In this document: positions 1-64,000 of the stretch, piece by piece
How the letters are laid out: the number at the start of each line of letters is the position of its first letter
Position numbering within the stretch: position 1 is the stretch's first letter
Source: Candidatus Enterocola sp.
Lineage (GTDB): Bacteria; Bacteroidota; Bacteroidia; Bacteroidales; Paludibacteraceae
DNA length: 64,000 nucleotides
Direction: 5' to 3'
Assembly (NCBI GenBank): GCA_045634045.1
Contig: JAZQZN010000003.1
Coordinates: forward strand, 2,444 to 66,443
The notes under the pieces: model-generated
The model's input: only the letters and a program-made list of their open reading frames with translations
Databases searched by the model: none
What the model was told of the DNA's origin: nothing
Made by a program: the position numbers and the translations under genes

Positions 1-521
1 TCGCCTGGTTTGCGCAAGTGACGAATTACGTAGTCCGAGTGTAAGTTGGTGATGTAACCAATAACGAAAATAATGGTACCGATGATGAATTGAGGAGTAC
101 TCAACCATTCGGGAGTGTACATATCGGCAGGCGAAAGGTAGAAAATCCAATAGCCTTGCACCGATCCGTTGATGAGGTTAAACACAAAGCCCATCATCAT
201 AATGGCAATAGGCATTTTGCTTTTTCCTTTTAGCAGGCAAGGGAAAATAAACGAACGTTGAAAATAGTGTGCCTGAAAAATCAGGAACATTACTAAAGGA
301 GTAATCTCGAAGGTGCGTTCGCTCATCGCCCAAAGGTACAGCATTACAAAGAATACGGGACATTCCATAATCACCCATGCAACTTTGTTGTTGATGGCAG
401 GTCCCCACTTGTCGCTAATCATTTTGCCGTAACCAGCCTCTACAAAATAGAGTGCCACAAATACGACCAAGCCCGTAATGGCCAAGATCAGCAGTAAAAA
501 ATTAAATTGTTCTAGACTCAT
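1..521 (-). CDS. steroid 5-alpha-reductase-like (3-oxo-5-alpha-steroid 4-dehydrogenase / DUF1295-type) membrane protein, 5' part only; gene runs off the left edge
   Basis: Missing from the ORF track because it is open at position 1. Hand translation from the ATG (complement of 519-521): MSLEQFNFLLLILAITGLVVFVALYFVEAGYGKMISDKWGPAINNKVAWVIMECPVFFVMLYLWAMSERTFEITPLVMFLIFQAHYFQRSFIFPCLLKGKSKMPIAIMMMGFVFNLINGSVQGYWIFYLSPADMYTPEWLSTPQFIIGTIIFVIGYITNLHSDYVIRHLRKPG. No stop codon; multi-helix hydrophobic profile; the HSDxxxRxLRKPG block is typical of this reductase family. Confidence 0.7.
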   Translation of the reverse strand, partial: MSLEQFNFLLLILAITGLVVFVALYFVEAGYGKMISDKWGPAINNKVAWVIMECPVFFVMLYLWAMSERTFEITPLVMFLIFQAHYFQRSFIFPCLLKGKSKMPIAIMMMGFVFNLINGSVQGYWIFYLSPADMYTPEWLSTPQFIIGTIIFVIGYITNLHSDYVIRHLRKPG

Positions 522-748
522 ATTGTTTGGACTAATTGGTAAATCGACAAATCGACTAACCGAGAATTATGTTATGAATAAAATTATTCGCATTCGCTCA
601 TGATTTTAGGCGGCACCTCGGCAATACCCAATTTTTCAAATTGGGATTCTATCTTCAATCATTTTATAAATCCAAGTGAACTTGTCTTTATAAAATATTT
701 TCGATAGAATTATCCCAAACCAGTTTGGGATATTGCGCTCGGTTTGCA

Positions 749-1693
749 CTAAAATTCCCAACACACATTATCCACCCAAAGGGTGTTACCAATCGTACCA
801 ATAAACGCACCTTGGTTGCCTGCGGTAAGCATCATAATAACATGCGTAGGGGTGTCGTCGGGGCTTCCCCAACCTTCTTCTATGATGGGCACCACTTTTC
901 CCTTGCTGTTAAGTGCTCGGTAGGGGCCATTCAAATGCATAAAATCTTGGTAGTAATCTGTTTGGGTAATGTCGCCGTAGTGGATTTCGACACGATGCCC
1001 ATTCACCCATTCGGGTACATCGTGGTCCAACTGTTCGCGTGCAGTACCGATGCGTAGGGCATGGATATTGCCGTCTTCGTCTTCCCAGCGTTTTTGTAGG
1101 TACACGAAAAATTCGGCTTTATCTTGTATGCCGTCGATGCGTTTAGAACCCACACCAGGGTATTTCATAACGTAGTTTTCTTGCGAAATGATGCATTTGT
1201 AGTCAAGCACCAACGCTTTTGGCTTGCGCGTAAAAGGCATGCCGAAGTTGAGGTTTTTGTAGGGGTCACCAGCCCCCGTAATGGGTTCGAAGGTTTGTCC
1301 CAAGAACATGCTACCCGATACCAATACCGAAATATCGATAAAACCCAACACCGTTACATCTTCCATTTTGGTGTCCATGCGAGCGCATCTGCCGTTGCCT
1401 CTGGCTTCAGGTTGTACGGTGTTGCTGCCTTTGTGGATGCCAGCTACTTTGGCGTAGGCATTGGACATGGTCCAAATGGTTTTGCTTTTGTAATCGTAAG
1501 GTTGGTTGCCTTTGATGTACTCTTCAGGACCTACAGCATACAATAGTTTCGTTCTGCCACCAATGATGCCCGATTCTTTGATCTCGCGGGTTGCCCAGCT
1601 TTCAAAGTCACCATAAGGAATGGGTTCTAAAGTTTGCGCATAACTGCTCAATGCCATCCCGATGATGCTCAATAGTATCGTTAGTTTTTTCAT
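749..1693 (-). CDS. secreted PCMD-domain-like protein (putative carbohydrate metabolism domain family)
   Basis: ORF 749..1705. Start trimmed to MKKLTILLSIIGMALSSYAQ (signal peptide). Blocks such as IPYGDFESW and NLNFGMPFTRKPKALVLDYK resemble Bacteroides PCMD proteins from memory; no search was run. Confidence 0.5.
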   Translation of the reverse strand: MKKLTILLSIIGMALSSYAQTLEPIPYGDFESWATREIKESGIIGGRTKLLYAVGPEEYIKGNQPYDYKSKTIWTMSNAYAKVAGIHKGSNTVQPEARGNGRCARMDTKMEDVTVLGFIDISVLVSGSMFLGQTFEPITGAGDPYKNLNFGMPFTRKPKALVLDYKCIISQENYVMKYPGVGSKRIDGIQDKAEFFVYLQKRWEDEDGNIHALRIGTAREQLDHDVPEWVNGHRVEIHYGDITQTDYYQDFMHLNGPYRALNSKGKVVPIIEEGWGSPDDTPTHVIMMLTAGNQGAFIGTIGNTLWVDNVCWEF

Positions 1694-1741
1694 AATTCTA
1701 TGCACAAAAACGATGGCAAAGGTACTAAAAATATCTTAAAA

Positions 1742-4603
1742 CTAGTGTGCTTCCAGCCAATTTGTGCCAATTCCGCAGTCGGCAATCAAAGGAACATTCA
1801 GATTAACAGCTTGTTGCATTTCTCGGCAAACCAAATCTTTAACTTTTTCCAATTCGTCGGGATAAACGTTAAAATTGAGCTCATCGTGCACCTGCAAAAT
1901 CATCTGCGAGCGCAAATTTTCAGCCTTTAATGCCTTGTCGATAGCAATCATTGCCACCTTGATGATGTCGGCAGCGCTGCCTTGGATGGGTGCATTGATG
2001 GCGTTGCGTTCTGCAAAACCACGCACAAAACTATTGCCCGACTGCAAATCGGGTAGGTAGCGCTTGCGTCCCCATAGGGTTTGCACAAAACCTTGTTCGC
2101 GCGCCTCCACGATGCAGCTGTCCATGTATTGTTTTACCCCAGGATAGGTAGCAAAGTAGCCGTCAATCAACTCTTTGGCTTCCGAACGAGCAATCTGCAG
2201 GCGTTCGGCCAGCCCAAACACCGAAATGCCATAAATAATGCCAAAGTTGGCTGTTTTGGCTTTGCGGCGCATGTCGGCAGTTACTTCGCCAATGGGTACC
2301 TTGTAAATATTGGCAGCAGTGGCTGCGTGGATGTCTTCACCGCTGTTAAAGGCGGCAATCATGGCAGCGTCGCCGCTCAAATGTGCCATAATGCGTAGCT
2401 CAATTTGCGAATAGTCGGCCGAAAAGAACACGCATCCGTCGTCGGGAATAAAACATTTTCTAATCTCCTTGCCCATGGCATCGCGCACTGGGATGTTTTG
2501 TAGGTTGGGATTGCTCGAACTTAACCTACCCGTTGCCGTAACCGCCTGGTTGTAGGAAGTATGGATTTTGCCCGTTGCCAGATTGACCAGCTGTGGCAGT
2601 GCCTCTACGTAAGTGCTGAGTAATTTTTTGATGCCCCTGTAGTCCAAAATCTTTTCCACCAAAGGATGCTTGCTGCGTAGGCTTTCCAGTACCTCTTCTG
2701 AGGTAATGTATTGTCCTGTTTTGGTCTTTTTGGCTTTTTCAACAATTTTGAGGCGGTCGAACAGCACTTCGCCCACTTGTTTGGCAGAGCTGAGGTTGAA
2801 TTCGGTGCCCGCCAAAGCGTATGCTTCTTGCTCGATGCGTTCCAATTCGCCACGCATGGTTTGAGCCGATGCGTTGAGTGCATTCGAGTCGATACGCACC
2901 CCTGCCATTTCCATGTTTGCCAAGGTGTGCACCAGTGGCATTTCCAACTCGTAAAAGAGTTTTTCCATACCAGCCTGTGCCAACTCAACAGCCAATTTTT
3001 CTTTCAACTGTAGGGTAATATCGGCATCTTCTGCAGCATATTCTGCCACTTTTTCTACAGCAATTTGGTCGATGCTTTGGGCTTTTTTACCCTTTCCGCC
3101 CACCAACTCCTCGTAGGTAATGGTTTGGTAGTTGAGGTAGATTTCTGCCAAGTAATCCATGCCGTGGCGTAGCTCAGGTTGCAATACATAGTGCGCCAAC
3201 ATGGTATCGAACAAAGATCCCTTCACCTCGATGCCCGCTCTGTGCAACACCATAATGTCGAATTTGCAGTTTTGACCAATCTTTTGCGTTTGCTCATTGG
3301 CAAATACAGGACGCAGCTGCTCTGCAATGTAGGTAGCATTGGCAGGCGTTACAGGAAGGTAGTAGGCTTCGTGCGCTTTCCACGCAAACGAAATCCCTAC
3401 CAGGGTGCAGCTAACTGCTTCCAATCCATCGGTTTCGCAGTCGAAGCAGAAGGCAGGTTGTGCCGATAGCTGTGCTACAAACGAGGGTAACTCGCTTTCG
3501 CTAATAATTTGGTAGTTGTGTGGAGTATTGGCAATGCTGCGTCTCAACGATAATTCGGTAGTATTCGATTCCTCGATTATTTCCTGTCGGTCATCAACGC
3601 GTGGTCGATTCGTCGATTCATCATCTTCTAATCCCGCAAACAAATCCATCATGCCATCATCGTTGGTCTTTTTTTTGTTCTTGGGCGATGCCATTGTGGT
3701 CGATTCGTCCTTACTGGCTACTGGGTTATCAAAAGGTGCCCCAGCACCGTATTTATTCAGTAAACTCCTAAACTCCAATTCCGAAAATAGTGCACGTAGG
3801 GCAGCAGTATCGGGCTCTTGACACGCCAATGCCTCGGCATCCAACACAATCGGTACATCGGTTTTGATGGTGGCCAAAAACTTCGAAAATTTAATCTGCT
3901 CAACATTGTTCTCTATCTTGGTTTTGAGTGCGCCTTTTAGCAAGTGAGTTTGTGAAAGCAAGGCCTCGATGCTGCCAAATTCTTTCAGCAGTTTTACAGC
4001 CGTTTTTTCGCCCACACCAGGGCATCCTGGAATATTGTCGCTGCTGTCGCCCATCAAACCCAACAGGTCAATGACTTGCTCCTGACGTTCAAGATCGTAT
4101 TTTTGCAGCACTTCTGCCACACCCATTACTTCGTAGCCACCATTGTGTCGAGGACGGTACATAAAAATGTGTTCGTCCACCAGCTGGCCATAGTCCTTGT
4201 CGGGCGTGAGCATAAACACCTCAAATCCTTGTCCTGCAGCTTGCTTTGCCAACGTACCAATTACGTCATCAGCCTCGTAGCCTTTCACCTCAAACACGGG
4301 AATGTTGTAGGCGTTTAGCAAGTCTTTGATTATAGGCACAGCCGTTTTAATGTCTTCGGGCGTTTTTTCGCGTTGTGCTTTATAAGCCTCAAACGCTTCG
4401 TGTCTAAAAGTAGGACCCGATGGATCAAAAGCCACCGCAAGGTGGGTAGGTTGTTCGCGTTTTATCACCTCCTCCAAGGTATTGACAAAACCCAACACAG
4501 CCGACGTATTCAATCCTTTCGAGTTGATGCGTGGCGCTTTGATAAACGCAAAATATGCCCGATAAATAAGGGCATAAGCATCTAGTAAAAACAATTTTTT
4601 CAT
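1742..4603 (-). CDS. polA: DNA polymerase I
   Basis: ORF 1742..4705, trimmed to MKKLFLLDAYALIYRAYFAF (ATG at 4601-4603). Has a 5'-3' exonuclease N-terminus, a 3'-5' exo block (FCFDCETDGL), and family A polymerase motifs DYSQIELR, KTANFGIIYG and QVHDEL. Confidence 0.95.
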   Translation of the reverse strand: MKKLFLLDAYALIYRAYFAFIKAPRINSKGLNTSAVLGFVNTLEEVIKREQPTHLAVAFDPSGPTFRHEAFEAYKAQREKTPEDIKTAVPIIKDLLNAYNIPVFEVKGYEADDVIGTLAKQAAGQGFEVFMLTPDKDYGQLVDEHIFMYRPRHNGGYEVMGVAEVLQKYDLERQEQVIDLLGLMGDSSDNIPGCPGVGEKTAVKLLKEFGSIEALLSQTHLLKGALKTKIENNVEQIKFSKFLATIKTDVPIVLDAEALACQEPDTAALRALFSELEFRSLLNKYGAGAPFDNPVASKDESTTMASPKNKKKTNDDGMMDLFAGLEDDESTNRPRVDDRQEIIEESNTTELSLRRSIANTPHNYQIISESELPSFVAQLSAQPAFCFDCETDGLEAVSCTLVGISFAWKAHEAYYLPVTPANATYIAEQLRPVFANEQTQKIGQNCKFDIMVLHRAGIEVKGSLFDTMLAHYVLQPELRHGMDYLAEIYLNYQTITYEELVGGKGKKAQSIDQIAVEKVAEYAAEDADITLQLKEKLAVELAQAGMEKLFYELEMPLVHTLANMEMAGVRIDSNALNASAQTMRGELERIEQEAYALAGTEFNLSSAKQVGEVLFDRLKIVEKAKKTKTGQYITSEEVLESLRSKHPLVEKILDYRGIKKLLSTYVEALPQLVNLATGKIHTSYNQAVTATGRLSSSNPNLQNIPVRDAMGKEIRKCFIPDDGCVFFSADYSQIELRIMAHLSGDAAMIAAFNSGEDIHAATAANIYKVPIGEVTADMRRKAKTANFGIIYGISVFGLAERLQIARSEAKELIDGYFATYPGVKQYMDSCIVEAREQGFVQTLWGRKRYLPDLQSGNSFVRGFAERNAINAPIQGSAADIIKVAMIAIDKALKAENLRSQMILQVHDELNFNVYPDELEKVKDLVCREMQQAVNLNVPLIADCGIGTNWLEAH

Positions 4604-4647
4604 GGATGTAAAGATAGCAAATGTTTTTCTATATTTGCGAAAAATTG

Positions 4648-4655
4648 TATCTTTG
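4648..4655 (+). promoter_or_regulatory. Bacteroidota-type -7 promoter box TATCTTTG (a second box, TATATTTG, lies at 4630-4637)
   Basis: Matches the TAnnTTTG consensus, 18 nt upstream of the ATG at 4673. Confidence 0.5.
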
Positions 4656-4672
4656 CTCGGAGGTTTTATAGC

Positions 4673-5599
4673 ATGGCAACAGAAAAACACACACCCAACA
4701 AGCATGGAAGCGTAGCAGGCTACATGATTAAGCGCTCCAACTTGGTCAAACTCGTTGTTTTTACGGGTTTGTTTTCGTTGGTGTTTGTGAACCTATACAA
4801 ACCATTTTCGTCCGACAGGTGGATCGATATTTCTCCCACCCAATACTTTCTTTACTCATGCGTAATCGTGTTCATTGGCATTGCCGTAATTGCCGTGTCG
4901 CGCTACTTTATGAGCCTGTTTGTGCGCAAATTTTCGCTCAACAACGTAGAGTATGCCATTTGGGTGTTTTTGGAGCTGGTAATTTTGTCGGGCTTTTACA
5001 CCCTGTACGTGCTGTGGATTCGTTCCGATTTGCAGTTTTGGTCGCTGGAAGATGCCCTTATTGCCTTTCGCGACATCAACATCAATACCTTTTTGGTGGT
5101 GTTTTTTCCCTACCTTATTTCGTGGCTGTATTTTGCCTACGACGACAAAAACCAACGCATTCGCGAACTCGAAAAACGAGGCGTGGTGCGCAACGGTCCT
5201 TCGGTGCTGCATTTTGCCGATGAAAAGGGCGGTCAGCGCCTATCGGTAGCCTTCGAAGCAGTCGTTTACATTGAATCGGCCGACAACTACATCGAAATCA
5301 ACTACCTGCTCAACGATAAGCTCGAAAAATTTATGCTGCGCAACTCCATGAAGCGCATCGAGCTGGAGCTTACAGAAACCGCTATTCAGCGATGCCATCG
5401 TTCATACATGGTCAACTACGAACACGTTATTTCCATCCACAAGCAAGGTGATGACTTGTTCTTGGAGTTAGGCGTACAAGGCATCAATCGCATCCCTGTT
5501 TCTAAAACTTATGCAAAAAAATCGACCGAAGCATTTACACACTTCGGCCGACGTCAATCTATTTCGCTACACGAGGTTACTTATAGAGGTAACGCTTGA
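4673..5599 (+). CDS. membrane-associated LytTR-domain DNA-binding protein
   Basis: 308-aa ORF. The N-terminal half has several hydrophobic helices. The C-terminal ~100 aa (VVYIESADNYIEINYL...RCHRSYMVNYEHV) looks like a LytTR domain. Confidence 0.75.
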   Translation: MATEKHTPNKHGSVAGYMIKRSNLVKLVVFTGLFSLVFVNLYKPFSSDRWIDISPTQYFLYSCVIVFIGIAVIAVSRYFMSLFVRKFSLNNVEYAIWVFLELVILSGFYTLYVLWIRSDLQFWSLEDALIAFRDININTFLVVFFPYLISWLYFAYDDKNQRIRELEKRGVVRNGPSVLHFADEKGGQRLSVAFEAVVYIESADNYIEINYLLNDKLEKFMLRNSMKRIELELTETAIQRCHRSYMVNYEHVISIHKQGDDLFLELGVQGINRIPVSKTYAKKSTEAFTHFGRRQSISLHEVTYRGNA

Positions 5600-7217
5600 T
5601 GCTACGTTTTGGAGTTTTTTCGAACTCTTCTTTTACCACTTCTACCTCTGCTACCTGACAGAAACGAGGCAACAAACGGTTTACGTGGGTGCGCATTAGG
5701 TTCATTTCTTCCTCTACATTTTTGCCGTCTTTTTCGATGGCTGCGGTATCAGGATAAACCAATGCTACCAATTTTTCGTTGCGGCATACCAATACGCTTT
5801 CGATTACGTATGGCATGTTGTTTACCTTGTCTTCAATTTCTTCTGGGTAGATGTTTTGTCCCGATGGGCCCAAAATCATGCTCTTGTTACGACCGCGGAT
5901 AAATACGTTGCCGTCTTTATCGATGATGCCCAAGTCGCCAGTACGCATCCAACCGTCAGAAGTAAAGATGGCGCTGGTTGCTTCTGGGTTTTTGTAGTAG
6001 CCCAATAGCACATGGTCGCCTTTTACCAAAATTTCGCCTACTTGTTTTTGAGGGTCAAGCGAGTCGATGGTAATTTGCATGCGATCTACAGGTTGGCCAC
6101 AAGAACGTAGTTTGAATTTATCCCATGGAGTGTAAGACAACAAAGGACCACATTCGGTCATACCGTAACCTACACAGTAAGGGAATTTGATTTGTTTCAA
6201 GCATTTTTCTACTTCGCGGTTAAGCGCAGCGCCACCAATAATAAGGTATTTAAGCTGACCACCAAAAGCAGCCATCAATTGTTGGTGTACTTTTTTGCGG
6301 ATAATGGTATTGATACCAGGAATGTGCCACAATACGCGTACCAATGGTTTTTTGATAGCGGGGAAAATTTTGCCTTTAAAGATTTTTTCTACCACCAAAG
6401 GTACGGTCAAAATCATGTAAGGATGAACTTCAGAGAAAGCTTTCATCAAAATTTGAGGCGATGGCGCTTTGCCCAAGAAGTTAACGTGGCAACCACCTGC
6501 CAATTGATACAAGAATTCAAAGGTCAAACCAAACATGTGTGCCAAAGGCAACATCGATACCATGCTCCAGCCTGCTTGGTTAGGAATTCTGTCTTGGCCA
6601 AATTCTACGTTCGAGCTAAGGCTGCGGAAATTCAATACCACACCTTTAGGGTCGCCTGTACTACCCGATGTATAGTTGATAACAGCAGGATCGTCCATGT
6701 TATCGGTAGGATAGTTTACGTCGTCTGCTGTGAAACCTTTAGGATAAGCAGTTTGGAATAATTCGTCCCAGTTTTTGAATGCTTTTTCTGCTGCAGCATT
6801 TTTAGCGTAGTACAGTTCCGAACCATCTTGGCAAACAATGGCTTCGAGCTGTTTCATGGCTTCCAAGTCAAGGCCTTTAAATACCTGGTCGCCCACCAAG
6901 AATAATTTAGCGTCTGAGTGTTTTACCAAATAATGAATGCTTTCTGCATGGAACGCATCGAGGATAGAAACAGCTACAGCGCCATAGCTAATGGTCGATA
7001 AAAAGCAAGTTGCCCAGTAAGTACTGTTACGTCCGCAAAGCGCAATTTTATCGCCTTTTTCGATGCCGATGTTTTTAAATAGCACATGCCAGCGAGCAAT
7101 TTGTTCTGCCAATTGACCGTAGGTGTCGGTTTTTTTCTCGATGTAGTCAGAGATAGCAGGTTCGTTCCAATCGCGTTTGATGGTAGCCTGCATGTAGTCG
7201 AATAAGTGTTTTGCCAT
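5577..7217 (-). CDS. AMP-dependent synthetase / long-chain acyl-CoA ligase
   Basis: ORF 5577..7247, trimmed to MAKHLFDYMQ (ATG at 7215-7217). AMP-binding motif YTSGSTGDPKGV and the TGDLG block are present. The 3' end overlaps the convergent LytTR gene by 23 nt. Confidence 0.85.
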   Translation of the reverse strand: MAKHLFDYMQATIKRDWNEPAISDYIEKKTDTYGQLAEQIARWHVLFKNIGIEKGDKIALCGRNSTYWATCFLSTISYGAVAVSILDAFHAESIHYLVKHSDAKLFLVGDQVFKGLDLEAMKQLEAIVCQDGSELYYAKNAAAEKAFKNWDELFQTAYPKGFTADDVNYPTDNMDDPAVINYTSGSTGDPKGVVLNFRSLSSNVEFGQDRIPNQAGWSMVSMLPLAHMFGLTFEFLYQLAGGCHVNFLGKAPSPQILMKAFSEVHPYMILTVPLVVEKIFKGKIFPAIKKPLVRVLWHIPGINTIIRKKVHQQLMAAFGGQLKYLIIGGAALNREVEKCLKQIKFPYCVGYGMTECGPLLSYTPWDKFKLRSCGQPVDRMQITIDSLDPQKQVGEILVKGDHVLLGYYKNPEATSAIFTSDGWMRTGDLGIIDKDGNVFIRGRNKSMILGPSGQNIYPEEIEDKVNNMPYVIESVLVCRNEKLVALVYPDTAAIEKDGKNVEEEMNLMRTHVNRLLPRFCQVAEVEVVKEEFEKTPKRSIKRYLYK

Positions 7218-7246
7218 AATTATTATGTAGTAAAAAAATAAATCCA

Positions 7247-7406
7247 TTACCCCGCAGGGTTCTCCTTATTTGTAACCCTGTGTTAAGGTCGCTTGCGACC
7301 GCAACGCAGGGAACCTACGGTCCGCAACGCAGGGAACCTATATCGACCGCAACGCAGGGAAACCATGGTCCGCAACGCAGGGAACCCTGCGTCCGCAACG
7401 CGGGGA
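7247..7406 (+). repeat. REP-like structured repeat (copy A) with its 3' arm tandemly amplified five times
   Basis: TACCCCGCAGGGT..GTAACCCTGTGTTAAGG..CCGCAACGCAGGGA, then CCGCAACGC(A/G)GGGA recurring at 7299, 7322, 7347, 7370 and 7393 (period 23-25 nt). Confidence 0.85.
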
Positions 7407-7642
7407 CAATGCAAAGGTACAAACAAATGGGGCGATGGGTGCATATACGTGCGTGTATGGTATAAACCTCCTAAAAAAAACTTGTCGCTGGGGTAAAAAA
7501 GCACATTTTGGGGTAGAATGAGGTGATTGTGGGGTAAAAAAGGAAGAAATAGGGAGGAATAAAACCCTTTGTTTGGCGAAAAACGCAAAAATAATTGTAT
7601 CTTTAACCCATCAAAATACCAATCATTAAACCTATTTATAGT

Positions 7643-9256
7643 ATGGCAACAACATTTAAGTACGAGCCCATGTTTCAGTTGGGCGAAGACAACACCGAGT
7701 ACTATTTGCTAACCAAAGACTATGTTTCGATGAGCGAATTTGAAGGAAAACCCATCCTTAAAATTGCGCCCGAAGGCTTAACCGCCATGGCCAATGCCGC
7801 TTTCCGTGACGTGTCTTTCTTGTTGCGCCGCGAGCACAACGAGCAAGTAGCCAAAATTTTGTCGGACCCTGAAGCATCCGAAAATGACAAGTACGTAGCC
7901 CTTACCTTCTTGCGCAACGCAGAGGTGGCAGCCAAAGGCAAATTGCCCCTTTGCCAAGATACCGGTACTGCTATTATCCACGGCGAAAAAGGCCAACAAG
8001 TATTTACCGAAGGCGAAGACGAAGAAGCACTTTCATTGGGTGTGTACAAAACCTATACAGAAGAAAACTTGCGCTATTCGCAAAATGCACCTCTTGATAT
8101 GTACAATGAGGTAAACACCAAATGCAACCTACCTGCACAAATTGATTTGCACGCATCTACTGGCATGGAATACCACTTCTTGTGCGTAACCAAAGGTGGT
8201 GGTTCTGCCAATAAAACCTATCTTTTCCAAGAAACCAAAGCGCTTTTGAACCCTGCTACTTTGGTTCCTTTCTTGGTAGAAAAAATGAAAACCCTAGGTA
8301 CTGCTGCTTGTCCTCCTTACCACATTGCATTCGTTATTGGTGGTACATCGGCAGAAAAAAACTTGCTAACCGTTAAATTGGCATCTACCCACTACTACGA
8401 CAGCTTGCCTACCACAGGTAGCGAAGGTGGTCGCGCATTCCGCGATGTAGAGTTGGAAAAACAAGTATTGGAAGAAGCCTACAAAGTAGGTTTGGGAGCA
8501 CAATTTGGTGGCAAATACTTGGCACACGACATCCGCATTGTTCGCTTGCCACGTCACGGTGCATCTTGCCCTGTAGGTATGGGTGTTTCTTGCTCTGCCG
8601 ACCGCAACATCAAATGTAAAATCAACAAAGACGGTATCTGGATCGAAAAATTGGACGACAATCCAAGCCGTTTGATTCCAGAAGAATTGCGCCAAGCTGG
8701 CGAGGGCAATGCTGTTCGTATCGACCTTAACCAACCTATGGAAGCCGTATTGGCTGAGTTGGATAAATACCCTGTAGCAACCCGTTTGTCGCTTAATGGT
8801 ACCATCATCGTTGGACGTGACATTGCACACGCAAAACTAAAAGAACGCCTTGATAACGGCGAAGATCTACCCGAATACATCAAAAACCATCCTATCTACT
8901 ACGCAGGTCCTGCCAAAACTCCAGCAGGCATGCCATGTGGTTCGATGGGTCCTACCACCGCAGGTCGTATGGACTCGTATGTAGGCCTATTCCAATCCAA
9001 AGGCGGTAGCAAAATTATGCTTGCTAAGGGTAACCGTAGCCAACAAGTAACCGACGCTTGTAAACAATACGGCGGCTTCTACTTGGGTTCTATCGGTGGT
9101 CCTGCAGCCATCCTTGCTCAAAACAACATCAAGAGCATCGAATGCGTTGAATACCCCGAACTAGGCATGGAAGCAATCTGGAAAATTGAAGTAGAAGATT
9201 TCCCTGCGTTTATTTTGGTGGATAATAAAGGCAACGACTTCTTTAAAACGCTTTAA
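7643..9256 (+). CDS. fumB: class I (Fe-S, FumA/FumB-type) fumarate hydratase
   Basis: 537-aa ORF. The N-terminal block [16 protein letters not shown] and overall length fit single-chain class I fumarases. Confidence 0.9.
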
Positions 9257-9264
9257 AATCATTT

Positions 9265-9331
9265 TACCCCGTAGGGGTATGCCTAATATTGTAACCCCGT
9301 GTTAAGGTTGTGCAGCAACCGCAACGCGGGG
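9265..9331 (+). repeat. REP-like structured repeat (copy B)
   Basis: TACCCCGTAGGGGT..TGTAACCCCGTGTTAAGG..CCGCAACGCGGGG, starting 8 nt after the fumarase stop. Confidence 0.8.
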
Positions 9332-9372
9332 TTATTTGTGCAAAACGCCCAACTAAGGAGTCATAAAAAAAA

Positions 9373-9392
9373 GGAGAACCAAATGGTTCTCC
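9373..9392. terminator. bidirectional hairpin terminator between fumB and tsf
   Basis: GGAGAACC-AAAT-GGTTCTCC, with an A-run upstream and a T-rich run downstream. Confidence 0.7.
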
Positions 9393-9418
9393 TCTCTTTA
9401 TTGTGTTGTGACGTTTAA

Positions 9419-10240
9419 TTAGTCAACGTTCAAAGTAACGCGTTTGAAATCTACAGCGATCAAAGTAGCTGATTGTTGTTTCAAGTAATCTTTTACGCTG
9501 ATTTTAGCGTCTTTGATGAAGTCTTGTTCCAACAAGGTAGATTCTTTGTAGAATTTGTTCAAGCGACCTTGAGCAATTTTATCCAACATTGCTTCAGGTT
9601 TACCTTCTTGACGTGCTTTGTCGCGACCAATTTCCAACTCTTGTTCGATGATGTTAGCAGGAACACTTTCGCGGTTAACAGCGATAGGATTCATAGCTGC
9701 AACTTGCATTGCTACTTCGCGAGCGATTTGGTTGTCGATAGCTTCGTTGAAGGTTACGATGGTAGCCAATTTGTTACCGGGGTGGATGTAAGCCACGGTA
9801 GCAGCACCTTTTACAAATTCGTAGTAACCCAATTCCATTTTTTCACCAGTAATACCGCTGCGGTCGGTGATAAGGTCTGCGATGCTACGACCGTCAAGTT
9901 CGATAGCCAAAAGAGCTTCTTTGCTTTCAGGTTGGTTAGCCATTGCAGCGTTCAAGATGCTTTGGGTTAGTGCAATAAAGTCAGCGTTTTGAGCCACGAA
10001 GTCAGTTTCGCATTGTAGTGCTACAACAGCTGCAAAGCCGTCGTTTTGAGCAGCCAATACGCAACCTTCTGCAGCTTGGCGATCGCTACGTTTAGCAGCG
10101 ATAGCTTGACCTTTTTTGCGGATAATTTCAATTGCTTTGTCAAAATTGCCTTCAGCTTCAGTTAAAGCGTTTTTGCAATCCATCATTCCAGCTCCAGTCA
10201 TTGTGCGAAGCTTGGAAATATCTGCCATAGTTACTGCCAT
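9419..10240 (-). CDS. tsf: translation elongation factor Ts
   Basis: 273 aa. N-terminus ...ISKLRTMTGAGMMDCKNAL is the EF-Ts UBA-like signature. Lies immediately downstream of rpsB. Confidence 0.95.
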   Translation of the reverse strand: MAVTMADISKLRTMTGAGMMDCKNALTEAEGNFDKAIEIIRKKGQAIAAKRSDRQAAEGCVLAAQNDGFAAVVALQCETDFVAQNADFIALTQSILNAAMANQPESKEALLAIELDGRSIADLITDRSGITGEKMELGYYEFVKGAATVAYIHPGNKLATIVTFNEAIDNQIAREVAMQVAAMNPIAVNRESVPANIIEQELEIGRDKARQEGKPEAMLDKIAQGRLNKFYKESTLLEQDFIKDAKISVKDYLKQQSATLIAVDFKRVTLNVD

Positions 10241-10244
10241 AGTC

Positions 10245-11090
10245 TTATGCTTCTTCTTTTTCTGCTTCAGATAAAAATTTCTCTGCTACGTTAGCGTTGA
10301 TAGCTGCAGCATCGCCACGTTTGATGCGAGTGCGACCACCTTTGCTTGCGTTAGCTTTTTTCTCAGCTGCTTCTTTGTTTTCGCCTTCGCTTTCTTTTTC
10401 AAGTTTGCGTTGGTTCAAACCTTCTTGGATAGCGCCACAAACAGTGCTCAAGATGATGTCGATTGATTTAGAAGCGTCGTCGTTACCAGGGATAACGAAG
10501 TCGATGTTTCTTGGGTTCGAGTTGGTGTCAACGATAGCGAACACAGGAATACCCAAACGGTTAGCTTCTTTTACTGCAATGTGTTCTTTCATTACGTCAA
10601 CTACAAACAAAGCAGCAGGCAAACGGGTTAGGTCAGCGATGCTACCCAAGTTCTTTTGTAGTTTTTCGCGTTGACGAGAAATTTGCAATTTTTCGCGTTT
10701 CGACAAGTTTTCGAAAGTACCGTCGTTAGCCATTTTGTCGATGCTCGACATTTTTTTCACAGCTTTACGAATGGTAGGGAAGTTGGTCAACATACCACCA
10801 GCCCAGCGTTCGGTAACGTAAGGCATACCTACAGAGGTAGCTTTTTCAGCAATAATTTCTTTAGCTTGTTTTTTGGTTGCAACAAACAAGATTTTTTTGC
10901 CTTGTTTAGCCAAAGCGCCAAGAGCGTCAGCAGCTTCGTCCAACTTGATTACAGTTTTGTTAAGGTCAATGATGTGGATACCATTGTGCTCCATGAAAAT
11001 GTAAGGAGCCATAGCAGGATTCCATTTGCGGGTCATGTGTCCGAAGTGTACACCTGCGTCTAATAATTCTTGAAAATTAGTTCTAGCCAT
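10245..11090 (-). CDS. rpsB: 30S ribosomal protein S2
   Basis: 281 aa. LLDAGVHFGHMTRKWNP signature, plus a Lys/Glu-rich C-terminal tail. Confidence 0.95.
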   Translation of the reverse strand: MARTNFQELLDAGVHFGHMTRKWNPAMAPYIFMEHNGIHIIDLNKTVIKLDEAADALGALAKQGKKILFVATKKQAKEIIAEKATSVGMPYVTERWAGGMLTNFPTIRKAVKKMSSIDKMANDGTFENLSKREKLQISRQREKLQKNLGSIADLTRLPAALFVVDVMKEHIAVKEANRLGIPVFAIVDTNSNPRNIDFVIPGNDDASKSIDIILSTVCGAIQEGLNQRKLEKESEGENKEAAEKKANASKGGRTRIKRGDAAAINANVAEKFLSEAEKEEA

Positions 11091-11126
11091 AATAATAAGT
11101 TTGTTTACATTCTTTTTTTAACCAAC

Positions 11127-11218
11127 CTGTCGGTAGTCTTTGTTGTCGCAACGCTGGGCGTTGCTCCGACAAATCGACTAATCGGTGAACCGACTAATCG
11201 GTTTTTAGAATCCGACAG
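11127..11218 (-). promoter_or_regulatory. structured rpsI-rpsB spacer (nested stems); possible rpsI terminator and/or rpsB leader
   Basis: Outer pairing CTGTCGG (11127-11133) with CCGACAG (11212-11218). Inner hairpin GTCGCAACGC-TGG-GCGTTGC..CGAC (11145-11170). Duplicated CGACTAATCGG. Confidence 0.35.
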
Positions 11219-11261
11219 ATTTAGATACTAAACAGCTTCCAATAAATAGAGCAAACAGAGA

Positions 11262-11648
11262 TTAACGTTTGCTGAATTGGAATCTTTTGCGTGCTTTTGG
11301 ACGACCTGGTTTTTTGCGTTCCACTTCGCGTGGGTCGCGGGTCATAAAGCCTTCTGCTTTCAATGCAGGTTTGTCTTCTGGGTTGATTTTAACCAAAGCG
11401 CGAGCAATTGCCAAACGCAATGCTTCAGCTTGGCCTTTGTAACCACCACCGCACAAGTTAGCTTTGATGTCGAATTTTTCTTCAACGCCCAATTTTGCCA
11501 AAGGTTGTTTTACAATAAATTGAAGAATACCGGTAGGGAAATAAACCGACAAATCTCTTTTATTGATGGTAATAGTACCCTTTCCTGGGGTTACATAAAC
11601 GCGAGCAATAGCTGCTTTTCTTCTACCAATTGCATTAGTTACTTCCAT
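11262..11648 (-). CDS. rpsI: 30S ribosomal protein S9
   Basis: 128 aa. GRRKAAIARV N-terminus and C-terminal KARKRFQFSKR. Confidence 0.95.
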   Translation of the reverse strand: MEVTNAIGRRKAAIARVYVTPGKGTITINKRDLSVYFPTGILQFIVKQPLAKLGVEEKFDIKANLCGGGYKGQAEALRLAIARALVKINPEDKPALKAEGFMTRDPREVERKKPGRPKARKRFQFSKR

Positions 11649-11653
11649 AGCCG

Positions 11654-12109
11654 TTATTTAAGAGCGTTGATATCAATAGTTTTAGGATTTTGTGCAGCTT
11701 TGTTGTGTTCTGCACCGTCGAACACGTAAACGTTGCTCAAGATTTGTGCACCAAGACGGTTTTTAGGCAACATGCCTTTCAACACTTTTTTGAACAAACG
11801 TTCAGAACCCTTAGCTTGCAAACGAGCAGGGGTCAAAACGCGTTGACCACCGGGATAACCGGTATAGCTTAAATACTCACGATCGGTCCATTTGTTACCG
11901 GTCATTTTGATTTTGTCTGCGTTGATGATGATTACGTTGTCACCGCAGTCCACGTGAGGAGTAAAGTTTGGTTTGTACTTTCCTCTTGCCAATTTTGCTA
12001 CTTTTGAGCAAAAACGACCCAAAACTTGGTCTGTTGCATCAACAACAACCCATTCTTTGGTTACGGTTGCCTTGTTGGCAGAAATGGTTTTAAAACTTAA
12101 AGTATCCAC
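11654..12109 (-). CDS. rplM: 50S ribosomal protein L13
   Basis: 151 aa. WVVVDATDQVLGR and GDNVIIINA blocks. Canonical rplM-rpsI order. Confidence 0.95.
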   Translation of the reverse strand: MDTLSFKTISANKATVTKEWVVVDATDQVLGRFCSKVAKLARGKYKPNFTPHVDCGDNVIIINADKIKMTGNKWTDREYLSYTGYPGGQRVLTPARLQAKGSERLFKKVLKGMLPKNRLGAQILSNVYVFDGAEHNKAAQNPKTIDINALK

Positions 12110-12247
12110 AATTAATTTTTTTTATTCGTTTTACTTTTGTGCCGACAACTCCCATCGTCTAAAGGCTAAAAAGACGTTTTTCGGTCATTATCAAACACTT
12201 ACACTAAATAGAATAATAATCGGACTGCAAAGATACAATAAAAAATT

Positions 12248-12283
12248 GAGACAGAAAAATTCGAGGGCGATTTTTTCTGTCTC
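12248..12283 (-). terminator. hairpin terminator (second of two after ispG)
   Basis: GAGACAGAAAAA..TTTTTCTGTCTC stem, followed on the minus strand by AATTTTT. Confidence 0.6.
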
Positions 12284-12290
12284 AATTTTT

Positions 12291-12322
12291 AAGTCGAAGG
12301 TCGAAGCTTCGACTTTCGACTT
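12291..12322 (-). terminator. palindromic hairpin 13 nt downstream of the ispG stop
   Basis: AAGTCGAAGGTCGA-AGCT-TCGACTTTCGACTT (one wobble), built from the low-complexity TCGA-type motif. Confidence 0.5.
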
Positions 12323-12334
12323 TGGACTTTCGAC

Positions 12335-13864
12335 TTATTCTGCTTCCACCCAATCCCCATTGGCTTTAATAAGTTCAATAAGTCTCTCTACGGCTTCGTC
12401 TTCGGGAATATTTTTTTCGATGCAGGTTTGTCCTTTGTACAGGCTAATTTTGCCACGACCAGCCCCTACGTAGCCATAGTCGGCATCCGCCATTTCGCCA
12501 GGACCATTTACGATGCAGCCCATGATGCCAATTTTAAGGGTATTGAGGTGCGAAGTTTTTGCCTTGATGCGGGCAATAGCACTCTGAATATCGAACAGCG
12601 TACGACCGCACGAAGGGCACGAAATGTATTCTGTTTTGCTCATACGCGCACGCGCAGCTTGCAAAATGCTATAGCCCAATGCTTCGGTATCTGCTGCCGA
12701 AATGCCTTCTGCCTCGATGCAGATGCCATCGGCCAATCCGTCAATAAAGAAGCTACCCAACTCGGCAGCTGCGGTTAGCTGCAATTCATCAAGCGATAAC
12801 CCTTTGTATTTTCTGTACACAATAACAGGACTTTGGTTGCCCTCTTGCTGCATCTTGCCAAATAGGTAACGGCCTTGCTCCAAGGGGTTGTCGTGGTCCA
12901 AAGTCATCAGCACCACGCCTTCAGGCACTGTTGCGCCCGCTTGCCATACCACGGGCAATGCACCACCGCCAATTTCGCCCACCGCCACGCTTTGTCTGCG
13001 GCAGTAGCTTTCGCCATTGAACCAAGCACCATCCAGTGCAGGAAGTTCAGGGGCTTGCAAGGCTTTCTCTGCCAATGCCACCAGCTGTTTTGCCACAGGA
13101 ATTTCGTTGGCAGGGTCTTCGCTGAGCGACACACGAATGGTATCGCCAATACCTTCTAATAGCAAGGTGCCAATGCCCACTGCCGATTTAATGCGGCCGT
13201 CTTCGCCCTCGCCCGCCTCGGTAACGCCCAAGTGGATGGGGAAATTCAAACCTTCAGCATCCATGCGACGCACCATTTGGCGTACAGTATGGATCATAAC
13301 ACGGGTGTTCGATGCCTTTACCGAAATCACCACATTATTAAAAGCTTCTTCCTTGCAGATGCGCAAAAATTCCAAGCAGCTTTCGGTCATACCCTCTGGC
13401 GTATCGCCAAACTTATCGAGCATACGCGCACCCAACGAACCGTGGTTCACCCCAATACGAATGGCTGTGCCGTGCTCTTTGCACAAGGCCAAAAACGGAA
13501 TAAACTTGGCACGAATTTCCTCGTAGGTCGATGCATAGTTACCGGGGTTGATGCGCACTTTTTCGATGTGCAATGCCGCCTCGTTGGCCACGTTGGGGTT
13601 AAAATGCACGTCAGCCACCAAAGGGGTACTATAGCCTTTGGCACGAAGTTCCGCCTTAATATTGGCCATGTTAGCCGCCTCTTTTACCCCCTGTGTGGTA
13701 AGGCGCACCAATTCGCCACCCGCCTCAATCACCTCCATTGCTTGTGCCACGCAGGCCTCGGTATCGGTGGTAAAGGTGTTCAACATCGATTGTACACGAA
13801 TGGGATTGCTGCCCCCCATTTGTACGCTACCTATTTGTACGGTTTTGGTTGTTCTTCTGTTCAT
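12335..13864 (-). CDS. ispG: 4-hydroxy-3-methylbut-2-enyl diphosphate synthase (long form with insert domain)
   Basis: ORF 12335..13900, trimmed to MNRRTTKTVQIGSVQMGG. GcpE blocks VRVSLSEDP, CPSCGRT and GCIVNGPGE are present. Confidence 0.9.
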   Translation of the reverse strand: MNRRTTKTVQIGSVQMGGSNPIRVQSMLNTFTTDTEACVAQAMEVIEAGGELVRLTTQGVKEAANMANIKAELRAKGYSTPLVADVHFNPNVANEAALHIEKVRINPGNYASTYEEIRAKFIPFLALCKEHGTAIRIGVNHGSLGARMLDKFGDTPEGMTESCLEFLRICKEEAFNNVVISVKASNTRVMIHTVRQMVRRMDAEGLNFPIHLGVTEAGEGEDGRIKSAVGIGTLLLEGIGDTIRVSLSEDPANEIPVAKQLVALAEKALQAPELPALDGAWFNGESYCRRQSVAVGEIGGGALPVVWQAGATVPEGVVLMTLDHDNPLEQGRYLFGKMQQEGNQSPVIVYRKYKGLSLDELQLTAAAELGSFFIDGLADGICIEAEGISAADTEALGYSILQAARARMSKTEYISCPSCGRTLFDIQSAIARIKAKTSHLNTLKIGIMGCIVNGPGEMADADYGYVGAGRGKISLYKGQTCIEKNIPEDEAVERLIELIKANGDWVEAE

Positions 13865-14765
13865 GGTATGATTGAATGTATTTTGTAAGCTTCGATGCAC
13901 CGTTGGTGTTCAAGTGGTCGGCATCGTAAAAATCAGCATCGGTAAAGGTACTATCTTTTAGCAAATTTAGGTACGATGCGTTCGAAAATTTTGCAGCCAA
14001 CCCCTCGCATACCCGTTGTGTGGTGTGCCATTGTGCGCTGTCGAGGGCAGTGTAGTAGGCAGGATGCGTAGGTGTGGTGAGGAGCAAAACCTCGATGCCA
14101 CGTGCTTGGCAAGTGGCAATGATGTCAGCAAGGCGTGCCTCGTTGGTCGCTTGCACCATTGTGTCGATGGTTCTGCTGTGCGATGCCACCGTGTTGGTCG
14201 CCTGCTCCGCAAAATTAGGTTTTTGTAAGCCATATTCGCGCTTGCATCCCCAACCCAAGGAGTCACACGTCACAAAACTCCACTCTTTGCCCAGCATCTT
14301 TGCCAATCCCAACCATTTTTCCTTGTTGATGAGTTCCAAGTTAAAAATAGGATGTAGTCCATTGCCCTTGTAGCCCATGTAGATGGTGTAGCCTTTGGCA
14401 TGCGCCCATCCAGCCCCGTTTTCCAATTCGCCAAAGAGCGAAAAATACGAAACAGGCAACACCACGTAGCGTAGGTGGGGGCATTGGTCTGCCCATTGGT
14501 AAAACAAAAAGTGGTCGTATTTGATGCTTTGCGATGGCATGCCCAAGTTGTAGGCAGGCACTTCAAAACAATCGGGTCGGATGCCATAATGCCCGTGCGA
14601 CGAGCCAAACGAAAGCACCTCTACCTCTTTGCAGAGGCGTTGCATCTGTTCTTGCTTGTAGCGGTAGTCATTGTCGATGCTGCGCAAGCCCCATTCGATG
14701 CCGATGAGCAGCACCAAAAAAGGCAGCAAAAAGGTAACGATGGTTTTTAGAACAAATGTACGCAT
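13827..14765 (-). CDS. MBOAT-associated SGNH/DltD-like accessory protein (N-terminal membrane anchor)
   Basis: ORF 13827..14888, trimmed to MRTFVLKTIVTFLLPFLVLL (ATG 1 nt after the MBOAT stop). C-terminal FYDADHLNTNG resembles the D-x-x-H block of SGNH/DltD-type acyl-handling proteins. The 3' end overlaps the ispG start by 38 nt. Confidence 0.5.
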   Translation of the reverse strand: MRTFVLKTIVTFLLPFLVLLIGIEWGLRSIDNDYRYKQEQMQRLCKEVEVLSFGSSHGHYGIRPDCFEVPAYNLGMPSQSIKYDHFLFYQWADQCPHLRYVVLPVSYFSLFGELENGAGWAHAKGYTIYMGYKGNGLHPIFNLELINKEKWLGLAKMLGKEWSFVTCDSLGWGCKREYGLQKPNFAEQATNTVASHSRTIDTMVQATNEARLADIIATCQARGIEVLLLTTPTHPAYYTALDSAQWHTTQRVCEGLAAKFSNASYLNLLKDSTFTDADFYDADHLNTNGASKLTKYIQSYHEQKNNQNRTNR

Positions 14766-14766
14766 G

Positions 14767-16275
14767 CTAAAATTGGAAATAAATGAAATTTTGTTCAGGA
14801 CCCATGTTGATGATGCACAACGTAGCAAGCAGGAAATACAATCCGTAGCGCACCCATCGTTTAGGCAGGTGGGCAGCGCTGAGTCCATGCGGTTGTAGTC
14901 GATTGAACCATTCCATCACGAGCAAAATGGTAATCGATAGCCCAATAAACACCCTGTTGGTAATTTCGGGTAGGGTAAACAAGCTACCAGAAGCAATTTT
15001 ACCCATAATGAGCATTACCTGGTCGATGCTATCAGCCCTAAAAATGATCCAACCCACCACTGCCAATACGAAGGTGAGTGCCATGCACCCGATTTCGTGT
15101 AGGGTAGGTAGTCGTTTGCTGATGCTGCCGTCAGCTGCGGTGCTACTTGCCACCACGTTGGTGTACTTGCGGTTTTTACCCATCAAAATAAGGGGTAGAA
15201 ACAGCAAGGCATGGTAGGCACCCCACAGCAAAAAGGTCCAGTTGGCACCGTGCCAGAAGCCCGACAGCAAGAATATAATAAAGGTATTGCGCACCACTTT
15301 CCATTTGGTGGCCGCTTTGGGGTGGCGGCAAGTGGGCGAAATGGTGGGACGTGATCCACCCAACGGAATGTACACGTAATCCCTAAACCAGGTGGTGAGC
15401 GATATGTGCCACCTGCGCCAGAATTCAGCGATGTCGCGCGCAAAATAGGGTACATTAAAGTTGCGCATCAAGCGGATGCCAAACAGTTTGCCCAAGCCGA
15501 TTGCCATGTCGGAGTAGCCCGAAAAATCGCCATAAATCTGGAAGGTAAACAGCACCGCAGCCACTGCCAATGTGCTGCCGCTTTGTGCATCGGCATTGCC
15601 AAACACTGCATCCACTACCATGGCGCAGTTGTCGGCTACTACCACCTTTTTAAATAAGCCCCACAGCATTTGGCGCAAGCCATCCACGCTGTCGGCATAG
15701 TTAAAGGTGCGTTTGCCTAAAAATTGGGGCAGTAGGTTAGTAGCGCGCTCAATGGGCCCTGCCACCAGCTGCGGAAAGAAGCTCAAAAAGGCAGTAAAAG
15801 CCAGCATATCGGTGGTGGGTTGCAATTTGCCACGATACACATCGATGCTGTACGACAGTGCCTGAAAGGTATAAAAACTGATGCCAACAGGCAAGATGAG
15901 GTGCAGCAGGTGTTGCTCGGCATCCACACCGAGGCAAGCTGCCAACGAGCTAACAAAAAAGTCGTAGTATTTGTAGATGCCCAAAATCAGCAAATTCACC
16001 ACCACGTTGCCCAACATCCAAGCTTTTTTTGCCCAAGGTGCTTGGCTTCGACCAATGGCGATGCCGCTCACAAATGAGCAAAAGGTGGTAAAGGCAATGA
16101 GCAGCAAAAAACGCACATCCCACCAGCCATAAAACACATAGCTGGCAGCCACTACCAAGGCATTTTGGCAGAGCAGTTGCCATTTGCTGTTTTTCATGGC
16201 AGCACCAAATACCCACCAATACAGCACGTAAACGATGGGCAAGAAAATCAGAAATTCGAACGAATTAAAGAGCAT
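14767..16275 (-). CDS. MBOAT-family membrane O-acyltransferase (AlgI/DltB/PatA-like)
   Basis: 502 aa, polytopic. Signature FWRRWHISLTTWFRDYVYIPLGG. Confidence 0.85.
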   Translation of the reverse strand: MLFNSFEFLIFLPIVYVLYWWVFGAAMKNSKWQLLCQNALVVAASYVFYGWWDVRFLLLIAFTTFCSFVSGIAIGRSQAPWAKKAWMLGNVVVNLLILGIYKYYDFFVSSLAACLGVDAEQHLLHLILPVGISFYTFQALSYSIDVYRGKLQPTTDMLAFTAFLSFFPQLVAGPIERATNLLPQFLGKRTFNYADSVDGLRQMLWGLFKKVVVADNCAMVVDAVFGNADAQSGSTLAVAAVLFTFQIYGDFSGYSDMAIGLGKLFGIRLMRNFNVPYFARDIAEFWRRWHISLTTWFRDYVYIPLGGSRPTISPTCRHPKAATKWKVVRNTFIIFLLSGFWHGANWTFLLWGAYHALLFLPLILMGKNRKYTNVVASSTAADGSISKRLPTLHEIGCMALTFVLAVVGWIIFRADSIDQVMLIMGKIASGSLFTLPEITNRVFIGLSITILLVMEWFNRLQPHGLSAAHLPKRWVRYGLYFLLATLCIINMGPEQNFIYFQF

Positions 16276-17605
16276 CTACCAAGGTGGTTAGTTTCATAGA
16301 ATTAGAACCCTTGATGAGCAAGGTTTTGCCCGATAGGGGATGCGCTTGCAGCCACTCTTTAAACAATGGGGTTGATGCAAAACGTGTGCCGATACCGGTA
16401 GTGGTTTCAAAATTTTTGCCCAATAAGTATGCCTCGGTAATGCCCAATTGCTCCAAGAACGACACTACCTTTTGGTGTTCGGTAGCGCTGTCGTCGCCCA
16501 ACTCAAACATATCGCCCAAAATCACCGCCTTGTTGTCGGTTTCAATGAGGGCAAAGTTGCGCAAAGCAGCTTCCATACTGGTAGGGTTGGCATTGTAGGC
16601 ATCCACAATAAGGGTGTTGCGCTCTGTTTTAGTCAGCTGCGAACGGTTGTTTTGTGGAGTATAGGTAGCAAGCGCATCGGCAATATCGGCAGCCGAAACG
16701 CCAAAGTAATGGCCCACACAGGCAGCCGAAAGCATGTTGCTTACGTTGTAACTACCAATTAGCTGGCTGTTCACCTGGTAGTTGTTGCCGTCGATGTTTA
16801 GGTCGAGGTTGACAAAAGGGGTACAACTTACCACCTTGCCGTTAACGGGCAGGGTAGGGTCGCTGCCGTAGTATATTGGTCGATTCAACGATGCTTTAGC
16901 AAGCATTTCTTTTAGGTGTGCATTATCGGCATCAACAAACACCATTTTGCCACGGCTTAGTAGGTTGTGGTAAAGTTCTGCCTTGGTGTTCTTAACGCCC
17001 TCAAAGCTACCAAAACCTGCCAAATGAGCCTTGCCCACGTTGGTAATAAGCCCTGCATCGGGCATTACGATGTTGGCTAAAAACTCAATTTCGCCAGGAT
17101 GATTGGCACCCATTTCTACCACTGCCATATTGTGCTCCTTGGTAAGGCGCAGTAGCGTTAGCGGCACGCCAATGTGGTTGTTAAAATTGCCCAAGGTGTA
17201 CAGCACGTTGTATTTCTTTGCCAAAACGGCCGATACCAATTCTTTGGTCGTTGTTTTGCCGTTAGTGCCCGTAATGCCCACAATGGGTGTGCCCAATACT
17301 TGGCGGTGATGCGCAGCCAATTGTTGCAATGCCACCAAGGTGTCTTCTACGTAGATATACGGTGATTTCCCTATTTGTTTAGTCGTTGAGTCGTTGAGTC
17401 GTTTAGACGATTCATCGGAAGTTAACAGGTCCTTTCGAGAGGTAATCACGTACTTGCAACCCATCTCTACGGCTTTTTCGGCAAAGTTGTTGCCATCAAA
17501 ATTGTCGCCCTTAAGGCACACAAACAAATTGCCCTCTTGGCAGGCACGACTATCGGTGCACACCCCGTTGCATGCCAAATAAGCTTGGTATATAGTTTCG
17601 ATCAT
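16265..17605 (-). CDS. murF: UDP-N-acetylmuramoyl-tripeptide--D-alanyl-D-alanine ligase
   Basis: 446 aa. Mur ligase P-loop GITGTNGKTTTKE. The stop overlaps the MBOAT start by 11 nt. Confidence 0.9.
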   Translation of the reverse strand: MIETIYQAYLACNGVCTDSRACQEGNLFVCLKGDNFDGNNFAEKAVEMGCKYVITSRKDLLTSDESSKRLNDSTTKQIGKSPYIYVEDTLVALQQLAAHHRQVLGTPIVGITGTNGKTTTKELVSAVLAKKYNVLYTLGNFNNHIGVPLTLLRLTKEHNMAVVEMGANHPGEIEFLANIVMPDAGLITNVGKAHLAGFGSFEGVKNTKAELYHNLLSRGKMVFVDADNAHLKEMLAKASLNRPIYYGSDPTLPVNGKVVSCTPFVNLDLNIDGNNYQVNSQLIGSYNVSNMLSAACVGHYFGVSAADIADALATYTPQNNRSQLTKTERNTLIVDAYNANPTSMEAALRNFALIETDNKAVILGDMFELGDDSATEHQKVVSFLEQLGITEAYLLGKNFETTTGIGTRFASTPLFKEWLQAHPLSGKTLLIKGSNSMKLTTLVDAL

Positions 17606-17797
17606 GATTGATGATATTATCGTATAAAACAGCGAATATACACTTTTCCGCTAAAAATTGCGCCATAAAAAAGTGTATTTCTGATAAAACGTAGCAAAAG
17701 TGTGAAAAACCATCTGATTTTTCCTGTTTTTTCAAAGGTTTGCTGTGGTTTTTGATAGGAAAGGTGTGAAAAAGTGGTATAAACAGGCAATAAAAAA

Positions 17798-17832
17798 TCA
17801 ACGGCTGTAACGTTTGGGGTTACAGCCGTTGA
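17798..17832 (-). terminator. rho-independent terminator ending module copy A
   Basis: TCAACGGCTGTAA / TTACAGCCGTTGA 13-bp stem, followed on the minus strand by TTTTTTA. Confidence 0.8.
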
Positions 17833-17854
17833 TGGTATGGTTTTAAGTTGTTAT

Positions 17855-18292
17855 TTACGCTTGTTGCATTCTTTTGCGGTATACCATAACCGCGCCGTAG
17901 GCAGCAACCATCATTAGCAAGAAGAACACAGGTGCGTCGAGGGGTTGACCAAGTTCTGGGTTTTCGCAGTTGGCATGACACTCGGCATTTTGTTTGAAAC
18001 AATCTTGCATACAGGCAGGATCGCCTGCACAGCTTGCAGCGCACTGATCCAATTCGCCTTCGCAGCAGGTTTTACAACTATTTATATCGCTTTGCCAAGA
18101 ATCTGGATTGCACGAACCATTATAGGCTCCTACGGTTGCTTGGTTTACAAAGCTAGTACCTGTGCTTATTGAATATCCTTTTTCTGCAGTAGCATTACTT
18201 ACGTATGAATTGTACGATTTACTTGGCAATCCTACAGCCATAGCGCAGGTAGCGCACATTGCCATTATTACAAATAAAATTTGTTTTTTCAT
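17855..18292 (-). CDS. small secreted Cys-rich protein with C-terminal PLDAP motif + TM helix + basic tail (module A, component 3)
   Basis: 145 aa. Signal peptide MKKQILFVIMAMCATCAMA; 10 Cys in the mature part (CKTCC core). C-terminus: QPLDAPVFFLLMMVAAYGAVMVYRKRMQQA. Paralogs at 40741-41163 and 50072-50500. Confidence 0.8.
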   Translation of the reverse strand: MKKQILFVIMAMCATCAMAVGLPSKSYNSYVSNATAEKGYSISTGTSFVNQATVGAYNGSCNPDSWQSDINSCKTCCEGELDQCAASCAGDPACMQDCFKQNAECHANCENPELGQPLDAPVFFLLMMVAAYGAVMVYRKRMQQA

Positions 18293-18298
18293 ATTTAT

Positions 18299-18315
18299 AA
18301 ATTTCTTCGAAATTT
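18299..18315 (-). promoter_or_regulatory. conserved hairpin just upstream of the small Cys-rich gene
   Basis: AAATTTC-TTC-GAAATTT, 7 nt from the ATG. The same stem occurs at 40719-40735 in the other arm, although the rest of the spacer is not conserved. Confidence 0.4.
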
Positions 18316-18390
18316 GACTAATTGGCTAATCGGTATCGGTGTTCCAAATTACGATTCACCGATTCACCGATTTATCGATTCATCTATTTA

Positions 18391-21300
18391 TTACTTTAAT
18401 ATTACTTTCTCTGTACGTGTTGTGTTATCGCCAATTACTTGTACAATATATACACCTTGCGATACGGGCAAACTAAGCGAAGCATAATTGCCTGAAACGT
18501 TGTATTGCATGGTTCTACCAGTCATATCACTCACATAAATAGTTTGCAATTCAACGCCATTTCCAAGAACATTGATTACACTACCGTCAGCCTCATCTAC
18601 GTAGATGCTAATCGAGTTGCTTTTTTCTTGTTCTTGTTCAATGTCGGTAGGAACGTCCTCGTCAGGAATAAATTCGGGTTCGGTACTTAAAACGATGTTC
18701 AAGAAATACCTGCCTTCGATATTGCCAGCAAGCAACACTTCGGTAGTATGTGCATTGCGAAGCAAGTCAATTTCCTGACCCGTATAAGAATCTACCAAAG
18801 TAGCATAGTCGATACCTTCGGCATAAACGCGTTCAAACTTAACGTTCATATCCATTTGCAAACGAATACCCAAAGGAATGGTCAACATCTGGTTACCAGC
18901 TGTATAGCGTGTATATTGCTTGTCGTTTGCCATGATGTACAACTCGGGCGAGTCGGCATTGGGCGCAAATACTTTTTCGATATCCGTAGCCGAACCATTA
19001 GTTACATCTACCTCGCTATCGTAGTGCAATGCCACGTTGCTAAATCCTTTTTGTGTATTAGCATTGTAAAGGTTAAGCGATAAGGTAGGAACGGTTGCCT
19101 CTGCGTCACGCGAGTGGGTATAACCATCGGCCAACATACCATCGGTAATAGTAAGCGATTTTTGCCCTGCACCTGGAGTAAAGATGAAACCGTGCTGAGG
19201 TCTTAGTAGAACCGCATTGGCTGTACTGGCTGTAGACATAAAGGTTGCTGCCTCGTAATTATAGAATAGTACGGTACCACCGCTTATTTTCTCTACCAAG
19301 CGAGCATCCAAGTTGCATGGATAGGTATTGTTAAGCAATACAGGAGTTCCTGCGGTTAAGTCGCTGTAAGTACGCATAGCACTTTCGTCGGCAAAACGAC
19401 CATTAAATTCGTACGATACAGGTGCGTTTGGATCAAAGTTGCCACCAAAATAGGGGTTATAATACCTAGCTGGCAATTTAAACTCGCCGTACTCGTCGGG
19501 AATATTGATGGCAAATACAGTTCCTGGTAATACACGGGTATATAAATCGGGGAAAGTATTACCCCAAGTTGCATTGCCTCCTGTAATTTCAGCTTGGTGC
19601 ATATACACTTGTGGCAAATAGTTTTTAAAGAAATGACCCGATAACAAATCGCTAGGCTCTCCATCTTCGTTAAATGGTTGAACAACACCACCCACTAATA
19701 CCCATTTGCTACGTGGAGCATCCAAGTGGGTAATGGCATTTTCGTAGTGAAGGTTGCCATTTTTGAGGTGCTCGATGCCTTTGATAGCAGCACCAGCCTC
19801 TACAATAATGGTTTTAGCAAACAAATCGCTTACAGGATTGTCCGCACCCAAACCAGCCGATACGTGTTCGTTATCTGCCATGTTGCTGCGGTTTTCTTCA
19901 AAGTTTGCAGGTATGCGTGGCCATTTTCTACCACCCGCAATTTCTACCGAACCTTTTTCTTCGATGACGGCGGTAAGGTCATTTTCTAACACGTTAACGC
20001 ACGATAAACGTTGACGTACAATTGCACGTGTTTTATCATCTTCTACTTCGTACTCCCAGTTGTTGCGGTCATCCCAGTCTTCCGAGATACCCACCCAGTA
20101 GATTTTGTCAACACCAATGCCTTCTTTCGATTGGTAAGCACCGTAGGTCCAGTCTTTGTTTGTGGTTGGACGTTGGTCTTTTAGGTAACGGTCCGAATAC
20201 CATTCGTCGTCGGTAAGGGTAATCTTCGTGATGCTAATGTCTGGTTTAACACCATAGTTGAGCGAAGTGTTTTTAATCATGAGCGATGCAGGGCCCGATG
20301 CGGTGGTAGCACACACAGCATCCGACACGTCAATAAACTTACCGTTGCTACAACCTCCGAAGTAGAATACCGATGGGTTCTTGCTATTTTTAACGTCGTA
20401 TTCGCTCCAGAAGTTGTTGGGGCAGAAGTTGTCGCCACTTACGTCTTTACCCAAGAAAGGATTGCTGCTCTTACCAGGACAGTCTAAATCGTAGCTATAG
20501 CAGTTGTTGTATTTAAACTGTACGCTATCAACGTTAATGTCTGCTGTTTCGGCAAACGACATAAAGTCGTAGGTAGATTTTGACGTAACATTATTGTTGG
20601 CAAAGTAGTACGTGTTGTAGTAGAAACCGATGTTTTTAACAGGGTTCCATTGGGTTACCAAACGCATGGCAGCTGGGTTGCGGTCGCCATCACCTGCCAA
20701 AAATTTATTGGTATTCCAGAACACGTTATTCATTACCAACATGTTTTTAACCTCTTGTATCCAAAGCAGCGTTGCGTGGTCGCCACGGAAGTTGTTTTGG
20801 ATAAACTTGATGTTTTTGCAGTACATCAACTTGAGTGAAGCACCCCATGTAATGGAGTTGGATGTGCCATTGTCAAATACTGATTCAAAATCGTTGTTTT
20901 TGAAGGTAATACCGTCGTAGCTCGAAATGTGTGCACCCGTAAAACCGTCCGAACCAATCATACAGTTCTGAATCACAATGTTGGCATTTTCTACATAGCC
21001 TTTGGTGTTCAATTCGTTCCACGAAGAACCTTGGGTGGCGTGGTCAATGTCCATTTCGATGGCGTTGTCGCCTTTGGTTTGTACACCTTCTTTGCTAGCA
21101 TCAGTGTCTGCAGGGTCAGAGAAAATAGCCAAACTGTCCAACACAATGTTTTTCGAGTTACGAATCACAATGTGGTGAATCCATGGTTTTGCTTTGCTAT
21201 CACCTGCCTTGATGGTAAGCGTGTGGGCTGCGTTGGCACCGCTACGGTTGATGTCTTGCAGCAAGTTGGAGTTATTGGGTTTTACGTTGCCAGCATATTT

Positions 21301-23514
21301 ACCAATGTTGGTAGTACCACGGTAGATGTATGCCGATTCGGTGTTCATGTCGTCGTTGTAGAACTTAACTTTCATGGTAACAGGCTGATTCAAGTTATAG
21401 CTATCGCCAACCTTGGTTACGTATTGATAATTGGCATCTGCACTGCTATACGAGTCTTTTAAACGATCGACAGCGCGTTGCAAGTTGCCGTAGGTTAGTG
21501 TACAATCGTCTTCGAAATTTTCGCCCAACGAAGCGTCAATGGTATAGGTAATGGGCGAGCCTTTTACAGGACGAGTGCTACAGTCTGCCAAACGGAAGTA
21601 GCCTGTTTCAGCACTGAGGTAAATCATGCCACCAATTTTTACGTAGGCTCTATAGCCGTAGGTCTTGCCTTTGCCAAGGATGCTGGTTTTAAGTGAGTAA
21701 CCTTCGCCACGGTATAGCTGAACGCCGCCTCCTGCCTTCAATTTTGGTGAGGATGCAGTTGGCGTACAACCTTCGGTTGATGTACCTGCGCAATACACAA
21801 AACCATATTCGACAATGGCATTACAGTAGGTTTCCGATAGGTAGCCGTACATGGTTACGGTGGCACCATCGGCATCTACAATGGCAGGGTTTGCCAATAA
21901 TACGGGGGTGGTGGTCACCACGCCGCAATCGCCCGAATATTTCACCAAGCTACCACTGTTGTCCCAATTTGTTACCTTAACACAAGTAGTAGTAGTAGTT
22001 AGCGAAAGGGTGGCAGAATAGTTCCATTGTCCATCATCGGCAGGATTGCAACGCAACACCTGAATTTTGGTGTAGTCGTTGAGGTTGAGTAGCTCGTCGA
22101 TGTAGTAAATGTTGGCATCGCTGCTACATTGAACCATGTCTTTGGTAACCGTACCGTTTTTGGTAGTGGTTAGTGTGGCTTTGAAGATGGCACCTTCTTT
22201 TGCCCATTCCGTAAAGCTGCTGAGGTCCAAATAGTAGGTACCATTTACTACGTCTTGCACATCGCCCGAGCAGTCAATAGTTTTTAAACTTGGTGTTGTG
22301 TTGCACCAGTCTTTAGACAGGTTATAGATGTAGCGTTTGCCTTTTACCAAGCCTGTGATGTCACTGGTTTTGCAACCATCACCTCCGTTGTTGAAGATAA
22401 TACTTAGGTTGTCGTAACCAGAAACTGTCCATACGGCATATTCTTCGCCGTTGTACATGCCTGTTTTTTGTTTAGTAGAACCTGCCCAGCCGCCCAATGG
22501 GTTTCTGCTGTTATCATTAGAATCCCATGCATAGCAGTGCATACCGATGTAGCTGTCAATGCCCTTGCACCAAATTTCAATGATGTCGCAATCCGTAAAA
22601 TCGGTTTCTTCGTCGTCATCGTCGTCGTCATCGCCAGAGCCGCCGCAGTCGCCTGAATGAGTTTCCCAACTACCTTCGCTATAATAGGTTGTGCCATTCC
22701 ATGTGCCATTTGAAGTAGTGCTTGGGACAAACATTGGCTTGTCTCCACATAAATCACCACGGTGAGCAGCTTGCGTATTATGAAAATTATCATAATTACC
22801 TTGTTCATCTTTAGTAAATGAGATATAGCCACTATGACCTGATGGATATTCAACTTTATAAATAGCATTATTGCCAGTCCCGCTACATAAAGTCATAGGG
22901 AGTGGACCTGCTTTAATGTCTTTAGAACCTGATCCATTTTGTTCATGCCAATATTCACCATTATATAGGTAAACATAAACGCTTGACCAATTTACGGTAT
23001 TCTTGAAGTAAATGGTAGTTGCGTTGGTATTGCATGCTGGAGTATAGTTTGCGTAATCTTGTTTTGTAAGGTTATAAACGCCATTTGATAATGTAGGGAT
23101 ATAAATATATGCAGTAGCATCATCTCTACTTATATTTATAGCTTTTGTATAATTTTTGTCACCTTGATAAACTAAACGTGTATCTAGGGATTCATTTGCT
23201 CCAGATTTACTCCATTGGTCTTTAGCGAATGCTATTTGTGTAGCATCATCCCAATAAGTAACATTATCACATTTAAAAATATTGCCACTTACTTTTGTCA
23301 TTTGCCAATCACTACGAGAATAGCTTCCATGTCCCATATATAGGTAGATGCTACTTTCAGGCCACTGTGTATTGGTATTATCAAAATAAATTGTAACAGT
23401 GGCTGCACCCCACGCACTACCGCTAACGCCTAATAGAACGCAAAGTAAGGCAAGCACTCGTAGGACTTTACTAAAAGCCCCACTCATAATTGTATTGTTA
23501 TAAAATCTTTTCAT
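18391..23514 (-). CDS. giant T9SS-secreted protein: CBM-like/FN3-like N-terminal modules, conserved beta-helix core, type-A T9SS C-terminal sorting domain (module A, component 2)
   Basis: 1707 aa. Signal peptide MKRFYNNTIMSGAFSKVLRVLALLCVLLGVSGSAWG. Parallel beta-helix-like repeats: HHIVIRNSKNIVLDSL, NIVIQNCMIGSDGFTGAHISSYDGITFKNNDFE, CKNIKFIQNNFRGDHATLLW and MNNVFWNTN. WDDRNNWEY block. C-terminal LQTIYVSDMTGRTMQYNVSGNYASLSLPVSQGVYIVQVIGDNTTRTEKVILK is a typical T9SS tail. Confidence 0.85.
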   Translation of the reverse strand: MKRFYNNTIMSGAFSKVLRVLALLCVLLGVSGSAWGAATVTIYFDNTNTQWPESSIYLYMGHGSYSRSDWQMTKVSGNIFKCDNVTYWDDATQIAFAKDQWSKSGANESLDTRLVYQGDKNYTKAINISRDDATAYIYIPTLSNGVYNLTKQDYANYTPACNTNATTIYFKNTVNWSSVYVYLYNGEYWHEQNGSGSKDIKAGPLPMTLCSGTGNNAIYKVEYPSGHSGYISFTKDEQGNYDNFHNTQAAHRGDLCGDKPMFVPSTTSNGTWNGTTYYSEGSWETHSGDCGGSGDDDDDDDEETDFTDCDIIEIWCKGIDSYIGMHCYAWDSNDNSRNPLGGWAGSTKQKTGMYNGEEYAVWTVSGYDNLSIIFNNGGDGCKTSDITGLVKGKRYIYNLSKDWCNTTPSLKTIDCSGDVQDVVNGTYYLDLSSFTEWAKEGAIFKATLTTTKNGTVTKDMVQCSSDANIYYIDELLNLNDYTKIQVLRCNPADDGQWNYSATLSLTTTTTCVKVTNWDNSGSLVKYSGDCGVVTTTPVLLANPAIVDADGATVTMYGYLSETYCNAIVEYGFVYCAGTSTEGCTPTASSPKLKAGGGVQLYRGEGYSLKTSILGKGKTYGYRAYVKIGGMIYLSAETGYFRLADCSTRPVKGSPITYTIDASLGENFEDDCTLTYGNLQRAVDRLKDSYSSADANYQYVTKVGDSYNLNQPVTMKVKFYNDDMNTESAYIYRGTTNIGKYAGNVKPNNSNLLQDINRSGANAAHTLTIKAGDSKAKPWIHHIVIRNSKNIVLDSLAIFSDPADTDASKEGVQTKGDNAIEMDIDHATQGSSWNELNTKGYVENANIVIQNCMIGSDGFTGAHISSYDGITFKNNDFESVFDNGTSNSITWGASLKLMYCKNIKFIQNNFRGDHATLLWIQEVKNMLVMNNVFWNTNKFLAGDGDRNPAAMRLVTQWNPVKNIGFYYNTYYFANNNVTSKSTYDFMSFAETADINVDSVQFKYNNCYSYDLDCPGKSSNPFLGKDVSGDNFCPNNFWSEYDVKNSKNPSVFYFGGCSNGKFIDVSDAVCATTASGPASLMIKNTSLNYGVKPDISITKITLTDDEWYSDRYLKDQRPTTNKDWTYGAYQSKEGIGVDKIYWVGISEDWDDRNNWEYEVEDDKTRAIVRQRLSCVNVLENDLTAVIEEKGSVEIAGGRKWPRIPANFEENRSNMADNEHVSAGLGADNPVSDLFAKTIIVEAGAAIKGIEHLKNGNLHYENAITHLDAPRSKWVLVGGVVQPFNEDGEPSDLLSGHFFKNYLPQVYMHQAEITGGNATWGNTFPDLYTRVLPGTVFAINIPDEYGEFKLPARYYNPYFGGNFDPNAPVSYEFNGRFADESAMRTYSDLTAGTPVLLNNTYPCNLDARLVEKISGGTVLFYNYEAATFMSTASTANAVLLRPQHGFIFTPGAGQKSLTITDGMLADGYTHSRDAEATVPTLSLNLYNANTQKGFSNVALHYDSEVDVTNGSATDIEKVFAPNADSPELYIMANDKQYTRYTAGNQMLTIPLGIRLQMDMNVKFERVYAEGIDYATLVDSYTGQEIDLLRNAHTTEVLLAGNIEGRYFLNIVLSTEPEFIPDEDVPTDIEQEQEKSNSISIYVDEADGSVINVLGNGVELQTIYVSDMTGRTMQYNVSGNYASLSLPVSQGVYIVQVIGDNTTRTEKVILK

Positions 23515-23547
23515 ATTGTGTATTTTTATTTTATTCTTACTAAGGTT

Positions 23548-26500
23548 CTATTTTTTGATAATTTCAGGATCGCAATCTTCGGTTACATCCATAAGGATAA
23601 TGTTGGCAGTAGCCTCGTTGTTGTCAACCGTACCGCACGCATTTTCGCCCGACACCTCGATGGTAGCCTTTACGTTGTATTGTTTGCTGCGCGCAGTGCC
23701 GTTGCCACCTGTGCCCCAGTCGGATGGACGAGGAATGCGGATGTTCAACATGTGTCCGCTTTCGCTAATGATGGCGCCGTCGGCATCCAACTCGTCGTGG
23801 CTAAGGGTATATTCGTAGCCTTCTGGAGCTTGTACGTTGATGTTGACTCCTTTCCATGGAGTGGTTTCTGCGTTGGCAGGCGATAGGATAAAGATGAGTG
23901 CCTGACCAGTTAGTTTGTCTAACTCTTCGGTTAGCTTAGGAATACGGTTGGTTACCCATGTGGTAATGGCACCCTTAGAGCCTTCGTGGGTGGTAGCAGC
24001 ACCGCAGTTCTCGCCAAATCCATAGTAGCCCATGGCTTTTGAACCAGTACATGAGCTGGTAGCACCACGACCAGTAGCAGTGTTGTCGTTAAATGGTAGC
24101 ATGGCCTCTTCGCGGTCAATGGCATCGTCCAATTCTTCTGCAAAGGCAGCTACTTTCTTAGAAATGTTGGCAGTGGTGAGCACGCCACCTTCGGCAGTAT
24201 AGGCCGCCCATTTACTTTTTACCGTACTCACAAAGCATGGGTCGTTTAGCAAACCACCAGTGATGCTGGTGCCGCCGCCTGTAAACCAGAATGGGGCTTT
24301 GAAATTGTCGCTATATACTCCGCTGTCTTTAATCAAAAGTCCGTCGGTGCTATGTGCGTTTTTTGCTGAAATATTGGCAGTAACGTTGTTGAAGCTTAGC
24401 TCTTGGTCCCAAAGGGGTTGTGCTTCAATTTTGTCGCCGTTGTACACAAATAGGCAGCTTGCACGGTAGGCATCCAAGTTTTTGGTATATTCGTTGATGA
24501 TGAACCAATCTGCCCAGCTGTTGTAGTCAATGAGTTGACGTACTTTTTCGTATTCTTTGTTGTAGAGCGCAGTTTCAAATTCTTCGAAACGTTCTTGAAT
24601 AATTTTATAAACACTGGTCCAGTTGCCACCTTCGTCTTCGATGTCTTCTTTTTCGGGGTATTCAATTTCGAAAAGTTGATCGACTTTGGTGTCGTAGGTG
24701 GTAATATCTTTTTTACCTGTACGGGTGGTGGCAAAGGTTTTTTGGTCGCCTTCGGTGTTTTCAACGCGGTCAACTTTGTCGGTTTTGTCGAATTTTACAA
24801 TAAAGCCGTTGTAGTCGGTAATGTTGACACGTTTTTCGTTCATCGTGATTTTGTCCATCAATACGTACACACCTTTGTATTCGTTGTTGATGATGAGCTC
24901 TACGTACATGGAGTTAACGCCCCATTTGCCAGTCATTTCTTTGTAGAGGTCAAATACCAAACGGTTACGCATCATAGAGGGGTCTGGGGTAGCTGCATAA
25001 AGCACCCAGTCTTTGTCTTTAGCACCGTCAGATAGTCCAAATAGGTTGGCTTTGCCCGTATCTACGTCGCCATCGCTGTTCTTGGTTTTTTCTTTACCTG
25101 TTACAAAGGCATACGATTTTTTCTTAAAGTTGAGCGACGACGAACCACGGTAGTTGATGCGTCCTTTGCGGTCGTATTGCAAGGTTCCATTGGGGTTATA
25201 GATGCGCACGTCAACCGAAATCTTCTTTTTCATGCCATCGATGTTGGTCGATGGGTAGTTTTGGCCCACAACTGAACATTCGTCAGGAAGCGATTTGCTA
25301 CCAGTGTTGATCGAAATAACAGGCATGTCAAAGTTGGCAAATGCGTTGATGGCAGGAGCAGTGCCTGTTGTGCCTGTCACTTGTAGGGCATTGGATGTTT
25401 GTGTTTCGTTGCTGCCTTCGTAGCTAATCAAACAGCGGTAGTAGCCCACCTTGTCGGCACGCCAGTTGTTACATGCCGCTGTTCCGTTTGTCATGCCTAC
25501 TGCTTTGTCTGCGTAGTTGGTGGTGCAATTTGCCCAGTCAGATGTGCCATTGGCAGAGAATTGCCATGTGTAGCCCTTAACGGCGGTGGCACCTGCTACG
25601 TCAACAATACCATCTTTTTGCACATACATGGGCACAAAGTCGGTGATGATGTTGGTGCAGAGTTTCAAATCGCCCAATTGAATGATTTTAACACCAGCTT
25701 CTTGCACCTCTAATGTAACTGGTTTAGAAGTTGCAGTTAATGCTGGACACACTTTGCTAGTTGCAGTTACGGTGTATTCATAATTGCGAGCCTCGCCAAT
25801 ATTTATTGTTGTTGCAGCTGTATAGTCTCCTGCTGATTTACCATCTTTTTTAATTGTATAGTTGAAATCAGGATCATAATTACTAACTGTTAATGTTGTA
25901 GGTTTGTTTTGACCTACTGGATTTGGAGAGATTGTAACCACAGGGGTTTGAGGAGCAGGATAAAGTGTTAATGATAATGTAGATGCATCAGAAGCACAAC
26001 CACCGTCTTCTATTCTTGCATAATATATTTTATTTGAACTAATACTTACAGTAGCAGAAGCAGGAGTATTACATTCTGGGTCAGAATACCACTTAACACC
26101 ATCTATTCCATTATTATAATCACTTAATGTGATGTTTGTATTTGGACAAACAACACCAGATGCTATAATGCCAGGGGCATCTGGAATCTCATCGCAAGTA
26201 GTTTTTACATCTTGCACTGCAGAGTAAGTAAATAGCTCTGAACATGTTTTGGTATTAGCAGATATGCGCACTTGATAATCAGAACCAGCCACTAAGTCTT
26301 CAATTGAACATGTTGCATTACCAGAACCCTTTAAGCTTTGATTACATTTTTTTGCATTAGCCCAATCTCCACCCTTCTCAATACACTCAACTACCATACT
26401 TTGTAAGTCGCTACCTGTAATGGTTGCTTGAACAGTAATGCCATAGCTATATGGAGTTATTTTAATACTAGATATAGTTGGAGTATAAATATTGACAGTT

Positions 26501-27681
26501 ACATATGAACTATTTGCAGAAGAGCATAAACCATCTTTTAATACAGCATAATATTGTGTTGTAGCGGAGATGCTCACGATAGTTGGGTCTGCCACTTTTG
26601 TACCATCTTTTTTATACCATTCTAATGTACCTGCACCGCTATCGGTTCTAGGGAATAGCTCATTTAAGTTAAAAGCAACATTTTTGCATGCAATTTTAGA
26701 ACTTACAGAGAAAGTAGGAGCCGCTATTGTTGGACAAGGAACTTCTACTTCCTTAGGTTCTGAAGAATAAACCCATGGACTTCCATAAATGTATGTTCTA
26801 AACTCGTATGTATTTCCTGCCTTAGGTGTAAATGTATCTGTATCTTCACCATCTACATCGGTTTGTTTTGTAACATAACCACTATTTGAATTTGGGTCAT
26901 TCTCTGCACACCATTCTTGACCTTTTATTCTCCATTGAAAACCATGATATTGTGTACCACAAGTAGTAAAGTTACCTACTAAACTGATAGTGCCATTTTG
27001 GTTTAATGTAGCAGATGTGATAGAGGTTGAAGGGGTGCAAGCTAGTTCCCATTGAGCATAAAGAGTAGCTGCCTCGTTTGCTGTATAAGAAGCACCTGAT
27101 GCATATGAAGTGCCTGTGCCGTCAGCTTTTGTATTCCAATTTTGGAAGGTGTAACCTGAACGAGTAGGTTCGGTTGTGCTCAGTGTCAAAGCTTTATCAT
27201 GATTTTTAGTTTGAGAAGAAGGAGCCTCAGAACCGCCATTTGCATTATAAGAAATAGTATATGTAGGTAAAGTTGCCTTTACATATGTTGTATTGGAACT
27301 TGTAACGTAATAGATAATTACAGTATATTTAGCAGTACTTGAAGCTAAGGTAAATTTAACGTTATCTCCTGTTACTGATGTGAAATTAGAAATCGAAGAA
27401 ACACCTGAAGAAGAACTAGTTGAAGTTTTTACCCAGTGCCAGTTGTTTCCATTTTCAACAATACGATACTCGTAGTTTCCTGCTGCAAGTTGAAAAGTTG
27501 CTGAAACAGTCCCCGAACCAGACATTGCATTTGCTGTTGTATTCCAGCTATTCATAGTGCCAGCTACATACATTGTAGCCCACACACTACTTGTTCCTAC
27601 AAGCATCATTAGGGCCATGATAAGCCACCTTGCGCTTAGGCGCGAGGTAAATTGTTTAAAATTGTTTGTAAAATTTTTCAT
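23548..27681 (-). CDS. giant secreted CotH-family (atypical kinase-like) protein with N-terminal CBM-like, Listeria-Bacteroides repeat and Cys-containing Ig-like modules (module A, component 1)
   Basis: 1377 aa. Sec signal peptide. YTISYNANGGSEAP...GYTFQNWNTKADGTGTSY...LYAQWE is a Listeria-Bacteroides (Flg_new) repeat. CotH blocks lie at ~24390-25230: RINYRGSSSLNFKKKSYAF, DKDWVLYAATPDPSMMRN, YKGVYVLMDKIT, FEIEYPE, ADWFIINEYTKNLDAYRAS, PLWDQELSF. No T9SS tail was recognised. Confidence 0.85.
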   Translation of the reverse strand: MKNFTNNFKQFTSRLSARWLIMALMMLVGTSSVWATMYVAGTMNSWNTTANAMSGSGTVSATFQLAAGNYEYRIVENGNNWHWVKTSTSSSSGVSSISNFTSVTGDNVKFTLASSTAKYTVIIYYVTSSNTTYVKATLPTYTISYNANGGSEAPSSQTKNHDKALTLSTTEPTRSGYTFQNWNTKADGTGTSYASGASYTANEAATLYAQWELACTPSTSITSATLNQNGTISLVGNFTTCGTQYHGFQWRIKGQEWCAENDPNSNSGYVTKQTDVDGEDTDTFTPKAGNTYEFRTYIYGSPWVYSSEPKEVEVPCPTIAAPTFSVSSKIACKNVAFNLNELFPRTDSGAGTLEWYKKDGTKVADPTIVSISATTQYYAVLKDGLCSSANSSYVTVNIYTPTISSIKITPYSYGITVQATITGSDLQSMVVECIEKGGDWANAKKCNQSLKGSGNATCSIEDLVAGSDYQVRISANTKTCSELFTYSAVQDVKTTCDEIPDAPGIIASGVVCPNTNITLSDYNNGIDGVKWYSDPECNTPASATVSISSNKIYYARIEDGGCASDASTLSLTLYPAPQTPVVTISPNPVGQNKPTTLTVSNYDPDFNYTIKKDGKSAGDYTAATTINIGEARNYEYTVTATSKVCPALTATSKPVTLEVQEAGVKIIQLGDLKLCTNIITDFVPMYVQKDGIVDVAGATAVKGYTWQFSANGTSDWANCTTNYADKAVGMTNGTAACNNWRADKVGYYRCLISYEGSNETQTSNALQVTGTTGTAPAINAFANFDMPVISINTGSKSLPDECSVVGQNYPSTNIDGMKKKISVDVRIYNPNGTLQYDRKGRINYRGSSSLNFKKKSYAFVTGKEKTKNSDGDVDTGKANLFGLSDGAKDKDWVLYAATPDPSMMRNRLVFDLYKEMTGKWGVNSMYVELIINNEYKGVYVLMDKITMNEKRVNITDYNGFIVKFDKTDKVDRVENTEGDQKTFATTRTGKKDITTYDTKVDQLFEIEYPEKEDIEDEGGNWTSVYKIIQERFEEFETALYNKEYEKVRQLIDYNSWADWFIINEYTKNLDAYRASCLFVYNGDKIEAQPLWDQELSFNNVTANISAKNAHSTDGLLIKDSGVYSDNFKAPFWFTGGGTSITGGLLNDPCFVSTVKSKWAAYTAEGGVLTTANISKKVAAFAEELDDAIDREEAMLPFNDNTATGRGATSSCTGSKAMGYYGFGENCGAATTHEGSKGAITTWVTNRIPKLTEELDKLTGQALIFILSPANAETTPWKGVNINVQAPEGYEYTLSHDELDADGAIISESGHMLNIRIPRPSDWGTGGNGTARSKQYNVKATIEVSGENACGTVDNNEATANIILMDVTEDCDPEIIKK

Positions 27682-27785
27682 AAATATCGATATTTTGTTT
27701 GTTTATTTTGTTCGTGTTTACACGTGTTATTTTCGTTTGGTTTCACCCTCGCTGCGCTTCGGGTGAGGGAGGGGCGCTTTCCTAT

Positions 27786-27850
27786 CCCTGCGTTGCGCTC
27801 GCAAGCTCGCTTAACACAGGGTTATTACCAAGGACAACCCCTGCGGGGTA
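27786..27850 (-). repeat. REP-like structured repeat (copy C)
   Basis: CCCTGCGTTGCG..CTTAACACAGGGTTA..ACCCCTGCGGGGTA (reverse orientation), 1 nt downstream of the PD-(D/E)XK gene stop. Confidence 0.85.
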
Positions 27851-27851
27851 A

Positions 27852-28478
27852 TTAAAAGCTTGCATCGCCCCAACGATACCAAAATTCATTAAAAAGGTCA
27901 CTTTCGGTTTGTATGTCGTTTTCGAGTAACTCATAAAACGAAAACAATTTGAATGCTGGTTTGGTATCGACTTCTGCTAGGTTGCCAAAATGCCTTATAA
28001 AAGGTGCGCTATTTCTTTCTAAACAGGTTATTAGGGCGTAATGCTTTTGCCACGTTTCTGATTGACTGTTATAGTGCGCATCGAACTTATTTTTGTACGC
28101 TACTAACTGATTCCTTTTTACGCCATCTATATCGGTTGCATCGTGCAAGCCTGTCAAATACTTGTTTTCTATTAGCAAGGCGTATTTGGTTATCTCGCCC
28201 CTTTGCTCTACATCAACCTCTACTCGCAAATCAATATCCTCCCACTGTTTCCAAACTTTTACGTTGCTAAAGATTACATCGTCTGTGTTTTCTATACTCA
28301 ATAACTTGCCAAGCATAAACCTGCAATGGCTGTATAGAATGGGTTTTTCGTCCTTGCAAATACCATCTGCTCTGCGCAAGCACCACGATATTACATAATC
28401 CATCATGCATTCTGCTTTGCCATTTTTCTCGGTCTGATCAACCATCAATTGAGGCATATCCGTTCTGTTGCTTTTCAT
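27852..28478 (-). CDS. PD-(D/E)XK nuclease-superfamily protein (PDDEXK_4-like), first gene of arm A
   Basis: 208 aa. E..(MDYVISWCL).. IDL .. LLIENKY gives an E / D / ExK arrangement, and QLVAYK follows. Paralog at 30995-31621. Confidence 0.6.
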   Translation of the reverse strand: MKSNRTDMPQLMVDQTEKNGKAECMMDYVISWCLRRADGICKDEKPILYSHCRFMLGKLLSIENTDDVIFSNVKVWKQWEDIDLRVEVDVEQRGEITKYALLIENKYLTGLHDATDIDGVKRNQLVAYKNKFDAHYNSQSETWQKHYALITCLERNSAPFIRHFGNLAEVDTKPAFKLFSFYELLENDIQTESDLFNEFWYRWGDASF

Positions 28479-28538
28479 TGCGTTTGTTTTAGGTATTTAC
28501 GTCCCATCACTCCCGAAGCATAGTATCTTCTTTCCTAT

Positions 28539-28603
28539 CCCTGCGTTGTGCTCGCAAACTCGCTTAACACAGGGTTATTACTAAGGACAACCCCTGCGGG
28601 GTA
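28539..28603 (-). repeat. REP-like structured repeat (copy D)
   Basis: CCCTGCGTTGTG..CTTAACACAGGGTTA..ACCCCTGCGGGGTA, 60 nt upstream of the PD-(D/E)XK start. Confidence 0.85.
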
Positions 28604-28968
28604 AGTTCTCGCTCCTAACTCCAAAACCGTCGGTTTCATCGGTGATTTTGGGACGCTACTGCCCATAGATTAACACAGGATCTCTTAACAAGAGAGCATT
28701 GATCACATCGCACAAAGAGCTCATAATTAGACAACAAGCCCGTGAGCCTATTGTAGGCGGGGTATTGGCTTTTAATCCGCTGAAAATCAATAATTTAACC
28801 GCTCTAAAATCTGCGCATAGTTATAGTCTAATCCGCACAAAGTTACGGACTATCAGTCACTTATGCAAACTTTTATTAAGTTTTTTTATAAATTAGGGTG
28901 ATTTTTAACGTTAGATTTTTACTGCCTTATGCTGATCGCGTTGGAGTGCTGCCATTAGAGCGGTATTG

Positions 28969-29190
28969 CTACAAAAAAACCTGCCGTTGTAGGGGCAGGT
29001 TGGTATGAGGATTGAGGGGGGGGGAGAAAAGATTATGATTTCTTACATCGTTGCTGCTATTTGCATATTCTTTTTCATATAAGCTACAGCGTCTGCAGAG
29101 TTCATGGGCGATTTCTTTAATTCTGCAATTTTCTGTAGTTTTCGCATCACCGCTTCTTGATGAAAGGTATTCAAATATTTCATTGTTCAT
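28969..29190 (-). CDS. hypothetical 73-aa protein
   Basis: ORF 28969..29265, trimmed to MNNEIFEYLSSRSG because a -7 box lies 20 nt upstream. No family recognised. The 3' end reads through a C9 tract and the terminator hairpin, so the true stop is uncertain. Confidence 0.35.
   Translation of the reverse strand: MNNEIFEYLSSRSGDAKTTENCRIKEIAHELCRRCSLYEKEYANSSNDVRNHNLFSPPLNPHTNLPLQRQVFL
28973..29001 (-). terminator. hairpin terminator (AACCTGCC-N8-GGCAGGTT + T-run on the minus strand)
   Basis: Stem 28978-28985 / 28994-29001, with an A-run at 28973-28979 on the plus strand. One of three related hairpins in the core. Confidence 0.6.
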
Positions 29191-29210
29191 ATTATTTCGT
29201 TTTCCTTTCG

Positions 29211-29218
29211 CAAATATA
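29211..29218 (-). promoter_or_regulatory. -7 promoter box TATATTTG (minus strand)
   Basis: The complement of CAAATATA matches TAnnTTTG, 20 nt upstream of the ATG at 29190. Confidence 0.45.
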
Positions 29219-29251
29219 CAATTTTTATTCATCCATCGCAAAGAGAACAAT

Positions 29252-29279
29252 AAAAAACCTGCCACATATTGGGCAGGTT
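29252..29279 (-). terminator. hairpin terminator (AACCTGCC-N8-GGCAGGTT + T-run on the minus strand)
   Basis: Stem 29256-29263 / 29272-29279, with an A-run at 29252-29257 on the plus strand. Confidence 0.6.
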
Positions 29280-29363
29280 ATTGAGTTAATTACGATTTTT
29301 TCTTTTTGCTAGGAAAAATACTTATTCCTGTAAATAAACAAACTAGTGCTATATTCAAGTAAT

Positions 29364-29465
29364 TTATGCATCTTTTTTGTTAGCTCTATACATTGCAATT
29401 AAAACGCATATTATACCGATTACAGAGATTGCTATTACGTATGCAAATAAATAAATTAGTGCCAT
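29364..29465 (-). CDS. 33-aa hydrophobic peptide (single TM + basic C-terminus)
   Basis: Hand-translated, below the ORF-track cutoff: MALIYLFAYVIAISVIGIICVLIAMYRANKKDA. The ATG lies 1 nt after the stop of the upstream membrane ORF, which suggests translational coupling. Confidence 0.45.
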   Translation of the reverse strand: MALIYLFAYVIAISVIGIICVLIAMYRANKKDA

Positions 29466-29466
29466 A

Positions 29467-29691
29467 TTATGCTCCTTTCTTTTTGTTAGATTTAGATAAT
29501 AAAACAAGCATTATTCCTAAAAGTGAGGATAATATTGATGCCAATATTCCCATTGTTAATAAAATTTGATTACTCAGGGTCTCAATTTGCATTACAACTA
29601 CCAACACAATGCCTCCAAATACTAGTTTTGACATGTCTAGCATGTACTCGCCCGATTTTATCAGGACTAATTCTCTTGTTTTCTTGTTCAT
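29467..29691 (-). CDS. 74-aa two-TM membrane protein
   Basis: ORF 29467..29763, trimmed to MNKKTRELVLIKSGEYMLDMSKLVFGGIVLVVVMQ...LGIMLVLLSKSNKKKGA. Two hydrophobic helices and a Lys-rich tail. A -7 box lies 30 nt upstream. Confidence 0.5.
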   Translation of the reverse strand: MNKKTRELVLIKSGEYMLDMSKLVFGGIVLVVVMQIETLSNQILLTMGILASILSSLLGIMLVLLSKSNKKKGA

Positions 29692-29720
29692 AAAAGATTG
29701 AATTAAATGGTTTGATTTCG

Positions 29721-29728
29721 CAAAGGTA
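29721..29728 (-). promoter_or_regulatory. -7 promoter box TACCTTTG (minus strand)
   Basis: The complement of CAAAGGTA matches TAnnTTTG, upstream of the ATG at 29691. Confidence 0.45.
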
Positions 29729-29763
29729 TAGATTATTGATATACTAAGCAAGGTTTGTCGCAC

Positions 29764-29792
29764 AAAAAAACTGCCGTTGGTGCGGCAGGTTT
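29764..29792 (-). terminator. hairpin (CTGCCG-N6-CGGCAG + T7 on the minus strand), related to the two hairpins above
   Basis: Stem 29771-29776 / 29783-29788, with an A7 run at 29764-29770 on the plus strand. It sits between the divergent promoters of the core. Confidence 0.45.
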
Positions 29793-29871
29793 GGTAAAAG
29801 GATTATCGCACAAAACTTGGGCACGGATGATTAGACGAATAGGATTACTTGATTTTATAATTTATTTCCGT

Positions 29872-29879
29872 TACCTTTG
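29872..29879 (+). promoter_or_regulatory. -7 promoter box TACCTTTG for the toxin-antitoxin-like pair
   Basis: Matches TAnnTTTG, 32 nt upstream of the ATG at 29911. Confidence 0.45.
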
Positions 29880-29910
29880 TGGCATATTCATCCATTTAAT
29901 TCTTTACATT

Positions 29911-30087
29911 ATGAACAGAAAACCAAAAGAGCCGTATTTTCAAGGCACAGAGCCTGTTTACGGCAAGGCGGCAAAACGCCTACATCGTCTAATTATGAAC
30001 CCTCCCAAGGCTACTCCCGAGGAAAAAGAAAGAATGAGACAGAATTGCGAGTATTTTAAAAGTATCTCAACTTGTAAATTGTTATGA
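29911..30087 (+). CDS. 58-aa protein, putative antitoxin partner of the GNAT toxin (family not recognised)
   Basis: ORF 29755..30087, trimmed to MNRKPKEPYF downstream of the -7 box. Its stop overlaps the GNAT start (ATGA, 30084-30087). The sequence does not look like DUF1778 to me. Confidence 0.4.
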   Translation: MNRKPKEPYFQGTEPVYGKAAKRLHRLIMNPPKATPEEKERMRQNCEYFKSISTCKLL

Positions 30088-30617
30088 ATTCATTTCTTCA
30101 AAACCGCAGGTTTCGCCAATTAGAAGAGGGCGAAATTATAAAATCGTTCAACTGCGGTGATGCTGAGTTGAACGATTTTATTTTAACCAAAGCTGATCTG
30201 TACAAAAAATCATTGCTATCCGTAACGTATATACTTGAAGAAGGCGATGTTACGCTTGCTTACTTTTCGTTGTCAAACGATAGTCTTCGACACGAAAACT
30301 TTCGCAACACATCTTCATTTAATCGATTAAATCGTAGAATAAATAACGCGAAGCGAATGCGCGAATATCCAGCCATTAAAATAGGCAGATTTGCGGTGAA
30401 CAATGATTGCAAACACAGTCGCATGGGCAGTTCTTTATTAGACCATATCAAATTGTCTCTTATCGAAAACCCACAATCTGGTTGCCGTTTTATTACGGTC
30501 GATGCCTATAACGATGCGGTGGGTTTCTACCAGCGCAACGGCTTTATGCTGGTCAATGAATTCCAAGCGGACAGGCGCACGCAACCCATGTTTTTTGACT
30601 TAGCGCAGCTGCTGTAA
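30084..30617 (+). CDS. GNAT-family acetyltransferase of the TA-toxin type (TacT/AtaT-like)
   Basis: 177 aa. The N-terminal FNCGDAELNDFIL, then YPAIKIGRFAVNNDCKHSRMGSSLL and NDAVGFYQRNGF, follow the pattern of GNAT toxins. It is 4-nt coupled to a small upstream ORF. Confidence 0.6.
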   Translation: MNSFLQNRRFRQLEEGEIIKSFNCGDAELNDFILTKADLYKKSLLSVTYILEEGDVTLAYFSLSNDSLRHENFRNTSSFNRLNRRINNAKRMREYPAIKIGRFAVNNDCKHSRMGSSLLDHIKLSLIENPQSGCRFITVDAYNDAVGFYQRNGFMLVNEFQADRRTQPMFFDLAQLL

Positions 30618-30648
30618 TCAGCAACAAAACTACAGTAATTTATAGTTG

Positions 30649-30690
30649 AATTACCACTTCAATTAACACGATTGATGTGGTAATTTTTTT
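30649..30690 (+). terminator. rho-independent terminator after the GNAT gene
   Basis: AATTACCAC..GTGGTAATT stem followed by a T-run ending at 30690. Confidence 0.7.
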
Positions 30691-30868
30691 ATGTCTTCAC
30701 ATTCTGCATTTTTACGTCTATATCCTACTTATTACCCGTTACTTTTCTACAAAACAAGTAGTGCATTTTAACAAACTCTCTTGTTAAGAGATCCTGTGTT
30801 AATCTATGGGCAGTAACGCCCCAAAACCACCGATGAAACCGACGGTTTTGGAGTTAGGAGTGAGAACT

Positions 30869-30933
30869 TACCCCGCAGGGGTTGTCCTTGGTAATAACCC
30901 TGTGTTAAACGAGCTTGCGAGCGCAACGCAGGG
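30869..30933 (+). repeat. REP-like structured repeat (copy E)
   Basis: TACCCCGCAGGGGTTGTCCTTGGTAATAACCCTGTGTTAAACGAGCTTGCGAGCGCAACGCAGGG. Confidence 0.85.
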
Positions 30934-30994
30934 ATAGGAAAAGGTGGGACTATGCTTCGTGAGTGATGGGACGTAAATACCTAAAACAAACGCA

Positions 30995-31621
30995 ATGAAA
31001 AGCAACAGAACGCACATGCCTCAATTGATGGTTGATCAGACCGAGAAAAATGGCAAAGCAGAATGCATGATGGATTATGTAATATCGTGGTGCTTGCGCA
31101 GGGCTGATGTTATTTGCAAGGACGAAAAACCCATTCTATACAGCCATTGCCGTTATATGCTTGCCATGCTGTTGGGTCTGCCAGATTATAGCAACCTATT
31201 GTTTCGTGATGTAAAAGTATGGAAGCAAAATCAAGAAATTGATTTGTGGGTAGAGTTGAAGGTTGAAGAAGATGGGTTGTTGACAAAGCATGCCATACTA
31301 ATAGAAAACAAGTATTTGACGGGCTTGCACGATGCAACCGATGTAGATGGTGTAAAAAGGAATCAGTTAGTAGCGTACAAAAATAAGTTCGATGCGCACT
31401 TTAACAGTCAATCAGAAACGTGGCAAAAACATTACGCCCTAATAACCTGTTTAGAAAGAAATAGCGCACCTTTTAAAAGACATTTTGGCAACCTAACAGA
31501 AGTCGATACCAAACCAGCATTCAAATTGTTTTCGTTTTATGAGTTACTCGAAAACGACATACAAACCGAAAGCGACCTATTCAACGAATTTTGGTACCGT
31601 TGGGGCGATGCAAGCTTTTAA
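30995..31621 (+). CDS. PD-(D/E)XK nuclease-superfamily protein (PDDEXK_4-like), first gene of arm B
   Basis: 208 aa. Differs from the 27852-28478 product at 32 positions, 26 of them within aa 54-101. Confidence 0.6.
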   Translation: MKSNRTHMPQLMVDQTEKNGKAECMMDYVISWCLRRADVICKDEKPILYSHCRYMLAMLLGLPDYSNLLFRDVKVWKQNQEIDLWVELKVEEDGLLTKHAILIENKYLTGLHDATDVDGVKRNQLVAYKNKFDAHFNSQSETWQKHYALITCLERNSAPFKRHFGNLTEVDTKPAFKLFSFYELLENDIQTESDLFNEFWYRWGDASF

Positions 31622-31622
31622 T

Positions 31623-31687
31623 TACCCCGCAGGGGTTGTCCTTGGTAATAACCCTGTGTTAAGCGAGCTTGCGAGCGCAACGCAGGG
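31623..31687 (+). repeat. REP-like structured repeat (copy F)
   Basis: Differs from copy E at one position by eye. Starts 1 nt after the PD-(D/E)XK stop. Confidence 0.85.
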
Positions 31688-31791
31688 ATAGGAAAGCGCC
31701 CCTCCCTCACCCGAAGCGCAGCGAGGGTGCAACCAAACGAAAATAACACGTGTAAACACGAAAAAAATAAACAAACAAAATATCGATATTT

Positions 31792-34700
31792 ATGAAAAAT
31801 TTTACAAACAATTTTAAACAATTTACCTCGCGCCTAAGCGCAAGGTGGCTTATCATGGCCCTAATGATGCTTGTGGGAACAAGTAGTGCGTGGGGAAAAG
31901 ATTTTTATTTAATTCCTGGGTGTTGGGATACAGATGGTGCTAAATACTCTGTCAATTACTTTGGAGGAACAGGAGTGACTCAAAGTTTTACAGATTTTGC
32001 TGAATCTGTTACTATAGGTGAAAAAACATACTATAAAGTAACAGGTGTGCATGATAATGCAACAACAATTATCTGGGTTAGACATAATAGTTCCGCCACA
32101 AAACCATCATGGGATAACAAATGGAATCAAACTAATGACATAACTGTAAAAGCTAATTATAATGTTGTTGAAATTACAGGATGGGATCAATCAAACTATA
32201 AATATTCGACAAAAGTAACAGAATGCAACGCTGTAACAAAACCTACAATTACCCTAGCTTCTAGTCCTGTAAAATGTGGAGTATATGTTACTGCGGGCTT
32301 AATTACTATTGATGGTTATGATGCTAACACATATACTTATACTTTAAACAAGGATGGTAATGCTACAACTATTGTATACAACGATGGTTATGCTATTACC
32401 GAAGAAGGTTCATATACAGTTACTGCAGATGTGTCTGAAAATTCTTGTGGAGCTCAAACTTCTGAGCCTCAAGAAGTGACTGTTACTGACAATACACCAA
32501 CCATTAATAATTTTGCCGTAACGGCTGCTTCTGATAAAGTTTGTAAAGGAAGTTCTGTAAAACTTACTGCAACTTATGTTAATGGCGCTACTTATGCTTG
32601 GTACAAAGGCGATTCTGCAACACCTATAAGTAGTGCTACTGAATATATCTATTCTCCAATAATCACAGAGAATTCAACATTTAAAGTGGTAGTAACTAAA
32701 ACCAATAATGGATGTCCTGCAACAGCAGAAGCTACAAGCACAATTCAAGTAATAGAGCCTGCTGCCGCTCCAACTCTTAACCCAACTAGCGCGACTGTTT
32801 GTGGTGGCGAAGCGTTTGAACTTCCAAATATAGACGGAGTTACATGGAGTTTGGACGATGAAACTACAATAGTTAACCAACCTGGTATTGCAAATAATAC
32901 AGATGCAGCTATTATTAAAACATTCCAGGCCGTGAAAGAAGTTGACGGTTGCCCTTCTGCACCTGCAGACTATAAGGTTACCGTTAACCCAACTCCTGTT
33001 ATTACTGGCGAAAGCGTAGCTCAACCAGGCAAGACAAATGCTATCACATTAAAATTACAAGGAACACTTGAAGCAACTTGGAAAATTAGTGGTGGCGATA
33101 TTGATAAAGCACAAGGAAATAGCATTCAATTCTCTGCAGAAACAAACGACATCTACACTATTACCGCAACTACCGAAGAGGACTGTTTTGCTACTCATGT
33201 AGTTACTGTAGCAGATGCATTCTACATTTGGGTACGTAATGCGAAAGAAAGTGATACTGCATATGGTCAGTTTTACTATCCTAACGAGAACTCAGAAGCA
33301 GTTCGTGGTGGTGAGATGTTCTATGCAGAATGTGATAACCTTCCTACAAATGGAAATACTCTACTAGATACACACTATAAAAATTATAACAAAGGTGGGC
33401 GCAAAGCTGATTTAGTAAAAGACGACTGCGACGGATACATATGGTATGGTTTTAAAGCTAGTGCAGACGTAATAGCAGGTACTAAATATTTCTATGTTCA
33501 TGCTACAAATGACCTAAGTGATGGTGGCTACTATACCCACTCAAAACCACTAAAGAGCGCCTTATCTGGTGATGTATATTATACACTAGGAACTACTGGA
33601 GATAGTTATAGTGGTTGGAATCTATCAACTGCTTCTGCTCCTTACGCAGGTCCTAAGGTTCACGCTTCTGGTGATGCTAAATTCAATGCAAACAACTTTG
33701 CAGATTTCGTTTCACTATACGTAACAGACTGTTCAGGTAATGAAGTTATAGGTTATCAATGGAGTTATACAGCACCAACATGTACTTATATTGGTAAGGA
33801 AACTGTAACTATGAGTGCTTCTACTTCAAACAATATACGTGTACGTGAAGCTGGAGATTACACTTGTACTGTAACATACAAAGATGGTAATACAGCAACA
33901 TCTCCAGCGTTAACAGTTTCTATAGGTGCAACCAACACACCAGCACTAGCAGAATTCACATCAAACCTACCAATTATTATGGTTAACACCAATGGCGAAG
34001 GTTTCCCAGATTGTACAGGTTTGAGCGGTCAAACTGCATCAAAAAATGCTTCTACATTGAAGGCTAAACGTTCTGTTGACGTAATTATCAAAGATGGCAA
34101 CAACATTATTTACGACCGCAAAGCTCGTATGAACTATCGTGGTTCTTCTTCTCTAAACTTTGTGAAGAAATCTTACGCATTCTGCCCTGGTGAAGCAGAT
34201 TGCGTGGAAGATAAGGGACGTCAAGACTACGTTAAAACAGCTAAATTGAATATGTTAGGTTTAGGCGAGGCTTATGATAAAGATTGGGTTCTTTACGCAG
34301 CTGCAGCAGACCCTTCACTTATGCGTAACCGTCTTGTATTTGATTCATACACTGCTATGACTGGTGAATGGGGTGTACAAAGCCGTTATGTTGAACTTAT
34401 TGTAGACGGCGAATACAAAGGTGTTTACGTGTTTATGGATAAAATAACCATGAACGATAATCGCGTAAAGGTAAACAAAAATACAGGATTTATTGTAAAA
34501 TTTGATAAGACAGATAAGGAAGACCGTATAGGTGGTTATAACGGTGTGTATGGAGATGAAAAAACTTTTGCTACCGATTTAACAGGACGCAAGGACATTA
34601 GTACATACGATACATCAGTAGACCAACTATTCGAAATTGAATATCCAGAGAAAGACGATTATCCAACTGGTTGGGGTAATAGAACTACCGCAATTAAGAA

Positions 34701-35781
34701 CATGTTCAATAACTTCGAGAATGCACTTAAAGATGGTGATTTTACTACCGTTCAACAATACATTGACTACACATCTTGGGCAGATTGGTTTATTATAAAC
34801 GAATATACCAAAAACGTAGATGCCTACAGAGCAAGTTGTATCTTCGTTTATACAGGCGAAGCAGGTGCTAAAATTGAGGCTCGTCCACTTTGGGACCAAG
34901 AGTTGAGTTTTAACAATACAGCAACAACAGTGGGTAATGGTAAAGCATGTAATAGCACCTCAGGATTACTAGTTGAACATGACGAGGTTTATAAAGATGG
35001 TTTCCCTGCTCCATTCTGGTTTACTGGTAATTATTCTACTTCAAATGGTCAGTTTACTAAAGACAAATACAAAGGACTACTTGACGACCCTTGCTTCGTA
35101 CAAGTAGTAAAAGAACGTTGGGAAACTCACAAAGCAGGTGCATTGAGCGAAGCTTCACTACAAGATCGTATCACTGAGTACTACAATGATTTAGCAGATT
35201 ATGACGAATCAACTAAGACATACGCACAAACAAGTGCTAAAACTCGTGAGGAGGCGTTCTGGACTAATAAAAGTCGTGGTGCTTGCGATTGTAGTTATGA
35301 TACAACAAATGATACTGCAACTGGTTATTCTAATGTAACCATGGATGATTCTAAAGGAACTATGGACACATGGGTACTAGATGCTCAACGTAGAGCAGGC
35401 TTATCAACAGCATTGAGCGGTTTAACTGGTACTACAATGAATATTCAAATTATTCCATCTTCTCAAGAAACAACACCATGGGAAGCAGCTACAATTACTA
35501 TTAACAAATCTGAAGGTTATGACTATACTTTAGAAAATGATTTAGAGGCGGTTAGTGGTGTAGTAGTACAAAAAAATGGTCAAAGCATAACATATCGCAT
35601 ACCTCGTCCTGCAAGCTGGGGTACTGGAGATGGCAATGATGGTCGTGAGGATGTTACCTATACCATAACTGCTACCCTAAACGTAGCAGACGGAACTATG
35701 GTTTGTGGTACTACAACAGCTCCAAGTTCAACTGCTACCATTATCCTTCAAGACGAAAAAGATGAGAATTGTCCTCAATAA
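31792..35781 (+). CDS. giant secreted CotH-family (atypical kinase-like) protein (module B, component 1)
   Basis: 1329 aa. The first 32 aa are identical to the 1377-aa paralog. N-terminal CBM-like module and Cys-containing Ig-like repeats. CotH blocks lie at ~34067-34911: RMNYRGSSSLNFVKKSYAF, DKDWVLYAAAADPSLMRN, YKGVYVFMDKIT, FEIEYPE, ADWFIINEYTKNVDAYRAS, PLWDQELSF. No T9SS tail. Confidence 0.85.
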   Translation: MKNFTNNFKQFTSRLSARWLIMALMMLVGTSSAWGKDFYLIPGCWDTDGAKYSVNYFGGTGVTQSFTDFAESVTIGEKTYYKVTGVHDNATTIIWVRHNSSATKPSWDNKWNQTNDITVKANYNVVEITGWDQSNYKYSTKVTECNAVTKPTITLASSPVKCGVYVTAGLITIDGYDANTYTYTLNKDGNATTIVYNDGYAITEEGSYTVTADVSENSCGAQTSEPQEVTVTDNTPTINNFAVTAASDKVCKGSSVKLTATYVNGATYAWYKGDSATPISSATEYIYSPIITENSTFKVVVTKTNNGCPATAEATSTIQVIEPAAAPTLNPTSATVCGGEAFELPNIDGVTWSLDDETTIVNQPGIANNTDAAIIKTFQAVKEVDGCPSAPADYKVTVNPTPVITGESVAQPGKTNAITLKLQGTLEATWKISGGDIDKAQGNSIQFSAETNDIYTITATTEEDCFATHVVTVADAFYIWVRNAKESDTAYGQFYYPNENSEAVRGGEMFYAECDNLPTNGNTLLDTHYKNYNKGGRKADLVKDDCDGYIWYGFKASADVIAGTKYFYVHATNDLSDGGYYTHSKPLKSALSGDVYYTLGTTGDSYSGWNLSTASAPYAGPKVHASGDAKFNANNFADFVSLYVTDCSGNEVIGYQWSYTAPTCTYIGKETVTMSASTSNNIRVREAGDYTCTVTYKDGNTATSPALTVSIGATNTPALAEFTSNLPIIMVNTNGEGFPDCTGLSGQTASKNASTLKAKRSVDVIIKDGNNIIYDRKARMNYRGSSSLNFVKKSYAFCPGEADCVEDKGRQDYVKTAKLNMLGLGEAYDKDWVLYAAAADPSLMRNRLVFDSYTAMTGEWGVQSRYVELIVDGEYKGVYVFMDKITMNDNRVKVNKNTGFIVKFDKTDKEDRIGGYNGVYGDEKTFATDLTGRKDISTYDTSVDQLFEIEYPEKDDYPTGWGNRTTAIKNMFNNFENALKDGDFTTVQQYIDYTSWADWFIINEYTKNVDAYRASCIFVYTGEAGAKIEARPLWDQELSFNNTATTVGNGKACNSTSGLLVEHDEVYKDGFPAPFWFTGNYSTSNGQFTKDKYKGLLDDPCFVQVVKERWETHKAGALSEASLQDRITEYYNDLADYDESTKTYAQTSAKTREEAFWTNKSRGACDCSYDTTNDTATGYSNVTMDDSKGTMDTWVLDAQRRAGLSTALSGLTGTTMNIQIIPSSQETTPWEAATITINKSEGYDYTLENDLEAVSGVVVQKNGQSITYRIPRPASWGTGDGNDGREDVTYTITATLNVADGTMVCGTTTAPSSTATIILQDEKDENCPQ

Positions 35782-35820
35782 ATTTAGAACCTTAGTAAGA
35801 ATAAAATAAAAATACACGAT

Positions 35821-38800
35821 ATGAAAAGATTTTATAACAATACATTAATAAGTGGGGCTTTCAGTAAAGCCCTACGAGTTATAGCCTTACTTTGCGTTCT
35901 ATTGGGCGTAAGCAGTAGTGCGTGGGGGGTAACATATTATATTGATGCAAGTTGTATATCAGGTGTACAACAAATTAGTTGGTTACAATATCAAAATGGT
36001 GGTGGAGATCTTATTTCTCAAAATACAAATTTTGATGGAAAAACTGCATTTCAGTTTACTGCTGATGCGGGTAAAACATTAAAATTACAACTTAAGATTG
36101 TGTCTGGGAATAGCACAACCTACCCAAATGAATATGACATTAATTTAACAGGGAATAATAACTGTATTGAGTTAGAATTAAACAACGGCCAATTAAGTTA
36201 TACACAAAAAGTATATAGTAGCTTAAAATGTGCTGGAGCTTGTACTCCTTCTGCTACCATAACAGGTGCTTCTTTATCTGCAGATAAAAAAACTATTACT
36301 TTATCGGGTAGTTTGACCACCGTTTGTAGTGCCACAGACACATATTATGGTTGGCAATATTGTACAGACGGCAAATCTTGGTCTGAATCTAATTACGTAG
36401 CAGGGGCACCTAATAACGCACATCATTCCCCTACGCCAGTTAACGATTACAGCAATACATGGGCAGGTCCTTCAGGTGGTCTAGTTCCTGGTACAACCTA
36501 TTATTTTAGAGCCTATGCATATGTAGATGGCACATTCTATTCAGATAACAATACCCGTTCAGTTACTATCCCATCTTCTGGTAGTGGCGATGTAAATTGT
36601 AGCAATATAGTTTATTTGGATCCTAATAATATTTGGAATAAAGATGGTGCTTGGTTTGCAGCACGTTTTTGGAATGATGCAGGAGATAAGTGGGTAGAGA
36701 TGAAAGCAACATCTTGCGGAAACATTTACTATGCTGAAATTCCTGATGGATATGTTAAAGTTATCTTTGTGAGAATGAATCCAAACAATTCTCTTGCTGA
36801 TGGATGGAATGGGAGATGGAACCAAACAGTTGATTTGACAGTTGATAATCAACTTTTTACTATTACAGGGGGACAAGACAACTCATATACAGGTTCATGG
36901 GGGACAACAGATTGTACCGAAGGTTGTACTCAGACAGATGTTGCAACCAACGTGCTACTTTCTCGCGAAGCCATTGTAAACAAATCCGTTAAAACCGCAC
37001 AACTTTTTGGTTACCTAAAAGCTACAAATTGTAATAGATATACCATTTATGGTTTCTACTATTGCATGGTAAACGATGGTGAAGCTCCTTGTATCCCATC
37101 TACTAGTAGCGATAGCTTAGCGGTTAGTAGCACTGAACAATTGCCACGTGGCAAAGAATTTACTGCAACAGCAAAAGATTTACAAGACGGCAAGACCTAC
37201 TACTATCGTGCTTACGCAACGAGTGATAAGGGTACAATCTTATCAGAAGAAATTCGCTCATTTAGCACCGACCCTTGTATCCCTCAATACGGTGGTTTGT
37301 CTGATAAATACAATGGTAAACCTATTGTATATACCATCAATGCCGACCCTGCATTTGCAGCAAACGACTGTAAATTGCACTTTAACTCATTGCAAGCTGC
37401 TATCGACCACCTAAAAGCAACCCATACAAGAGATGATGACTTTAAGTATGTAACTTTGAGTAATGGTTCTTATAATTTGAATCAACCAGTAGAAATGCGA
37501 GTAGTTTACTACGATGATACCCCAGATGATAATACTAAAACTTATATCTATAGAGGTAAAGAGATAGGTGTAAACGAATCTTTTGTCTATGCTGGTGACG
37601 ACAAACCTGCAAATGCCAATCTGATTCAGGATTTTAATAAATCAGGAGCAGATGCCAAAAATACACTATCTATTAAAGCAGGTAGCGATAAAGCAAAACC
37701 TTGGGTTCACCACATTGTAATACGTAATAGTAAGAACATACTATTAGACTCTCTATGTATTTATTCTGATCCAAAAGATTATGATGCAACAAAAGATGGT
37801 AATCAACTAAAAAGTGATAACGCTTTAGAAATAGACATCAATACAACCAAATGGAATATGGTTGAAGTGCAAAGCGATTGCAATTCGTATACAAGATCAG
37901 ATAATGATGGTACCTTTACATTTACCAACATGTGCGATGCTAATATTGTGATACAAAACTGTATGATTGGTTCTGCTGGTTTTACAGGATTGCACCTATC
38001 TGCATACGATGGTATTACCTTTAAAAACAATGAATTTGAAGCCATATTTAGTGCTCAAGCAGATAATGTGAAGCATAGAAATATGATTAATTATGGTGCT
38101 TCAGCTAAATTTATTGCATGTAAAAACATTAAGTTTATTCAAAATAACTTCCGTGGCTCGCACCCTACACTAATGTGGTTGCAAGAGTGTCAGAATGTAC
38201 TTATTATGAATAATGTATTCTGGTACACCAATGAATTAGACAAGAAAAATGGATCTGATGCCAATGCGGATACACCTGACAATGCTGCATTGCGACTTGT
38301 ACACCAATTTGGTGCAAAAGATAGTGTAGAAAACGTTGCTGCTTATTATAATACATTCTATGTAGCAGAAACCGATGTAAAAGATAAGTACAACTTCTTG
38401 TATTTTTCTAATACAGTTAATAATAATAGTTCATCGAATGGGAAATTTAAAATTAGTACTATTTATTTCAAATATAACAATTGTTATAGCTACGATTCTG
38501 GAGTTCCAGGAAGATCTAATAGTAATAAGACTATTAAGGATAATACTAGAGAAACCAGTGCCACAATTAACGAACCTTTCTTAGGTAAGGACGTAGCGAC
38601 AGACAATTTCTGTCCTAACAACTTCTGGAGTCAATATGACGAGGATAAAGGAAACGAGACTTCTGCCTTTGCATTTGGCTGTACAGATAATGAATTTATA
38701 AACGTTAAAAGCCAAGTATGTTCTACTACAGCATCTGGTCCAGCTTCATTAATAGTAAAAAGTAAAGGTATGGACTATGGTGATAAACCTGATATTAGCA

Positions 38801-40644
38801 CAACTGGTATTACACTAGAACCTAATGAACAATATGCAGACCGCTATATAATAGGTGCACGTCCTGCAAATGGTGAAAAATGGACTTATGGTGCTTACCA
38901 AAGCAAAGGTAATATTGATACCAAAGTTATCTATTGGGTTGGTGTTTCTAGTGATTGGGATGACCGCAACAACTGGGAATATGAAACAGAGGTTGATGGT
39001 AAAATGGTTCGTCAACGTGTATCTTGTGTAAACAACTTATCTGAAGATTTGAAAGTCGTTGTAGAAGAAATTGGTACAGTAGAAATAGAAGACGGTAGAA
39101 AATGGCCACAAATTCCTGCAAGCTTTACAGAAAATAGAACCAATAGCGAATACGATGAACACGTATCAGCTGGTTTAGGTACAGGAAACACTCCAACTAA
39201 ATTTGCTAGCACTATCGAACTAGAATACGGTGCCGGTATTAAGGGCGTAGAAAACCTAAGAGAAGCAGATGGTACCTTACGTTACGACCGCGCTATTACT
39301 CACTTTGATGCACCTCGCGATAAGTGGTTGCTAGTAGGTACTGTAGTTAAACCTTTTGAGGACGAAAAAACTGGCACAACCCGTAACATTATATCGCGCG
39401 ACTACTACATGGATTTCTTGCCACAAGTGTATATGCGCCAAACCGTAGTTGACGGAGACCAGATTTCTTGGACCAAAACATTCCCCAATTTGGATACCGA
39501 AGTACTATCAACTACCGTGTTTGCTATTAATGCAGTAAATAAATACGGTCCTTCGTTCCAAGAAGCAGTAGACTACAATGTGGCTAATGGCACTAACTAC
39601 GATGGCACCGCTCCAATTCCTTATACATTTACTGGACGTTTTGCGGTAGAAGAAGAGCGAGATGATGCCGAAGAATTGTATGCATTTACTATAGAAAATG
39701 GTAAAAACTTACTAAACAACAACTATCCATGTAACTTAGATGCAAAAGCATTAGAAGAAAAATATGGTGCTGTTAATGTCTACGACTATGTAAATGGAGC
39801 ATTTGTAAGTACTACTGCAAATTCAGTAGATGGTAATGTTTACATCAAAGCGCAAAATGGTTTTGTGTTTACTCCTAAAAATGGTCAATTAAAAATAGAG
39901 CCAAGTTTCTTGGTAGAAGGTTCTACTCGTACCCGTTCTGTAGAACGCGAGTTGCCTACCTTCTCGTTAAATGTAGATAATGCCAATACTACCCAACCTG
40001 GTGCAAGTAATGTGGTAATTAGATACGACCAAGAGCAAGAAGCCTTCTTTGAGGCGCCACTTAACACACCTAAGGTATTTACCAAGAACCTATACACTCC
40101 AGAGGTGTACATCATTAACAACGATGCATTCTACTCTCGTTTGTATGTAGGTAATGGTGTTACACAAGTACCACTTGGACTTCGTTTACTAAGAGCCATG
40201 AACGTAACCTTCCAAAAAGTGTACAACGAACAATTTACCACCATGATATTGGTAGATACTAAGACTGGAAAAGAATACGACTTGTTAGCAAGAGATTACA
40301 CCACCGAAAAGTTAGCTAAGGATACAATCGATGCTCGTTTCTACTTGAAGTTTGCTGTTGAAGAACAAGACGATTTCCAAGAGGATGACGACTTTGTAAC
40401 GGATATTACCGATGTAACGGATGCTTCTATCAACATTTATGCTGTTGACCAACAAATCATCAAGGTAATTGCAAATGATGTTGAACTACAAACCATTTAT
40501 GTGAATGATATGACAGGACGCATGACGCGCTACGATGCAAGTGGCTCGTATGCAGAATTGAAATTGCCTGTTGCACAAGGTGTTTACTTAGTACATGTAA
40601 TTGGTGATAAAGCAACAAGAACAGAAAAGGTGATTGTAAAATAA
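35821..40644 (+). CDS. giant T9SS-secreted beta-helix protein (module B, component 2)
   Basis: 1607 aa. The signal peptide matches the 1707-aa paralog at 31 of the first 36 positions. The conserved core starts at ~37320 (HHIVIRNSKNILLDSL, NIVIQNCMIGSAGFTGLHLSAYDGITFKNNEFE, WDDRNNWEY). T9SS tail: LQTIYVNDMTGRMTRYDASGSYAELKLPVAQGVYLVHVIGDKATRTEKVIVK. Confidence 0.85.
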   Translation: MKRFYNNTLISGAFSKALRVIALLCVLLGVSSSAWGVTYYIDASCISGVQQISWLQYQNGGGDLISQNTNFDGKTAFQFTADAGKTLKLQLKIVSGNSTTYPNEYDINLTGNNNCIELELNNGQLSYTQKVYSSLKCAGACTPSATITGASLSADKKTITLSGSLTTVCSATDTYYGWQYCTDGKSWSESNYVAGAPNNAHHSPTPVNDYSNTWAGPSGGLVPGTTYYFRAYAYVDGTFYSDNNTRSVTIPSSGSGDVNCSNIVYLDPNNIWNKDGAWFAARFWNDAGDKWVEMKATSCGNIYYAEIPDGYVKVIFVRMNPNNSLADGWNGRWNQTVDLTVDNQLFTITGGQDNSYTGSWGTTDCTEGCTQTDVATNVLLSREAIVNKSVKTAQLFGYLKATNCNRYTIYGFYYCMVNDGEAPCIPSTSSDSLAVSSTEQLPRGKEFTATAKDLQDGKTYYYRAYATSDKGTILSEEIRSFSTDPCIPQYGGLSDKYNGKPIVYTINADPAFAANDCKLHFNSLQAAIDHLKATHTRDDDFKYVTLSNGSYNLNQPVEMRVVYYDDTPDDNTKTYIYRGKEIGVNESFVYAGDDKPANANLIQDFNKSGADAKNTLSIKAGSDKAKPWVHHIVIRNSKNILLDSLCIYSDPKDYDATKDGNQLKSDNALEIDINTTKWNMVEVQSDCNSYTRSDNDGTFTFTNMCDANIVIQNCMIGSAGFTGLHLSAYDGITFKNNEFEAIFSAQADNVKHRNMINYGASAKFIACKNIKFIQNNFRGSHPTLMWLQECQNVLIMNNVFWYTNELDKKNGSDANADTPDNAALRLVHQFGAKDSVENVAAYYNTFYVAETDVKDKYNFLYFSNTVNNNSSSNGKFKISTIYFKYNNCYSYDSGVPGRSNSNKTIKDNTRETSATINEPFLGKDVATDNFCPNNFWSQYDEDKGNETSAFAFGCTDNEFINVKSQVCSTTASGPASLIVKSKGMDYGDKPDISTTGITLEPNEQYADRYIIGARPANGEKWTYGAYQSKGNIDTKVIYWVGVSSDWDDRNNWEYETEVDGKMVRQRVSCVNNLSEDLKVVVEEIGTVEIEDGRKWPQIPASFTENRTNSEYDEHVSAGLGTGNTPTKFASTIELEYGAGIKGVENLREADGTLRYDRAITHFDAPRDKWLLVGTVVKPFEDEKTGTTRNIISRDYYMDFLPQVYMRQTVVDGDQISWTKTFPNLDTEVLSTTVFAINAVNKYGPSFQEAVDYNVANGTNYDGTAPIPYTFTGRFAVEEERDDAEELYAFTIENGKNLLNNNYPCNLDAKALEEKYGAVNVYDYVNGAFVSTTANSVDGNVYIKAQNGFVFTPKNGQLKIEPSFLVEGSTRTRSVERELPTFSLNVDNANTTQPGASNVVIRYDQEQEAFFEAPLNTPKVFTKNLYTPEVYIINNDAFYSRLYVGNGVTQVPLGLRLLRAMNVTFQKVYNEQFTTMILVDTKTGKEYDLLARDYTTEKLAKDTIDARFYLKFAVEEQDDFQEDDDFVTDITDVTDASINIYAVDQQIIKVIANDVELQTIYVNDMTGRMTRYDASGSYAELKLPVAQGVYLVHVIGDKATRTEKVIVK

Positions 40645-40718
40645 ATGGTTATACGGTGATGCGGTGATTTGGTGAGTTTAGCTTCAGTTCACCGAATAAC
40701 CAAATCACCAAATAACCA

Positions 40719-40735
40719 AAATTTCGAAGAAATTT
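40719..40735 (+). promoter_or_regulatory. conserved hairpin just upstream of the small Cys-rich gene
   Basis: AAATTTC-GAA-GAAATTT, 5 nt from the ATG at 40741. Counterpart of 18299-18315. Confidence 0.4.
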
Positions 40736-40740
40736 TAGAT

Positions 40741-41163
40741 ATGAAAAAACAAATTTTATTAGTGTTGATGATAATGTGCGCAACTTGCGCCATGGCAGTG
40801 AGTTTGCCCTCTAACTCATATAATAGTTATGCGGGTACGGTAGCTAGCAGCGATGGTTATACCCTTGGACGTGGAACTACATTTGTAAACCGAGCTACCG
40901 TAGGAGCTTATACTGGAGAGTGTGGTAGTTTAGAAGATGATTGGGCAGGTGATTCCGATTTGTGCGCTACAGAATGTTGTGATGTAAGCTATCCAAGTAG
41001 CGACCAAAGCGAAGCCAACTTAGCAGCTCGTCGTGCTTGCTACTTGGCATGTGGTTTGCCTTTGGGTGAAACTCCCCTCGACGCCCCTGTTTACTGCCTA
41101 ATGCTTATGGTTGCTGCCTACGGTGCGGTTGTTGTGTATCGCCGCAAAACAGCCTCTGTATAA
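40741..41163 (+). CDS. small secreted Cys-rich protein with C-terminal PLDAP + TM + basic tail (module B, component 3)
   Basis: ORF 40669..41163, trimmed to MKKQILLVLMIMCATCAMA. 140 aa. CATECC core. C-terminus: ETPLDAPVYCLMLMVAAYGAVVVYRRKTASV. Confidence 0.8.
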   Translation: MKKQILLVLMIMCATCAMAVSLPSNSYNSYAGTVASSDGYTLGRGTTFVNRATVGAYTGECGSLEDDWAGDSDLCATECCDVSYPSSDQSEANLAARRACYLACGLPLGETPLDAPVYCLMLMVAAYGAVVVYRRKTASV

Positions 41164-41194
41164 CTTTCATAATAACCATTTTTAGTGTGGTAAA

Positions 41195-41230
41195 TCAAGC
41201 CCCTGTCAGTACAAACTGACAGGGGCTTGA
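41195..41230 (+). terminator. strong hairpin terminator ending module copy B
   Basis: TCAAGCCCCTGTCAGT-ACAA-ACTGACAGGGGCTTGA (16-bp stem), followed by T-rich sequence. Confidence 0.8.
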
Positions 41231-41337
41231 TGTGTTGTTATAGTATATCCATTCGCTTAAAGGATGCATGAGGGCAGCGGAGAAGCTGATTTTATACTTT
41301 TTTTAGCAAACGTATGCAATTATCGGAAAAAAATGCG

Positions 41338-41345
41338 TACATTTG
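41338..41345 (+). promoter_or_regulatory. -7 promoter box TACATTTG for module copy C
   Basis: Matches TAnnTTTG, 35 nt upstream of the ATG at 41381 and downstream of the copy-B terminator. Confidence 0.45.
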
Positions 41346-41380
41346 GGCAGTTACTTTGTAAAATCTTAAAAATCAATAGT

Positions 41381-44300
41381 ATGAAGTCATTTCTACGCTT
41401 CTCTTCTGTTTTGTCCGCCTCGTCGGTAAAACGTTTTATCTTTTTGTTTTTCACCTTATTTGCTTTAAGCATTCCAACGTGGGGTGCAAATATTACAGCT
41501 GGCGCTAAAATTTATCTTGACATTTCTGGACATGCCAAAATGCAAGAAAGTGTAAAAGATGGCAAAAAGTTGCAAGTAATGGCAGGACATAGCACTTACT
41601 CTATTTGTTATGAAATGAAGCAAGAAGGTACTTGTTCTAACCTATATGTGGTAACCATGCCTAAATGGGACGGATGTACACAACTTGCCTTTATTACAGC
41701 AGATGCTATTTGGGGTGGAGAAGGAAATGGAAGTAGTTCCTCTCCACAAAATCGTAGTCAATGGGGATTAACAAGTTCTGGTTATGTTGGAAGTGCATCT
41801 ATTAGTACTATGGGTTCTACCGCTAAGCATCTTTATAAGACAACTGCAACAGGTTCTAACGCAACTGGAACATTAACGCGAGTAAGTGAATCCTTTTCTA
41901 CAACCTCATACAAGGTAACCACTTCTGCAACTAATGGTAGCATAACAGTTAAAAACGCTTGCGGAACAGCAATAACATCAGGGTCCTCTGTTACCTATTC
42001 AACAATCATTCAAGTTAGCACCGAAGCAGCTGCAGGTTACGAACTAGAAAGCGTAAAAATTGGTAGCACTACCTACACTGCTGATCAGTTTACACCAGGG
42101 CAAGAATATACCGTTACCGCGGCAACTACCATTTCGGCTACGTTTAAGGCAACGAGCTGTACAGAGGCTCCTACTGTAACAAATGGAACCACATCTCCAA
42201 CCTCAACAGAAACTAACATTACCGCATACGGAAAGGTAACTGCTTTGGGTACAAACTGTACCTTGTCTGAAACTGGGGTTAAATTGTATAGCGATGCCAA
42301 CTGCACAACTGAGGTGGCTACCATTAGCTCTTCGCCTACAAGTAGTTTAAATACCGAATACAGCGTAGAATTTACCGACCTATCGCCTAGTACCAAATAC
42401 TATGCTAAGGCCTATGCTATAACGACCAGTGGAATAACGGGCAATGCTAGCGATGCCATAGAAATTAGAACTGCCGACCCCTGTTTAGCGACTGGCAAAA
42501 CCATCTACCTAAAACCAAATGACAATTGGAAGCAAGCAGGCGCATACTTTGCGGCTTATTTCTTTATTGGCGATTCAAATACATGGGTAAAACTAACTCC
42601 TGTAGCAACAGATCCAACTGTTTATGAATGTATTGTGCCAGAAGGAGGATATAATACGCTTATTTTTACACGAATGAACCCTGATAAAGAAGGGCTAAAT
42701 TGGGATAATAAATGGGCGCAAACTGCCGATCTAAGTGGCAACTGTGATGCTAATTTGTTTACTATTCCAAATGGTGACTGGGAAGGTTCTGCTGATGCGG
42801 GCAACTGGACGCAATATACACCTCCTGTTTGCGACGAAACCAACCCCTGCATAGTGCCTGGTAGCACCTTTTATTTGCAACCCAACGCTAATTGGAAAGC
42901 AGATGGCGCTCGTTTTGCAGCCTATTTCTTTAATAACTGCGAAAACACCTGGGTAAGCCTAACCGATGCAAATAAAGACGGCATTTACGAGTGCACCGTG
43001 CCAGAGGGCAAATGGATGAATTTAATTTTCTGTCGCATGAATGGCACTAAAGCCGAAAATAACTGGGATAATGCATGGAACCAAACTGCAAACTTAAATG
43101 CATCGTGTGGATACGACTTGTTTGTGATGCCAGAAACTGTTTGGAACGGTGCAGACGATAGCAACTGGACTTATCAAATTCCAGATGTTCAAGGCGCTTA
43201 CATTGCGGCTACTCGAAACATCACCACGGTTTGCACCAACGACCTTTCGCGTTTTGCCTCGCTTTATGTTCACCAAACAGGCGAGGAAGATGCCGAAAAC
43301 GAGGGCTACGAGGTGGATGCATACCAATGGAAATACAGCACCAATGGTACATCGTGGAGTAACTACACTCCCGATGCCGCAACAGAATACGGCGTAAAAG
43401 GCAAAAACAACAACATTCGTACCTACCAAACGGGTTACTATCGTTGCGATATTACCTTGAGCAATGGCTCAGACACCAAGGTATTGCAATCGAACGTAAT
43501 TGAGTTAACACAGGCTGCCAATTGTGGTGCAAGTATTACCGATAAGGGAGATGATTTCCCTGTTTTCTACATTACTACTACTCAAAACTTCCCCACCTGT
43601 AGCAAAGATTACAACAGCCAATGTGGCGAAGATATGAAAGCCAAACGCACTGTTGATGTTAAGATGTATAATAAAGGTGCTTTGTGCTACGACCGCAAAG
43701 CGCGCATGAACATCAGGGGTTCGTCGAGCTTGAACTTTGATAAAAAATCGTACGCATTTGTAGGCGGTAAAGCCGATGCCAAAGTGGGCGGCGATGTTAA
43801 AACCGACAAACTTGGCTTCTTTGGACTGCCCGAACACAAAGATTGGGTGCTTTATGCGGCCTACGCCGATGCCAGCATGTTGCGTAATGTAATGGCCATG
43901 AAAGCCTACGCTACCATGACGGGTATGTGGAGTTGCCACACCCAACATGTAAAAGTGTACATGGACGGTAAATTTGCTGGGGTGTACGTATTTATGGAAA
44001 AACCTACCTACGGCAAAGGCCGTGTAATGGTAGACGAAAATAACGGTTACCTATTTGGCTTTGATAAAACATCGGTTGACGACCGTTTCGAAAGCCAAGA
44101 CAACAGCATCGATGCTAAAAAATCTACCTTCTTGAGTATGTACTCGGGTAGAAACGATATAGAAAGTTACGGTACACAATTTGACCAACGCTTTGAAATT
44201 GAATACCCCGAGCGTGAAAAAGTAGCGTTCGATGACGACGAAAACTTGGTGAACGAACAAGCTTGGACCGACAAGGTAAACAAACTAAAAGCACGTATCA

Positions 44301-47300
44301 ACGAATTTGAAGAGGCGCTATCGACAAAAGCTTACGGCCAAGTGCGTACCCTTATTGATTACCAAACATGGGCAGACTGGTTCATCCTTAACGAGTTCTG
44401 CAAAAACTTGGACGGTTTCCGTGCTTCTAACTGGTTTATTATTGAAAACGAAGGGGCAACCATCAAGGCATCGCCCATTTGGGACTTTGAACTATCGTTT
44501 GCCAACAAGGCATCTCAATCTACCATGGGCGAAAGCCCAGATGGTTGGTTGCACGAACATGAAGATATGCACACCGACGGATTCCCTATTCCATTCTGGT
44601 TCAACGGTATTGGTGCTACCAATGCCAATACAGGCGACAAAGATGGCGGTTGGACCATTAACCAAAGCGTTGACTTTGGTGGTTTGCTAAAAGACCCCTG
44701 CTTTAAGCAAATGCTAAAAGACCGTTGGGCGATTCATACCGCAGCAAATGGTGGTATTACCGAGCTAATTGAGTGGGTAACCACCGAAAGCAACATCGAT
44801 AATATGGCAGACCTCTTGGATCTTGAAGAAGAGCGTTGGCCTGCAGCAAGCCGCAGCAAAAATGCCAATGGCAAAGAAAATGGTTACGATCCACAAAGCA
44901 ATTGGGAAACCCAAGTAAGCGAGATTCAAGCCTATGTACAAGAGCGCAAAAACAAAATGGATGCTCTTATTGAAGGCCTAACCGTAGGTTACAGACAAAC
45001 CTTAGTAAAAGATGCCAAACCATCCGATTGGAAAACGCTAACACCTGCCAATGAGGATGGGGTAGATGTTTACACCTTCGACGAAGGCCGTGAAAAAATT
45101 ACTTTCGTAACCTACATGAAAGAAACCAACGATCCTGACGGAAAAGATTTGGCAGGTGGTATGCAAGCAGCCGACATGTGGAAATTCTATGCATCGACCG
45201 AAGATTTAACTGCAGAACAGTTGGATGCGTTGGATGCTTCTGTATGGAAATTGTTTGCAAAAAGCAATACTCCAGAGCTTCCTGCATTGGGTCAAGCAGA
45301 ATGTGGTTACTACTTTGTAGAAGGTGCGTTGTGTGCCACCAATATGAAATCGCAATACATCCGCATTAAGGTAACTCCAACCTGCGAACAAGGCGATTGC
45401 ACCAACAACTACTACCGTATTAAGCTAACAGATACCCAAACAGGTAATGTAATTTACACTCCTTCTATTAAAGGGGTAGATGGAACGGCAACATCTGTAA
45501 TTACCATTCCTTGCCAAGGCGAGTTTGACTGTGTGGTAGAAACCAAAAAAGGTGCCGTTTATTGGACCGAAATAGAAGGCAGTAAATATTTCCTATCTTC
45601 TGCTGAATCCAGAGGTGCAACTACCTTAAAAGTAGAGCTATTGAACTGCACTTCTACGGGTGCTACTGATGCCGTGAAGGTTAGATTTACAGAACAAACC
45701 GAGGGCGTTACCTCATACTACCAAATTGCTTTCTACTACGGTGGCGAGCTATTGGCAGGCATTAACTCGCTGGATGGCGAAACTGGTATTACCAACGGCC
45801 AAAACAAAGTATTGGAAGGTTTGCATTTCCCTGTAGGTACTACCTATGTTATTTACCGTCGCGATAACAACAAAGCATACGATGCGTTGTACAGCTGCTT
45901 GGTAGGCCAAAATTATGTAGCAGACACCTATACTGGATTGAATAGCAACCAATCGGTAACCGCCACCTTTAGCGTAAGCGAAATAGGCGAGCTAAACGTT
46001 AGCTACGAGGTTGTTACCCAAGAGCCTAATTACTGGATTTCTACCCCATTTGCGGGCCATACAGGATTTGAAGGTGGCGAACAAAACAAACAACACAAAT
46101 CGGACGGCAAAGACAATAACACCATGTTTGCCGTTGAATGCCAAGGTGTACAAGGTGGAGCGCAAGGCGACTTCTACTTGTACAAGTACATGGAAAAAAA
46201 ACCTAGCTGGAGTGGCAACTTAGCCCAAGCTGGCGTAAAAGACGGCAATAACGATAATGTAGAAGTAGCCACCAATGCCGATGAGTACGGTTTCCACGGT
46301 GGAGACGATATGCACAGCGTATGGGTACGTTGGTTGTTCGATTCGAGCCAAGGTGCATTGCACGTACACCATGTACACAACCTGCATTTGGAATGCAAAA
46401 ACTTTGATAATACCATTACCCGTGTAGCACCTACCACTAGCGATGCAGCAACAGGTATGCTTACCTTTGAGGTGGCAGACCTTACCAACGTGGCAAGCTA
46501 CCGCATTGTGGCAGATCATCCTCACGGCAATGGAGCATTTGAGGTACAACCCTGGGGCGCTGATTACCATAAAGTAGTTACCAACATCGGTAGTGCTACT
46601 TTTACCTATAACTACGCGCAAAACTGCATGACGGTAGTTTATTCGGACATTGTTTCGCTGACTATTCCTTGCCAGCAAGCAGGCGTTAGCATCAATGCCG
46701 AAGGCAAAGTAGAAGTAATAGTGGCAAACATGGGTACATTGGAAGCTATTGAGGGCTCTTACACCGTAGTGGTAACCAACCATACCACCAAGCTAACCAT
46801 GCGTGGTACTGGTGAGGACAATGTAGGCAAATTACTACCTGCTGGCGAGCAAGAAGTATTTACATCAACCGAAAAGATTACAGGTAGCTACTATATTACT
46901 GCTTCGCTTTACTACGGTACTACCTTGTTGAATACTTGCTCATTGCAAGATTTGAACTGCGAATATACCGTTATAGATACCGTAAGATACGTGGTGGATG
47001 CCAATTTGGGATTGGAATACCAAGACCCCTGCTCACTTACCTTTGGATCGCTCGAAAATGCCTTGAAACACCTAAAAGGAACACCTAAGTTTGTAAAAGG
47101 TGGTAGCTTGATTTACCCCGTGGTAATGGAGGTTGCTTACAGCAAAACCACCTACCAAGGTACACGCAAAGCAGGCGTATCGGGCGGTGGCACCGAATCG
47201 GAAAATGCAATGGCGCTGATCATCGAAAACTTTAACCAAATAGATGCTACCCATCCACTTATTATTCGTGCAGCTAATCCAAAATCTGCTCCATGGGTAC

Positions 47301-50056
47301 AACACGTTATTGTTCGTAACTCGCGCAATATTACCTTAGATGGTTTGTTCTTTGTATCGGACGTAACGGGTGCTGTTAAAGATGACGCCCTTGAGTTTGA
47401 CGTTAATAGCATGTCGTGGGAACTTATTGAGTTAGGTGCTGTAAAAGATGCCAACATTGTGGTGAAAAACAGTACCATTGGTTCAAGCGGCTTTACGGGC
47501 TTGCATGCATCGGGTTACGATGGCATCACCTTTATCAATAACAACTTTGAAGCGGTGTTCGATGGTTCTGATGCCAACTCAGCAACATGGGGCGCATCGG
47601 CCAAGTTTATCCGTTGTAAGAACATCCAATTCTTGCGCAACAACTTCCGTGGCGACCACGCTACCTTGGTTTGGTTGCAAGAATGTACCGATGCCTTGTT
47701 CATGAACAACGTGTTCTGGAATACCAACCAATACCAAGGCCGTTGCGCTGCTATTCGTTTGATTAGCCAATTTGGTATGCCTGTGAGCAACATGGCATTC
47801 TACTACAATACCTTGTTCTTGGCAGACAGCGAGGTGAACAACTACAAGTACGACTTCTTGCGCTTTGGTCAACAAGATCCTTCGGTAGGTAGCTATCCAG
47901 ACCGCTATACCAACATTGAGTTCATGTACAACAATGCGTATAGCTACGATACCGATATTGCAGGACGTAATAGCAATGCCGAGGCGTTCTACGGCATTGA
48001 CGTAACCACTACATATCCAAACTTCTGTAAAAACAACTTCTGGAGTGAATACGACGAAAAAGTAGCATCACCCCAATCGGTATTTAGCTTTGGTTGCGAA
48101 GGTCAAGATATGATTAACGTTCGCGATCAGCTATGTACCACTACGGCAACAGGTCCTGCTTCGTTGATTGTACGTGGTGAAGATTTGAACATTGGTTTCC
48201 GTCCTACTACCAACTTGGCTAGCCAATTGGGAGCCAATAACGGCCACGACCACGACCGCTACAATGCAAAACGTCCTGCGGAGGGTAAAGAGTGGACTTT
48301 GGGTGCTTACCAAATGGGCGAAGAAAAAGAAACAGATGTTATTATCTGGCAAGGGGTGGCAAGCTCCGACTGGGACGACCGCAACAACTGGATCGACAAA
48401 GAGGGCAGACGCCTTAACTGCTTGAACTTGCTATCGACAGAATTAACTGCCATTATTCCAGCAGAGTTCTCGCATCAATACACAACCCCTGCAGAAGGTA
48501 TCCGTAATTGGCCAAAAATACCTCAAAAATTCGATACAGGACGTACCAACATGAATTACGGCGAACACGTATCGGCTGGTTTGGGTATGGCGAAAGAAGA
48601 ATCGGAAATTACCCAATACGTAAAACACATTGTAATGGAGTACGGTGCTGCCATCGAAGGTGTTGAACGTTTGGTAGAAAATGCGGGCGAAAAAGAAGAA
48701 GTACGTCGCTACGATGATGTGGTTTACGGCTTCGATGTAGAACGTGAACAATGGGTATTGGTAGGTACTGTAGTGAAAAAAGCCGATCCCGAAGCGGAAG
48801 ACGGAAGCGGTTACCGCGACGTGGTTTCGGGCGACTACTACATTCATAGCCACGAGCCTCACGTTTACATGCACAAAGCCTACATCAACGATGAAGGCCA
48901 AGCCGATTGGGGTTCTCCTTTCCCTGACTTGACCATTCCAGTACCTTCGAACGAAGTGTTTGCCATTAAGGTGGCAGACCAATACGGTCCTAACAAGCTA
49001 CCAGCTAAACGCTACTACCGCAAAGGTACCGAAGAGCAACAAGCATCGGGCAGCAAACCTTGGTCGTATACCTTCGATGGACGTTTCGTAAACGAAAGTG
49101 CTATGCCATCCTACACTGGTTTAAACGTAGGTGAACCTGTGCTACTAAACAACTCTTATCCTATGAACATTAGTGCTCAAGCAGTGGAGGATAAATGGGG
49201 TAGCGTATTGCTATACGATTACGTTAACAAATCGTTTGGTAATATTGTAGGCGATGCGGTAATTAAACCACAACATGGCTTTGTAATTGAGCCAAATGCA
49301 AGTGCCATTAGCTTTACACCCGATATGTTGGTAGGTGGCGATACCAAATCGCGCTCAACAGAAGAGCAATCGCCTTTGTATGTGCTTAAGCTAAGCAAAG
49401 CCAACTCTACCGCTGGCGAAGCAAGTACGCTGCACATTGCTTACAACGAGTACAAAGACATGACTGCTCCTGCGATGCTTGATACCCGTAAGGTATGGTC
49501 GTACAACATCGGCACCCCTGATGTATACGCCATTATGCACGATGCGGATTACCAACGTTTGTTTGTAAACGGTTCGGTAACTACCATCCCATTGGGCATT
49601 AAGTTGCAAGAAGACATGCCAGTGGCATTTAGCAAGGTACAAAGCGAAGGATTTGTGCAAATGATTTTGGTCGATATGCTAACCGGCAAAGAATACAACC
49701 TATTGGGCAACGATAAAATTGTTACCGAAGAGTTAGCTGCAGGTGTAATCGAGGGCCGTTTCTACCTCAATATAGAAATTGAGGGCGAGGTAGTTGACGA
49801 CGAAGTAATTACCGATGTGGAAGAGGACGCAGCTGCCAGCATCCAAATTTATACATCGGACGACAATGAAATTTGTGTCATTACCGATGGCACCGACTTG
49901 CAAACCATTTATGTAAGCAGCATGGCAGGTCGTACACAGGCTTACGAAGTGAGCGGCAATTATGCTCGTTTGCGCTTGCCAGTGGCACAAGGTGTTTACT
50001 TGGTACAAGCCATTGCCGAAAATGCAACCCGTAGTGAAAAAGTAGTGTTAAAATAA
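41381..50056 (+). CDS. 2891-aa fusion protein: CotH-like domain + conserved beta-helix core + T9SS sorting tail (module C, components 1+2 in one ORF)
   Basis: ORF 41264..50056, trimmed to MKSFLRFSSVLSASSVKRFIFLFFTLFALSIPTWG because the earlier ATGs overlap or precede the -7 box. Two tandem CBM-like modules at ~42494-43180. CotH blocks at ~43645-44500 (RMNIRGSSSLNFDKKSYAF, HKDWVLYAAYADASMLRN, FEIEYPE, ADWFILNEFCKNLDGFRASN, PIWDFELSF). Core at ~46975-49800 (QHVIVRNSRNITLDGL, GFTGLHASGYDGITFINNNFE, WDDRNNW). T9SS tail: LQTIYVSSMAGRTQAYEVSGNYARLRLPVAQGVYLVQAIAENATRSEKVVLK. Confidence 0.85.
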   Translation: MKSFLRFSSVLSASSVKRFIFLFFTLFALSIPTWGANITAGAKIYLDISGHAKMQESVKDGKKLQVMAGHSTYSICYEMKQEGTCSNLYVVTMPKWDGCTQLAFITADAIWGGEGNGSSSSPQNRSQWGLTSSGYVGSASISTMGSTAKHLYKTTATGSNATGTLTRVSESFSTTSYKVTTSATNGSITVKNACGTAITSGSSVTYSTIIQVSTEAAAGYELESVKIGSTTYTADQFTPGQEYTVTAATTISATFKATSCTEAPTVTNGTTSPTSTETNITAYGKVTALGTNCTLSETGVKLYSDANCTTEVATISSSPTSSLNTEYSVEFTDLSPSTKYYAKAYAITTSGITGNASDAIEIRTADPCLATGKTIYLKPNDNWKQAGAYFAAYFFIGDSNTWVKLTPVATDPTVYECIVPEGGYNTLIFTRMNPDKEGLNWDNKWAQTADLSGNCDANLFTIPNGDWEGSADAGNWTQYTPPVCDETNPCIVPGSTFYLQPNANWKADGARFAAYFFNNCENTWVSLTDANKDGIYECTVPEGKWMNLIFCRMNGTKAENNWDNAWNQTANLNASCGYDLFVMPETVWNGADDSNWTYQIPDVQGAYIAATRNITTVCTNDLSRFASLYVHQTGEEDAENEGYEVDAYQWKYSTNGTSWSNYTPDAATEYGVKGKNNNIRTYQTGYYRCDITLSNGSDTKVLQSNVIELTQAANCGASITDKGDDFPVFYITTTQNFPTCSKDYNSQCGEDMKAKRTVDVKMYNKGALCYDRKARMNIRGSSSLNFDKKSYAFVGGKADAKVGGDVKTDKLGFFGLPEHKDWVLYAAYADASMLRNVMAMKAYATMTGMWSCHTQHVKVYMDGKFAGVYVFMEKPTYGKGRVMVDENNGYLFGFDKTSVDDRFESQDNSIDAKKSTFLSMYSGRNDIESYGTQFDQRFEIEYPEREKVAFDDDENLVNEQAWTDKVNKLKARINEFEEALSTKAYGQVRTLIDYQTWADWFILNEFCKNLDGFRASNWFIIENEGATIKASPIWDFELSFANKASQSTMGESPDGWLHEHEDMHTDGFPIPFWFNGIGATNANTGDKDGGWTINQSVDFGGLLKDPCFKQMLKDRWAIHTAANGGITELIEWVTTESNIDNMADLLDLEEERWPAASRSKNANGKENGYDPQSNWETQVSEIQAYVQERKNKMDALIEGLTVGYRQTLVKDAKPSDWKTLTPANEDGVDVYTFDEGREKITFVTYMKETNDPDGKDLAGGMQAADMWKFYASTEDLTAEQLDALDASVWKLFAKSNTPELPALGQAECGYYFVEGALCATNMKSQYIRIKVTPTCEQGDCTNNYYRIKLTDTQTGNVIYTPSIKGVDGTATSVITIPCQGEFDCVVETKKGAVYWTEIEGSKYFLSSAESRGATTLKVELLNCTSTGATDAVKVRFTEQTEGVTSYYQIAFYYGGELLAGINSLDGETGITNGQNKVLEGLHFPVGTTYVIYRRDNNKAYDALYSCLVGQNYVADTYTGLNSNQSVTATFSVSEIGELNVSYEVVTQEPNYWISTPFAGHTGFEGGEQNKQHKSDGKDNNTMFAVECQGVQGGAQGDFYLYKYMEKKPSWSGNLAQAGVKDGNNDNVEVATNADEYGFHGGDDMHSVWVRWLFDSSQGALHVHHVHNLHLECKNFDNTITRVAPTTSDAATGMLTFEVADLTNVASYRIVADHPHGNGAFEVQPWGADYHKVVTNIGSATFTYNYAQNCMTVVYSDIVSLTIPCQQAGVSINAEGKVEVIVANMGTLEAIEGSYTVVVTNHTTKLTMRGTGEDNVGKLLPAGEQEVFTSTEKITGSYYITASLYYGTTLLNTCSLQDLNCEYTVIDTVRYVVDANLGLEYQDPCSLTFGSLENALKHLKGTPKFVKGGSLIYPVVMEVAYSKTTYQGTRKAGVSGGGTESENAMALIIENFNQIDATHPLIIRAANPKSAPWVQHVIVRNSRNITLDGLFFVSDVTGAVKDDALEFDVNSMSWELIELGAVKDANIVVKNSTIGSSGFTGLHASGYDGITFINNNFEAVFDGSDANSATWGASAKFIRCKNIQFLRNNFRGDHATLVWLQECTDALFMNNVFWNTNQYQGRCAAIRLISQFGMPVSNMAFYYNTLFLADSEVNNYKYDFLRFGQQDPSVGSYPDRYTNIEFMYNNAYSYDTDIAGRNSNAEAFYGIDVTTTYPNFCKNNFWSEYDEKVASPQSVFSFGCEGQDMINVRDQLCTTTATGPASLIVRGEDLNIGFRPTTNLASQLGANNGHDHDRYNAKRPAEGKEWTLGAYQMGEEKETDVIIWQGVASSDWDDRNNWIDKEGRRLNCLNLLSTELTAIIPAEFSHQYTTPAEGIRNWPKIPQKFDTGRTNMNYGEHVSAGLGMAKEESEITQYVKHIVMEYGAAIEGVERLVENAGEKEEVRRYDDVVYGFDVEREQWVLVGTVVKKADPEAEDGSGYRDVVSGDYYIHSHEPHVYMHKAYINDEGQADWGSPFPDLTIPVPSNEVFAIKVADQYGPNKLPAKRYYRKGTEEQQASGSKPWSYTFDGRFVNESAMPSYTGLNVGEPVLLNNSYPMNISAQAVEDKWGSVLLYDYVNKSFGNIVGDAVIKPQHGFVIEPNASAISFTPDMLVGGDTKSRSTEEQSPLYVLKLSKANSTAGEASTLHIAYNEYKDMTAPAMLDTRKVWSYNIGTPDVYAIMHDADYQRLFVNGSVTTIPLGIKLQEDMPVAFSKVQSEGFVQMILVDMLTGKEYNLLGNDKIVTEELAAGVIEGRFYLNIEIEGEVVDDEVITDVEEDAAASIQIYTSDDNEICVITDGTDLQTIYVSSMAGRTQAYEVSGNYARLRLPVAQGVYLVQAIAENATRSEKVVLK

Positions 50057-50071
50057 AAATACCTTACCATA

Positions 50072-50500
50072 ATGAAAAAGATTATTAGTTTTGTTCTATT
50101 GTTGCTTGGCTCGTTGAGTGTATATGCTGTATCGATGCCTTCAAAATCTTACTATCGTTTTGGTGAGATTGGAACTACCGAAGGAGTAGTTTTGTCAACA
50201 GGTGTCCAAATTGGGAACAATGCCACGGTGGGTACTTACATTTATACGCAGTGTTTGTTCCCCGGTGACGAAAACGGGAAATGTGCAGAATGTTGTAACA
50301 CGGCAGTTAATTGCGATGATGCTTATGCCGAAGGCGATGAGACCGCCATTGAAGAATGCGAAACCAACTACGGTAAATGCATTGGTTACTGCGAGGGTGG
50401 CCCTTCGTTACCTTTGGATGCATCGTTGCTGATGCTATTGGGTATGGTGGCTGCTTACGGTGTGCGCAAATACCGCATGGCGGCATCGGAGAAAGAATAA
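50072..50500 (+). CDS. small secreted Cys-rich protein with C-terminal PLDAS + TM + basic tail (module C, component 3)
   Basis: 142 aa. Signal peptide MKKIISFVLLLLGSLSVYA; 8 Cys (CAECC core). C-terminus: SLPLDASLLMLLGMVAAYGVRKYRMAASEKE. The ATG lies 15 nt after the fusion ORF stop. Confidence 0.8.
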   Translation: MKKIISFVLLLLGSLSVYAVSMPSKSYYRFGEIGTTEGVVLSTGVQIGNNATVGTYIYTQCLFPGDENGKCAECCNTAVNCDDAYAEGDETAIEECETNYGKCIGYCEGGPSLPLDASLLMLLGMVAAYGVRKYRMAASEKE

Positions 50501-50522
50501 AAAGGTAATGCAACCTAAATAA

Positions 50523-50550
50523 CAAATATCCCGCGATGGCGGGATATTTG
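50523..50550 (+). terminator. hairpin terminator ending module copy C
   Basis: CAAATATCCCGC-GATG-GCGGGATATTTG followed by TGTGTTTGT. Confidence 0.75.
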
Positions 50551-50570
50551 TGTTTGTACGTAAAAAAACG

Positions 50571-50578
50571 TATCTTTG
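50571..50578 (+). promoter_or_regulatory. -7 promoter box TATCTTTG
   Basis: Matches TAnnTTTG, 34 nt upstream of the ATG at 50613. Confidence 0.5.
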
Positions 50579-50612
50579 CGCATCTTAACAAAAAACTTCA
50601 ATCTTATACAAT

Positions 50613-52097
50613 ATGATTTACAACGTTATGACGGCTGATCAAGCAGCCGAACTTATCAACGATGGCGATGTGGTAGGTTTCAGTGGTTTTACTCCCGCTG
50701 GTGCTCCCAAAGAAGTGCCATCTGCGCTTGCTAAACGTGCTGAGGCTTTGCACGCAGCAGGTCAGTCATTTAAAATTGGTATGTACACGGGTGCTTCTAC
50801 TGGCGATAGCACCGATGGTGCTTTGGCACGTGCTAATGCCATTAGCTTCCGTACTCCTTATCAATCGAACAAAGACTTGCGCAACTCGTTGAATACCCCT
50901 GGCGGTGCGCAATATTTCGACATGCACCTTTCGCAGTTGGCGCAAGAGTTGCGTTATGGCTTTATGCCCAAACCAACCGTTGCGATCATTGAGGCTTGCG
51001 ACATCAACGACGAAGGTGAAATCGTACTTACCAGCGGTGTGGGTATTTCGCCTACCATTGCTAACTTGGCAGACCGCATCATCATTGAGTTGAACGAACG
51101 CCACCCTAAATCATTGCGTGGCATGCACGATATTTACGAACCTTGCGACCCTCCTTGCCGTCACGAAATTCCTGTTTACAGCGTTTCTGACCGTGCTGGT
51201 AGCCCTGTATTGAAGGTAGATCCTAAAAAAATTGTGGCTGTTGTAAAAACCAACCGCAAAGACGAAGTGGGTGGCTTTACCGAACCTGATGCAGTTACCA
51301 CTCAAATTGGTAAATACGTATCTGAATTTTTGACCAACGAAATGCGTTTGGGTCGTATCCCAAAATCGTTCTTGCCTGTTCAATCGGGTGTAGGTAACAT
51401 TGCCAATGCTGTGATGTTCGAATTGGGTAACAACCCCGAAATTCCTGCCTTTACCATGTTTACCGAGGTAATTCAAGATGCTGTTATCGATTTGATGAAA
51501 AAAGGTCGCATTACCTTTGCATCGGGTTGCTCGCTAACCGTAACCGACCCTGTGTTGCAAGAAATTTACGACAACATGGACTTTTTCCACAACAAATTGG
51601 TGCTTCGTCCACAGGAATTGTCGAACAACCCTGGTTTGGTGCGTCGTTTGGGTCTTATCACCATCAATACTGCATTGGAGGCTGACATCTACGGCAACAT
51701 CAATAGTACACACGTAATGGGTACCAAAATGATGAACGGTTTGGGTGGTTCTGGCGACTTTACTCGTAACGCTTACATTTCTATTTTTACCACTCCTTCT
51801 ACTGCGAAAGGTGGTGCTATTAGCGCTATTGTTCCTATGGTGTCGCACATCGACCACAGCGAACACTCGGTAAAAGTATTGATTACTGAACATGGTATTG
51901 CTGACTTGCGTGGCAAATCGCCTATTCAACGTGCTAACTTGATTATCGACAATTGCGTGGATCCAAGCTATCGTCCATTGATGCGCGAATACTTGGCTTC
52001 GGCAAGCAAGGGCCATACTCCTACCAACTTGCAAACTTGCTTTGGTATGCACACTGCCTTTATGCAAACCGGTGATATGCACAATGCAAAATTCTAA
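50613..52097 (+). CDS. acetyl-CoA hydrolase/transferase family protein (succinate/propionate CoA-transferase type)
   Basis: 494 aa. The N-terminal GDVVGFSGFTPAGAPK, and later GLGGSGDF blocks, are typical of the family. Confidence 0.85.
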   Translation: MIYNVMTADQAAELINDGDVVGFSGFTPAGAPKEVPSALAKRAEALHAAGQSFKIGMYTGASTGDSTDGALARANAISFRTPYQSNKDLRNSLNTPGGAQYFDMHLSQLAQELRYGFMPKPTVAIIEACDINDEGEIVLTSGVGISPTIANLADRIIIELNERHPKSLRGMHDIYEPCDPPCRHEIPVYSVSDRAGSPVLKVDPKKIVAVVKTNRKDEVGGFTEPDAVTTQIGKYVSEFLTNEMRLGRIPKSFLPVQSGVGNIANAVMFELGNNPEIPAFTMFTEVIQDAVIDLMKKGRITFASGCSLTVTDPVLQEIYDNMDFFHNKLVLRPQELSNNPGLVRRLGLITINTALEADIYGNINSTHVMGTKMMNGLGGSGDFTRNAYISIFTTPSTAKGGAISAIVPMVSHIDHSEHSVKVLITEHGIADLRGKSPIQRANLIIDNCVDPSYRPLMREYLASASKGHTPTNLQTCFGMHTAFMQTGDMHNAKF

Positions 52098-52146
52098 TCA
52101 GTCGCTTTGCTAGCAAAGTTCCGACGAATCGGTTATATACAAAAAA

Positions 52147-52168
52147 ATCTCAGCAATTCTGCTGAGAT
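52147..52168. terminator. bidirectional hairpin terminator
   Basis: ATCTCAGCA-ATTC-TGCTGAGAT flanked by an A7 run and a T-run. Lies between convergent genes. Confidence 0.75.
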
Positions 52169-52182
52169 TTTTTTTATAACTC

Positions 52183-52944
52183 CTAACTTCGAAGCCACTC
52201 CGTGAGTCGCTCTTGGGTGACGCCGAGGAGCATCTCGCCTTGGCGCATGCACGAAATACGGCCCGTTTCTTCCGATACAATGATGACGTAAGCATCGGTT
52301 TTTTCGGTGATGCCGAGGGCAGCGCGGTGGCGAAGCCCCAATTCTTTGGGCAAGTCGCGTTTGTGCGATAGGGGTAGGATACAACCCACGGCCTTGATTT
52401 GGTTGCCGACAATGATGAGTGCCCCGTCGTGCAAGGGGGTATTTTTGAAGAAAATATTTTCGATAAGACGCGATTTGATGTTGGCGTCAATGATTTCGCC
52501 AGTTTGACAATAGGTGTTTAAGTCGCCTTCTTTTTGGATAACGACCAATGCGCCTGTTTTGGTCTTGGCGCAAGCTACCATGGCTTCAATAATTTCGTCA
52601 ATTTCTTGTTGGGGTTGTGTATCGTCTTTGCGAATGAGCAGTTGCTTGATGCGCGATAGGAAATTGTTTGCGTATCGGCCGCTCAAATTGGTAAGGAAGT
52701 TGCGGATTTCGTCTTGGTACAGAATCACCAACAAGATAATACCCACATTCGCTACCTTATTTAGGATGGTACCCAACAGCTCCATTTGGAAGACGAACGA
52801 AACCAAAAACCAGATAGAAATGAAACCCACCAAGAGGGCATAGAAGTTCATCCCTGTGGTGCCTTTGAGTAGTTTGTAGGTTTGAAACAACAAAATGGCA
52901 ACAATCAGGATATCAAAAAAGTCCTTTAACGTAAATTCTATCAT
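52183..52944 (-). CDS. cdaA: diadenylate cyclase (c-di-AMP synthase), membrane-anchored CdaA type
   Basis: 253 aa. Three N-terminal TM helices. DisA_N blocks: TPLHDGALII and GLRHRAALGITE. Confidence 0.9.
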   Translation of the reverse strand: MIEFTLKDFFDILIVAILLFQTYKLLKGTTGMNFYALLVGFISIWFLVSFVFQMELLGTILNKVANVGIILLVILYQDEIRNFLTNLSGRYANNFLSRIKQLLIRKDDTQPQQEIDEIIEAMVACAKTKTGALVVIQKEGDLNTYCQTGEIIDANIKSRLIENIFFKNTPLHDGALIIVGNQIKAVGCILPLSHKRDLPKELGLRHRAALGITEKTDAYVIIVSEETGRISCMRQGEMLLGVTQERLTEWLRS

Positions 52945-53777
52945 ATTTTGTTTGTCGCTTGTTGTTTGTCACTTGTCACTTGTTGCTTGTGACTAGTGAC
53001 TAGCAACTGTTTATAAATCGCAATGGCTTGTTTGGCGGGCTCTACGTCGTGCACCCTCAAAATGTGTGCACCGCGCTCCAACAAAAGGGTGTTTAGCACC
53101 GTAGTGCCATTGAGCGAGTCTTGTGGGGTGGTGCCCAATACCTTTTGAATCATGCTTTTGCGCGATATGCCGACCAAAATCGGCAAACCAAAAGTTTGCA
53201 AGCAGCTGAGGTTACGAGCAATTTCATAATTTTGTTCGAGGCTTTTGCCAAATCCAAAGCCTGGGTCGAGGATGATGTCGTTGGCTCCTCGTTGGGTCAG
53301 CTGGGCAATTTGCTTGGAAAAGTAAAACAGCATATCGCTGCTACTGCCGGCTTCTGGATAGGTAAGTATGTAGGGAACTTGTAGGTTGCCCACCACGTCG
53401 AACATGGCATCGCATCCGCCCGAAACATCGTTGATGATGCTGGCTCCTTTCTCGGCTACTGCCCATTGGGCAATGTCGGGGCGAAACGTATCGACCGAAA
53501 TAGGAATACCTGGATAGTTGGCTTTTAGTTGGGCAAACCCCAACTCCAAACGTTCTTTTTCTTGTGCTGCGGTGGCGGGGGTGCTGCCGGGTCTGGTAGA
53601 ACAGCCTCCTAAATCAATGAGATCAACGGTTTTAGGCAACACCTGCTCGACGCTCTCGGTGTAGAAAGAGTCGGGGCTAACGTTGTAGATGCCCATAACA
53701 ATGGGTTTGTCTAAACTAAGTAGGTGTCCTTTTAGGTTGATATGCATATATCGTTTATTCAATGCTTCGCATTTCAT
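52941..53777 (-). CDS. folP: dihydropteroate synthase
   Basis: 278 aa. IVMGIYNVSPDSFY and DPGFGFGK blocks. The stop overlaps the cdaA start by 4 nt. An unusual low-complexity C-terminal tail (VTSHKQQVTSDKQQATNKI) is encoded by tandem GTCACTTGT-like repeats. Confidence 0.9.
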   Translation of the reverse strand: MKCEALNKRYMHINLKGHLLSLDKPIVMGIYNVSPDSFYTESVEQVLPKTVDLIDLGGCSTRPGSTPATAAQEKERLELGFAQLKANYPGIPISVDTFRPDIAQWAVAEKGASIINDVSGGCDAMFDVVGNLQVPYILTYPEAGSSSDMLFYFSKQIAQLTQRGANDIILDPGFGFGKSLEQNYEIARNLSCLQTFGLPILVGISRKSMIQKVLGTTPQDSLNGTTVLNTLLLERGAHILRVHDVEPAKQAIAIYKQLLVTSHKQQVTSDKQQATNKI

Positions 53778-54101
53778 GAATTTTAGTGCGAGGTGAATGC
53801 AGAAACCATGTTTACATGGGTTATGCTGAACCGATGCCTAAAATCATGTAATAAGTTGCTTATGTTAGCTTCGCTCATGTTGCTCGCGTTCGGCAAAATC
53901 AAGTAAACTTGCTTCTGCCCTCACTTAATCGCAACTGTCGGCATAGCAAATAAATTTGTTCTGCTCTCGCTTAATCGCAACTTTATTCAATAATTACCCT
54001 TTTTTTTTGCAAAATTAAAAATTATCTGCATCTTTGCAGTCATTTTCGGGAAAAACTGAAAAAAAATATTGATTTACACAATATAACAAGAAAAAATCAG
54101 T

Positions 54102-54109
54102 TATCTTTG
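54102..54109 (+). promoter_or_regulatory. -7 promoter box TATCTTTG
   Basis: Matches TAnnTTTG, 33 nt upstream of the ATG at 54143. Confidence 0.45.
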
Positions 54110-54142
54110 TAGTCGGCTAATAAAATAACCTTAATTTATACC

Positions 54143-55666
54143 ATGAAATTAAACTTCTTAAACAAGACGCTTCTTTTAGGTTTAGGCTTGATGGCGTTGG
54201 TGGCTTGTAACAAAAGCACTTCTAACACCACAGGTTGGGCATACAACGACGCCGAATACGGCGGTTTTCAAGTAACCGAAGGATACGAACAACCCACTCC
54301 TATTGGAATGGTGTTGATTGGTGGTGGTACATTTACTATGGGTCGTGTAAACGAAGATACCTATAGCGAATGGAACAACAATCCTCGTCGTGTTACTGTA
54401 AACACATTCTACATGGACCAATACGAAATCTCTAACCGTAACTGGCGTGAGTATGTATATTGGATGAACTTTATGTATGGTCCTGAAGTATCGGCTAAAT
54501 GCCGTCCTGACTCTACCGTATGGCGCGAAGAGTTGGCGTACAACGAACCTTACCTAAACTACTATTTCACCCACGTGGCATACGACATGTATCCAGTTGT
54601 TGGTGTTAGCTGGGAACAAGCTACCGATTTCTGCTCATGGCGTTCTGACCGTGTAAACGAGTTGATGTTGAAAGAAAATGGTGTAATTGATTTCCCTGAC
54701 TTCGAAGCCATTTATCGTGATTCTACTCGTTTCGAAAATGACTCGATTGCCAAAACCAAAGTGTTCAACACTGGCAAATACTTGGCAACTGAATATGACC
54801 CTGCTTCAGAAAAAACCACTTCGCGCAACGAGTTTGGCGATCCTCGCAAATCTACCATGTCGGACGGTTTGTTGATGCCTAACTATCGTCTCCCAACCGA
54901 AGCTGAATGGGAATTTGCTGCTTATGGTTTGACTTCTGACAAAGACATGGAAAACTACGACAAACGTCGCATCTATCCTTGGGATGGTTCGCAAACCCGT
55001 AACCCAAGCCGCAAACACCGTGGCAAAATTATGGCGAACTTCTCTCGTGGTCGTGGTGACATGATGGGTGTTTCTGGTGATCTAAACGACAAGGCGAACA
55101 TTACCGCTCCTGTAAACTCGTTCTGGCCTAACGACTTCGGTTTGTACAATATGGCTGGTAACGTAAACGAATGGGTAATGGACGTATATCGTCCTGCAAG
55201 TAGCGACGAATATTCAGAATACAATCCTTTCCGTGGTAACGTTTATGTTGCTCCTGTAAAAGATTCGTTGGGTACCTTCCAATTGGATAGCTTGGGTCGC
55301 TTGGAATATGCAGTGCCTGTTTCGAAAGATAGCTTGGCTGCTTACAACAAATTGGACGTTCGTAACTGGAAAGACGGTGACGCACAAAGTAGCATCAACA
55401 AATGGACCGAAGTTATTGATCCAGACGTAGCTACTCGTCGTGTGTACGATGCTGACCACGCTAACAACGATATGGAAAAATACTTGGCTACCCAAATTTC
55501 GAACACTACTCGTGTTTACAAAGGTGGTTCTTGGAAAGACCGTTCGTACTGGTTGAGTCCTGCTACTCGTCGTTACAAAGAACAAGCTAAGAGCGCTAAC
55601 GACATCGGTTTCCGTTGCGCAATGGACCGCGTTGGCTCTGACAAAGGTAACAATAACAAAGAGTAA
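54143..55666 (+). CDS. gldJ: GldJ-like lipoprotein with FGE-sulfatase (SUMF1) domain
   Basis: 507 aa. Lipobox LMALVAC. NTTGWAYNDAEYGGFQV followed by GGGTFTMGR, NVNEWVMD, YKGGSWKD and IGFRCA (FGE-sulfatase fold blocks). The GldJ versus GldK/PorK assignment is from memory of N-terminal patterns only. Confidence 0.6.
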   Translation: MKLNFLNKTLLLGLGLMALVACNKSTSNTTGWAYNDAEYGGFQVTEGYEQPTPIGMVLIGGGTFTMGRVNEDTYSEWNNNPRRVTVNTFYMDQYEISNRNWREYVYWMNFMYGPEVSAKCRPDSTVWREELAYNEPYLNYYFTHVAYDMYPVVGVSWEQATDFCSWRSDRVNELMLKENGVIDFPDFEAIYRDSTRFENDSIAKTKVFNTGKYLATEYDPASEKTTSRNEFGDPRKSTMSDGLLMPNYRLPTEAEWEFAAYGLTSDKDMENYDKRRIYPWDGSQTRNPSRKHRGKIMANFSRGRGDMMGVSGDLNDKANITAPVNSFWPNDFGLYNMAGNVNEWVMDVYRPASSDEYSEYNPFRGNVYVAPVKDSLGTFQLDSLGRLEYAVPVSKDSLAAYNKLDVRNWKDGDAQSSINKWTEVIDPDVATRRVYDADHANNDMEKYLATQISNTTRVYKGGSWKDRSYWLSPATRRYKEQAKSANDIGFRCAMDRVGSDKGNNNKE

Positions 55667-55706
55667 TCGTAGTATCACATTCGTGTGTAATACCTTTATC
55701 ATATAG

Positions 55707-55736
55707 CAAGAGGCGGACTTTATGCTCCGCCTCTTG
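55707..55736 (+). terminator. hairpin terminator after the gldJ-like gene
   Basis: CAAGAGGCGGA-CTTTATGC-TCCGCCTCTTG followed by TTGTGT. The ATG at 55722 lies in its loop, which favours the downstream start at 55755. Confidence 0.7.
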
Positions 55737-55754
55737 TTGTGTAAAATAAGAAGG

Positions 55755-56978
55755 ATGATTGCTACTGAACATACATTTGTGCTGCCCAATGGCTTGCGTG
55801 TGTTGCTCTTGCCCGACAAGGGTGAGGTGGCGTTTTGTGGCTTGCTAACGGCTACGGGTACACGCGACGAGTTGCCCAACGAACATGGTTATGCGCACTT
55901 AACCGAGCACATGTTCTTTAAGGGGACAAAAAAGCGTAGCGCTGCACAAATCATCAATCGTTTGGAGGCTGTGGGTGGCGAGCTTAATGCTTATACGACC
56001 AAGGAAGAAACGGTGGTGTATGCCGTTTCGCTGAAGCGCGATTTGGCGCGGGCCGTTGAGTTGGTGGCAGATGTTTGCCTCAATGTGCAATTCTTGCCCG
56101 ACAATTTGGACAAGGAGAAAGAGGTGGTAATGGACGAAATCGACAGCTACTTGGACAGTCCTGCCGAATCCATCATCGACGACTTTGAGGATGCTGTTTT
56201 TTCGGGCTATGCCATCGGCCGCAATATTTTGGGAACCAAAACCTCGTTGCAGGAAGTAACCGTGCCTCGGCTGCAGGCTTTTTACGACCGCACCTATACC
56301 CCCGACAACCAGCTGTTTTTTATCATGGGCGATGTGTCGGTGGCACAGGTAGAAAAATGGGTATATCGTTACTTGGTGCATCCCAAGGGGGTGCGAAGCT
56401 ATACCAGGCAGCAACCAGCGTTGTATCACCCTTGTAGCTTGGAAGTGCAGAAAAATACCTCGCAGGCGCATTGCTTGTTGGGTGGTAGGGCCATTGATGC
56501 CCATAGCTCGCTTCGCTACGTGTCGGCTTTGCTCAATAATATTTTGGGTGGCACGTCTGCCAATAGCCGTTTGAACATGAGCCTGCGCGAACGTCATGCT
56601 TTGGTGTATCAGGTAGAATCGCAGGTGGTATCCTATACCGACACAGGGGTATGGAGCATTTATTTGGGCACCGATCATGCCGACCTAAAACGTGCTTTGC
56701 GATTGGTGCGTGCCGAATTGGATAAGTTGTGCCAGCATCCGCTGTCTGACAGGCAGCTATTGGCGGCTAAACGTCAGCTTTTGGCGCAACAAATCATCTC
56801 CTCCGATAACAAGGAATCGTGGGTGCTCAATGCTGCAAAAAACTATTTCCTAAAGGGAAGCATTGCCACCTATGCCGAAATAGAAGAGAAGATCAATGCC
56901 ATTACGGCTCCACAGCTCATGGCATTGGCACAACAATATTTTGCACCCGAAAACCAATCGCAGCTGGTTTTCCAATAA
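55755..56978 (+). CDS. M16-family zinc peptidase (pitrilysin-like)
   Basis: ORF 55722..56978, trimmed to MIATEHTFVLPNG. Inverted zincin motif HLTEH, followed by FKGT. Confidence 0.85.
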   Translation: MIATEHTFVLPNGLRVLLLPDKGEVAFCGLLTATGTRDELPNEHGYAHLTEHMFFKGTKKRSAAQIINRLEAVGGELNAYTTKEETVVYAVSLKRDLARAVELVADVCLNVQFLPDNLDKEKEVVMDEIDSYLDSPAESIIDDFEDAVFSGYAIGRNILGTKTSLQEVTVPRLQAFYDRTYTPDNQLFFIMGDVSVAQVEKWVYRYLVHPKGVRSYTRQQPALYHPCSLEVQKNTSQAHCLLGGRAIDAHSSLRYVSALLNNILGGTSANSRLNMSLRERHALVYQVESQVVSYTDTGVWSIYLGTDHADLKRALRLVRAELDKLCQHPLSDRQLLAAKRQLLAQQIISSDNKESWVLNAAKNYFLKGSIATYAEIEEKINAITAPQLMALAQQYFAPENQSQLVFQ

Positions 56979-56987
56979 AAAAACCAT

Positions 56988-57052
56988 TACCCCGCAGGGG
57001 TTTACCTAATTGTAACCCTGTGTTAAGGGAGCAAAGCGACCGCAACGCAGAG
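56988..57052 (+). repeat. REP-like structured repeat (copy G)
   Basis: TACCCCGCAGGGGTTTACCTAATTGTAACCCTGTGTTAAGGGAGCAAAGCGACCGCAACGCAGAG, 9 nt after the peptidase stop. Confidence 0.8.
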
Positions 57053-57063
57053 AATAAGAAACC

Positions 57064-57687
57064 ATGTTAGAGAAATACATACTAGAACATTCGCAACCCG
57101 AATCGGAGTTGTTGCAACGCCTTACCCGCGAGGTAAACATCGGTATGTTGCATCCGCACATGCTGTCGGGGCATATACAAGGCCGCTTGCTATCGATGTT
57201 GGTACACATGCTACAGCCCAAACGCATCCTTGAATTGGGTACATACGTGGGTTATTCTGCCATGTGTATGGCAGAGGGTTTGCCCGAAGATGGTAAAATC
57301 ATCACCCTCGATATTGACGACGAAATAGAAGACATTGCCCGTAACTACATCCAGCAATCGCCCTATGCCGACAAGATCGAAATGGTGGTGTGTGATGCTT
57401 TGCAATGGTTAGCATCCTGCCAGGAAACCTTCGATTTGGTGTTTATTGATGCCAACAAACGTCACTACATCGAATACTTCGAAGCCGTGTTCGACAAGGT
57501 ACGCCCTGGTGGCTTTTTGCTCGCCGACAACACCCTTTGGGGTGGCAAGGTGGTAGAAAAAGTGGCATCGAACGACTACCAAACACAAGGCTTGCTTCGC
57601 TTTAACGATTACCTAAAAACAGTGTCGGGGATAGAATACTTTATTCTACCTTTGCGCGACGGAATCACGTTTATCAGAAAATTATGA
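57064..57687 (+). CDS. class I SAM-dependent O-methyltransferase (caffeoyl-CoA OMT-like)
   Basis: 207 aa. ILELGTYVGYS (motif I) and FIDANKRHY blocks. Confidence 0.8.
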   Translation: MLEKYILEHSQPESELLQRLTREVNIGMLHPHMLSGHIQGRLLSMLVHMLQPKRILELGTYVGYSAMCMAEGLPEDGKIITLDIDDEIEDIARNYIQQSPYADKIEMVVCDALQWLASCQETFDLVFIDANKRHYIEYFEAVFDKVRPGGFLLADNTLWGGKVVEKVASNDYQTQGLLRFNDYLKTVSGIEYFILPLRDGITFIRKL

Positions 57688-60600
57688 AATACACACTTCT
57701 CACATTAACCCTTTGCTTGCTATCAGGAGGGCTTTGGGCGCAACAATCGGTGCTTGATACGCATCCTAAACACTTGTTGGAAACTGGTGTTAGCATGTTT
57801 GCTGAAAAGAACTATCCTGCAGCCAGTAGGTATTTGACCAATGCCTTGCAATCGGGCTATTTTGATGGCTCGGAAGAAGAGCGTTTGGCAAAAAATTACT
57901 TGGCATTGTCTGCTTACTACCAAAAAAAGAACGATGCGCAAAAGCAGTTGGAGGCATACGCTAATGATTATCCTTATGCATCCAACATGGATCAAGTGCA
58001 GCTGTACATCGGTATCTTGGAAATTGAAGGTGGCAAGTACAAGTTGGCGTTAGACAGATTGGACGGTGTTCGTTCCAAACAGCTATCTGCCGACGATGCG
58101 CAGGCATTGCAATACTACCGTGCGTATGCGCATGTGAAGCAAAAAAAATACGACAAAGCAGCGCACTATTTTGGTGATTTGCTCAAAAGTGGGGCAGGGG
58201 TGTACGAAGCCAATGCCAACTACTACTACGGCTATGCGCAATACCAGTTGGGCAACTACCGCGAAGCCTTGTCGGCGATTCAGAAAGTTGAAAATCATCC
58301 TGATTTCAAAGAAAATGCGGCTTACCTAATTTGTCAATTGTATTTCTTGCAAGGCAACTGTGAAAAGGCGACCGAGATCGGTAAAAAGATCATGGCATCC
58401 GAGAAGAAGGACAAAAAACTGGCAGAAGTGTTGCGCATCATGGGGGCGTGTGCTTTCCGTTCGTCTGCACATGCCGAAGCGGTTGACTACTTGGAACGCT
58501 ACCAAAAAGTAACCAAACGTATCGCGCGCGAAGATTGGTACACCATCGGTATGGCATACTACCAGTTGGGTAGCTACGACAAAGCAGCCAAAGCCTTGTC
58601 GAAGGTGACGACAAAAAGCGATAAGATGACCCAAAATGCCTACTTCCACATTGGTATGTCGTACTTGCAGCTGCAAGACAAGAAGAAGGCACGCATGGCA
58701 TTTGAGCAAGCAGCGAACAGCAATTTCGACAAAGACATTCAGGAAGATGCGTTGTACAATTATGCGTTGGTGACCTACGAAATTTCGTACCAACCTTTCA
58801 ACGAATCGGTGGTGGCTTTTGAACGTTTCTTAAAAGAATTCCCCAATTCGAAATACAACGACAAGGTGTACGAATACTTGGTAAATGCCTACCTTACCAC
58901 CAACAACTATGCGGATGCCTACAAGTCGATTCAGAACCTCAATACGACCAACAAAACGGTAAAAGAGGCAGAAGAACGTGTGCTATTTGGCATGGCAACC
59001 AACGCCATTGCAACCCGTAAATATGCTCCTGCTATGGAGTACCTGGACTTGTTGCTCAAGAATAAATCGTACAACCCAGACATTACTGCACGTGCTTACT
59101 TCTGGTACGGCGAATGTTTGTTCCGTAGCGAAAAATACACCGAAGCACAAGAGTATTTTCAAAAATACCTCAAAAACACCACTTCTCGTACCCAAAGCGA
59201 ATACAATTTGGCGTACTACAACATGGCATACACCTACTTTATGCAGAAAAATTATGCCAAATCCAACGAGTGGTTTAGGCAGTACGTGCAAATGGAGAAA
59301 GAAAACACCGTGTTGCTCATAGATGCCAACAACCGCATCGGTGATGCTTACTTCCAGCAACGTCAGTACGAAAGAGCGATGCAGGCATACGACCAGAACA
59401 TCAACATGGGTAATACCATTGCTGGGGTCGATTATGCCATGTACCAAAAAGGTTTCTTGCAAGGTTTGCAGGGAGCATATACCGACAAAATTGCAACAAT
59501 GGATGCTTTGCAGCAACGTTTCCCCAAATCAGAATGGGTGGACGATGCCATGTACGAAACAGCGCGTAGCTACACTTCGCTCAACAACAACCGCAAAGCG
59601 ATTGAGGTGTTCGAAAGCATCTGTGGCAAGTTTGCGAAAAACAGCGACGTGGTGCGCAAATCGAAATTGCAAATTGCCATGTTGCAGTACAACGAGGGTA
59701 ATGTGGATGCGTCCATTTCGATGTACAAACAAATCATTGCCCAATACCCCAACAGCGAGGAAGCGAGCACTTCGCTTTCGACCTTGGAGAGTATGATGGT
59801 GGACCAAAACCGTGTGGACGAATTTACCCAGTTGGCACAGCAAATGGGGCAATCATCAACCACCAAGGAAGACTCGTTGCAGTACAAAGCAGTCGAAAAA
59901 GTGTATTTCCGCGACGATGTGGCGGGTGCTGTAACTGGCTTTGAAAAATACTTGTCCACCTATCCCAATGGCAAGTATCATTCGTTGGCAACCTACTATT
60001 TGGCCAACTGCTACTACCGCCAAAACAACAATGCGGCATCGTTGGCATTGTACAAAAAATTGGTGGATGATGCGCAAAACCCCAACTTCGAACTTACGTT
60101 GGTGCGTGCAGCTTCGTTGAGCTACGATGCTGGCAAATATGCCGATGCAGTGGGCTATTTTGTGCAGTTGGAAGGTGTGGGCAGCAAAGAAAACAAGCAG
60201 GCAGCGGCATTGGGATTGTTGCGCTGCTACTACCTATTGCGTCAGTACGACAAAACCATTGAGGTAGCATCGGACGTTATTTCGACCTATGGTGGCAATG
60301 CCGATATGGTGGCAGAGGCGCGCTACAACAGAATGAAAGCCTATTTGGCACTCAATAAGGTAGAAGAATCGTTGCCAGACACCAAGGCGTTGGCAAAGGA
60401 TACCCGCAATGCATGGGGTGCTGAAGCTAAGTACTTGTTGGCTTACTACTACCTATACAAAAAAGATTATGCCAAAGCCGAGGCAGAGGTGTTCGACTAC
60501 ATCGAAAAAGGTACGCAGCACCAGCATTGGTTGGCCAAAACGTTCTTGGTATTGGCAGATGTTTATGTTGCACAAGAAAACTATTTTGAGGCAAAACAAT

Positions 60601-60719
60601 ACTTGTTGAGCTTGCGCGACAACTACGATGCCACCAACGACGACGAAGTGGCAACGGGCATCAGCCATCGTTTAGAGACCATTAGTAAATACGAAAACGA
60701 ATCTGTATCAGATAATTAG
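57684..60719 (+). CDS. secreted tetratricopeptide-repeat protein
   Basis: 1011 aa. Signal peptide. Recurrent A/Y/L-rich 34-residue TPR-like periodicity throughout. The start overlaps the upstream stop by 4 nt. Confidence 0.7.
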   Translation: MKYTLLTLTLCLLSGGLWAQQSVLDTHPKHLLETGVSMFAEKNYPAASRYLTNALQSGYFDGSEEERLAKNYLALSAYYQKKNDAQKQLEAYANDYPYASNMDQVQLYIGILEIEGGKYKLALDRLDGVRSKQLSADDAQALQYYRAYAHVKQKKYDKAAHYFGDLLKSGAGVYEANANYYYGYAQYQLGNYREALSAIQKVENHPDFKENAAYLICQLYFLQGNCEKATEIGKKIMASEKKDKKLAEVLRIMGACAFRSSAHAEAVDYLERYQKVTKRIAREDWYTIGMAYYQLGSYDKAAKALSKVTTKSDKMTQNAYFHIGMSYLQLQDKKKARMAFEQAANSNFDKDIQEDALYNYALVTYEISYQPFNESVVAFERFLKEFPNSKYNDKVYEYLVNAYLTTNNYADAYKSIQNLNTTNKTVKEAEERVLFGMATNAIATRKYAPAMEYLDLLLKNKSYNPDITARAYFWYGECLFRSEKYTEAQEYFQKYLKNTTSRTQSEYNLAYYNMAYTYFMQKNYAKSNEWFRQYVQMEKENTVLLIDANNRIGDAYFQQRQYERAMQAYDQNINMGNTIAGVDYAMYQKGFLQGLQGAYTDKIATMDALQQRFPKSEWVDDAMYETARSYTSLNNNRKAIEVFESICGKFAKNSDVVRKSKLQIAMLQYNEGNVDASISMYKQIIAQYPNSEEASTSLSTLESMMVDQNRVDEFTQLAQQMGQSSTTKEDSLQYKAVEKVYFRDDVAGAVTGFEKYLSTYPNGKYHSLATYYLANCYYRQNNNAASLALYKKLVDDAQNPNFELTLVRAASLSYDAGKYADAVGYFVQLEGVGSKENKQAAALGLLRCYYLLRQYDKTIEVASDVISTYGGNADMVAEARYNRMKAYLALNKVEESLPDTKALAKDTRNAWGAEAKYLLAYYYLYKKDYAKAEAEVFDYIEKGTQHQHWLAKTFLVLADVYVAQENYFEAKQYLLSLRDNYDATNDDEVATGISHRLETISKYENESVSDN

Positions 60720-60722
60720 TAT

Positions 60723-62402
60723 ATGAAACGTACTGTGTTATTGTTGATGGGCGCTTTGCTATGTGGAGCGCCGCTCATGGCTGCCGATGAGGTGAGCCGT
60801 GATGTAACCGTCGAATTGGACTACAATCCCACCATAGGGCAAGTAACCAAGCAAGTGCTTACGCCCGAGAAGGAAGAATTTAAGGCAGATACGCCACAGG
60901 TAAAATACGCTACCTGGTCGAAAGTAGAAGAGGTGGAATTGCCTGTGAATAAGCAACGAGCAATCGATGCCGATGTAAACCGTAAGTACGACTACAAAAA
61001 GGGTACTTTTAAGGCAGGTTTAGGCTTTTATTGGCAGGTGTTGGGTGAGTTTTACTATCCTTTGTTGCAGGGCGATAGCTACCTGTTGGACGTGGATGTG
61101 AAGCACCACTCCAACTGGAGCAAGATTGCTTTGGAAGATGGTACAACACCTCGTGGTATGAGCAACTATACCGATGTGGCATTGACCTACGAACACCAAT
61201 TCGACAATGCCAGCTTGTCGATGCAGGCGGATTATGCCTATACGGGCTATGACTACTATGGCATGAGCACCGAGCCCATTACTCCTTTCTATAAGGATAC
61301 CATTGGAACGAACTCGGCGTTTAATTTTGAAGCATCGTTGCAATCGACCAATCCTAAAAAATCATTCCAATACAACGTGGCATTGGACTACCTATACTTT
61401 GGTAGAAACTTTGATATTTCGATGCACGAGGTAGGTTTTGAGGGTGATTTTAGCGGCAAAGCAGGTACAGGTCGTATGGGTGCAGAGGTAGAGGTGGATG
61501 TGCACCTACTAGCTATGCAAGAACATCCTATGCACAACGTAGGTGTGCTTAAAATTGCTCCTTACTATGGTTGGCACGGCAGGGATTGGGAGTTGGAATT
61601 GGGTGCGAACCTTTTTGCTCACATAGCAGAGGGCGAAAATCCATGGCCCGTAAGTGGTTCTGCCAACATCAAGGCACACGCAGGCATCGTTCCTGAATTG
61701 TTCTACTTGTACGTTGGCATCACAGGCGATTACAGCAGCAACGATTACTACAGCATCTTGCGCGAAAATAAATACATTACGCCTACCTTGTCGGTAGCAC
61801 CTACCTATACTCCCTTTGATGCCAATTTGGGACTAAAAGTGCGCATCATGAAAGGGTTGCTGTTCGATGTGGATGCACGCTATCAGCTAATTTTGGATCA
61901 ATACTATTTTGTCAACCATACCGACGAATCGGTCAACCAAATTACGGGCGAGACCGAAGCTTACTATACCAATACGTTTGATGTGGTGTACGAACCTACT
62001 ACCCATCACTTGTCAGTAGGGGCGGGCTTGTATTTCGATTACGTAAAAGGGTTGGATATGTCGGTCAATGCACGTTACAACATGTGGAGTGTTACGCAAG
62101 AGGCGTATGCATGGCACAAACCTACTTGGGAAATTGGTTTCAAGGGAACCTACAACTTCTTGGAAAAATGGCAGGTGGGTGCATCCTATACCTATTTGGG
62201 TGGTCGCATGGCAAAAGTGCAAGGCGAGGCCAAGAGCATCAACGATTTGCACGATGTGAACGTATGGGCATCCTACAAAGCATTGGATTGGTTGAGCGTG
62301 TTTGTTGAGGGCAAAAACTTGGCCAACATCCAATCGGACGTATTCTACGGCTACCGTAGCTTTGGCATCAACGCCATGGCAGGTGTGACTTTTAGTTTTT
62401 AA
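60723..62402 (+). CDS. putative outer-membrane beta-barrel protein
   Basis: 559 aa. Signal peptide. Alternating-hydrophobicity strands. C-terminal ...AGVTFSF with a terminal Phe, typical of OM barrels. No specific family recognised. Confidence 0.55.
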   Translation: MKRTVLLLMGALLCGAPLMAADEVSRDVTVELDYNPTIGQVTKQVLTPEKEEFKADTPQVKYATWSKVEEVELPVNKQRAIDADVNRKYDYKKGTFKAGLGFYWQVLGEFYYPLLQGDSYLLDVDVKHHSNWSKIALEDGTTPRGMSNYTDVALTYEHQFDNASLSMQADYAYTGYDYYGMSTEPITPFYKDTIGTNSAFNFEASLQSTNPKKSFQYNVALDYLYFGRNFDISMHEVGFEGDFSGKAGTGRMGAEVEVDVHLLAMQEHPMHNVGVLKIAPYYGWHGRDWELELGANLFAHIAEGENPWPVSGSANIKAHAGIVPELFYLYVGITGDYSSNDYYSILRENKYITPTLSVAPTYTPFDANLGLKVRIMKGLLFDVDARYQLILDQYYFVNHTDESVNQITGETEAYYTNTFDVVYEPTTHHLSVGAGLYFDYVKGLDMSVNARYNMWSVTQEAYAWHKPTWEIGFKGTYNFLEKWQVGASYTYLGGRMAKVQGEAKSINDLHDVNVWASYKALDWLSVFVEGKNLANIQSDVFYGYRSFGINAMAGVTFSF

Positions 62403-62449
62403 GCGAATTTAGCCTCATCTTCTTTTAGAATAAAACTAATAGTACTTAC

Positions 62450-62815
62450 ATGAATTTAGCGCATCATCTAGGGCACAGTGGCGAGCACGCCGCTGTGCAA
62501 TACCTTATAGATAACGGCTATAATATTAGAGTCACTAACTGGCGCTATCGGCGTATCGAAGTTGATATTATAGCCGAAACTTCACAATTCCTTGTTATAG
62601 TAGAAGTAAAGAGTAGACGTAATACCTTATTTACAGACCCATACAAAGCGGTAAATTATACCAAGATGCGCCGTTTGGTCAATGCGGCTCATGCTTATGT
62701 GCTACACTATGGCATTCACAAGGAAGTGCGCTTTGATATCATTGAGGTTGTTTCTACATCCAATGGATTCTCTCTCAACCACATCCCCGACGCTTTCGTC
62801 CCACCCGTAGAGTAA
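62450..62815 (+). CDS. yraN: YraN-family (UPF0102) endonuclease-like protein
   Basis: 121 aa. GEHAAVQYL..GY.I...NWRY...EVDIIA......IVEVKSR pattern. Confidence 0.8.
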   Translation: MNLAHHLGHSGEHAAVQYLIDNGYNIRVTNWRYRRIEVDIIAETSQFLVIVEVKSRRNTLFTDPYKAVNYTKMRRLVNAAHAYVLHYGIHKEVRFDIIEVVSTSNGFSLNHIPDAFVPPVE

Positions 62816-63092
62816 TGTAGTTTATTGCTTTGCGATCTGTTCGTCGATTCAATCTTCCGACTCGGTTTTCGTTCGGGCTTTTTCAATCCAAAAACTACGA
62901 GAGCTGAACTCCCTTCGCTCAAACAGCACCTCTCGCTTAACGTTTTTGTCTTTAAAAAGCACTTTCCTCTCTCCAACCAGATGTCGTTAGAGTTGAATCG
63001 ATTATTTGTACTTCATTCTCACTAGTACATGACAGATTCATCGATTCTTTTACATTTCATGTATTAAGTTTTTATATGTAAAAACATAATAC

Positions 63093-63100
63093 TATATTTG
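63093..63100 (+). promoter_or_regulatory. -7 promoter box TATATTTG, only 7 nt from the ATG (leaderless or near-leaderless mRNA)
   Basis: Matches TAnnTTTG. The ATG is at 63108. Confidence 0.45.
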
Positions 63101-63107
63101 CATCAGT

Positions 63108-63797
63108 ATGGAATCATTCAGAGCAAATATGATACAACAAATTGAGAAGATAGATAAAGGAATTATCTTCTCAATATCCGATTTGTCGTTTGCAGTTGAT
63201 AAAATGCCTAATGTTTGTGTGCTATTAAGCGAATTAACTAAAAAGGGGATACTAAAAAGGTTTAGAAAAGGATCTTATTATAAACCACGTAAATCGCTTA
63301 TGGGATTAGGTGAATTGCCTTTGTTTGAGGAGGAAAAGATAAACTTCATTTTGCAAAAATACAATGGGTATATTACGGGTGCATACGCCTATAATAAGTT
63401 GCATATTACCAATCAAGTACCCAATTTTATTACCATAGCATGCCTTCATCCTTTGCGCATCAATCAGCTAAATGGAACAGCATTAAAATATACCAAGGCC
63501 TATGTAAAACCAACAGCAACTAACAGCTATATGTTAATTCTATTGGATGCTATAAAGGATGCAGATAAAATGCCTGGTTTGACGGCAGTAGAGGCTTTGC
63601 AAAAGATTGCTCAAATTATTATGGGGTTCAGTTTAAAAGAAATAACCTCTATATCTAAACTAGTTACGTTTTATCCACCCCGAACAATGCACAGGTTGTG
63701 TCTTATACTACAAAAAATAGGTTACGAAGAGCAATGTCGTACCCTTAAACAGAGTCTTAATCCTACAACAAAATTTCACGCCTATTCACTTTCCTAA
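63108..63797 (+). CDS. AbiEi-like (DUF6088-type) antitoxin / transcriptional regulator
   Basis: 229 aa. The N-terminal winged-helix-like segment ..VLLSELTKKGILKRFRKGSYYKP.. fits AbiEi/DUF6088. It is followed by an AbiEii-like gene. Confidence 0.55.
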   Translation: MESFRANMIQQIEKIDKGIIFSISDLSFAVDKMPNVCVLLSELTKKGILKRFRKGSYYKPRKSLMGLGELPLFEEEKINFILQKYNGYITGAYAYNKLHITNQVPNFITIACLHPLRINQLNGTALKYTKAYVKPTATNSYMLILLDAIKDADKMPGLTAVEALQKIAQIIMGFSLKEITSISKLVTFYPPRTMHRLCLILQKIGYEEQCRTLKQSLNPTTKFHAYSLS

Positions 63798-63866
63798 TAG
63801 GTTTCGTTTTTTTGAATCGTTAACATCGTCTACCCCAATTTATACAAATTATCAAGGTATATTTTG

Positions 63867-63874
63867 TATCTTTG
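63867..63874 (+). promoter_or_regulatory. -7 promoter box TATCTTTG
   Basis: Matches TAnnTTTG, 31 nt upstream of the ATG at 63906. Confidence 0.4.
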
Positions 63875-63905
63875 TATCACATTTTAATTCTTAAAAACTT
63901 ACAGT

Positions 63906-64000
63906 ATGAATCTACATCTTAATGGAATCTTGTTGGGTGAGTTGTTGGAACTCGCTGCAAAGCATCATCAAATTAATACCTCTCTTGTTGAAAAAGATTA
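63906..64000 (+). CDS. nucleotidyltransferase AbiEii/AbiGii-like toxin, first 31 codons only (runs off the right edge)
   Basis: Hand translation: MNLHLNGILLGELLELAAKHHQINTSLVEKD. The ..(V/I)EKD(Y) N-terminal block and the position after AbiEi fit AbiEii. Confidence 0.5.
   Translation, partial: MNLHLNGILLGELLELAAKHHQINTSLVEKD

Follow-up and report, generated by a model that had tools for sequence, protein, structure and literature searches.

A triplicated gene cassette in gut Paludibacteraceae encoding a giant T9SS cargo with a predicted beta-helix core and a small cysteine-rich membrane protein

Three diverged paralogous gene cassettes (sets A, B, and C) fill half of the window, the 64-kb stretch of DNA analyzed here, as an array flanked by conserved chromosomal genes: murF on one side and an acetyl-CoA hydrolase gene and a gldJ-like gene on the other. 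In each set, a component 1 with a CotH domain is followed by a giant component 2 and by a small, Cys-rich membrane protein, component 3. What might such a cassette do? The reading we prefer, held tentatively and at a little short of an even chance, is that it encodes a glycan-targeting complex displayed on the cell surface by the T9SS. Component 1 would dock to the giant through a conserved C-terminal domain (C1-CT), and the giant's beta-helix would rely on the small protein as an obligate partner in the periplasm. An earlier note on this DNA had known of no described system of this composition. Our literature search also found none, and searches for CotH together with T9SS or Bacteroidetes returned nothing relevant. 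The cassette is previously undescribed, and what we say of its function is inference.

All eight open reading frames (ORFs) claimed in the earlier note are present. Set A lies on the minus strand and comprises A1 (component 1, 1377 aa, 23548 to 27681) and A2 (component 2, 1707 aa, 18391 to 23514), both also recognized by profile matches, together with the ORF of A3 (component 3, 145 aa, 17855 to 18292). Set B, on the plus strand, consists of B1 (1329 aa, 31792 to 35781) and B2 (1607 aa, 35821 to 40644), again with profile matches, and of B3 (140 aa, 40741 to 41163), which starts at an internal ATG of a 164-aa TTG ORF. In set C, also on the plus strand, components 1 and 2 are fused into C12 (2891 aa, 41381 to 50056), which starts at an internal ATG of a 2930-aa ORF; an identical 2891-aa product exists in a public protein collection. 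The ORF of C3 (142 aa, 50072 to 50500) begins 15 nt past the C12 stop codon. The claim that one three-component module occurs three times was borne out, in that the sets are true paralogs with 35 to 50% amino acid identity between them. By BLASTP, A1 matches B1 (45% over 749 aa, 1e-173) and C12 (40% over 557 aa, 2e-101), A2 matches B2 (46% over 1387 aa, E value of 0) and C12 (42% over 1150 aa, E value of 0), and A3 matches B3 (50%, 1e-42) and C3 (39%, 3e-16). This paralogy is far beyond chance.

Within the sets of the window, same-strand gaps are 15 to 100 nt and a terminator hairpin occurs solely after each small gene, a spacing and placement compatible with operons. These three terminator-like hairpins are real, with stems of 13 to 17 bp. 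One follows set A (17797 to 17833, minus strand; 15-bp stem, then a T-run), one follows set B (41194 to 41231, plus strand; 17-bp stem), and one follows set C (50522 to 50551, plus strand; palindromic 13-bp stem). The spacers between giant and small gene also contain hairpins: that between A2 and A3 (18293 to 18390, minus strand) is built from repeats and has a minimum free energy (MFE) of -22.1 kcal/mol, and that between B2 and B3 (40645 to 40740, plus strand) is long, consists of CGGTGAT/ATCACC repeats, and has an MFE of -33 kcal/mol (z -5.7). Rfam gave no matches within the window.

Between sets A and B lies an inverted repeat of about 1.1 kb, whose left arm (27579 to 28696) is 92 to 95% identical to the right arm (30776 to 31894). 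The left arm spans the first ~100 nt of A1, the A1 upstream region, and ORF A0 (208 aa, 27852 to 28478, minus strand); the right arm holds ORF B0 (208 aa, 30995 to 31621, plus strand), the B1 upstream region, and the B1 start. Both 208-aa ORFs are flanked by 75-nt direct repeats. The earlier note was silent on this repeat and these ORFs, as it was on component 1 having no T9SS tail. In PADLOC and PHROGs, neither the 208-aa ORFs nor the small protein had a significant match, nor did the ORF that precedes a GNAT gene; the only match was the GNAT gene itself, as an acetyltransferase. Elsewhere in the window, profile searches found a GldJ-family lipoprotein gene (54143 to 55666; TIGR03524 at 394 bits, below the cutoff of 458) and a TPR protein with only a weak PorW/SprE match.

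The giants carry a Sec signal peptide in which, by sequence inspection, a basic n-region is followed by a hydrophobic core and a cleavage site of the AWG/AWA type. In A2 (minus strand), the signal peptide is followed by variable modules that include a CBM26 (aa 324 to 386), by the conserved core (18595 to 21717), in which a beta-helix (about 20398 to 21270) precedes beta-sandwich domains, and by a C-terminal domain (CTD) at 18394 to 18654. B2 (plus strand) has variable N-terminal modules, a core (37141 to 40443), and a T9SS type-A CTD (40396 to 40641), and the component 2 part of C12 (plus strand) has its core at 46841 to 49855 and its CTD at 49805 to 50053. All giants had been credited with a type-A tail. 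This held for A2 (29.9 bits) and B2 (24.9 bits) against the TIGR04183 cutoff of 23, whereas C12 stayed under it at 18.3 bits; a family-specific CTD hidden Markov model (HMM) finds the C12 tail homologous to the other two (1e-34). Type-A cargo is described as anchored to anionic LPS (PMC9143113).

Variable N-terminal modules followed by a conserved core of about 1,050 aa had also been described, and indeed the C-terminal ~1,100 aa are the most conserved part of the giants and the N terminus varies. The WDDRNNW block is invariant in 44 core sequences. What kind of protein is this core? Its AF2 model (pLDDT of 79) has regular short strands at core residues ~150 to 440, and its top Foldseek neighbors (GH136 LnbX, phage depolymerase tailspikes, pectate lyases, GH28, GH110, and RbmB) are nearly all beta-helix enzymes that cleave glycans. 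The best match, LnbX, is weak (E value of 1.6e-5, TM of 0.20 to 0.30), and so is the fold similarity to any one enzyme family (TM of 0.2 to 0.3). Pfam Beta_helix (PF13229) matches C12 and homologs weakly, and neither the PDB, searched with the core or A2 by phmmer and profile, nor CAZy-type Pfam models gave a sequence match. The beta-helix-like repeats noticed earlier are thus supported at the level of fold by the AF2 model and Foldseek, and the core is, as modeled, a right-handed beta-helix of the pectate-lyase superfamily with beta-sandwich domains. Seven residues within the helix are invariant (D194, D201, D217, E221, D223, H263, and E278 in core numbering); the first two correspond to D793 and D800 of A2. 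In its model, the core looks like an enzyme and not like a passive scaffold; the enzyme-like helix with invariant Asp, Glu, and His argues against the earlier label of "giant surface substrate or scaffold." A CBM26 is seen in A2 and in many homologs, modules that bind starch or glycogen turn up repeatedly in the variable regions, and Ig, fn3, and CBM modules are shuffled among components.

Beta-helices can also serve as binding scaffolds, as in pertactin and filamentous hemagglutinin. Might the giants be nonenzymatic, variable adhesins or decoys, with diverged copies kept for breadth of binding or for evasion of phage or host immunity, and with the small protein acting as a generic biogenesis factor? 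The module shuffling would suit this idea, as would the weakness of the fold similarity to enzymes. So would the several diverged cassette copies that each metagenome-assembled genome (MAG) carries at one hypervariable site, which also agree with the earlier description of the module as "amplified and diversified." Also in its favor, the 5' ends and signal peptides of the copies are near identical and the gene bodies diverged, a pattern suggesting that the copies have undergone recombination or gene conversion with one another. However, it is the helix core that is most conserved, with many invariant charged residues, and the N-terminal modules that vary, an arrangement that suits a catalytic engine kept constant while its targeting varies. 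Nearly all of the closest structural neighbors, moreover, are enzymes that cleave glycans, and we consider the adhesin explanation distinctly unlikely.

Component 3 is a bitopic membrane protein of about 140 aa with a cleavable signal peptide and a Cys-stapled helical hairpin on the periplasmic side. In A3 (17855 to 18292, minus strand), the signal peptide is followed by a conserved segment, the Cys-rich helical hairpin (CxxCC...CxxxC), PLDAP, a transmembrane (TM) helix, and a basic C-terminal tail; B3 and C3 are small Cys-rich bitopic proteins as well. The model consists of a single helical hairpin plus the TM helix, and Foldseek searches with it gave no match below an E value of 3.8. Residues 26 to 56 are conserved yet predicted to be disordered in isolation, which fits a segment that becomes ordered upon binding. 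Ser and Tyr are frequent at the mature N terminus (LPSxSYxSY). No PorP/SprF model matched the small protein. Distances between small proteins correlate with those between segments of the giant (Spearman 0.49 to 0.68), but all segments behave similarly, the beta-helix is not singled out, and the values are highest for the nearest DNA and are thus explained by linkage.

The extreme C terminus of the small protein, a P-L-[D/G] motif followed by a TM helix and a basic cluster, is found in 45 of 45 members. Few parts of the protein are as well conserved, and the motif is retained although the tail otherwise comes in two or three variants. These properties would befit a new sorting signal of the PEP-CTERM, LPXTG, or GlyGly-CTERM kind, cut by a dedicated enzyme so that the Cys-rich domain joins the envelope or the giant. 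Nevertheless, the tail was found on no other ORF in ~800 kb of related DNA and on no other protein family among 1.84 billion representatives (E values up to 1e-3); odd multistretch tail matches in the large database proved to be low-complexity artifacts. The window holds no exosortase, rhombosortase, or sortase gene, and the NCBIfam sorting-signal models did not match the small protein. A plain membrane anchor accounts for the data, and a sorting signal is in our view the least probable of the explanations considered.

A further thought is that the small protein acts as an inhibitor or confers immunity: tethered to the inner membrane, it would block the beta-helix depolymerase during its passage through the producer's periplasm and so protect the cell's own glycans. 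The two proteins are paired strictly one to one, adjacent and codiverging, each at 35 to 50% identity between paralogs; the helix has catalytic-looking conserved residues, the small protein faces the periplasm, and toxin-antitoxin or defense-like genes are scattered among related loci. Against this, the C terminus and core of the giant are conserved, where toxin/immunity systems are polymorphic; a self-glycan target is not known, and no inhibitor fold was recognized in the small protein. A tethered inhibitor would also have to let go of the giant before export, and such a model is in practice close to that of a chaperone or escort. We regard inhibition as very unlikely.

In component 1, A1 (minus strand) has a Sec signal peptide, a CBM48/X25-like module (aa 36 to 121, matching AMPK1_CBM and pullulanase-X25, both below Pfam thresholds), Flg_new (aa 141 to 210), an Ig-like domain, CotH (aa 842 to 1199; 24085 to 25158), and C1-CT (about 23563 to 23943). 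B1 (plus strand) has a signal peptide 94% identical to that of A1, Ig-like modules, CotH (aa 781 to 1149; 34132 to 35238), and C1-CT (about 35401 to 35778). In C12 (plus strand), a signal peptide and fn3/Ig modules precede a CotH region (43226 to 45040) and then linker modules. The CotH assignment made earlier stands: PF08757 scores 131.9 bits in A1, 124.6 in B1, and 113.4 in C12 (gathering threshold of 23.8), and the motif blocks that had been quoted are found in the family consensus. N407, D409, and D431 of CotH are invariant among 20 sequences. A PDB sequence search with A1 gave nothing useful and the CotH profile matched the Bacillus cereus CotH structure 5JD9 weakly. In a phmmer alignment to 5JD9, KNLD and PLWDQE lie opposite QNFD and PWDYD. 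The two Asp residues are 23 apart in the 5JD9 chain, as are D228 and D251 of B. subtilis, and 22 apart in A1 because of a one-residue alignment gap; the score of the aligned segment is weak, and the mapping is based on the motif and the spacing. Mutant data identify D228 of B. subtilis CotH as catalytic and D251 as metal binding (PMC7821199). The aligned catalytic and metal-binding residues thus appear conserved in the cassette CotH domains, whose kinase activity is putative.

How would component 1 leave the cell? Neither TIGR04183 nor a type-B model matched A1 or B1 at E values up to 0.1 to 1, and the label "secreted kinase-like enzyme" stood only in its second half: the CotH profile is strong, but with no T9SS signal on component 1, secretion requires an additional step. 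C1-CT is a conserved domain of ~125 aa lying 0 to 6 aa from the C terminus in 32 of 32 separate component 1 genes, all of which sit immediately upstream of a core gene. It is retained in component 1 proteins that lack CotH and missing from all five fusions of components 1 and 2, C12 included. At the sequence level, C1-CT was rejected as a hidden T9SS signal (hhalign to type-A CTDs, 1.5% probability; no type-B model match). Judged by sequence, component 1 is better defined by its near-identical signal peptide and C1-CT than by CotH.

The cassette extends beyond the window. Among 46 related loci from gut MAGs of Paludibacteraceae/"Candidatus Enterocola," the gene of the giant with the core is directly followed by the small-protein gene in every one of the 44 evaluable sets, on the same strand and with gaps of 8 to 164 nt. 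CotH, in contrast, is present in only ~25 of 40 evaluable sets; its absence from the other ~15 makes it facultative. Of the synteny proposed earlier, the link between small protein and core therefore held without exception and the link to CotH did not, cassettes being found in CotH-split, CotH-fused, and CotH-less versions. The core occurs at 41 loci among 185,579 species genomes, confined to gut Paludibacteraceae/"Ca. Enterocola," and a profile of the small protein found 118 representatives among 1.84 billion proteins, in the same lineage only. A SusC/SusD polysaccharide utilization locus was considered around distant-clade cassettes and rejected: the upstream ~1000-aa gene encodes a TPR protein, and the ~575-aa gene has no family match.

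This distribution bears on the earlier idea of a kinase-driven system, in which secreted CotH would phosphorylate either the giant or the small protein to build a surface layer, as it does with CotB and CotG in the Bacillus spore coat, and the small protein would be the membrane adaptor. CotH scores far above threshold and its aligned catalytic Asp residues are invariant, its fusion to the giant in five sets argues for a functional link, and the Ser/Tyr-rich N terminus of the small protein could offer a substrate. Yet ~15 of 40 evaluable sets lack CotH and still have both the giant and the small protein, joined in the main clade by a component 1 with C1-CT; phosphorylation is therefore not essential to the module, and the kinase-substrate-adaptor logic proposed as the core of the system is contradicted. 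The conserved core of the giant, moreover, is enzyme-like and has no Ser-rich repeats such as those of CotB and CotG. A kinase in the periplasm or outside the cell would have no obvious ATP supply, as we know of no ATP source in the periplasm or at the cell surface. Assembly driven by a kinase is thus improbable, to about the same degree as the adhesin explanation.

Returning to the surface complex that we prefer, the giant would be exported via the T9SS and anchored at the cell surface, where its beta-helix would cleave or grip polysaccharide; the CBM26/CBM48-like modules hint at alpha-glucans as the target. Component 1 would dock to the giant, or ride on it, through C1-CT, carrying CotH and other accessory modules. 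At the periplasmic face of the inner membrane, the small protein would be the dedicated partner that folds, holds, or escorts the beta-helix core until it is exported, a role modeled on that of LnbY for the GH136 beta-helix LnbX. There is precedent for a beta-helix enzyme depending on an adjacent, sometimes fused, partner gene (PMC7335108). Several points weigh against this reading. The C-terminal helix would keep the small protein at the inner membrane and so apart from the giant at its final site, and co-export by the T9SS of a protein that lacks a CTD is not, to our knowledge, an established mechanism. The weak fold match of the core, the lack of any relationship between the small protein and LnbY, the subthreshold alpha-glucan-binding matches in A1, the distance correlations that do not single out the beta-helix, and the missing ATP supply for CotH count against it as well. 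A bolder version, unlikely though not far-fetched, sees a new T9SS route to multiprotein surface machines, composed of a type-A glycanase giant, a Cys-rich inner membrane partner, and a CTD-less protein docked by C1-CT. The partner would then be a new class of cargo-specific T9SS accessory factor, perhaps using its conserved cysteines as SprF and PorG do, and the whole a cellulosome-like Bacteroidota assembly in which CotH would be an extracellular kinase acting on, or beside, alpha-glucan substrates.

Several cassettes per genome, each of ~10 to 11 kb, represent a large investment for small-genome gut Paludibacteraceae, and three conserved elements, the ~1,050-aa core, the small partner, and C1-CT, have no family assignment. 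If our model is true, the T9SS repertoire gains a cargo-specific accessory factor and a piggyback or docking route. The split, fused, and CotH-less cassettes would offer a tractable natural experiment on the role of CotH outside spores, a question that cellulosomal CotH raises too, and the core may reveal an uncharacterized class of beta-helix glycan-active enzyme in herbivore and human gut microbiomes.

How does the cassette compare with known systems? Type-B T9SS pairs, SprB-SprF of Flavobacterium johnsoniae and PG1035-PorP of Porphyromonas gingivalis, likewise join a giant surface cargo to an adjacent gene for a cargo-specific partner, and conserved periplasmic cysteines matter in the partners of these known systems (PMC9143113, PMC12635249). 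In contrast to these, the cassette giants have type-A CTDs, and the partner is a single-helix protein of ~140 aa and not an outer membrane beta-barrel.

In the Bacillus spore coat, the CotH kinase acts on CotB and CotG. The PF08757 domain is common to Bacillus CotH, cellulosomal CotH-dockerin proteins, and the cassette, which keeps the residues aligned with the catalytic and metal-binding Asp, but the cassette has no spore coat or CotB/CotG-like Ser-rich substrates. As in cellulosomes, CotH may be an accessory module brought to an extracellular carbohydrate-active assembly by a docking-type domain; attachment would be by C1-CT or direct fusion instead of dockerin-cohesin pairing, and more than a third of the sets do without CotH.

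The three-part layout of the small-protein tail is shared with PEP-CTERM and LPXTG signals, but these are found on several unrelated families and have a cognate sorting enzyme, and the cassette tail is confined to one family. Polymorphic toxin/immunity pairs have a variable C-terminal toxin domain with a cognate immunity gene after it; the giant is the opposite, its C-terminal ~1,100 aa being the most conserved. With phage tailspike and capsule depolymerases, PL1, GH28, GH110, and RbmB, the core shares its fold class and, putatively, the logic of binding and cutting polysaccharide. It belongs to none of these families by sequence, adds ~500 residues of beta-sandwich with the invariant WDDRNNW, and is T9SS cargo.

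The last comparison is with the GH136 lacto-N-biosidase LnbX and its designated partner LnbY (GH136I) of Bifidobacterium longum, Roseburia, and Eubacterium ramulus. GH136 proteins are not T9SS cargo, have no sequence similarity to the core, and match it weakly in structure (TM of 0.2 to 0.3). LnbY is an eight-helix domain of ~220 aa, unrelated to the 140-aa Cys-rich hairpin with its TM helix, and the element found fused is the chaperone-like domain in GH136 and component 1 in the cassette. Both systems nevertheless set a beta-helix glycan-active protein (putatively so in the cassette) beside a small-protein gene, on which the helix of the cassette would likewise depend, and in both, two parts are split in some genomes and fused in others, in membrane- or surface-associated proteins of gut bacteria (PMC7335108).

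The ORF table places each of the eight ORFs of the three sets where the earlier note had them, with internal ATGs as the start codons of B3 (the small protein of set B) and C12 (the set C fusion of components 1 and 2). A1, A2, B1, B2, C3, and the 2891-aa C12 each have a verbatim match in the public protein collection, a single contig being the source of all six. The exact sequences of the small proteins A3 and B3 have no entry among its 15 billion proteins, and the giants adjoining them on the same contig are present; the two genes may be unannotated in the source record, or other start codons may have been called there. By BLASTP the sets are true paralogs: A1 matches B1 at 45% across 749 aa and C12 at 40% across 557 aa, A2 matches B2 at 46% across 1387 aa and C12 at 42% across 1150 aa, and the small proteins match at 50% (A3-B3) and 39% (A3-C3). 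The same searches bear out the fusion in set C, a component-1-like half being joined head-to-tail to a component-2-like half. Pfam CotH scores well over threshold in A1, B1, and C12, and a hairpin follows each of the three small genes, both in agreement with the earlier note. Its T9SS type-A sorting tail is supported in A2 and B2, which exceed the model cutoff, but not in C12, which falls under it, yet the C12 tail is homologous to those of A2 and B2.

Which of these components belong together? HMMs were built for the small protein, the core (the conserved ~1,050-aa part of component 2), the CotH region, and the sorting tail, and the window and 46 related loci were scanned in six frames. Downstream sequence of 600 nt or more, enough to evaluate the following gene, was available for 44 of the 51 core-bearing genes. 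In all 44, that gene is a small-protein gene on the same strand, after a gap of 8 to 164 nt. CotH is encoded by a separate upstream gene in 20 sets, is fused in 5, and is absent from about 15 that have sufficient upstream sequence. (Locus L027 was counted with CotH, an upstream CotH gene being present on inspection where two ORFs overlap.) The predicted synteny of core, small protein, and CotH in other genomes is thus borne out, invariably for the first two and often for CotH, which is a frequent accessory of the cassette rather than a defining part.

The CotH-less sets retain a large upstream gene of 870 to 1500 aa, the product of which matches A1 and B1 in the first ~40 residues (signal peptide 75 to 95% identical) and again in the last ~125. 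This C-terminal domain, C1-CT, carries the motifs TTPW and IPRP and two conserved cysteines. An iterated HMM found it in 32 ORFs, both with and without CotH, always 0 to 6 residues from the C terminus and in every case directly upstream of a core gene; it was found in none of the five fused giants. Nor does it occur in a distant clade (L003 and L036 to L046), where upstream genes carry PKD or fn3 domains instead. C1-CT was considered as a type-A sorting tail and rejected at the sequence level, the sequences being unrelated (hhalign probability, 1.5%), and type-B models gave no match. The simplest reading is that C1-CT is required only where component 1 is a separate polypeptide, a pattern that suits a domain docking onto the giant. 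As Rosetta-stone evidence, the fusions likewise suggest that component 1 and the giant act together, in one place.

The small protein belongs to a family of 52 clusters (among 5.8 billion proteins) or 118 representatives at 50% identity (among 1.84 billion), nearly all of the latter being 130 to 160 aa long and matching end to end. Searches of Pfam, NCBIfam, PADLOC, and PHROGs gave no match. The layout read from alignment and model has an N-terminal signal peptide with an A-x-A cleavage site and a helical hairpin bearing the invariant cysteines (CxxCC and CxxxC); the conserved LPSxSY...GTTFVNxATVGAY segment is disordered in the AlphaFold model. The C terminus consists of a conserved P-L-[D/G] motif, a transmembrane helix, and a basic tail. 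As read from the sequence, the basic tail implies an N-out/C-in topology, and the domain would therefore be tethered at the periplasmic face of the inner membrane. The three-part tail is common to all 45 local small proteins, with two or three variants of its sequence. In the small proteins of L008 to L046 these read PLDAP...VAAYG...YRKR, LPLG[TS]PLLLLPF...RRKR, and, in the distant clade, LPLDGG/LPIEGG, and every variant keeps a P-L/I-[D/G/E] motif at the membrane boundary. Might the tail be a new sorting signal? That is an unlikely rival: the tail is constant in its parts, but no other local ORF and no other family among the 1.84 billion proteins carries it. An inhibitor or immunity role is another, also unlikely, way to account for a small gene that always accompanies a giant; a dedicated partner of the beta-helix is the reading followed here.

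The core itself is densely invariant among 44 homologs. An AlphaFold2 model of A2 residues 600 to 1640 (mean pLDDT, 79.3) shows short, regular strands in succession over core residues ~150 to 440, and the domains after them, up to core residue ~1010, are mostly beta. In Foldseek searches of the PDB, the top match was the GH136 lacto-N-biosidase LnbX (E value, 1.6e-5), and ranked below it were phage depolymerase tailspikes, pectate lyases, GH28, GH110, RbmB, and chondroitinase B; a viral structure library returned "pectate lyase superfamily" and depolymerase proteins. TM-scores were low (0.2 to 0.3), and sequence-profile searches of the PDB with the core gave no match. The modeled core is thus assigned, at the level of fold class only, to the right-handed parallel beta-helices used for polysaccharide binding and cutting. 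Residues D194, D201, D217, E221, D223, H263, and E278 within the helix are invariant (A2 numbering is core numbering plus 599), as is the WDDRNNW block just past it. The 7-residue spacing of D194 and D201 equals that of the GH136 acid/base and nucleophile, D568 and D575 in ErLnb136 (PMC7335108), a likeness that offers a lead. The giant combines a beta-helix fold class, conserved residues of catalytic type, and a T9SS tail. Giants that are non-enzymatic, variable adhesins could share the fold class, which serves binding as well as cutting, and the variable modules; the invariant acidic residues are what an enzymatic reading draws on.

Could the CotH domain be an active kinase? In a phmmer alignment of A1 with Bacillus cereus CotH (5JD9), KNLD pairs with QNFD and PLWDQE with PWDYD. 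The two aligned aspartates are 23 residues apart in 5JD9, as are D228 and D251 of B. subtilis, and 22 apart in A1 because of a one-residue alignment gap. The B. subtilis kinase loses its activity when either D228 or D251 is mutated (PMC7821199). Among 20 family members, N407, D409, and D431 at the corresponding positions do not vary, and the domain therefore looks catalytically competent. A kinase-substrate model for the cassette would draw on this competence; it would apply to the sets with CotH, and the others keep giant and small gene together all the same. Immediately before each CotH domain in this family lies an Ig-like domain of the I-set type (A1, 25400-25700; alignment A4, ~25-110), its best PDB profile matches being Roundabout Ig domains. 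Dockerin-borne CotH domains of cellulosomes are already known.

The variable regions have a theme of their own. The starch-binding module CBM26 reaches the Pfam threshold in A2 and is also recorded in many component-2 homologs and in CotH-less component-1 proteins, and A1 residues 36 to 121 give sub-threshold Pfam matches to AMPK1_CBM (glycogen binding) and the pullulanase X25 domain. Flg_new, fn3, and Ig-like domains occupy the remainder, and modules of ~100 aa are common to the N-terminal parts of components 1 and 2. Alpha-glucan binding is thereby suggested, from domain matches, as a recurrent theme.

Sets A and B are divergent and joined by a ~1.1-kb inverted repeat (27579-28696 and 30776-31894) with arms 92 to 95% identical, comprising the first ~100 nt of A1/B1, the upstream regions, and one 208-aa ORF per arm. 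If the arms recombined, the ~2.1-kb segment enclosed by them could be inverted. The two ORFs, A0 (27852-28478, minus strand) and B0 (30995-31621, plus strand), share 85% identity without a significant match to any family, and the exact A0 sequence has no entry in the protein collection. By eye, both show a D...E-x-K motif (IDLRVEV...LLIENK) resembling PD-(D/E)xK nucleases. Direct repeats of 75 nt bracket A0 (27777-27851 and 28530-28604) and B0 (30868-30941 and 31622-31695); these four are the only copies in the window, and the 46 related loci have none. Between the arms, a GNAT acetyltransferase gene (177 aa) and a small ORF overlapping its start (29755-30617, plus strand) have a toxin-antitoxin-like layout. 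In related loci, the genes between cassettes include HepT/MNT, zeta-toxin, DUF3791/DUF3990, SLFN/AlbA_2, and AAA.

The A1/A2 and B1/B2 junctions (23408-23555 and 35780-35927) are 91% identical as DNA, between bodies ~45% identical as protein. Junction and signal-peptide regions are 91 to 94% identical among paralogs over the first ~40 codons of all component-1 and -2 genes, and the same signal peptides recur in other species at 75 to 95% identity. Near-identical ends on diverged bodies point to gene conversion, to an exchange of cassettes at their conserved ends, or to selection, either on the 5' ends or, strongly, on the unusually long signal peptides. The spacer from giant stop to small ATG (18293-18390 and 40645-40740) is often one long hairpin of short tandem repeats, CGGTGAT/ATCACC in the window and TTAGGAG/TTCCTAA or other sequences elsewhere (L006, L010, L020, L022, L029, and other loci), several versions being unrelated in sequence. 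Folding far exceeds that of shuffles (z ≤ -3) in 23 of the 24 spacers measuring 40 nt or more, and there is no T-run after the hairpin. One possible role is in mRNA processing or stability, setting the giant:small ratio; a REP-like element is another possibility.

Where else do cassettes occur? A core scan of one genome per species (185,579 species), keyed on the exact peptides WDDRNNW and NNVFWNTN and therefore possibly missing distant relatives, returned 41 loci, each of them in a MAG of Paludibacteraceae, "Candidatus Enterocola," or unclassified Bacteroidales. The gut samples behind these MAGs came from cattle, sheep, yak, and horse, among others, and a single MAG often had several loci. 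Core homologs are annotated [quoted passage not shown] In the window, the cassettes are flanked by core chromosome, with polA, rpsB, tsf, rpsI, ispG, an MBOAT gene, and murF in one flank and acetyl-CoA hydrolase, cdaA, folP, and a GldJ-family lipoprotein gene (54143-55666) in the other; the array thus sits between murF and a gldJ-like region. Related contigs have cassettes beside the same murF or acetyl-CoA hydrolase neighbors, differing in number and type. These contexts mark the locus as a hypervariable array that keeps one chromosomal site, rather than a mobile element. A 1011-aa TPR protein (57684-60719) and a 559-aa protein without family match (60723-62402) are also encoded in the window; in L036 and L037, a similar-sized TPR protein and then a ~575-aa protein without family match lie directly upstream of a cassette.

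How might a cassette of this composition, with its strict giant-to-small coupling and its C1-CT behavior, work? The giant would be exported and surface anchored, as type-A cargo is (PMC9143113); component 1 would be recruited through C1-CT; and the small protein, by analogy, would be a dedicated periplasmic partner of the beta-helix. Taken whole, this model is tentative, its likelihood falling a little short of even; the kinase-substrate, inhibitor or immunity, sorting-signal, and adhesin rivals are each less likely. T9SS cargo, a beta-helix glycanase fold, and a CotH kinase are all parts of a familiar sort, whereas the obligate small partner, the logic of C1-CT, and the cassette taken as one unit appear to be undescribed. 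The earlier note knew of no system of such composition, and among the papers of the library searched none describes the cassette or ties CotH to T9SS; public annotation is limited to the sorting-domain label or "hypothetical protein." For a dedicated partner there are two precedents. In GH136, the beta-helix LnbX is active only if coexpressed with LnbY/GH136I, encoded next to it, and some species have the two as a single fusion (PMC7335108); LnbY is not homologous to the small protein. T9SS type-B cargo requires adjacent PorP/SprF-like carriers, the conserved cysteines of which connect them to the GldK/PorK track (PMC9143113 and PMC12635249). These carriers, likewise not homologs of the small protein, are the second precedent for such a partner.

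Follow-up and report, generated by a model that had tools for sequence, protein, structure and literature searches.

Small cysteine-rich proteins encoded behind giant T9SS cargo genes in ruminant-gut Paludibacteraceae carry a C-terminal tail resembling the PID-CTERM domain

Three short open reading frames (ORFs) in a 64-kb stretch of Paludibacteraceae DNA, the whole of which we call the window, encode cysteine-rich proteins that end in a PLDA(P/S) motif, a hydrophobic helix, and a cluster of basic residues. The original prediction for this locus offered two readings of that tail: a new kind of C-terminal sorting signal or, more simply, a plain type I inner-membrane anchor holding a disulfide-rich periplasmic domain. 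We asked which of these readings fits better and what such proteins might do beside the genes next to which they are encoded. The three genes and their parts are listed below, with small1 numbered as the full-length protein (M1 at 18290-18292).

17855..18292, minus strand: small1, 145 aa, 10 cysteines in the ectodomain
18236-18292: small1 signal peptide (residues 1-19)
17858-17944: small1 tail, consisting of PLDAP, a transmembrane (TM) segment, and YRKRMQQA (residues 117-145)
40741..41163, plus strand: small2, 140 aa, with a cysteine core of six and no other cysteines in the ectodomain
40741-40797: small2 signal peptide
41074-41160: small2 tail, consisting of PLDAP, a TM segment, and YRRKTASV (residues 112-140)
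50072..50500, plus strand: small3, 142 aa, 8 cysteines
50072-50128: small3 signal peptide
50411-50497: small3 tail, consisting of SLPLDAS, a short hydrophobic segment (~15 aa), and RKYR (residues 114-142)

All three ORFs had been placed correctly, on the right strands and with the right lengths; for small2, the homologous start is the ATG at 40741, and the ORF list extends upstream to a TTG at 40669. The proteins are paralogs (BLASTP E-values of 1.4e-42, 2.8e-16, and 1.1e-11), with small2 and small3 being 54% and 38% identical to small1, respectively. Each begins with a Sec signal peptide, ending in AMA in small1 and small2 and in VYA in small3, and the mature N-termini read VGLPSKSY (small1), VSLPSNSY (small2), and VSMPSKSY (small3). 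The ATVG(A/T)Y block noted earlier is found in all three, the ectodomain cysteine counts of 10, 6, and 8 agree with the earlier count (small2 has one additional cysteine, inside the TM segment), and the cysteine cores are CKTCC, CATECC, and CAECC in small1, small2, and small3, respectively. The tails read PLDAPVFFLLMMVAAYGAVMVYRKRMQQA in small1, PLDAPVYCLMLMVAAYGAVVVYRRKTASV in small2, and PLDASLLMLLGMVAAYGVRKYRMAASEKE in small3, again as predicted.

Searches of small1-3 against Pfam, NCBIfam, and PADLOC returned nothing meaningful, and no type A C-terminal domain (CTD) of T9SS (TIGR04183) was found in the three proteins. Weak matches to DLW-39, presenilin, and LolA were attributed to noise from TM and signal peptide composition. 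Rfam and tRNA scans of the 64-kb window were empty.

The small proteins belong to a larger family. Scanning 1.84 billion representatives (50% identity clusters) in full with HMMER and the family profile recovered 111 proteins at E <= 1e-3, all of them full-length matches of 120-170 aa save about 10, which are short fragments and two repeat artefacts. A word-indexed search yielded 34 clusters at 90% identity and a second profile search yielded 123, none of them named. The family is unannotated, with no Pfam or NCBIfam match above cutoff and no cluster bearing a functional name. Because the layout of the small proteins recurs in 111 representative clusters from public metagenomes, it is far beyond chance, and the possibility of chance ORFs is ruled out by the conservation across the family. 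A lipoprotein assignment was also rejected: there is no lipobox, and the cysteine of the signal peptide h-region is missing from small3 and many homologs. A scan of GTDB genomes, in which the representatives do not include the genome of the window itself, returned the family solely from Paludibacteraceae or uncultured Bacteroidales MAGs from the hindgut of cattle, yak, and sheep, with two or three copies per MAG. The housekeeping genes of the window are 80-95% identical to those on contigs of family-bearing Paludibacteraceae MAGs.

In the 111-member alignment (small1 numbers), Ala occupies position -1 of the signal peptidase site in 92% of the sequences, and the mature N-terminus is strongly conserved (L22, 95%; P23, 100%; S26, 88%; Y27, 86%). 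Six cysteines, C61, C73, C76, C77, C105, and C109, are near-invariant. The tail motif begins 3-11 residues past the last of these, which closes the last CX3C of the family, and is equally well preserved at its first two positions (P117, 98%; L/I/V118, 98%); residue 119 is Asp in 65%, Gly in 27%, and Glu in 5% of the members. The window proteins represent one tail subtype, PLDAPTAFLLALVAAYGAVAVYRKR; further subtypes are SLPLDAPLWFMLALAALGAAFSV, SLP(L/I)DGGLSILL..LAGGA, and SLPLG(S/T)(P/A)L(L/W)LLPFA..Y. The proposed tripartite layout of motif, TM segment, and basic cluster is real: 15-20 hydrophobic residues lie between the motif and the first basic residue, and the basic stub from there to the C-terminus comprises 5-12 residues.

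Kyte-Doolittle hydropathy analysis detected exactly two hydrophobic segments in each protein, the signal peptide and the C-terminal segment. The signal peptide consists of an n-region with KK, an h-region, and an (A/V/S)-x-A site. AlphaFold2 modeling of small1 on the 111-sequence alignment (mean pLDDT 76) likewise gave a signal peptide and one C-terminal TM helix, the topology expected from the original prediction. The alignments and the model were built from a small1 query without Met, so that their numbers are one lower (C60 there is C61 here). In the model numbering, the helices comprise residues 3-16 (signal), 69-86 and 91-109 (a hairpin), and 121-143 (TM); hairpin and TM helix both have a pLDDT of about 90, and the low-confidence regions are an arm (residues 20-65) and the linker that carries the PLD motif. 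Both hairpin helices have cysteines at positions i and i+4, C73/C77 and C105/C109 in small1. The modeled arrangement suggests two disulfides between the hairpin helices and a third, C61-C76, that would tie the arm to helix 1.

The predicted cleavable signal peptide, the single C-terminal TM segment, and the R/K-rich stub are together what is expected of type I (bitopic) inner-membrane proteins. Judged from these sequence features, the small proteins are probably exported by Sec and processed by signal peptidase I, with a periplasmic ectodomain, a C-terminal stop-transfer helix in the inner membrane, and the basic stub in the cytoplasm. An anti-sigma or sensor role was considered and set aside, given a cytoplasmic stub of just 5-12 aa.

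A Foldseek search against the PDB gave no match with E < 1, helical hairpins being generic, and a PDB profile search with the family gave no significant match. The closest parallel that we noticed is with the twin-CX3C/CHCH proteins, such as the small Tim chaperones of the mitochondrial intermembrane space, which also consist of two antiparallel helices with cysteines at i and i+4 on each and also reside in an oxidising compartment between two membranes. This likeness is one of spacing and predicted fold, with no Pfam, Foldseek, or PDB-profile match; what sets the present family apart is a signal peptide, a TM anchor, and a putative third disulfide.

The genomic context of the small ORFs is the principal new finding. 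The window holds three cassettes that contain a small gene, and the usual cassette order is CotH, giant, small:

23548..27681, minus strand: CotH1, 1377 aa, with a signal peptide, a Listeria-Bacteroides repeat, and a CotH kinase-like domain
18391..23514, minus strand: giant1, 1707 aa, with a signal peptide, a CBM26-like module, a β-helix body, and a T9SS type A CTD
18293..18390, minus strand: giant1-small1 spacer, of the same architecture as the giant2-small2 spacer, with AATCGGTG-type units; -22 kcal/mol, z = -2.6
31792..35781, plus strand: CotH2, 1329 aa, a paralog of CotH1
35821..40644, plus strand: giant2, 1607 aa, paralogous to giant1 (46% identity over ~1390 aa) and ending in a T9SS type A CTD
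40645..40740, plus strand: giant2-small2 spacer, a long hairpin of GGTGATN units in tandem plus the complementary units; -33 kcal/mol, z = -5.7
41264..50056, plus strand: giant3, a 2930-aa ORF with a fused CotH domain, a β-helix body, and a T9SS CTD

A signal peptide and a β-helix body are common to the three giants. Their variable part is N-terminal and resembles CBM, Ig, or fn3 binding modules, and the conserved T9SS CTD is C-terminal. TIGR04183 scores are 29.9 bits for giant1, 24.9 for giant2, and 18.3 for giant3 (cutoff 23); the CTD of giant3 is below the cutoff yet homologous to those of giant1 and giant2. A PDB sequence search with giant1 returned nothing. CotH1 and CotH2 are encoded directly upstream of giant1 and giant2, respectively; each has a signal peptide, and neither contains a T9SS CTD. 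In giant3, whose true start is probably the internal MKSFLRF..., the CotH domain (residues ~816-1230) is naturally fused to the β-helix body, which links CotH and giant functionally. Literature searches retrieved no paper on CotH with T9SS or a CotH-T9SS module and nothing relevant on Paludibacteraceae with T9SS.

The distance from the giant stop to the small start is 98 nt for giant1/small1, 96 nt for giant2/small2, and 15 nt for giant3/small3, and the giant and small genes are probably co-transcribed. In the giant2-small2 spacer, the long hairpin is accompanied by a short AAATTTC-GAA-GAAATTT hairpin directly before the small2 start codon. We examined 28 small genes from the window, genome loci, metagenome contigs, and contigs with distant subtypes. 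For 27 of these, the stop codon of a giant homolog precedes the small start by 7-165 nt, in the same orientation; the remaining one lies at the end of a truncated contig. The downstream flanks differ and include murF, acetyl-CoA hydrolase, defence genes, and CotH. Given that the small gene follows a giant in 27 of the 28 copies, the small protein is tied obligately, in genetic terms, to this family of T9SS cargo.

Pairs in which a small gene follows the gene for a giant surface protein are familiar from CdiA-CdiI and from SprB-SprF of the Flavobacterium T9SS. By analogy with the former, the small protein could be an immunity- or inhibitor-type partner that neutralises a harmful activity of the giant or CotH from the periplasmic face, with the hypervariable middle tracking effector specificity; such a function would fit either fate of the tail. 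The position directly behind the giant gene, the several divergent cassettes per genome, the conserved termini flanking a variable middle (32% amino-acid identity among 13 close copies), and a location suited to protecting the periplasm would all agree with this idea. However, no toxin domain was detected in the giants, their variable N-terminal parts look like binding modules, the small proteins diverge about as fast as the conserved bodies of the giants, and no orphan small gene was seen among the 28 copies, one of which is on a truncated contig. We therefore regard an immunity role as quite improbable. The structural parallels are limited as well: CdiI is a cytoplasmic immunity protein, whereas the small protein is a predicted Sec-exported, TM-anchored Cys hairpin, and unlike SprF, it is not an outer-membrane barrel of the PorP/SprF type.

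We then turn to the tail itself. PLDA(P/S) had been thought to match no known signal, but a curated relative exists: the NCBIfam model NF046080, "PID-CTERM protein-sorting domain," which is reached below cutoff by distant members of the family. NF046080.1 is a 25-position HMM with a curated cutoff of 26 bits, and its consensus is LPIDGG followed by a TM segment and basic residues. It is the sole recurrent NCBIfam match of the family, hit by 13 of the 111 members, every score being below the cutoff; the best is that of member P0074 (24.1 bits, E = 2.4e-5), and for member P0060, the score is 17 bits across positions 1-25 of the model. Every alignment is in register: position 1 of the model corresponds to the Leu in (S)LP(I/L)DGG, and the match extends through the TM segment to the basic cluster. 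Among the window tails, that of small3 is the only one to match, weakly and in register (9.7 bits); those of small1 and small2 gave no match at E <= 10.

In both the model and the family, the motif, TM segment, and basic cluster stand at the extreme C-terminus, and the TM segment and basic part of the window tails are compatible with NF046080; at the motif, model and window both read P-(L/I)-D, but the model has LPIDGG where the window has PLDAP or PLDAS. Changing A-P to G-G in the consensus of the window-type tail (LPLDGG) produced a synthetic probe that scored 19.5 bits, and the additional change of L to I (LPIDGG) raised the score to 22.7 bits over the full model, whereas L to I alone (LPIDAP) gave no match. 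Since the G-G change by itself yields a match, below cutoff, and L to I does not, the G-G pair matters most, and the window tails miss the model because A-P or A-S stands where it has G-G.

These results make it worth considering that the tail is a processed signal of the PID-CTERM class. Under this scheme, an intramembrane enzyme encoded elsewhere (exosortase-, rhombosortase-, or CPBP-like) would cleave at or near P-L-D and either release the Cys-hairpin protein or re-anchor it, for instance, at the cell surface beside the T9SS-displayed giant. The tripartite architecture at the extreme C-terminus, the near-invariant Pro and Leu/Ile of the motif, the short hydrophobic spans containing Pro or Gly, the several copies per genome, and the in-register matches to PID-CTERM, together with the gain in score of the modified probes, are what one would expect of such a signal, as is the strong purifying selection on the TM sequence described below. 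Yet all the PID-CTERM scores stay under 26 bits, with little or nothing for the window tails, and the motif Asp is replaced by Gly in ~27% of the members; we found no paper on PID-CTERM or NF046080, and none on PID-CTERM processing. We hold processing, the main rival of the anchor reading, to be somewhat unlikely, also in view of the searches for tail carriers and enzymes described below.

Other C-terminal sorting systems are more distant. As in PEP-CTERM/exosortase, GlyGly-CTERM/rhombosortase, LPXTG/sortase, and PGF-CTERM/archaeosortase, the design is in three parts, the proteins start with a Sec signal, and a genome holds several carriers. However, the motifs of these systems are unlike PLDA(P/S), no credible HMM match was obtained, and no cognate enzyme gene was seen with the small proteins in the 64-kb window; moreover, these signals decorate many unrelated proteins, whereas the PLDA(P/S)-type tail was found on one family. 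Specifically, the PEP-CTERM domain had no match at E <= 1 in the window proteins or the 111 members, the one floc_PepA match in the family is located in the N-terminal signal region, and the VPLPA-, Loki-, MYXO-, and JDVT-CTERM models gave isolated weak matches in single sequences (E 0.1-1.1). The PLD was also considered as a Bacteroidetes O-glycosylation motif, D-(S/T)-(A/I/L/V/M/T), but the residues following D do not fit.

A general sorting signal would be expected on proteins of other families, and four kinds of search bear on this. The family-profile scan of 1.84 billion representatives yielded no tail-only match on a large or unrelated protein; to judge from two short fragments, a lone near-consensus tail should score about 40 bits, and 36 bits already correspond to E 1e-3. 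A peptide-pattern scan of GTDB produced 26 pattern matches, among which the only confirmed relatives are the 9 family loci. A degenerate DNA pattern for LLAL(V/I)AAYGAV, run on 241 million metagenome records, recovered three family genes and no other C-terminal tail, the four remaining matches being internal segments of unrelated ORFs. Finally, 1362 ORFs from 322 kb (the window and related loci) were scanned with a regular expression, which found 28 tails, 28/28 on family members. A word search with the 44-aa tail as the query returned two fragments, both from the small-protein family, and was uninformative. At these database sizes, the searches reach near-consensus tails, and divergent tails on other proteins would be invisible to them. 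Within that reach, the tail is confined to the family. The original prediction is thus supported in part: the tripartite layout stands, and the restriction to one family counts against a new general sorting signal.

The search for an enzyme had a similar outcome. The 64-kb window has no gene for an exosortase, rhombosortase, rhomboid, or CPBP protein and encodes no polytopic membrane protein lacking an explanation, and there was no processing-enzyme candidate among the genes listed beside related cassettes. Nothing relevant was found in the literature on XrtF, and, to our knowledge, exosortases are generally absent from Bacteroidales, which also counts against processing. A more elaborate version would have a processed PID-CTERM-class signal in gut Bacteroidales, which are not known for exosortase-type systems, take the disulfide-hairpin protein to the surface to pair with the T9SS-displayed giant β-helix/CotH complex, such that two sorting pathways would serve one surface machine. 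This scenario we judge to be clearly unlikely.

The tail is nevertheless under constraint. Among 13 close copies, the amino-acid identity is 64% in the tail compared to 32% in the middle of the protein, and the tail core, PLDAPTAFLLALVAAYGAVAVYR, frequently shows no change between copies. Where residues are conserved, 4-fold sites in the same copies have an identity of 0.53 for the tail, 0.39 for the middle, and 0.32 for the head. Tail residues are identical in copies that are 30-45% identical elsewhere, and about 47% of the tail 4-fold sites differ; because the residues stay identical despite these differences, selection acts on the peptide.

The somewhat higher 4-fold identity in the tail could instead be taken to mean that the tail is a generic hydrophobic anchor whose conservation is a by-product of gene conversion, with the cassette ends serving as recombination anchors. 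Exchange of this kind would agree with the DNA segments of >90% identity shared across species at the cassette junctions and with the stubs MQQA, AGEKVA, TKVTKTM, TNATVA, and MQECNE, which recur as a mosaic on otherwise divergent proteins. As a full account of the tail it is very improbable, given the fraction of tail 4-fold sites that differ under identical amino acids and the persistence of the motif Pro and the TM pattern in distant subgroups with unrelated DNA. The tail peptide is constrained, perhaps with some gene conversion. The constraint is consistent with a specific intramembrane helix-helix contact, with a partner protein or an enzyme.

Taken together, we favor the reading that the small proteins are inner-membrane-anchored periplasmic partners of giant T9SS cargo and that the tail is a family-specific PID-CTERM-like variant used as an anchor, to which we assign a probability of roughly 55%. 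It corresponds to the simpler alternative of the original prediction, a type I anchor with a disulfide-rich periplasmic domain, which we judge the likeliest. An anchor is preferred because the tail is limited to one family, because it directly continues the Cys domain of the family and is not a portable module, because the mature N-terminal motif, which cannot be a C-terminal sorting signal, is equally conserved, and because there is no enzyme gene nearby. Against an anchor, we count that the layout is exactly that of a processed signal, that the hydrophobic stretch is only ~15 residues long in small3 and in the PLG-type members, that 13 distant members match the PID-CTERM model in register, below cutoff, and that this degree of sequence conservation would be superfluous in a generic anchor.

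For the anchored partner that we favor, the following sequence of events can be proposed. Sec export and a signal peptidase I cut after (A/V/S)-x-A would expose the invariant V-x-L-P-x-x-S-Y N-terminus, followed by a flexible arm of ~40 residues and a helical hairpin that would be stapled by the six conserved cysteines (CX2-3CC on helix 1, CX3C on helix 2, and one cysteine in the arm). The (S)LP(L/I)(D/G)(small)(P/G/S) hinge would cap a single stop-transfer TM helix, and the Lys/Arg-rich stub would stay in the cytoplasm, per the positive-inside rule, so that the ectodomain would face the periplasm from the inner membrane. In this position, its most likely role would be that of an escort, a holdase, or an inhibitor acting, ahead of T9SS export, on the cognate giant and possibly also on CotH; an action on the giant is proposed from the linkage of the genes. 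The PLDA(P/S) tail would be a lineage-specific variant of the PID-CTERM-type tripartite domain that serves mainly as a sequence-specific membrane anchor.

The biogenesis of T9SS cargo is understood chiefly from Porphyromonas and Flavobacterium, and we know of no cargo-specific, inner-membrane-tethered accessory protein in the textbook picture of this system. The present analysis describes an unannotated family of ~140-aa proteins that is genetically locked to giant T9SS and CotH kinase-like proteins in uncultured ruminant-gut Paludibacteraceae. CotH, giant, and small make up a concrete three-gene module that could be involved in secretion assistance, inhibition, or surface assembly, and the locus places a tail akin to the NCBIfam PID-CTERM model in a biological setting for the first time. 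Should the tail be processed, it would indicate a route of sorting so far undescribed in Bacteroidales; otherwise, the small protein would be a bitopic protein of the ordinary kind whose TM helix is under unusual constraint.

Between the first two of the three cassettes in the window, each a set of genes for a CotH kinase-like protein, a giant β-helix protein with a type IX secretion system (T9SS) C-terminal domain and a small Cys-rich protein, lies an inverted repeat with ~1.1-kb arms that are 92-95% complementary and enclose a 2.1-kb centre:

27579-28696 and 30776-31894: arms of the inverted repeat
27852-28478, - strand: 208-aa cytoplasmic protein, first arm
30995-31621, + strand: 208-aa cytoplasmic protein, second arm
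30084-30617: GNAT gene, within the centre

The two 208-aa proteins are 85% identical to each other and carry a PD-(D/E)xK-like D..E.K motif; no family match was found for them. Each arm carries one of these genes and also takes in the 5' end of CotH, so that the first two cassettes mirror each other about the centre of the repeat. In the third cassette, a CotH protein and a giant β-helix T9SS protein are naturally fused into one, giant3 (41264-50056): its CotH part, residues about 650-1240, can be aligned with CotH1 and CotH2 of the first two cassettes, and its giant part occupies residues about 1850-2930. The ORF as listed, from 41264, probably starts too far upstream; 38 codons further on, a sequence resembling a signal peptide (MKSFLRFSS...IPTWG) begins.

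Other genes in the window, likely encoding envelope proteins and possibly T9SS components, include:

54143-55666: FGE-sulfatase-family protein, GldJ/PorK-like
57684-60719: 1011-aa TPR protein, SprE/PorW-like
60723-62402: 559-aa protein with a signal peptide

The 559-aa protein has no Pfam match and terminates in ...GVTFSF, an ending typical of outer-membrane β-barrels. In the related locus L015, the TPR protein gene is found again, followed by a gene of roughly 560 aa, and there the two lie beside a cassette. Just past the murF gene that neighbours small1, an MBOAT-family O-acyltransferase gene (14767-16275) adjoins one for a protein that has a single TM segment and weakly matches DUF1574 (13827-14888). 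This arrangement looks like an AlgI/DltB-type pair and is syntenic in two related loci (L008 and L009); no evidence tying the pair (13827-16275) to the cassette was found. The intergenic stretch 53746-53985, which separates folP (52941-53777) from the GldJ-like gene, matches segments of L001 and L002 at 91-96% identity; relative to the neighbouring conserved genes, its orientation there is reversed. It has no Rfam match and may serve as a promoter or regulatory region, or else represent a small mobile segment.

In the giant-to-small spacers within the cassettes, and in their equivalents in the related loci L001-L007, tandem units of 7-8 nt and their complements make up a long, imperfect palindrome:

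40645-40740, + strand: giant2-small2 spacer, (GGTGATN)n units, predicted RNA hairpin of -33 kcal/mol (z = -5.7)
18293-18390, - strand: giant1-small1 spacer, (AATCGGTG)n units, predicted RNA hairpin of -22 kcal/mol (z = -2.6)

The architecture is kept between cassettes while the unit sequence varies, and a small conserved hairpin (AAATTTC-GAA-GAAATTT) directly precedes the small-gene start codon. In the third cassette, this spacer is only 15 nt long. The palindrome may act as an intercistronic attenuator or stabiliser.

Short DNA segments at the cassette junctions are conserved:

23403-23559, 35780-35927, 40597-40760 and 18209-18294: junction segments

One type comprises the 3' end of CotH together with the signal peptide of the giant (MKRFYNNT...), and the other, the giant 3' end and the start of the small gene. 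Among paralogs and across species, DNA identity in these segments is 91-97%, whereas protein identity over the gene bodies is only 35-70%. The small proteins end in alternative C-terminal stubs (MQQA, AGEKVA, TKVTKTM, TNATVA and MQECNE), which recur in a mosaic pattern. Together, the conserved junctions and the mosaic stubs suggest that cassettes recombine with one another at their conserved ends.

Follow-up and report, generated by a model that had tools for sequence, protein, structure and literature searches.

Kilobase-sized DNA segments with short inverted sites, whose orientation selects a surface protein, are known from the Salmonella H segment (Hin), the phage Mu G segment (Gin) and the Moraxella pilin inversion (Piv). 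Inversion by Hin relocates the promoter of one operon, inversion by Gin or Piv exchanges the 3' ends of coding sequences, and these segments encode or adjoin their own recombinase. The vsa, vsp and vlp loci of Mycoplasma are families of variable surface proteins that combine conserved 5' ends with DNA rearrangement. The usual inverton spans a few hundred bp and holds a promoter only. Those of gut Bacteroidales include capsular-polysaccharide and antibiotic-resistance-gene switches, and the invertible promoters all have an adjacent invertase (PMC8748976); the Bacteroidales promoter consensus is TTTG-N20-TAnnTTTG (PMC8748976).

Here, we describe a locus within a 64,000-nt stretch of DNA from a Candidatus Enterocola sp. 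(hereafter the window) that is probably a DNA switch moving one strong promoter from one operon to another. We lean towards reading it as a promoter-bearing island that inverts and thereby alternates between two operons for giant T9SS proteins, acted on by a recombinase from elsewhere in the genome. A 4.3-kb region would then consist of head, invertible core and head, each head opening a giant-protein operon (a CotH protein, then a T9SS-sorted protein), and the 2.1-kb core would be the invertible segment, with toxin-antitoxin-type cargo and a single outward promoter, P, at one of its ends. Exchange between two palindromes would invert this segment and turn P towards the other operon; the likely agent would be a site-specific recombinase whose gene lies at another locus, and homologous recombination between the long repeats may also operate in this genome. 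We infer that inversion may be frequent or programmed, that P is active and that orientation sets which operon is expressed. The features, with the strand in brackets where there is one, are as follows (IR-L and IR-R, left and right inverted repeats; E1 and E2, copies of a 74-nt dispersed repeat):

18391-23514 (-): second giant gene of the left arm, 1707 aa, with TIGR04183 at residues 1644-1707 (E 4e-7) and a CBM26 match
23408-23555: left copy of a second inverted block, comprising the junction of giant genes 1 and 2 and ~35 signal-peptide codons of giant gene 2
23548-27681 (-): CotH giant gene of the left arm, 1377 aa, with CotH and Flg_new domains
27577-27681 (-): signal-peptide block, codons 1-35 (MKNFTNNFKQFTSRLSARWLIMALMMLVGTSS..W), outer end of IR-L, 96% identical to 31792-31896
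27682-27777 (-): leader, from E2 to the CotH start codon, 94/96 identical to 31696-31791
27778-27851 (-): E2-L, immediately 3' of the left nuclease gene
27852-28478 (-): PDDEXK_4-family nuclease gene, left copy, 208 aa, 85% amino-acid identity to the right copy, 215 homologues
28531-28604 (-): E1-L, 5' of the left nuclease gene
28681-28695 (-): left boundary palindrome TCTCTTGTTAAGAGA, inner end of IR-L, candidate inversion site
28697-30775: core, candidate invertible segment, a variable toxin-antitoxin/defence-type island
28838-28869 (-): promoter P by consensus match (-33 TTTG, 20-nt spacer, -7 TAACTTTG), reading out of the core into IR-L
29467-29763 (-): DUF6722 small protein, recurrent core cargo
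29911-30617 (+): 58-aa ORF and 177-aa GNAT acetyltransferase, together a putative type II toxin-antitoxin pair, preceded by a TACCTTTG box of its own (29872-29879)
30650-30691 (+): terminator-like hairpin and T-run past the GNAT gene, as read from the sequence
30777-30791 (+): right boundary palindrome TCTCTTGTTAAGAGA, inner end of IR-R
30868-30941 (+): E1-R
30995-31621 (+): PDDEXK_4-family nuclease gene, right copy, 208 aa
31622-31695 (+): E2-R, 74/74 identical to E2-L
31696-31896 (+): leader and signal-peptide block of the right CotH gene, outer end of IR-R
31792-35781 (+): CotH giant gene of the right arm, 1329 aa
35821-40644 (+): second giant gene of the right arm, 1607 aa, with a T9SS type A sorting domain

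Like the Bacteroidales invertons, the locus has short inverted repeats bounding a segment and a candidate promoter of the -33 TTTG/-7 TAnnTTTG type pointing outward into a surface-structure operon, and both orientations occur in nature, here between the related genomes L003 and L006; unlike them, it has no adjacent invertase gene (PMC8748976). The locus also departs from these invertons in that its segment measures 2.1-4.3 kb and carries toxin-antitoxin/defence-type genes, that it lies between two divergent operons and would choose an arm rather than act as an on/off switch, and that its site is a 6-3-6 palindrome with adjoining nuclease cassettes. With the Hin, Gin and Piv segments it shares the kilobase size, the short inverted flanking sites and the proposed selection of a surface protein by orientation, whereas it has no linked recombinase and its two targets are complete divergent operons. 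As in the Mycoplasma loci, divergent surface-protein genes have a 5' leader and signal-peptide sequence that hardly vary. In contrast to those loci, each arm seen here has a full head of its own, silent cassettes lacking a promoter did not appear, and the products are giant CotH proteins of Bacteroidales, associated with T9SS, in which the conserved block stops exactly at the predicted signal-peptidase site.

BLASTN returned a single alignment of 1122 columns in which IR-L (27579-28696) is the reverse complement of IR-R (30776-31894), with 85 mismatches and 7 gap openings (91.8% identity). This agrees with the original prediction of inverted ~1.1-kb repeats flanking a 2.1-kb core, and its finer observations also held: the first 32 codons are the same in both CotH ORFs, the 170-nt leader differs at two positions, and similarity within the ORFs is lost abruptly, from 96% over codons 1-35 to 54%, which is alignment noise, over codons 36-135. 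Calling the repeats near-identical was too strong, since identity along them is a mosaic: 100% in E2, 98% in the leader, 96% in the signal-peptide codons and, at the DNA level, ~95% over most of the nuclease gene, with codons 55-100 at only 64% and the nuclease proteins at 85%. Each repeat is one copy of a duplicated head module that opens one of two divergent operons for giant surface proteins, running in the order boundary palindrome, E1, PDDEXK_4 nuclease gene, E2, leader and signal-peptide codons. The length of 1.1 kb is due solely to the nuclease cassette being present in both heads; relatives have a head without it, with a repeat of ~20 nt adjoining the site.

The signal-peptide block is shared with at least 17 arms of other genomes and conserved even at synonymous sites, such that in those arms 90-100% of its 4-fold degenerate sites are identical, compared with 33-57% in the remainder of the ORF. 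Because the same block recurs in other genomes' arms, the outer edge of the repeat is not peculiar to this genome. The suggestion that the repeats have been kept identical by gene conversion or are recent is thus only partly right: synonymous conservation of the block extends across genomes and is not specific to this pair, and the nuclease genes are mosaics of alleles common to several genomes. A second inverted block, absent from the original prediction, pairs 23408-23555 with 35780-35927 (148 nt, 91% identity) and contains a predicted hairpin at ~+31 to +54 from the AUG. The T9SS type A C-terminal sorting domain (TIGR04183) is present in the second giant gene of each arm, and the CotH giant genes had no TIGR04183 match.

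The small hairpin noted at the inner repeat ends is the 15-bp, 6-3-6 palindrome TCTCTTGTTAAGAGA, which occurs nowhere else in the window, even with 2 mismatches. The exact 15-mer stood at the core/head boundary in 14 of the 14 junctions examined (9 loci), with constant core-to-arm polarity, and the sequences flanking it fell into four or five unrelated families. An inverted pair also bounds the core in L001, L003, L006 and L081. Between the 645-kb scaffold L003 and the 499-kb contig L006, whose compared stretches are free of Ns, the left arm (98.8% identical) and the nuclease head (91.9%) are both forward, and all core matches are reversed. The junctions are reciprocal, with endA-PAL-armX and endB-PAL-armY in L003 and endB-PAL-armX and endA-PAL-armY in L006 (PAL, palindrome); only ~19 nt around the palindrome are common to all four, and the crossover lies inside them. 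An assembly artefact is unlikely in this comparison because a ~19-nt repeat is shorter than a sequencing read. The core can therefore flip, as had been proposed, but in these contigs at the short palindromic site rather than by way of the 1.1-kb repeat, which is not required because one arm in the L003/L006 lineage lacks the nuclease gene and no long repeat adjoins the site. The two orientations come from different samples, never from within one population, and in the lineage of the window itself the cores of the window and L001 are oriented alike.

P is single-copy in the window, where it reads outward from one core end only. Copies of the P sequence stand 159-165 nt away from a single palindrome in the window and in L001, L003, L006, L061 and L081, giving one outward P per divergent pair in the window and four others (L001, L003, L006 and L081); the P side is the one with the nuclease gene in L003 and the one without it in L006 and L081. 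Its consensus match makes P a candidate strong promoter. The plus strand had no consensus -7 box from the terminator-like hairpin of the GNAT gene as far as the start codon of the right CotH gene. It is doubtful that one and the same 5' control region serves both arms, as had been claimed, given that the only consensus promoter lies in the core, outside the repeat and on one side only. The opposite arm may not be silent, because the non-P core ends carry near-consensus boxes (GAnnTTTG). P-like copies also occur within cores; P may thus be no more than the ordinary promoter of island cassettes.

No recombinase domain was found in window ORFs of at least 150 aa, as the original prediction had it, and the called genes of L001, L003, L006 and L081, the loci with both palindromes, include none listed with a serine/tyrosine recombinase domain. 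This absence of a nearby recombinase gene, in window ORFs and locus gene tables alike, counts against an invertible island and would suit a static inverted duplication, which is possible although we consider it unlikely. Paralogous 5' regions would here be held by purifying selection on leader, signal peptide and nuclease, with occasional gene conversion, the palindrome would be an operator or terminator, and the L003/L006 flip would be a rare accident with no regulatory role. Retention of the signal-peptide block in all arms of all genomes fits selection better than a recombination role, and there is no difference in orientation between the window and L001. In the L003/L004/L006 lineage, a run of seven Ts follows the palindrome on the nuclease arm, which is terminator-like, and the palindrome could thus also serve as a terminator or operator. 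What speaks for an invertible island over a fixed duplication is that the exact 15-mer persists while both its flanks are swapped for unrelated sequence, that its polarity is fixed and it sits exactly at the reciprocal-inversion crossover, and that each pair has one outward promoter, on either side; homologous recombination across ~19 nt is, moreover, inefficient. Mis-assembly of the inverted repeat or of the core orientation is very improbable. The source does resemble a metagenome-assembled contig, and E2, leader and signal-peptide codons form ~275 near-identical nt (6 mismatches) that could confuse a de Bruijn assembler, but the two-headed architecture recurs in L001, an independent sample, palindrome-bounded divergent pairs occur in L003, L006 and L081, and copies differing at 85 positions and over a whole patch are no collapsed repeat.

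A further alternative turns on the nuclease genes. The window copies had no Pfam match at E <=0.01 and nothing above threshold in PADLOC. PF14281 (PDDEXK_4) is carried by distant homologues at 51-53% identity (P0108-P0120) and by a Bacteroides homologue, and the catalytic D ... (D/E)-x-K motif is kept, with D83, E104 and K106 invariant in 23 sequences; the PD-(D/E)XK identity assigned earlier thus gains indirect support. In principle, a selfish homing-type or restriction-like PDDEXK_4 enzyme could target the palindrome, so that an empty head is cut and repaired from an occupied one to yield the 1.1-kb repeat, the same breaks driving gene conversion and possibly flipping. Dimeric PD-(D/E)XK enzymes cut sites of the 6-3-6 palindrome kind. 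The catalytic residues, the mosaic of alleles and the cassette itself would agree with such a scenario, the last being optional and placed directly on the palindrome's arm side, with the palindrome joined straight to the leader in empty heads (L003-left, L006-left). The best Foldseek PDB matches of the AF2 model (pLDDT 73) were the nuclease domains of CinB, MspJI, AspBHI, Shedu and PaqCI, yet all at E >1e-3 and TM <0.4. Heads in L005, L007, L014, L020 and L067-L069 have the gene without this palindrome, and distant homologues adjoin WYL regulators in defence-type neighbourhoods, with no palindrome at those examined. Together with the lack of Pfam and PADLOC matches, these points make a nuclease-driven cassette distinctly unlikely. 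It is a long shot that the PDDEXK_4 protein itself acts on TCTCTTGTTAAGAGA in place of a serine/tyrosine recombinase, its breaks flipping the island, copying the cassette into empty heads and seeding giant-gene cassette exchange; if true, phase and antigenic variation would here be driven by a nuclease.

The 74-nt element, which the original prediction lacked, forms a direct repeat flanking each nuclease gene (four copies with at most 3 mismatches, 0 expected by chance) and has 7 copies in the window. Its covariation was no better than that of shuffles, and a search of the window against Rfam gave no family at its gathering score, while 27000-32500 yielded nothing of relevance at E <=5. REP/BIME-type elements are dispersed intergenic repeats, and the element is like them in being short, GC-rich, scattered between genes with hairpin potential and often just past stop codons. 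It is unlike them in having no covariation-backed structure, no Rfam family and no RAYT-type transposase in the window, and two direct copies around a nuclease gene are particular to this lineage. An integron cassette would have the attC motifs R''(RYYYAAC) ... R'(GTTRRRY) in that order at its 3' end, along with an integron integrase; by inspection, the element has GTTAAGC and GCGCAAC in reverse order, 9 nt apart, with no integrase in the window, and this identity was rejected.

A comparison of L065 with L001 also speaks for an invertible island: their cores are 98-99.6% identical, yet an arm body of 90-97% identity adjoins the P end in L001 and the GNAT end in L065. This is no clean reciprocal event, as the first ~850 nt of the giant ORF of L065 also differ, and it is consistent with the predicted formation of chimeric giant genes by recombination. 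The repeats here are long enough to mislead short-read assemblers. Core content differs between genomes, including GNAT, PIN, Zeta, HipA, Abi_2, NTP_transf_2, DUF6722 and Kinase-PolyVal; DUF6722 is also found in the cores of L001, L003, L005, L006, L065, L069 and L081.

Two related long contigs, L003 from ERZ28633552 and L006 from ERZ27236851, differ in what, from their sequences, is a genuine inversion at a palindromic site bounding the core of the giant-gene locus. Here, core denotes the segment between the two inverted palindromes (window 28697-30775), arm each of the two divergent giant-gene operons, and head the ~1.1-kb repeat copy that opens an arm. The left arms of L003 and L006 (98.8% identical) and their nuclease heads (91.9% identical) align in forward orientation, and all matches in the core are reversed. 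The junctions are reciprocal: with endA and endB as the core ends, armX and armY as the arms and PAL as the palindrome, L003 carries endA-PAL-armX and endB-PAL-armY, and L006 carries endB-PAL-armX and endA-PAL-armY, with only ~19 nt around the palindrome common to all four. Both stretches lie on contigs of about half a megabase each and contain no Ns, and a read is longer than the crossover repeat. The palindrome is the 15-mer TCTCTTGTTAAGAGA, and its exact sequence is found where core meets head at 14 junctions, spread over nine loci, with one fixed core-to-arm polarity and with flanks on either side that fall into several unrelated sequence families. A small hairpin had been placed at the inner repeat ends by the original prediction, and a 15-mer search of the window bore out its coordinates (28681-28695 and 30777-30791). 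A literature search on the site found nothing. Phage origin was considered and rejected, as viral contigs gave one distant match and the palindrome-plus-element pattern was absent.

Outward from the core, each window head consists of the palindrome, ~75 nt including a hairpin, a first copy of a 74-nt element (E1), a PDDEXK_4 nuclease gene, a second element copy (E2) directly after the nuclease stop codon, a 96-nt leader and codons 1-35 of a CotH giant gene. The CotH giant protein is followed in each arm by a second giant protein with a T9SS type A sorting domain. The window core contains a GNAT gene with a small partner ORF, along with a DUF6722 gene and hairpins resembling terminators, and the window flanks carry housekeeping genes (e.g., PolA, fumarase, EF-Ts, S2, IspG and CdaA). 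A third CotH giant gene (41264-50056, 2930 aa by predicted start) lies in tandem after the right arm and has no head module, palindrome or signal-peptide block of either type described below. In several relatives (L005, L007, L067, L068, L078 and L079), a dockerin/EF-hand protein of ~165-175 aa is encoded between the nuclease and CotH genes, which hints at a cohesin-dockerin type of assembly of these Bacteroidales surface proteins; a literature search for CotH with dockerin in Bacteroidales found nothing.

Because Bacteroidetes promoters differ, we set a sigma-70 scanner aside and scanned for the Bacteroidetes -7 box TAnnTTTG. The scan gave one good promoter into a head, TTTG-N20-TAACTTTG (28869-28838, minus strand), which is located in the core and has a motif that fits the Bacteroidales promoter consensus (PMC8748976). 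In the window, the stretch from the terminator-like hairpin of the GNAT gene to the start of the right CotH gene has no consensus -7 box on the plus strand. This candidate promoter, P, reads outward ~140 nt from the left palindrome in the window and 159-165 nt from the palindrome in L001, L003, L006, L061 and L081, and in the last five its sequence adjoins the palindrome once per locus; in L065 the palindrome is not seen because P there reads toward the contig end. P lies towards the nuclease-bearing head in L003, and in L006 and L081 it lies towards the nuclease-less one; a core flip would therefore shift it between operons. We also noticed co-oriented copies of the P motif inside the cores of L003 (6710, 8910 and 9777, plus strand) and L006 (5702, 7385 and 8933, minus strand), as well as direct repeats between small core cassettes (e.g., L003 7109-7377 matches 8518-8789); the island resembles an array of cassettes, each a promoter plus a gene.

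On balance, we think the locus is probably an invertible, promoter-bearing island with a conserved 15-bp site, set between two divergent giant-protein operons and served by an unlinked recombinase. A flip at the palindromes would move P from one giant-protein operon to the other, and the agent would be a recombinase encoded away from the locus; a domain search of ORFs ≥150 aa bore out the earlier statement that the window has no recombinase gene. A static duplication combined with a one-off inversion is a less likely account that still deserves weight; the shared core orientation of the window and L001 speaks for it, and the reciprocal junctions of L003 and L006 and the presence of P on either side of the pair speak against it. 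It is rather improbable that the nuclease drives a homing or inversion cassette. The gene is found in both window heads, and it is absent from the heads of four arms (L003-left, L006-left, L057 and L058), where the palindrome abuts the leader directly. Repeats at this locus are long enough to confuse assemblers, and the crossover repeat in L003 and L006 is shorter than a read; we give an assembly artefact very little credence.

The island proposed here exceeds known Bacteroidales invertons in size and differs from them in carrying cargo, in serving two operons and in lacking an adjacent invertase. If the switch works, uncultured gut Bacteroidales (Candidatus Enterocola/Paludibacteraceae relatives) would select among alternative giant CotH/T9SS surface proteins through inversion of a kilobase-sized island, which also bears toxin-antitoxin and defence-type genes. 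The inverton idea would then take in islands with cargo as well as short promoter fragments, selection of one of two operons as well as on/off control, and sites without a linked invertase. The analysis provides a testable 15-bp site, a defined candidate promoter and a giant-protein family with synonymous-site-conserved signal-peptide codons.

Other loci point to further rearrangement. The cores of L065 and L001 are 98-99.6% identical, yet a 90-97% identical arm body adjoins the P side of the core in L001 and its GNAT side in L065, which fits arm or core swapping. The case is not clean: the ORF also differs over its first ~850 nt, and the repeats could mislead assembly. In L068 and L069, an 11-kb head plus arm (99.95% identical) occurs in two different upstream contexts (also in L070, L073 and L076), either after a further giant gene accompanied by AbiE genes or beside arginine-biosynthesis genes. 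Each context is present in at least two samples, with the breakpoint ~400 nt upstream of the nuclease gene, suggesting a head-bounded rearrangement in a lineage without the palindromic site.

The 1.1-kb inverted repeat, at first the most striking feature, is secondary, a by-product that exists because both heads carry the nuclease cassette. In the window genome it could also support homologous inversion and gene conversion. The repeat itself is real (27579-28696 and 30776-31894 are reverse complements), but its description as near-identical was too strong, with 85 mismatches and 7 gap openings over 1122 columns (91.8% identity) and a sharp drop within the nuclease gene. Alignment of the copies upheld the finer claims that the leader differs at 2 positions and that the first 32 codons of both CotH-like ORFs are identical.

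Identity between the left and right repeat copies (giant-ORF rows: left and right arms)
Palindrome to E1: 95.7%
E1: 94.6%
Nuclease codons 1-54: 95.1%
Nuclease codons 55-100: 64.1%
Nuclease codons 101-209: 95.4%
E2: 100%
Leader: 97.9%
Giant-ORF codons 1-35: 96.2%
Giant-ORF codons 36-135: 54% (alignment noise)

The nuclease cassette is, by sequence comparison, optional and mosaic. We detected 215 homologues, the more distant of which carry PF14281 (PDDEXK_4), and D83, E104 and K106 are invariant in an alignment of 23 sequences. The two window proteins (208 aa each) are 85% identical. A fold search with the nuclease model gave weak matches to nuclease domains, a PDB sequence search with the nuclease gave no match, exact-protein look-ups of the window nuclease copy and of P0004 returned no record, PADLOC returned nothing beyond a sub-threshold PDC-S26 match, and a literature search for PDDEXK_4 in such a context found nothing. 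The divergent patch (28176-28320, left copy, codons 55-100) surrounds catalytic residue D83; here the window right copy agrees with both L001 copies and the left copy differs. Other genomes carry both patch alleles as well as hybrids of the two, a pattern that suggests shuffled alleles or diversifying selection, possibly in a specificity region. A test for concerted evolution among the four heads of the window and L001 gave only mosaic patches and no clean within-genome clustering, and therefore we do not claim gene conversion specific to the window pair. Distant homologues in Bacteroides and Prevotella have a WYL regulator or genes of the defence type as neighbours and do not adjoin CotH genes. 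In four Bacteroides loci (L031, L034, L037 and L038, ~position 10004), the homologue follows a WYL-WCX regulator and precedes conserved zinc-ribbon and DUF805 unknowns and an AAA_14/DUF4143 ATPase. This neighbourhood, which has a weak PDC-S26 match in PADLOC, is possibly an uncharacterised module of the defence type.

The 74-nt element has four copies within the inverted repeats (0 expected by chance) and diverged copies at 7247-7312, 9264-9333 and 56987-57053 (plus strand), which makes it a dispersed intergenic repeat. The element is GC-rich, with the pattern TTACCCCGCAGGGG...GTGTTAAG...CGCAACGCAGGG, and often lies a few nt past a stop codon. An attC/integron reading was rejected, as the motif order is wrong and an integrase is absent. 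When modelled as a structured RNA, 84% of cells pair, and covariation equals that of the shuffled control. Across the whole window, Rfam gave no family at gathering thresholds and no match to the element; at E ≤5, 27000-32500 gave only chance-level matches to terminator-like hairpins, in the core.

At the outer edge, MKNFTNNFKQFTSRLSARWLIMALMMLVGTSSAW is encoded by a block spanning giant-ORF positions ~-15 to +105. Nearly unchanged in nucleotides, this block recurs in L001, L003, L004, L006, the Candidatus Enterocola MAG L020 and ten metagenome contigs (within L055-L064), each time heading a different giant protein. A second signal-peptide type (type B) reads MKNFTKQNFKT.PLWIRL...

Signal-peptide blocks and predicted hairpins
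Window 27577-27681 and 31792-31896: signal-peptide block, first 35 codons
Window 31822-31847: predicted hairpin, type A
L003 ~5317-5340, minus strand: predicted hairpin, type B
Window 35852-35875 and 23460-23483: predicted hairpin, second giant genes

Similarity always stops at the predicted signal-peptidase site. The repeat thus ends as abruptly as the original prediction had it, but at a family-wide block edge and not at a breakpoint peculiar to the window genome, because the block recurs across genomes with the same end point. Counting sites of conserved residues in the same ORFs, 90-100% of 4-fold degenerate sites are identical inside the block, compared with 33-57% in the remaining ORF, a pattern suggestive of a function at the RNA or DNA level or of continual recombination. 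A hairpin is predicted ~+30 to +55 from the AUG in type A, type B and second-giant-gene signal peptides, whose sequences are unrelated, and could act in the RNA close to the start codon. Among the changes in the hairpin, one C-to-U keeps a G-U pair and one is compensatory. A second inverted block (23408-23555 and 35780-35927, 148 nt, 91%) spans the junction of the two giant genes of each arm together with the signal peptide of the second. Conservation between arms and between genomes extends to the T9SS-domain 3' ends of the second giant genes, and conserved blocks therefore enclose the variable giant-gene bodies.
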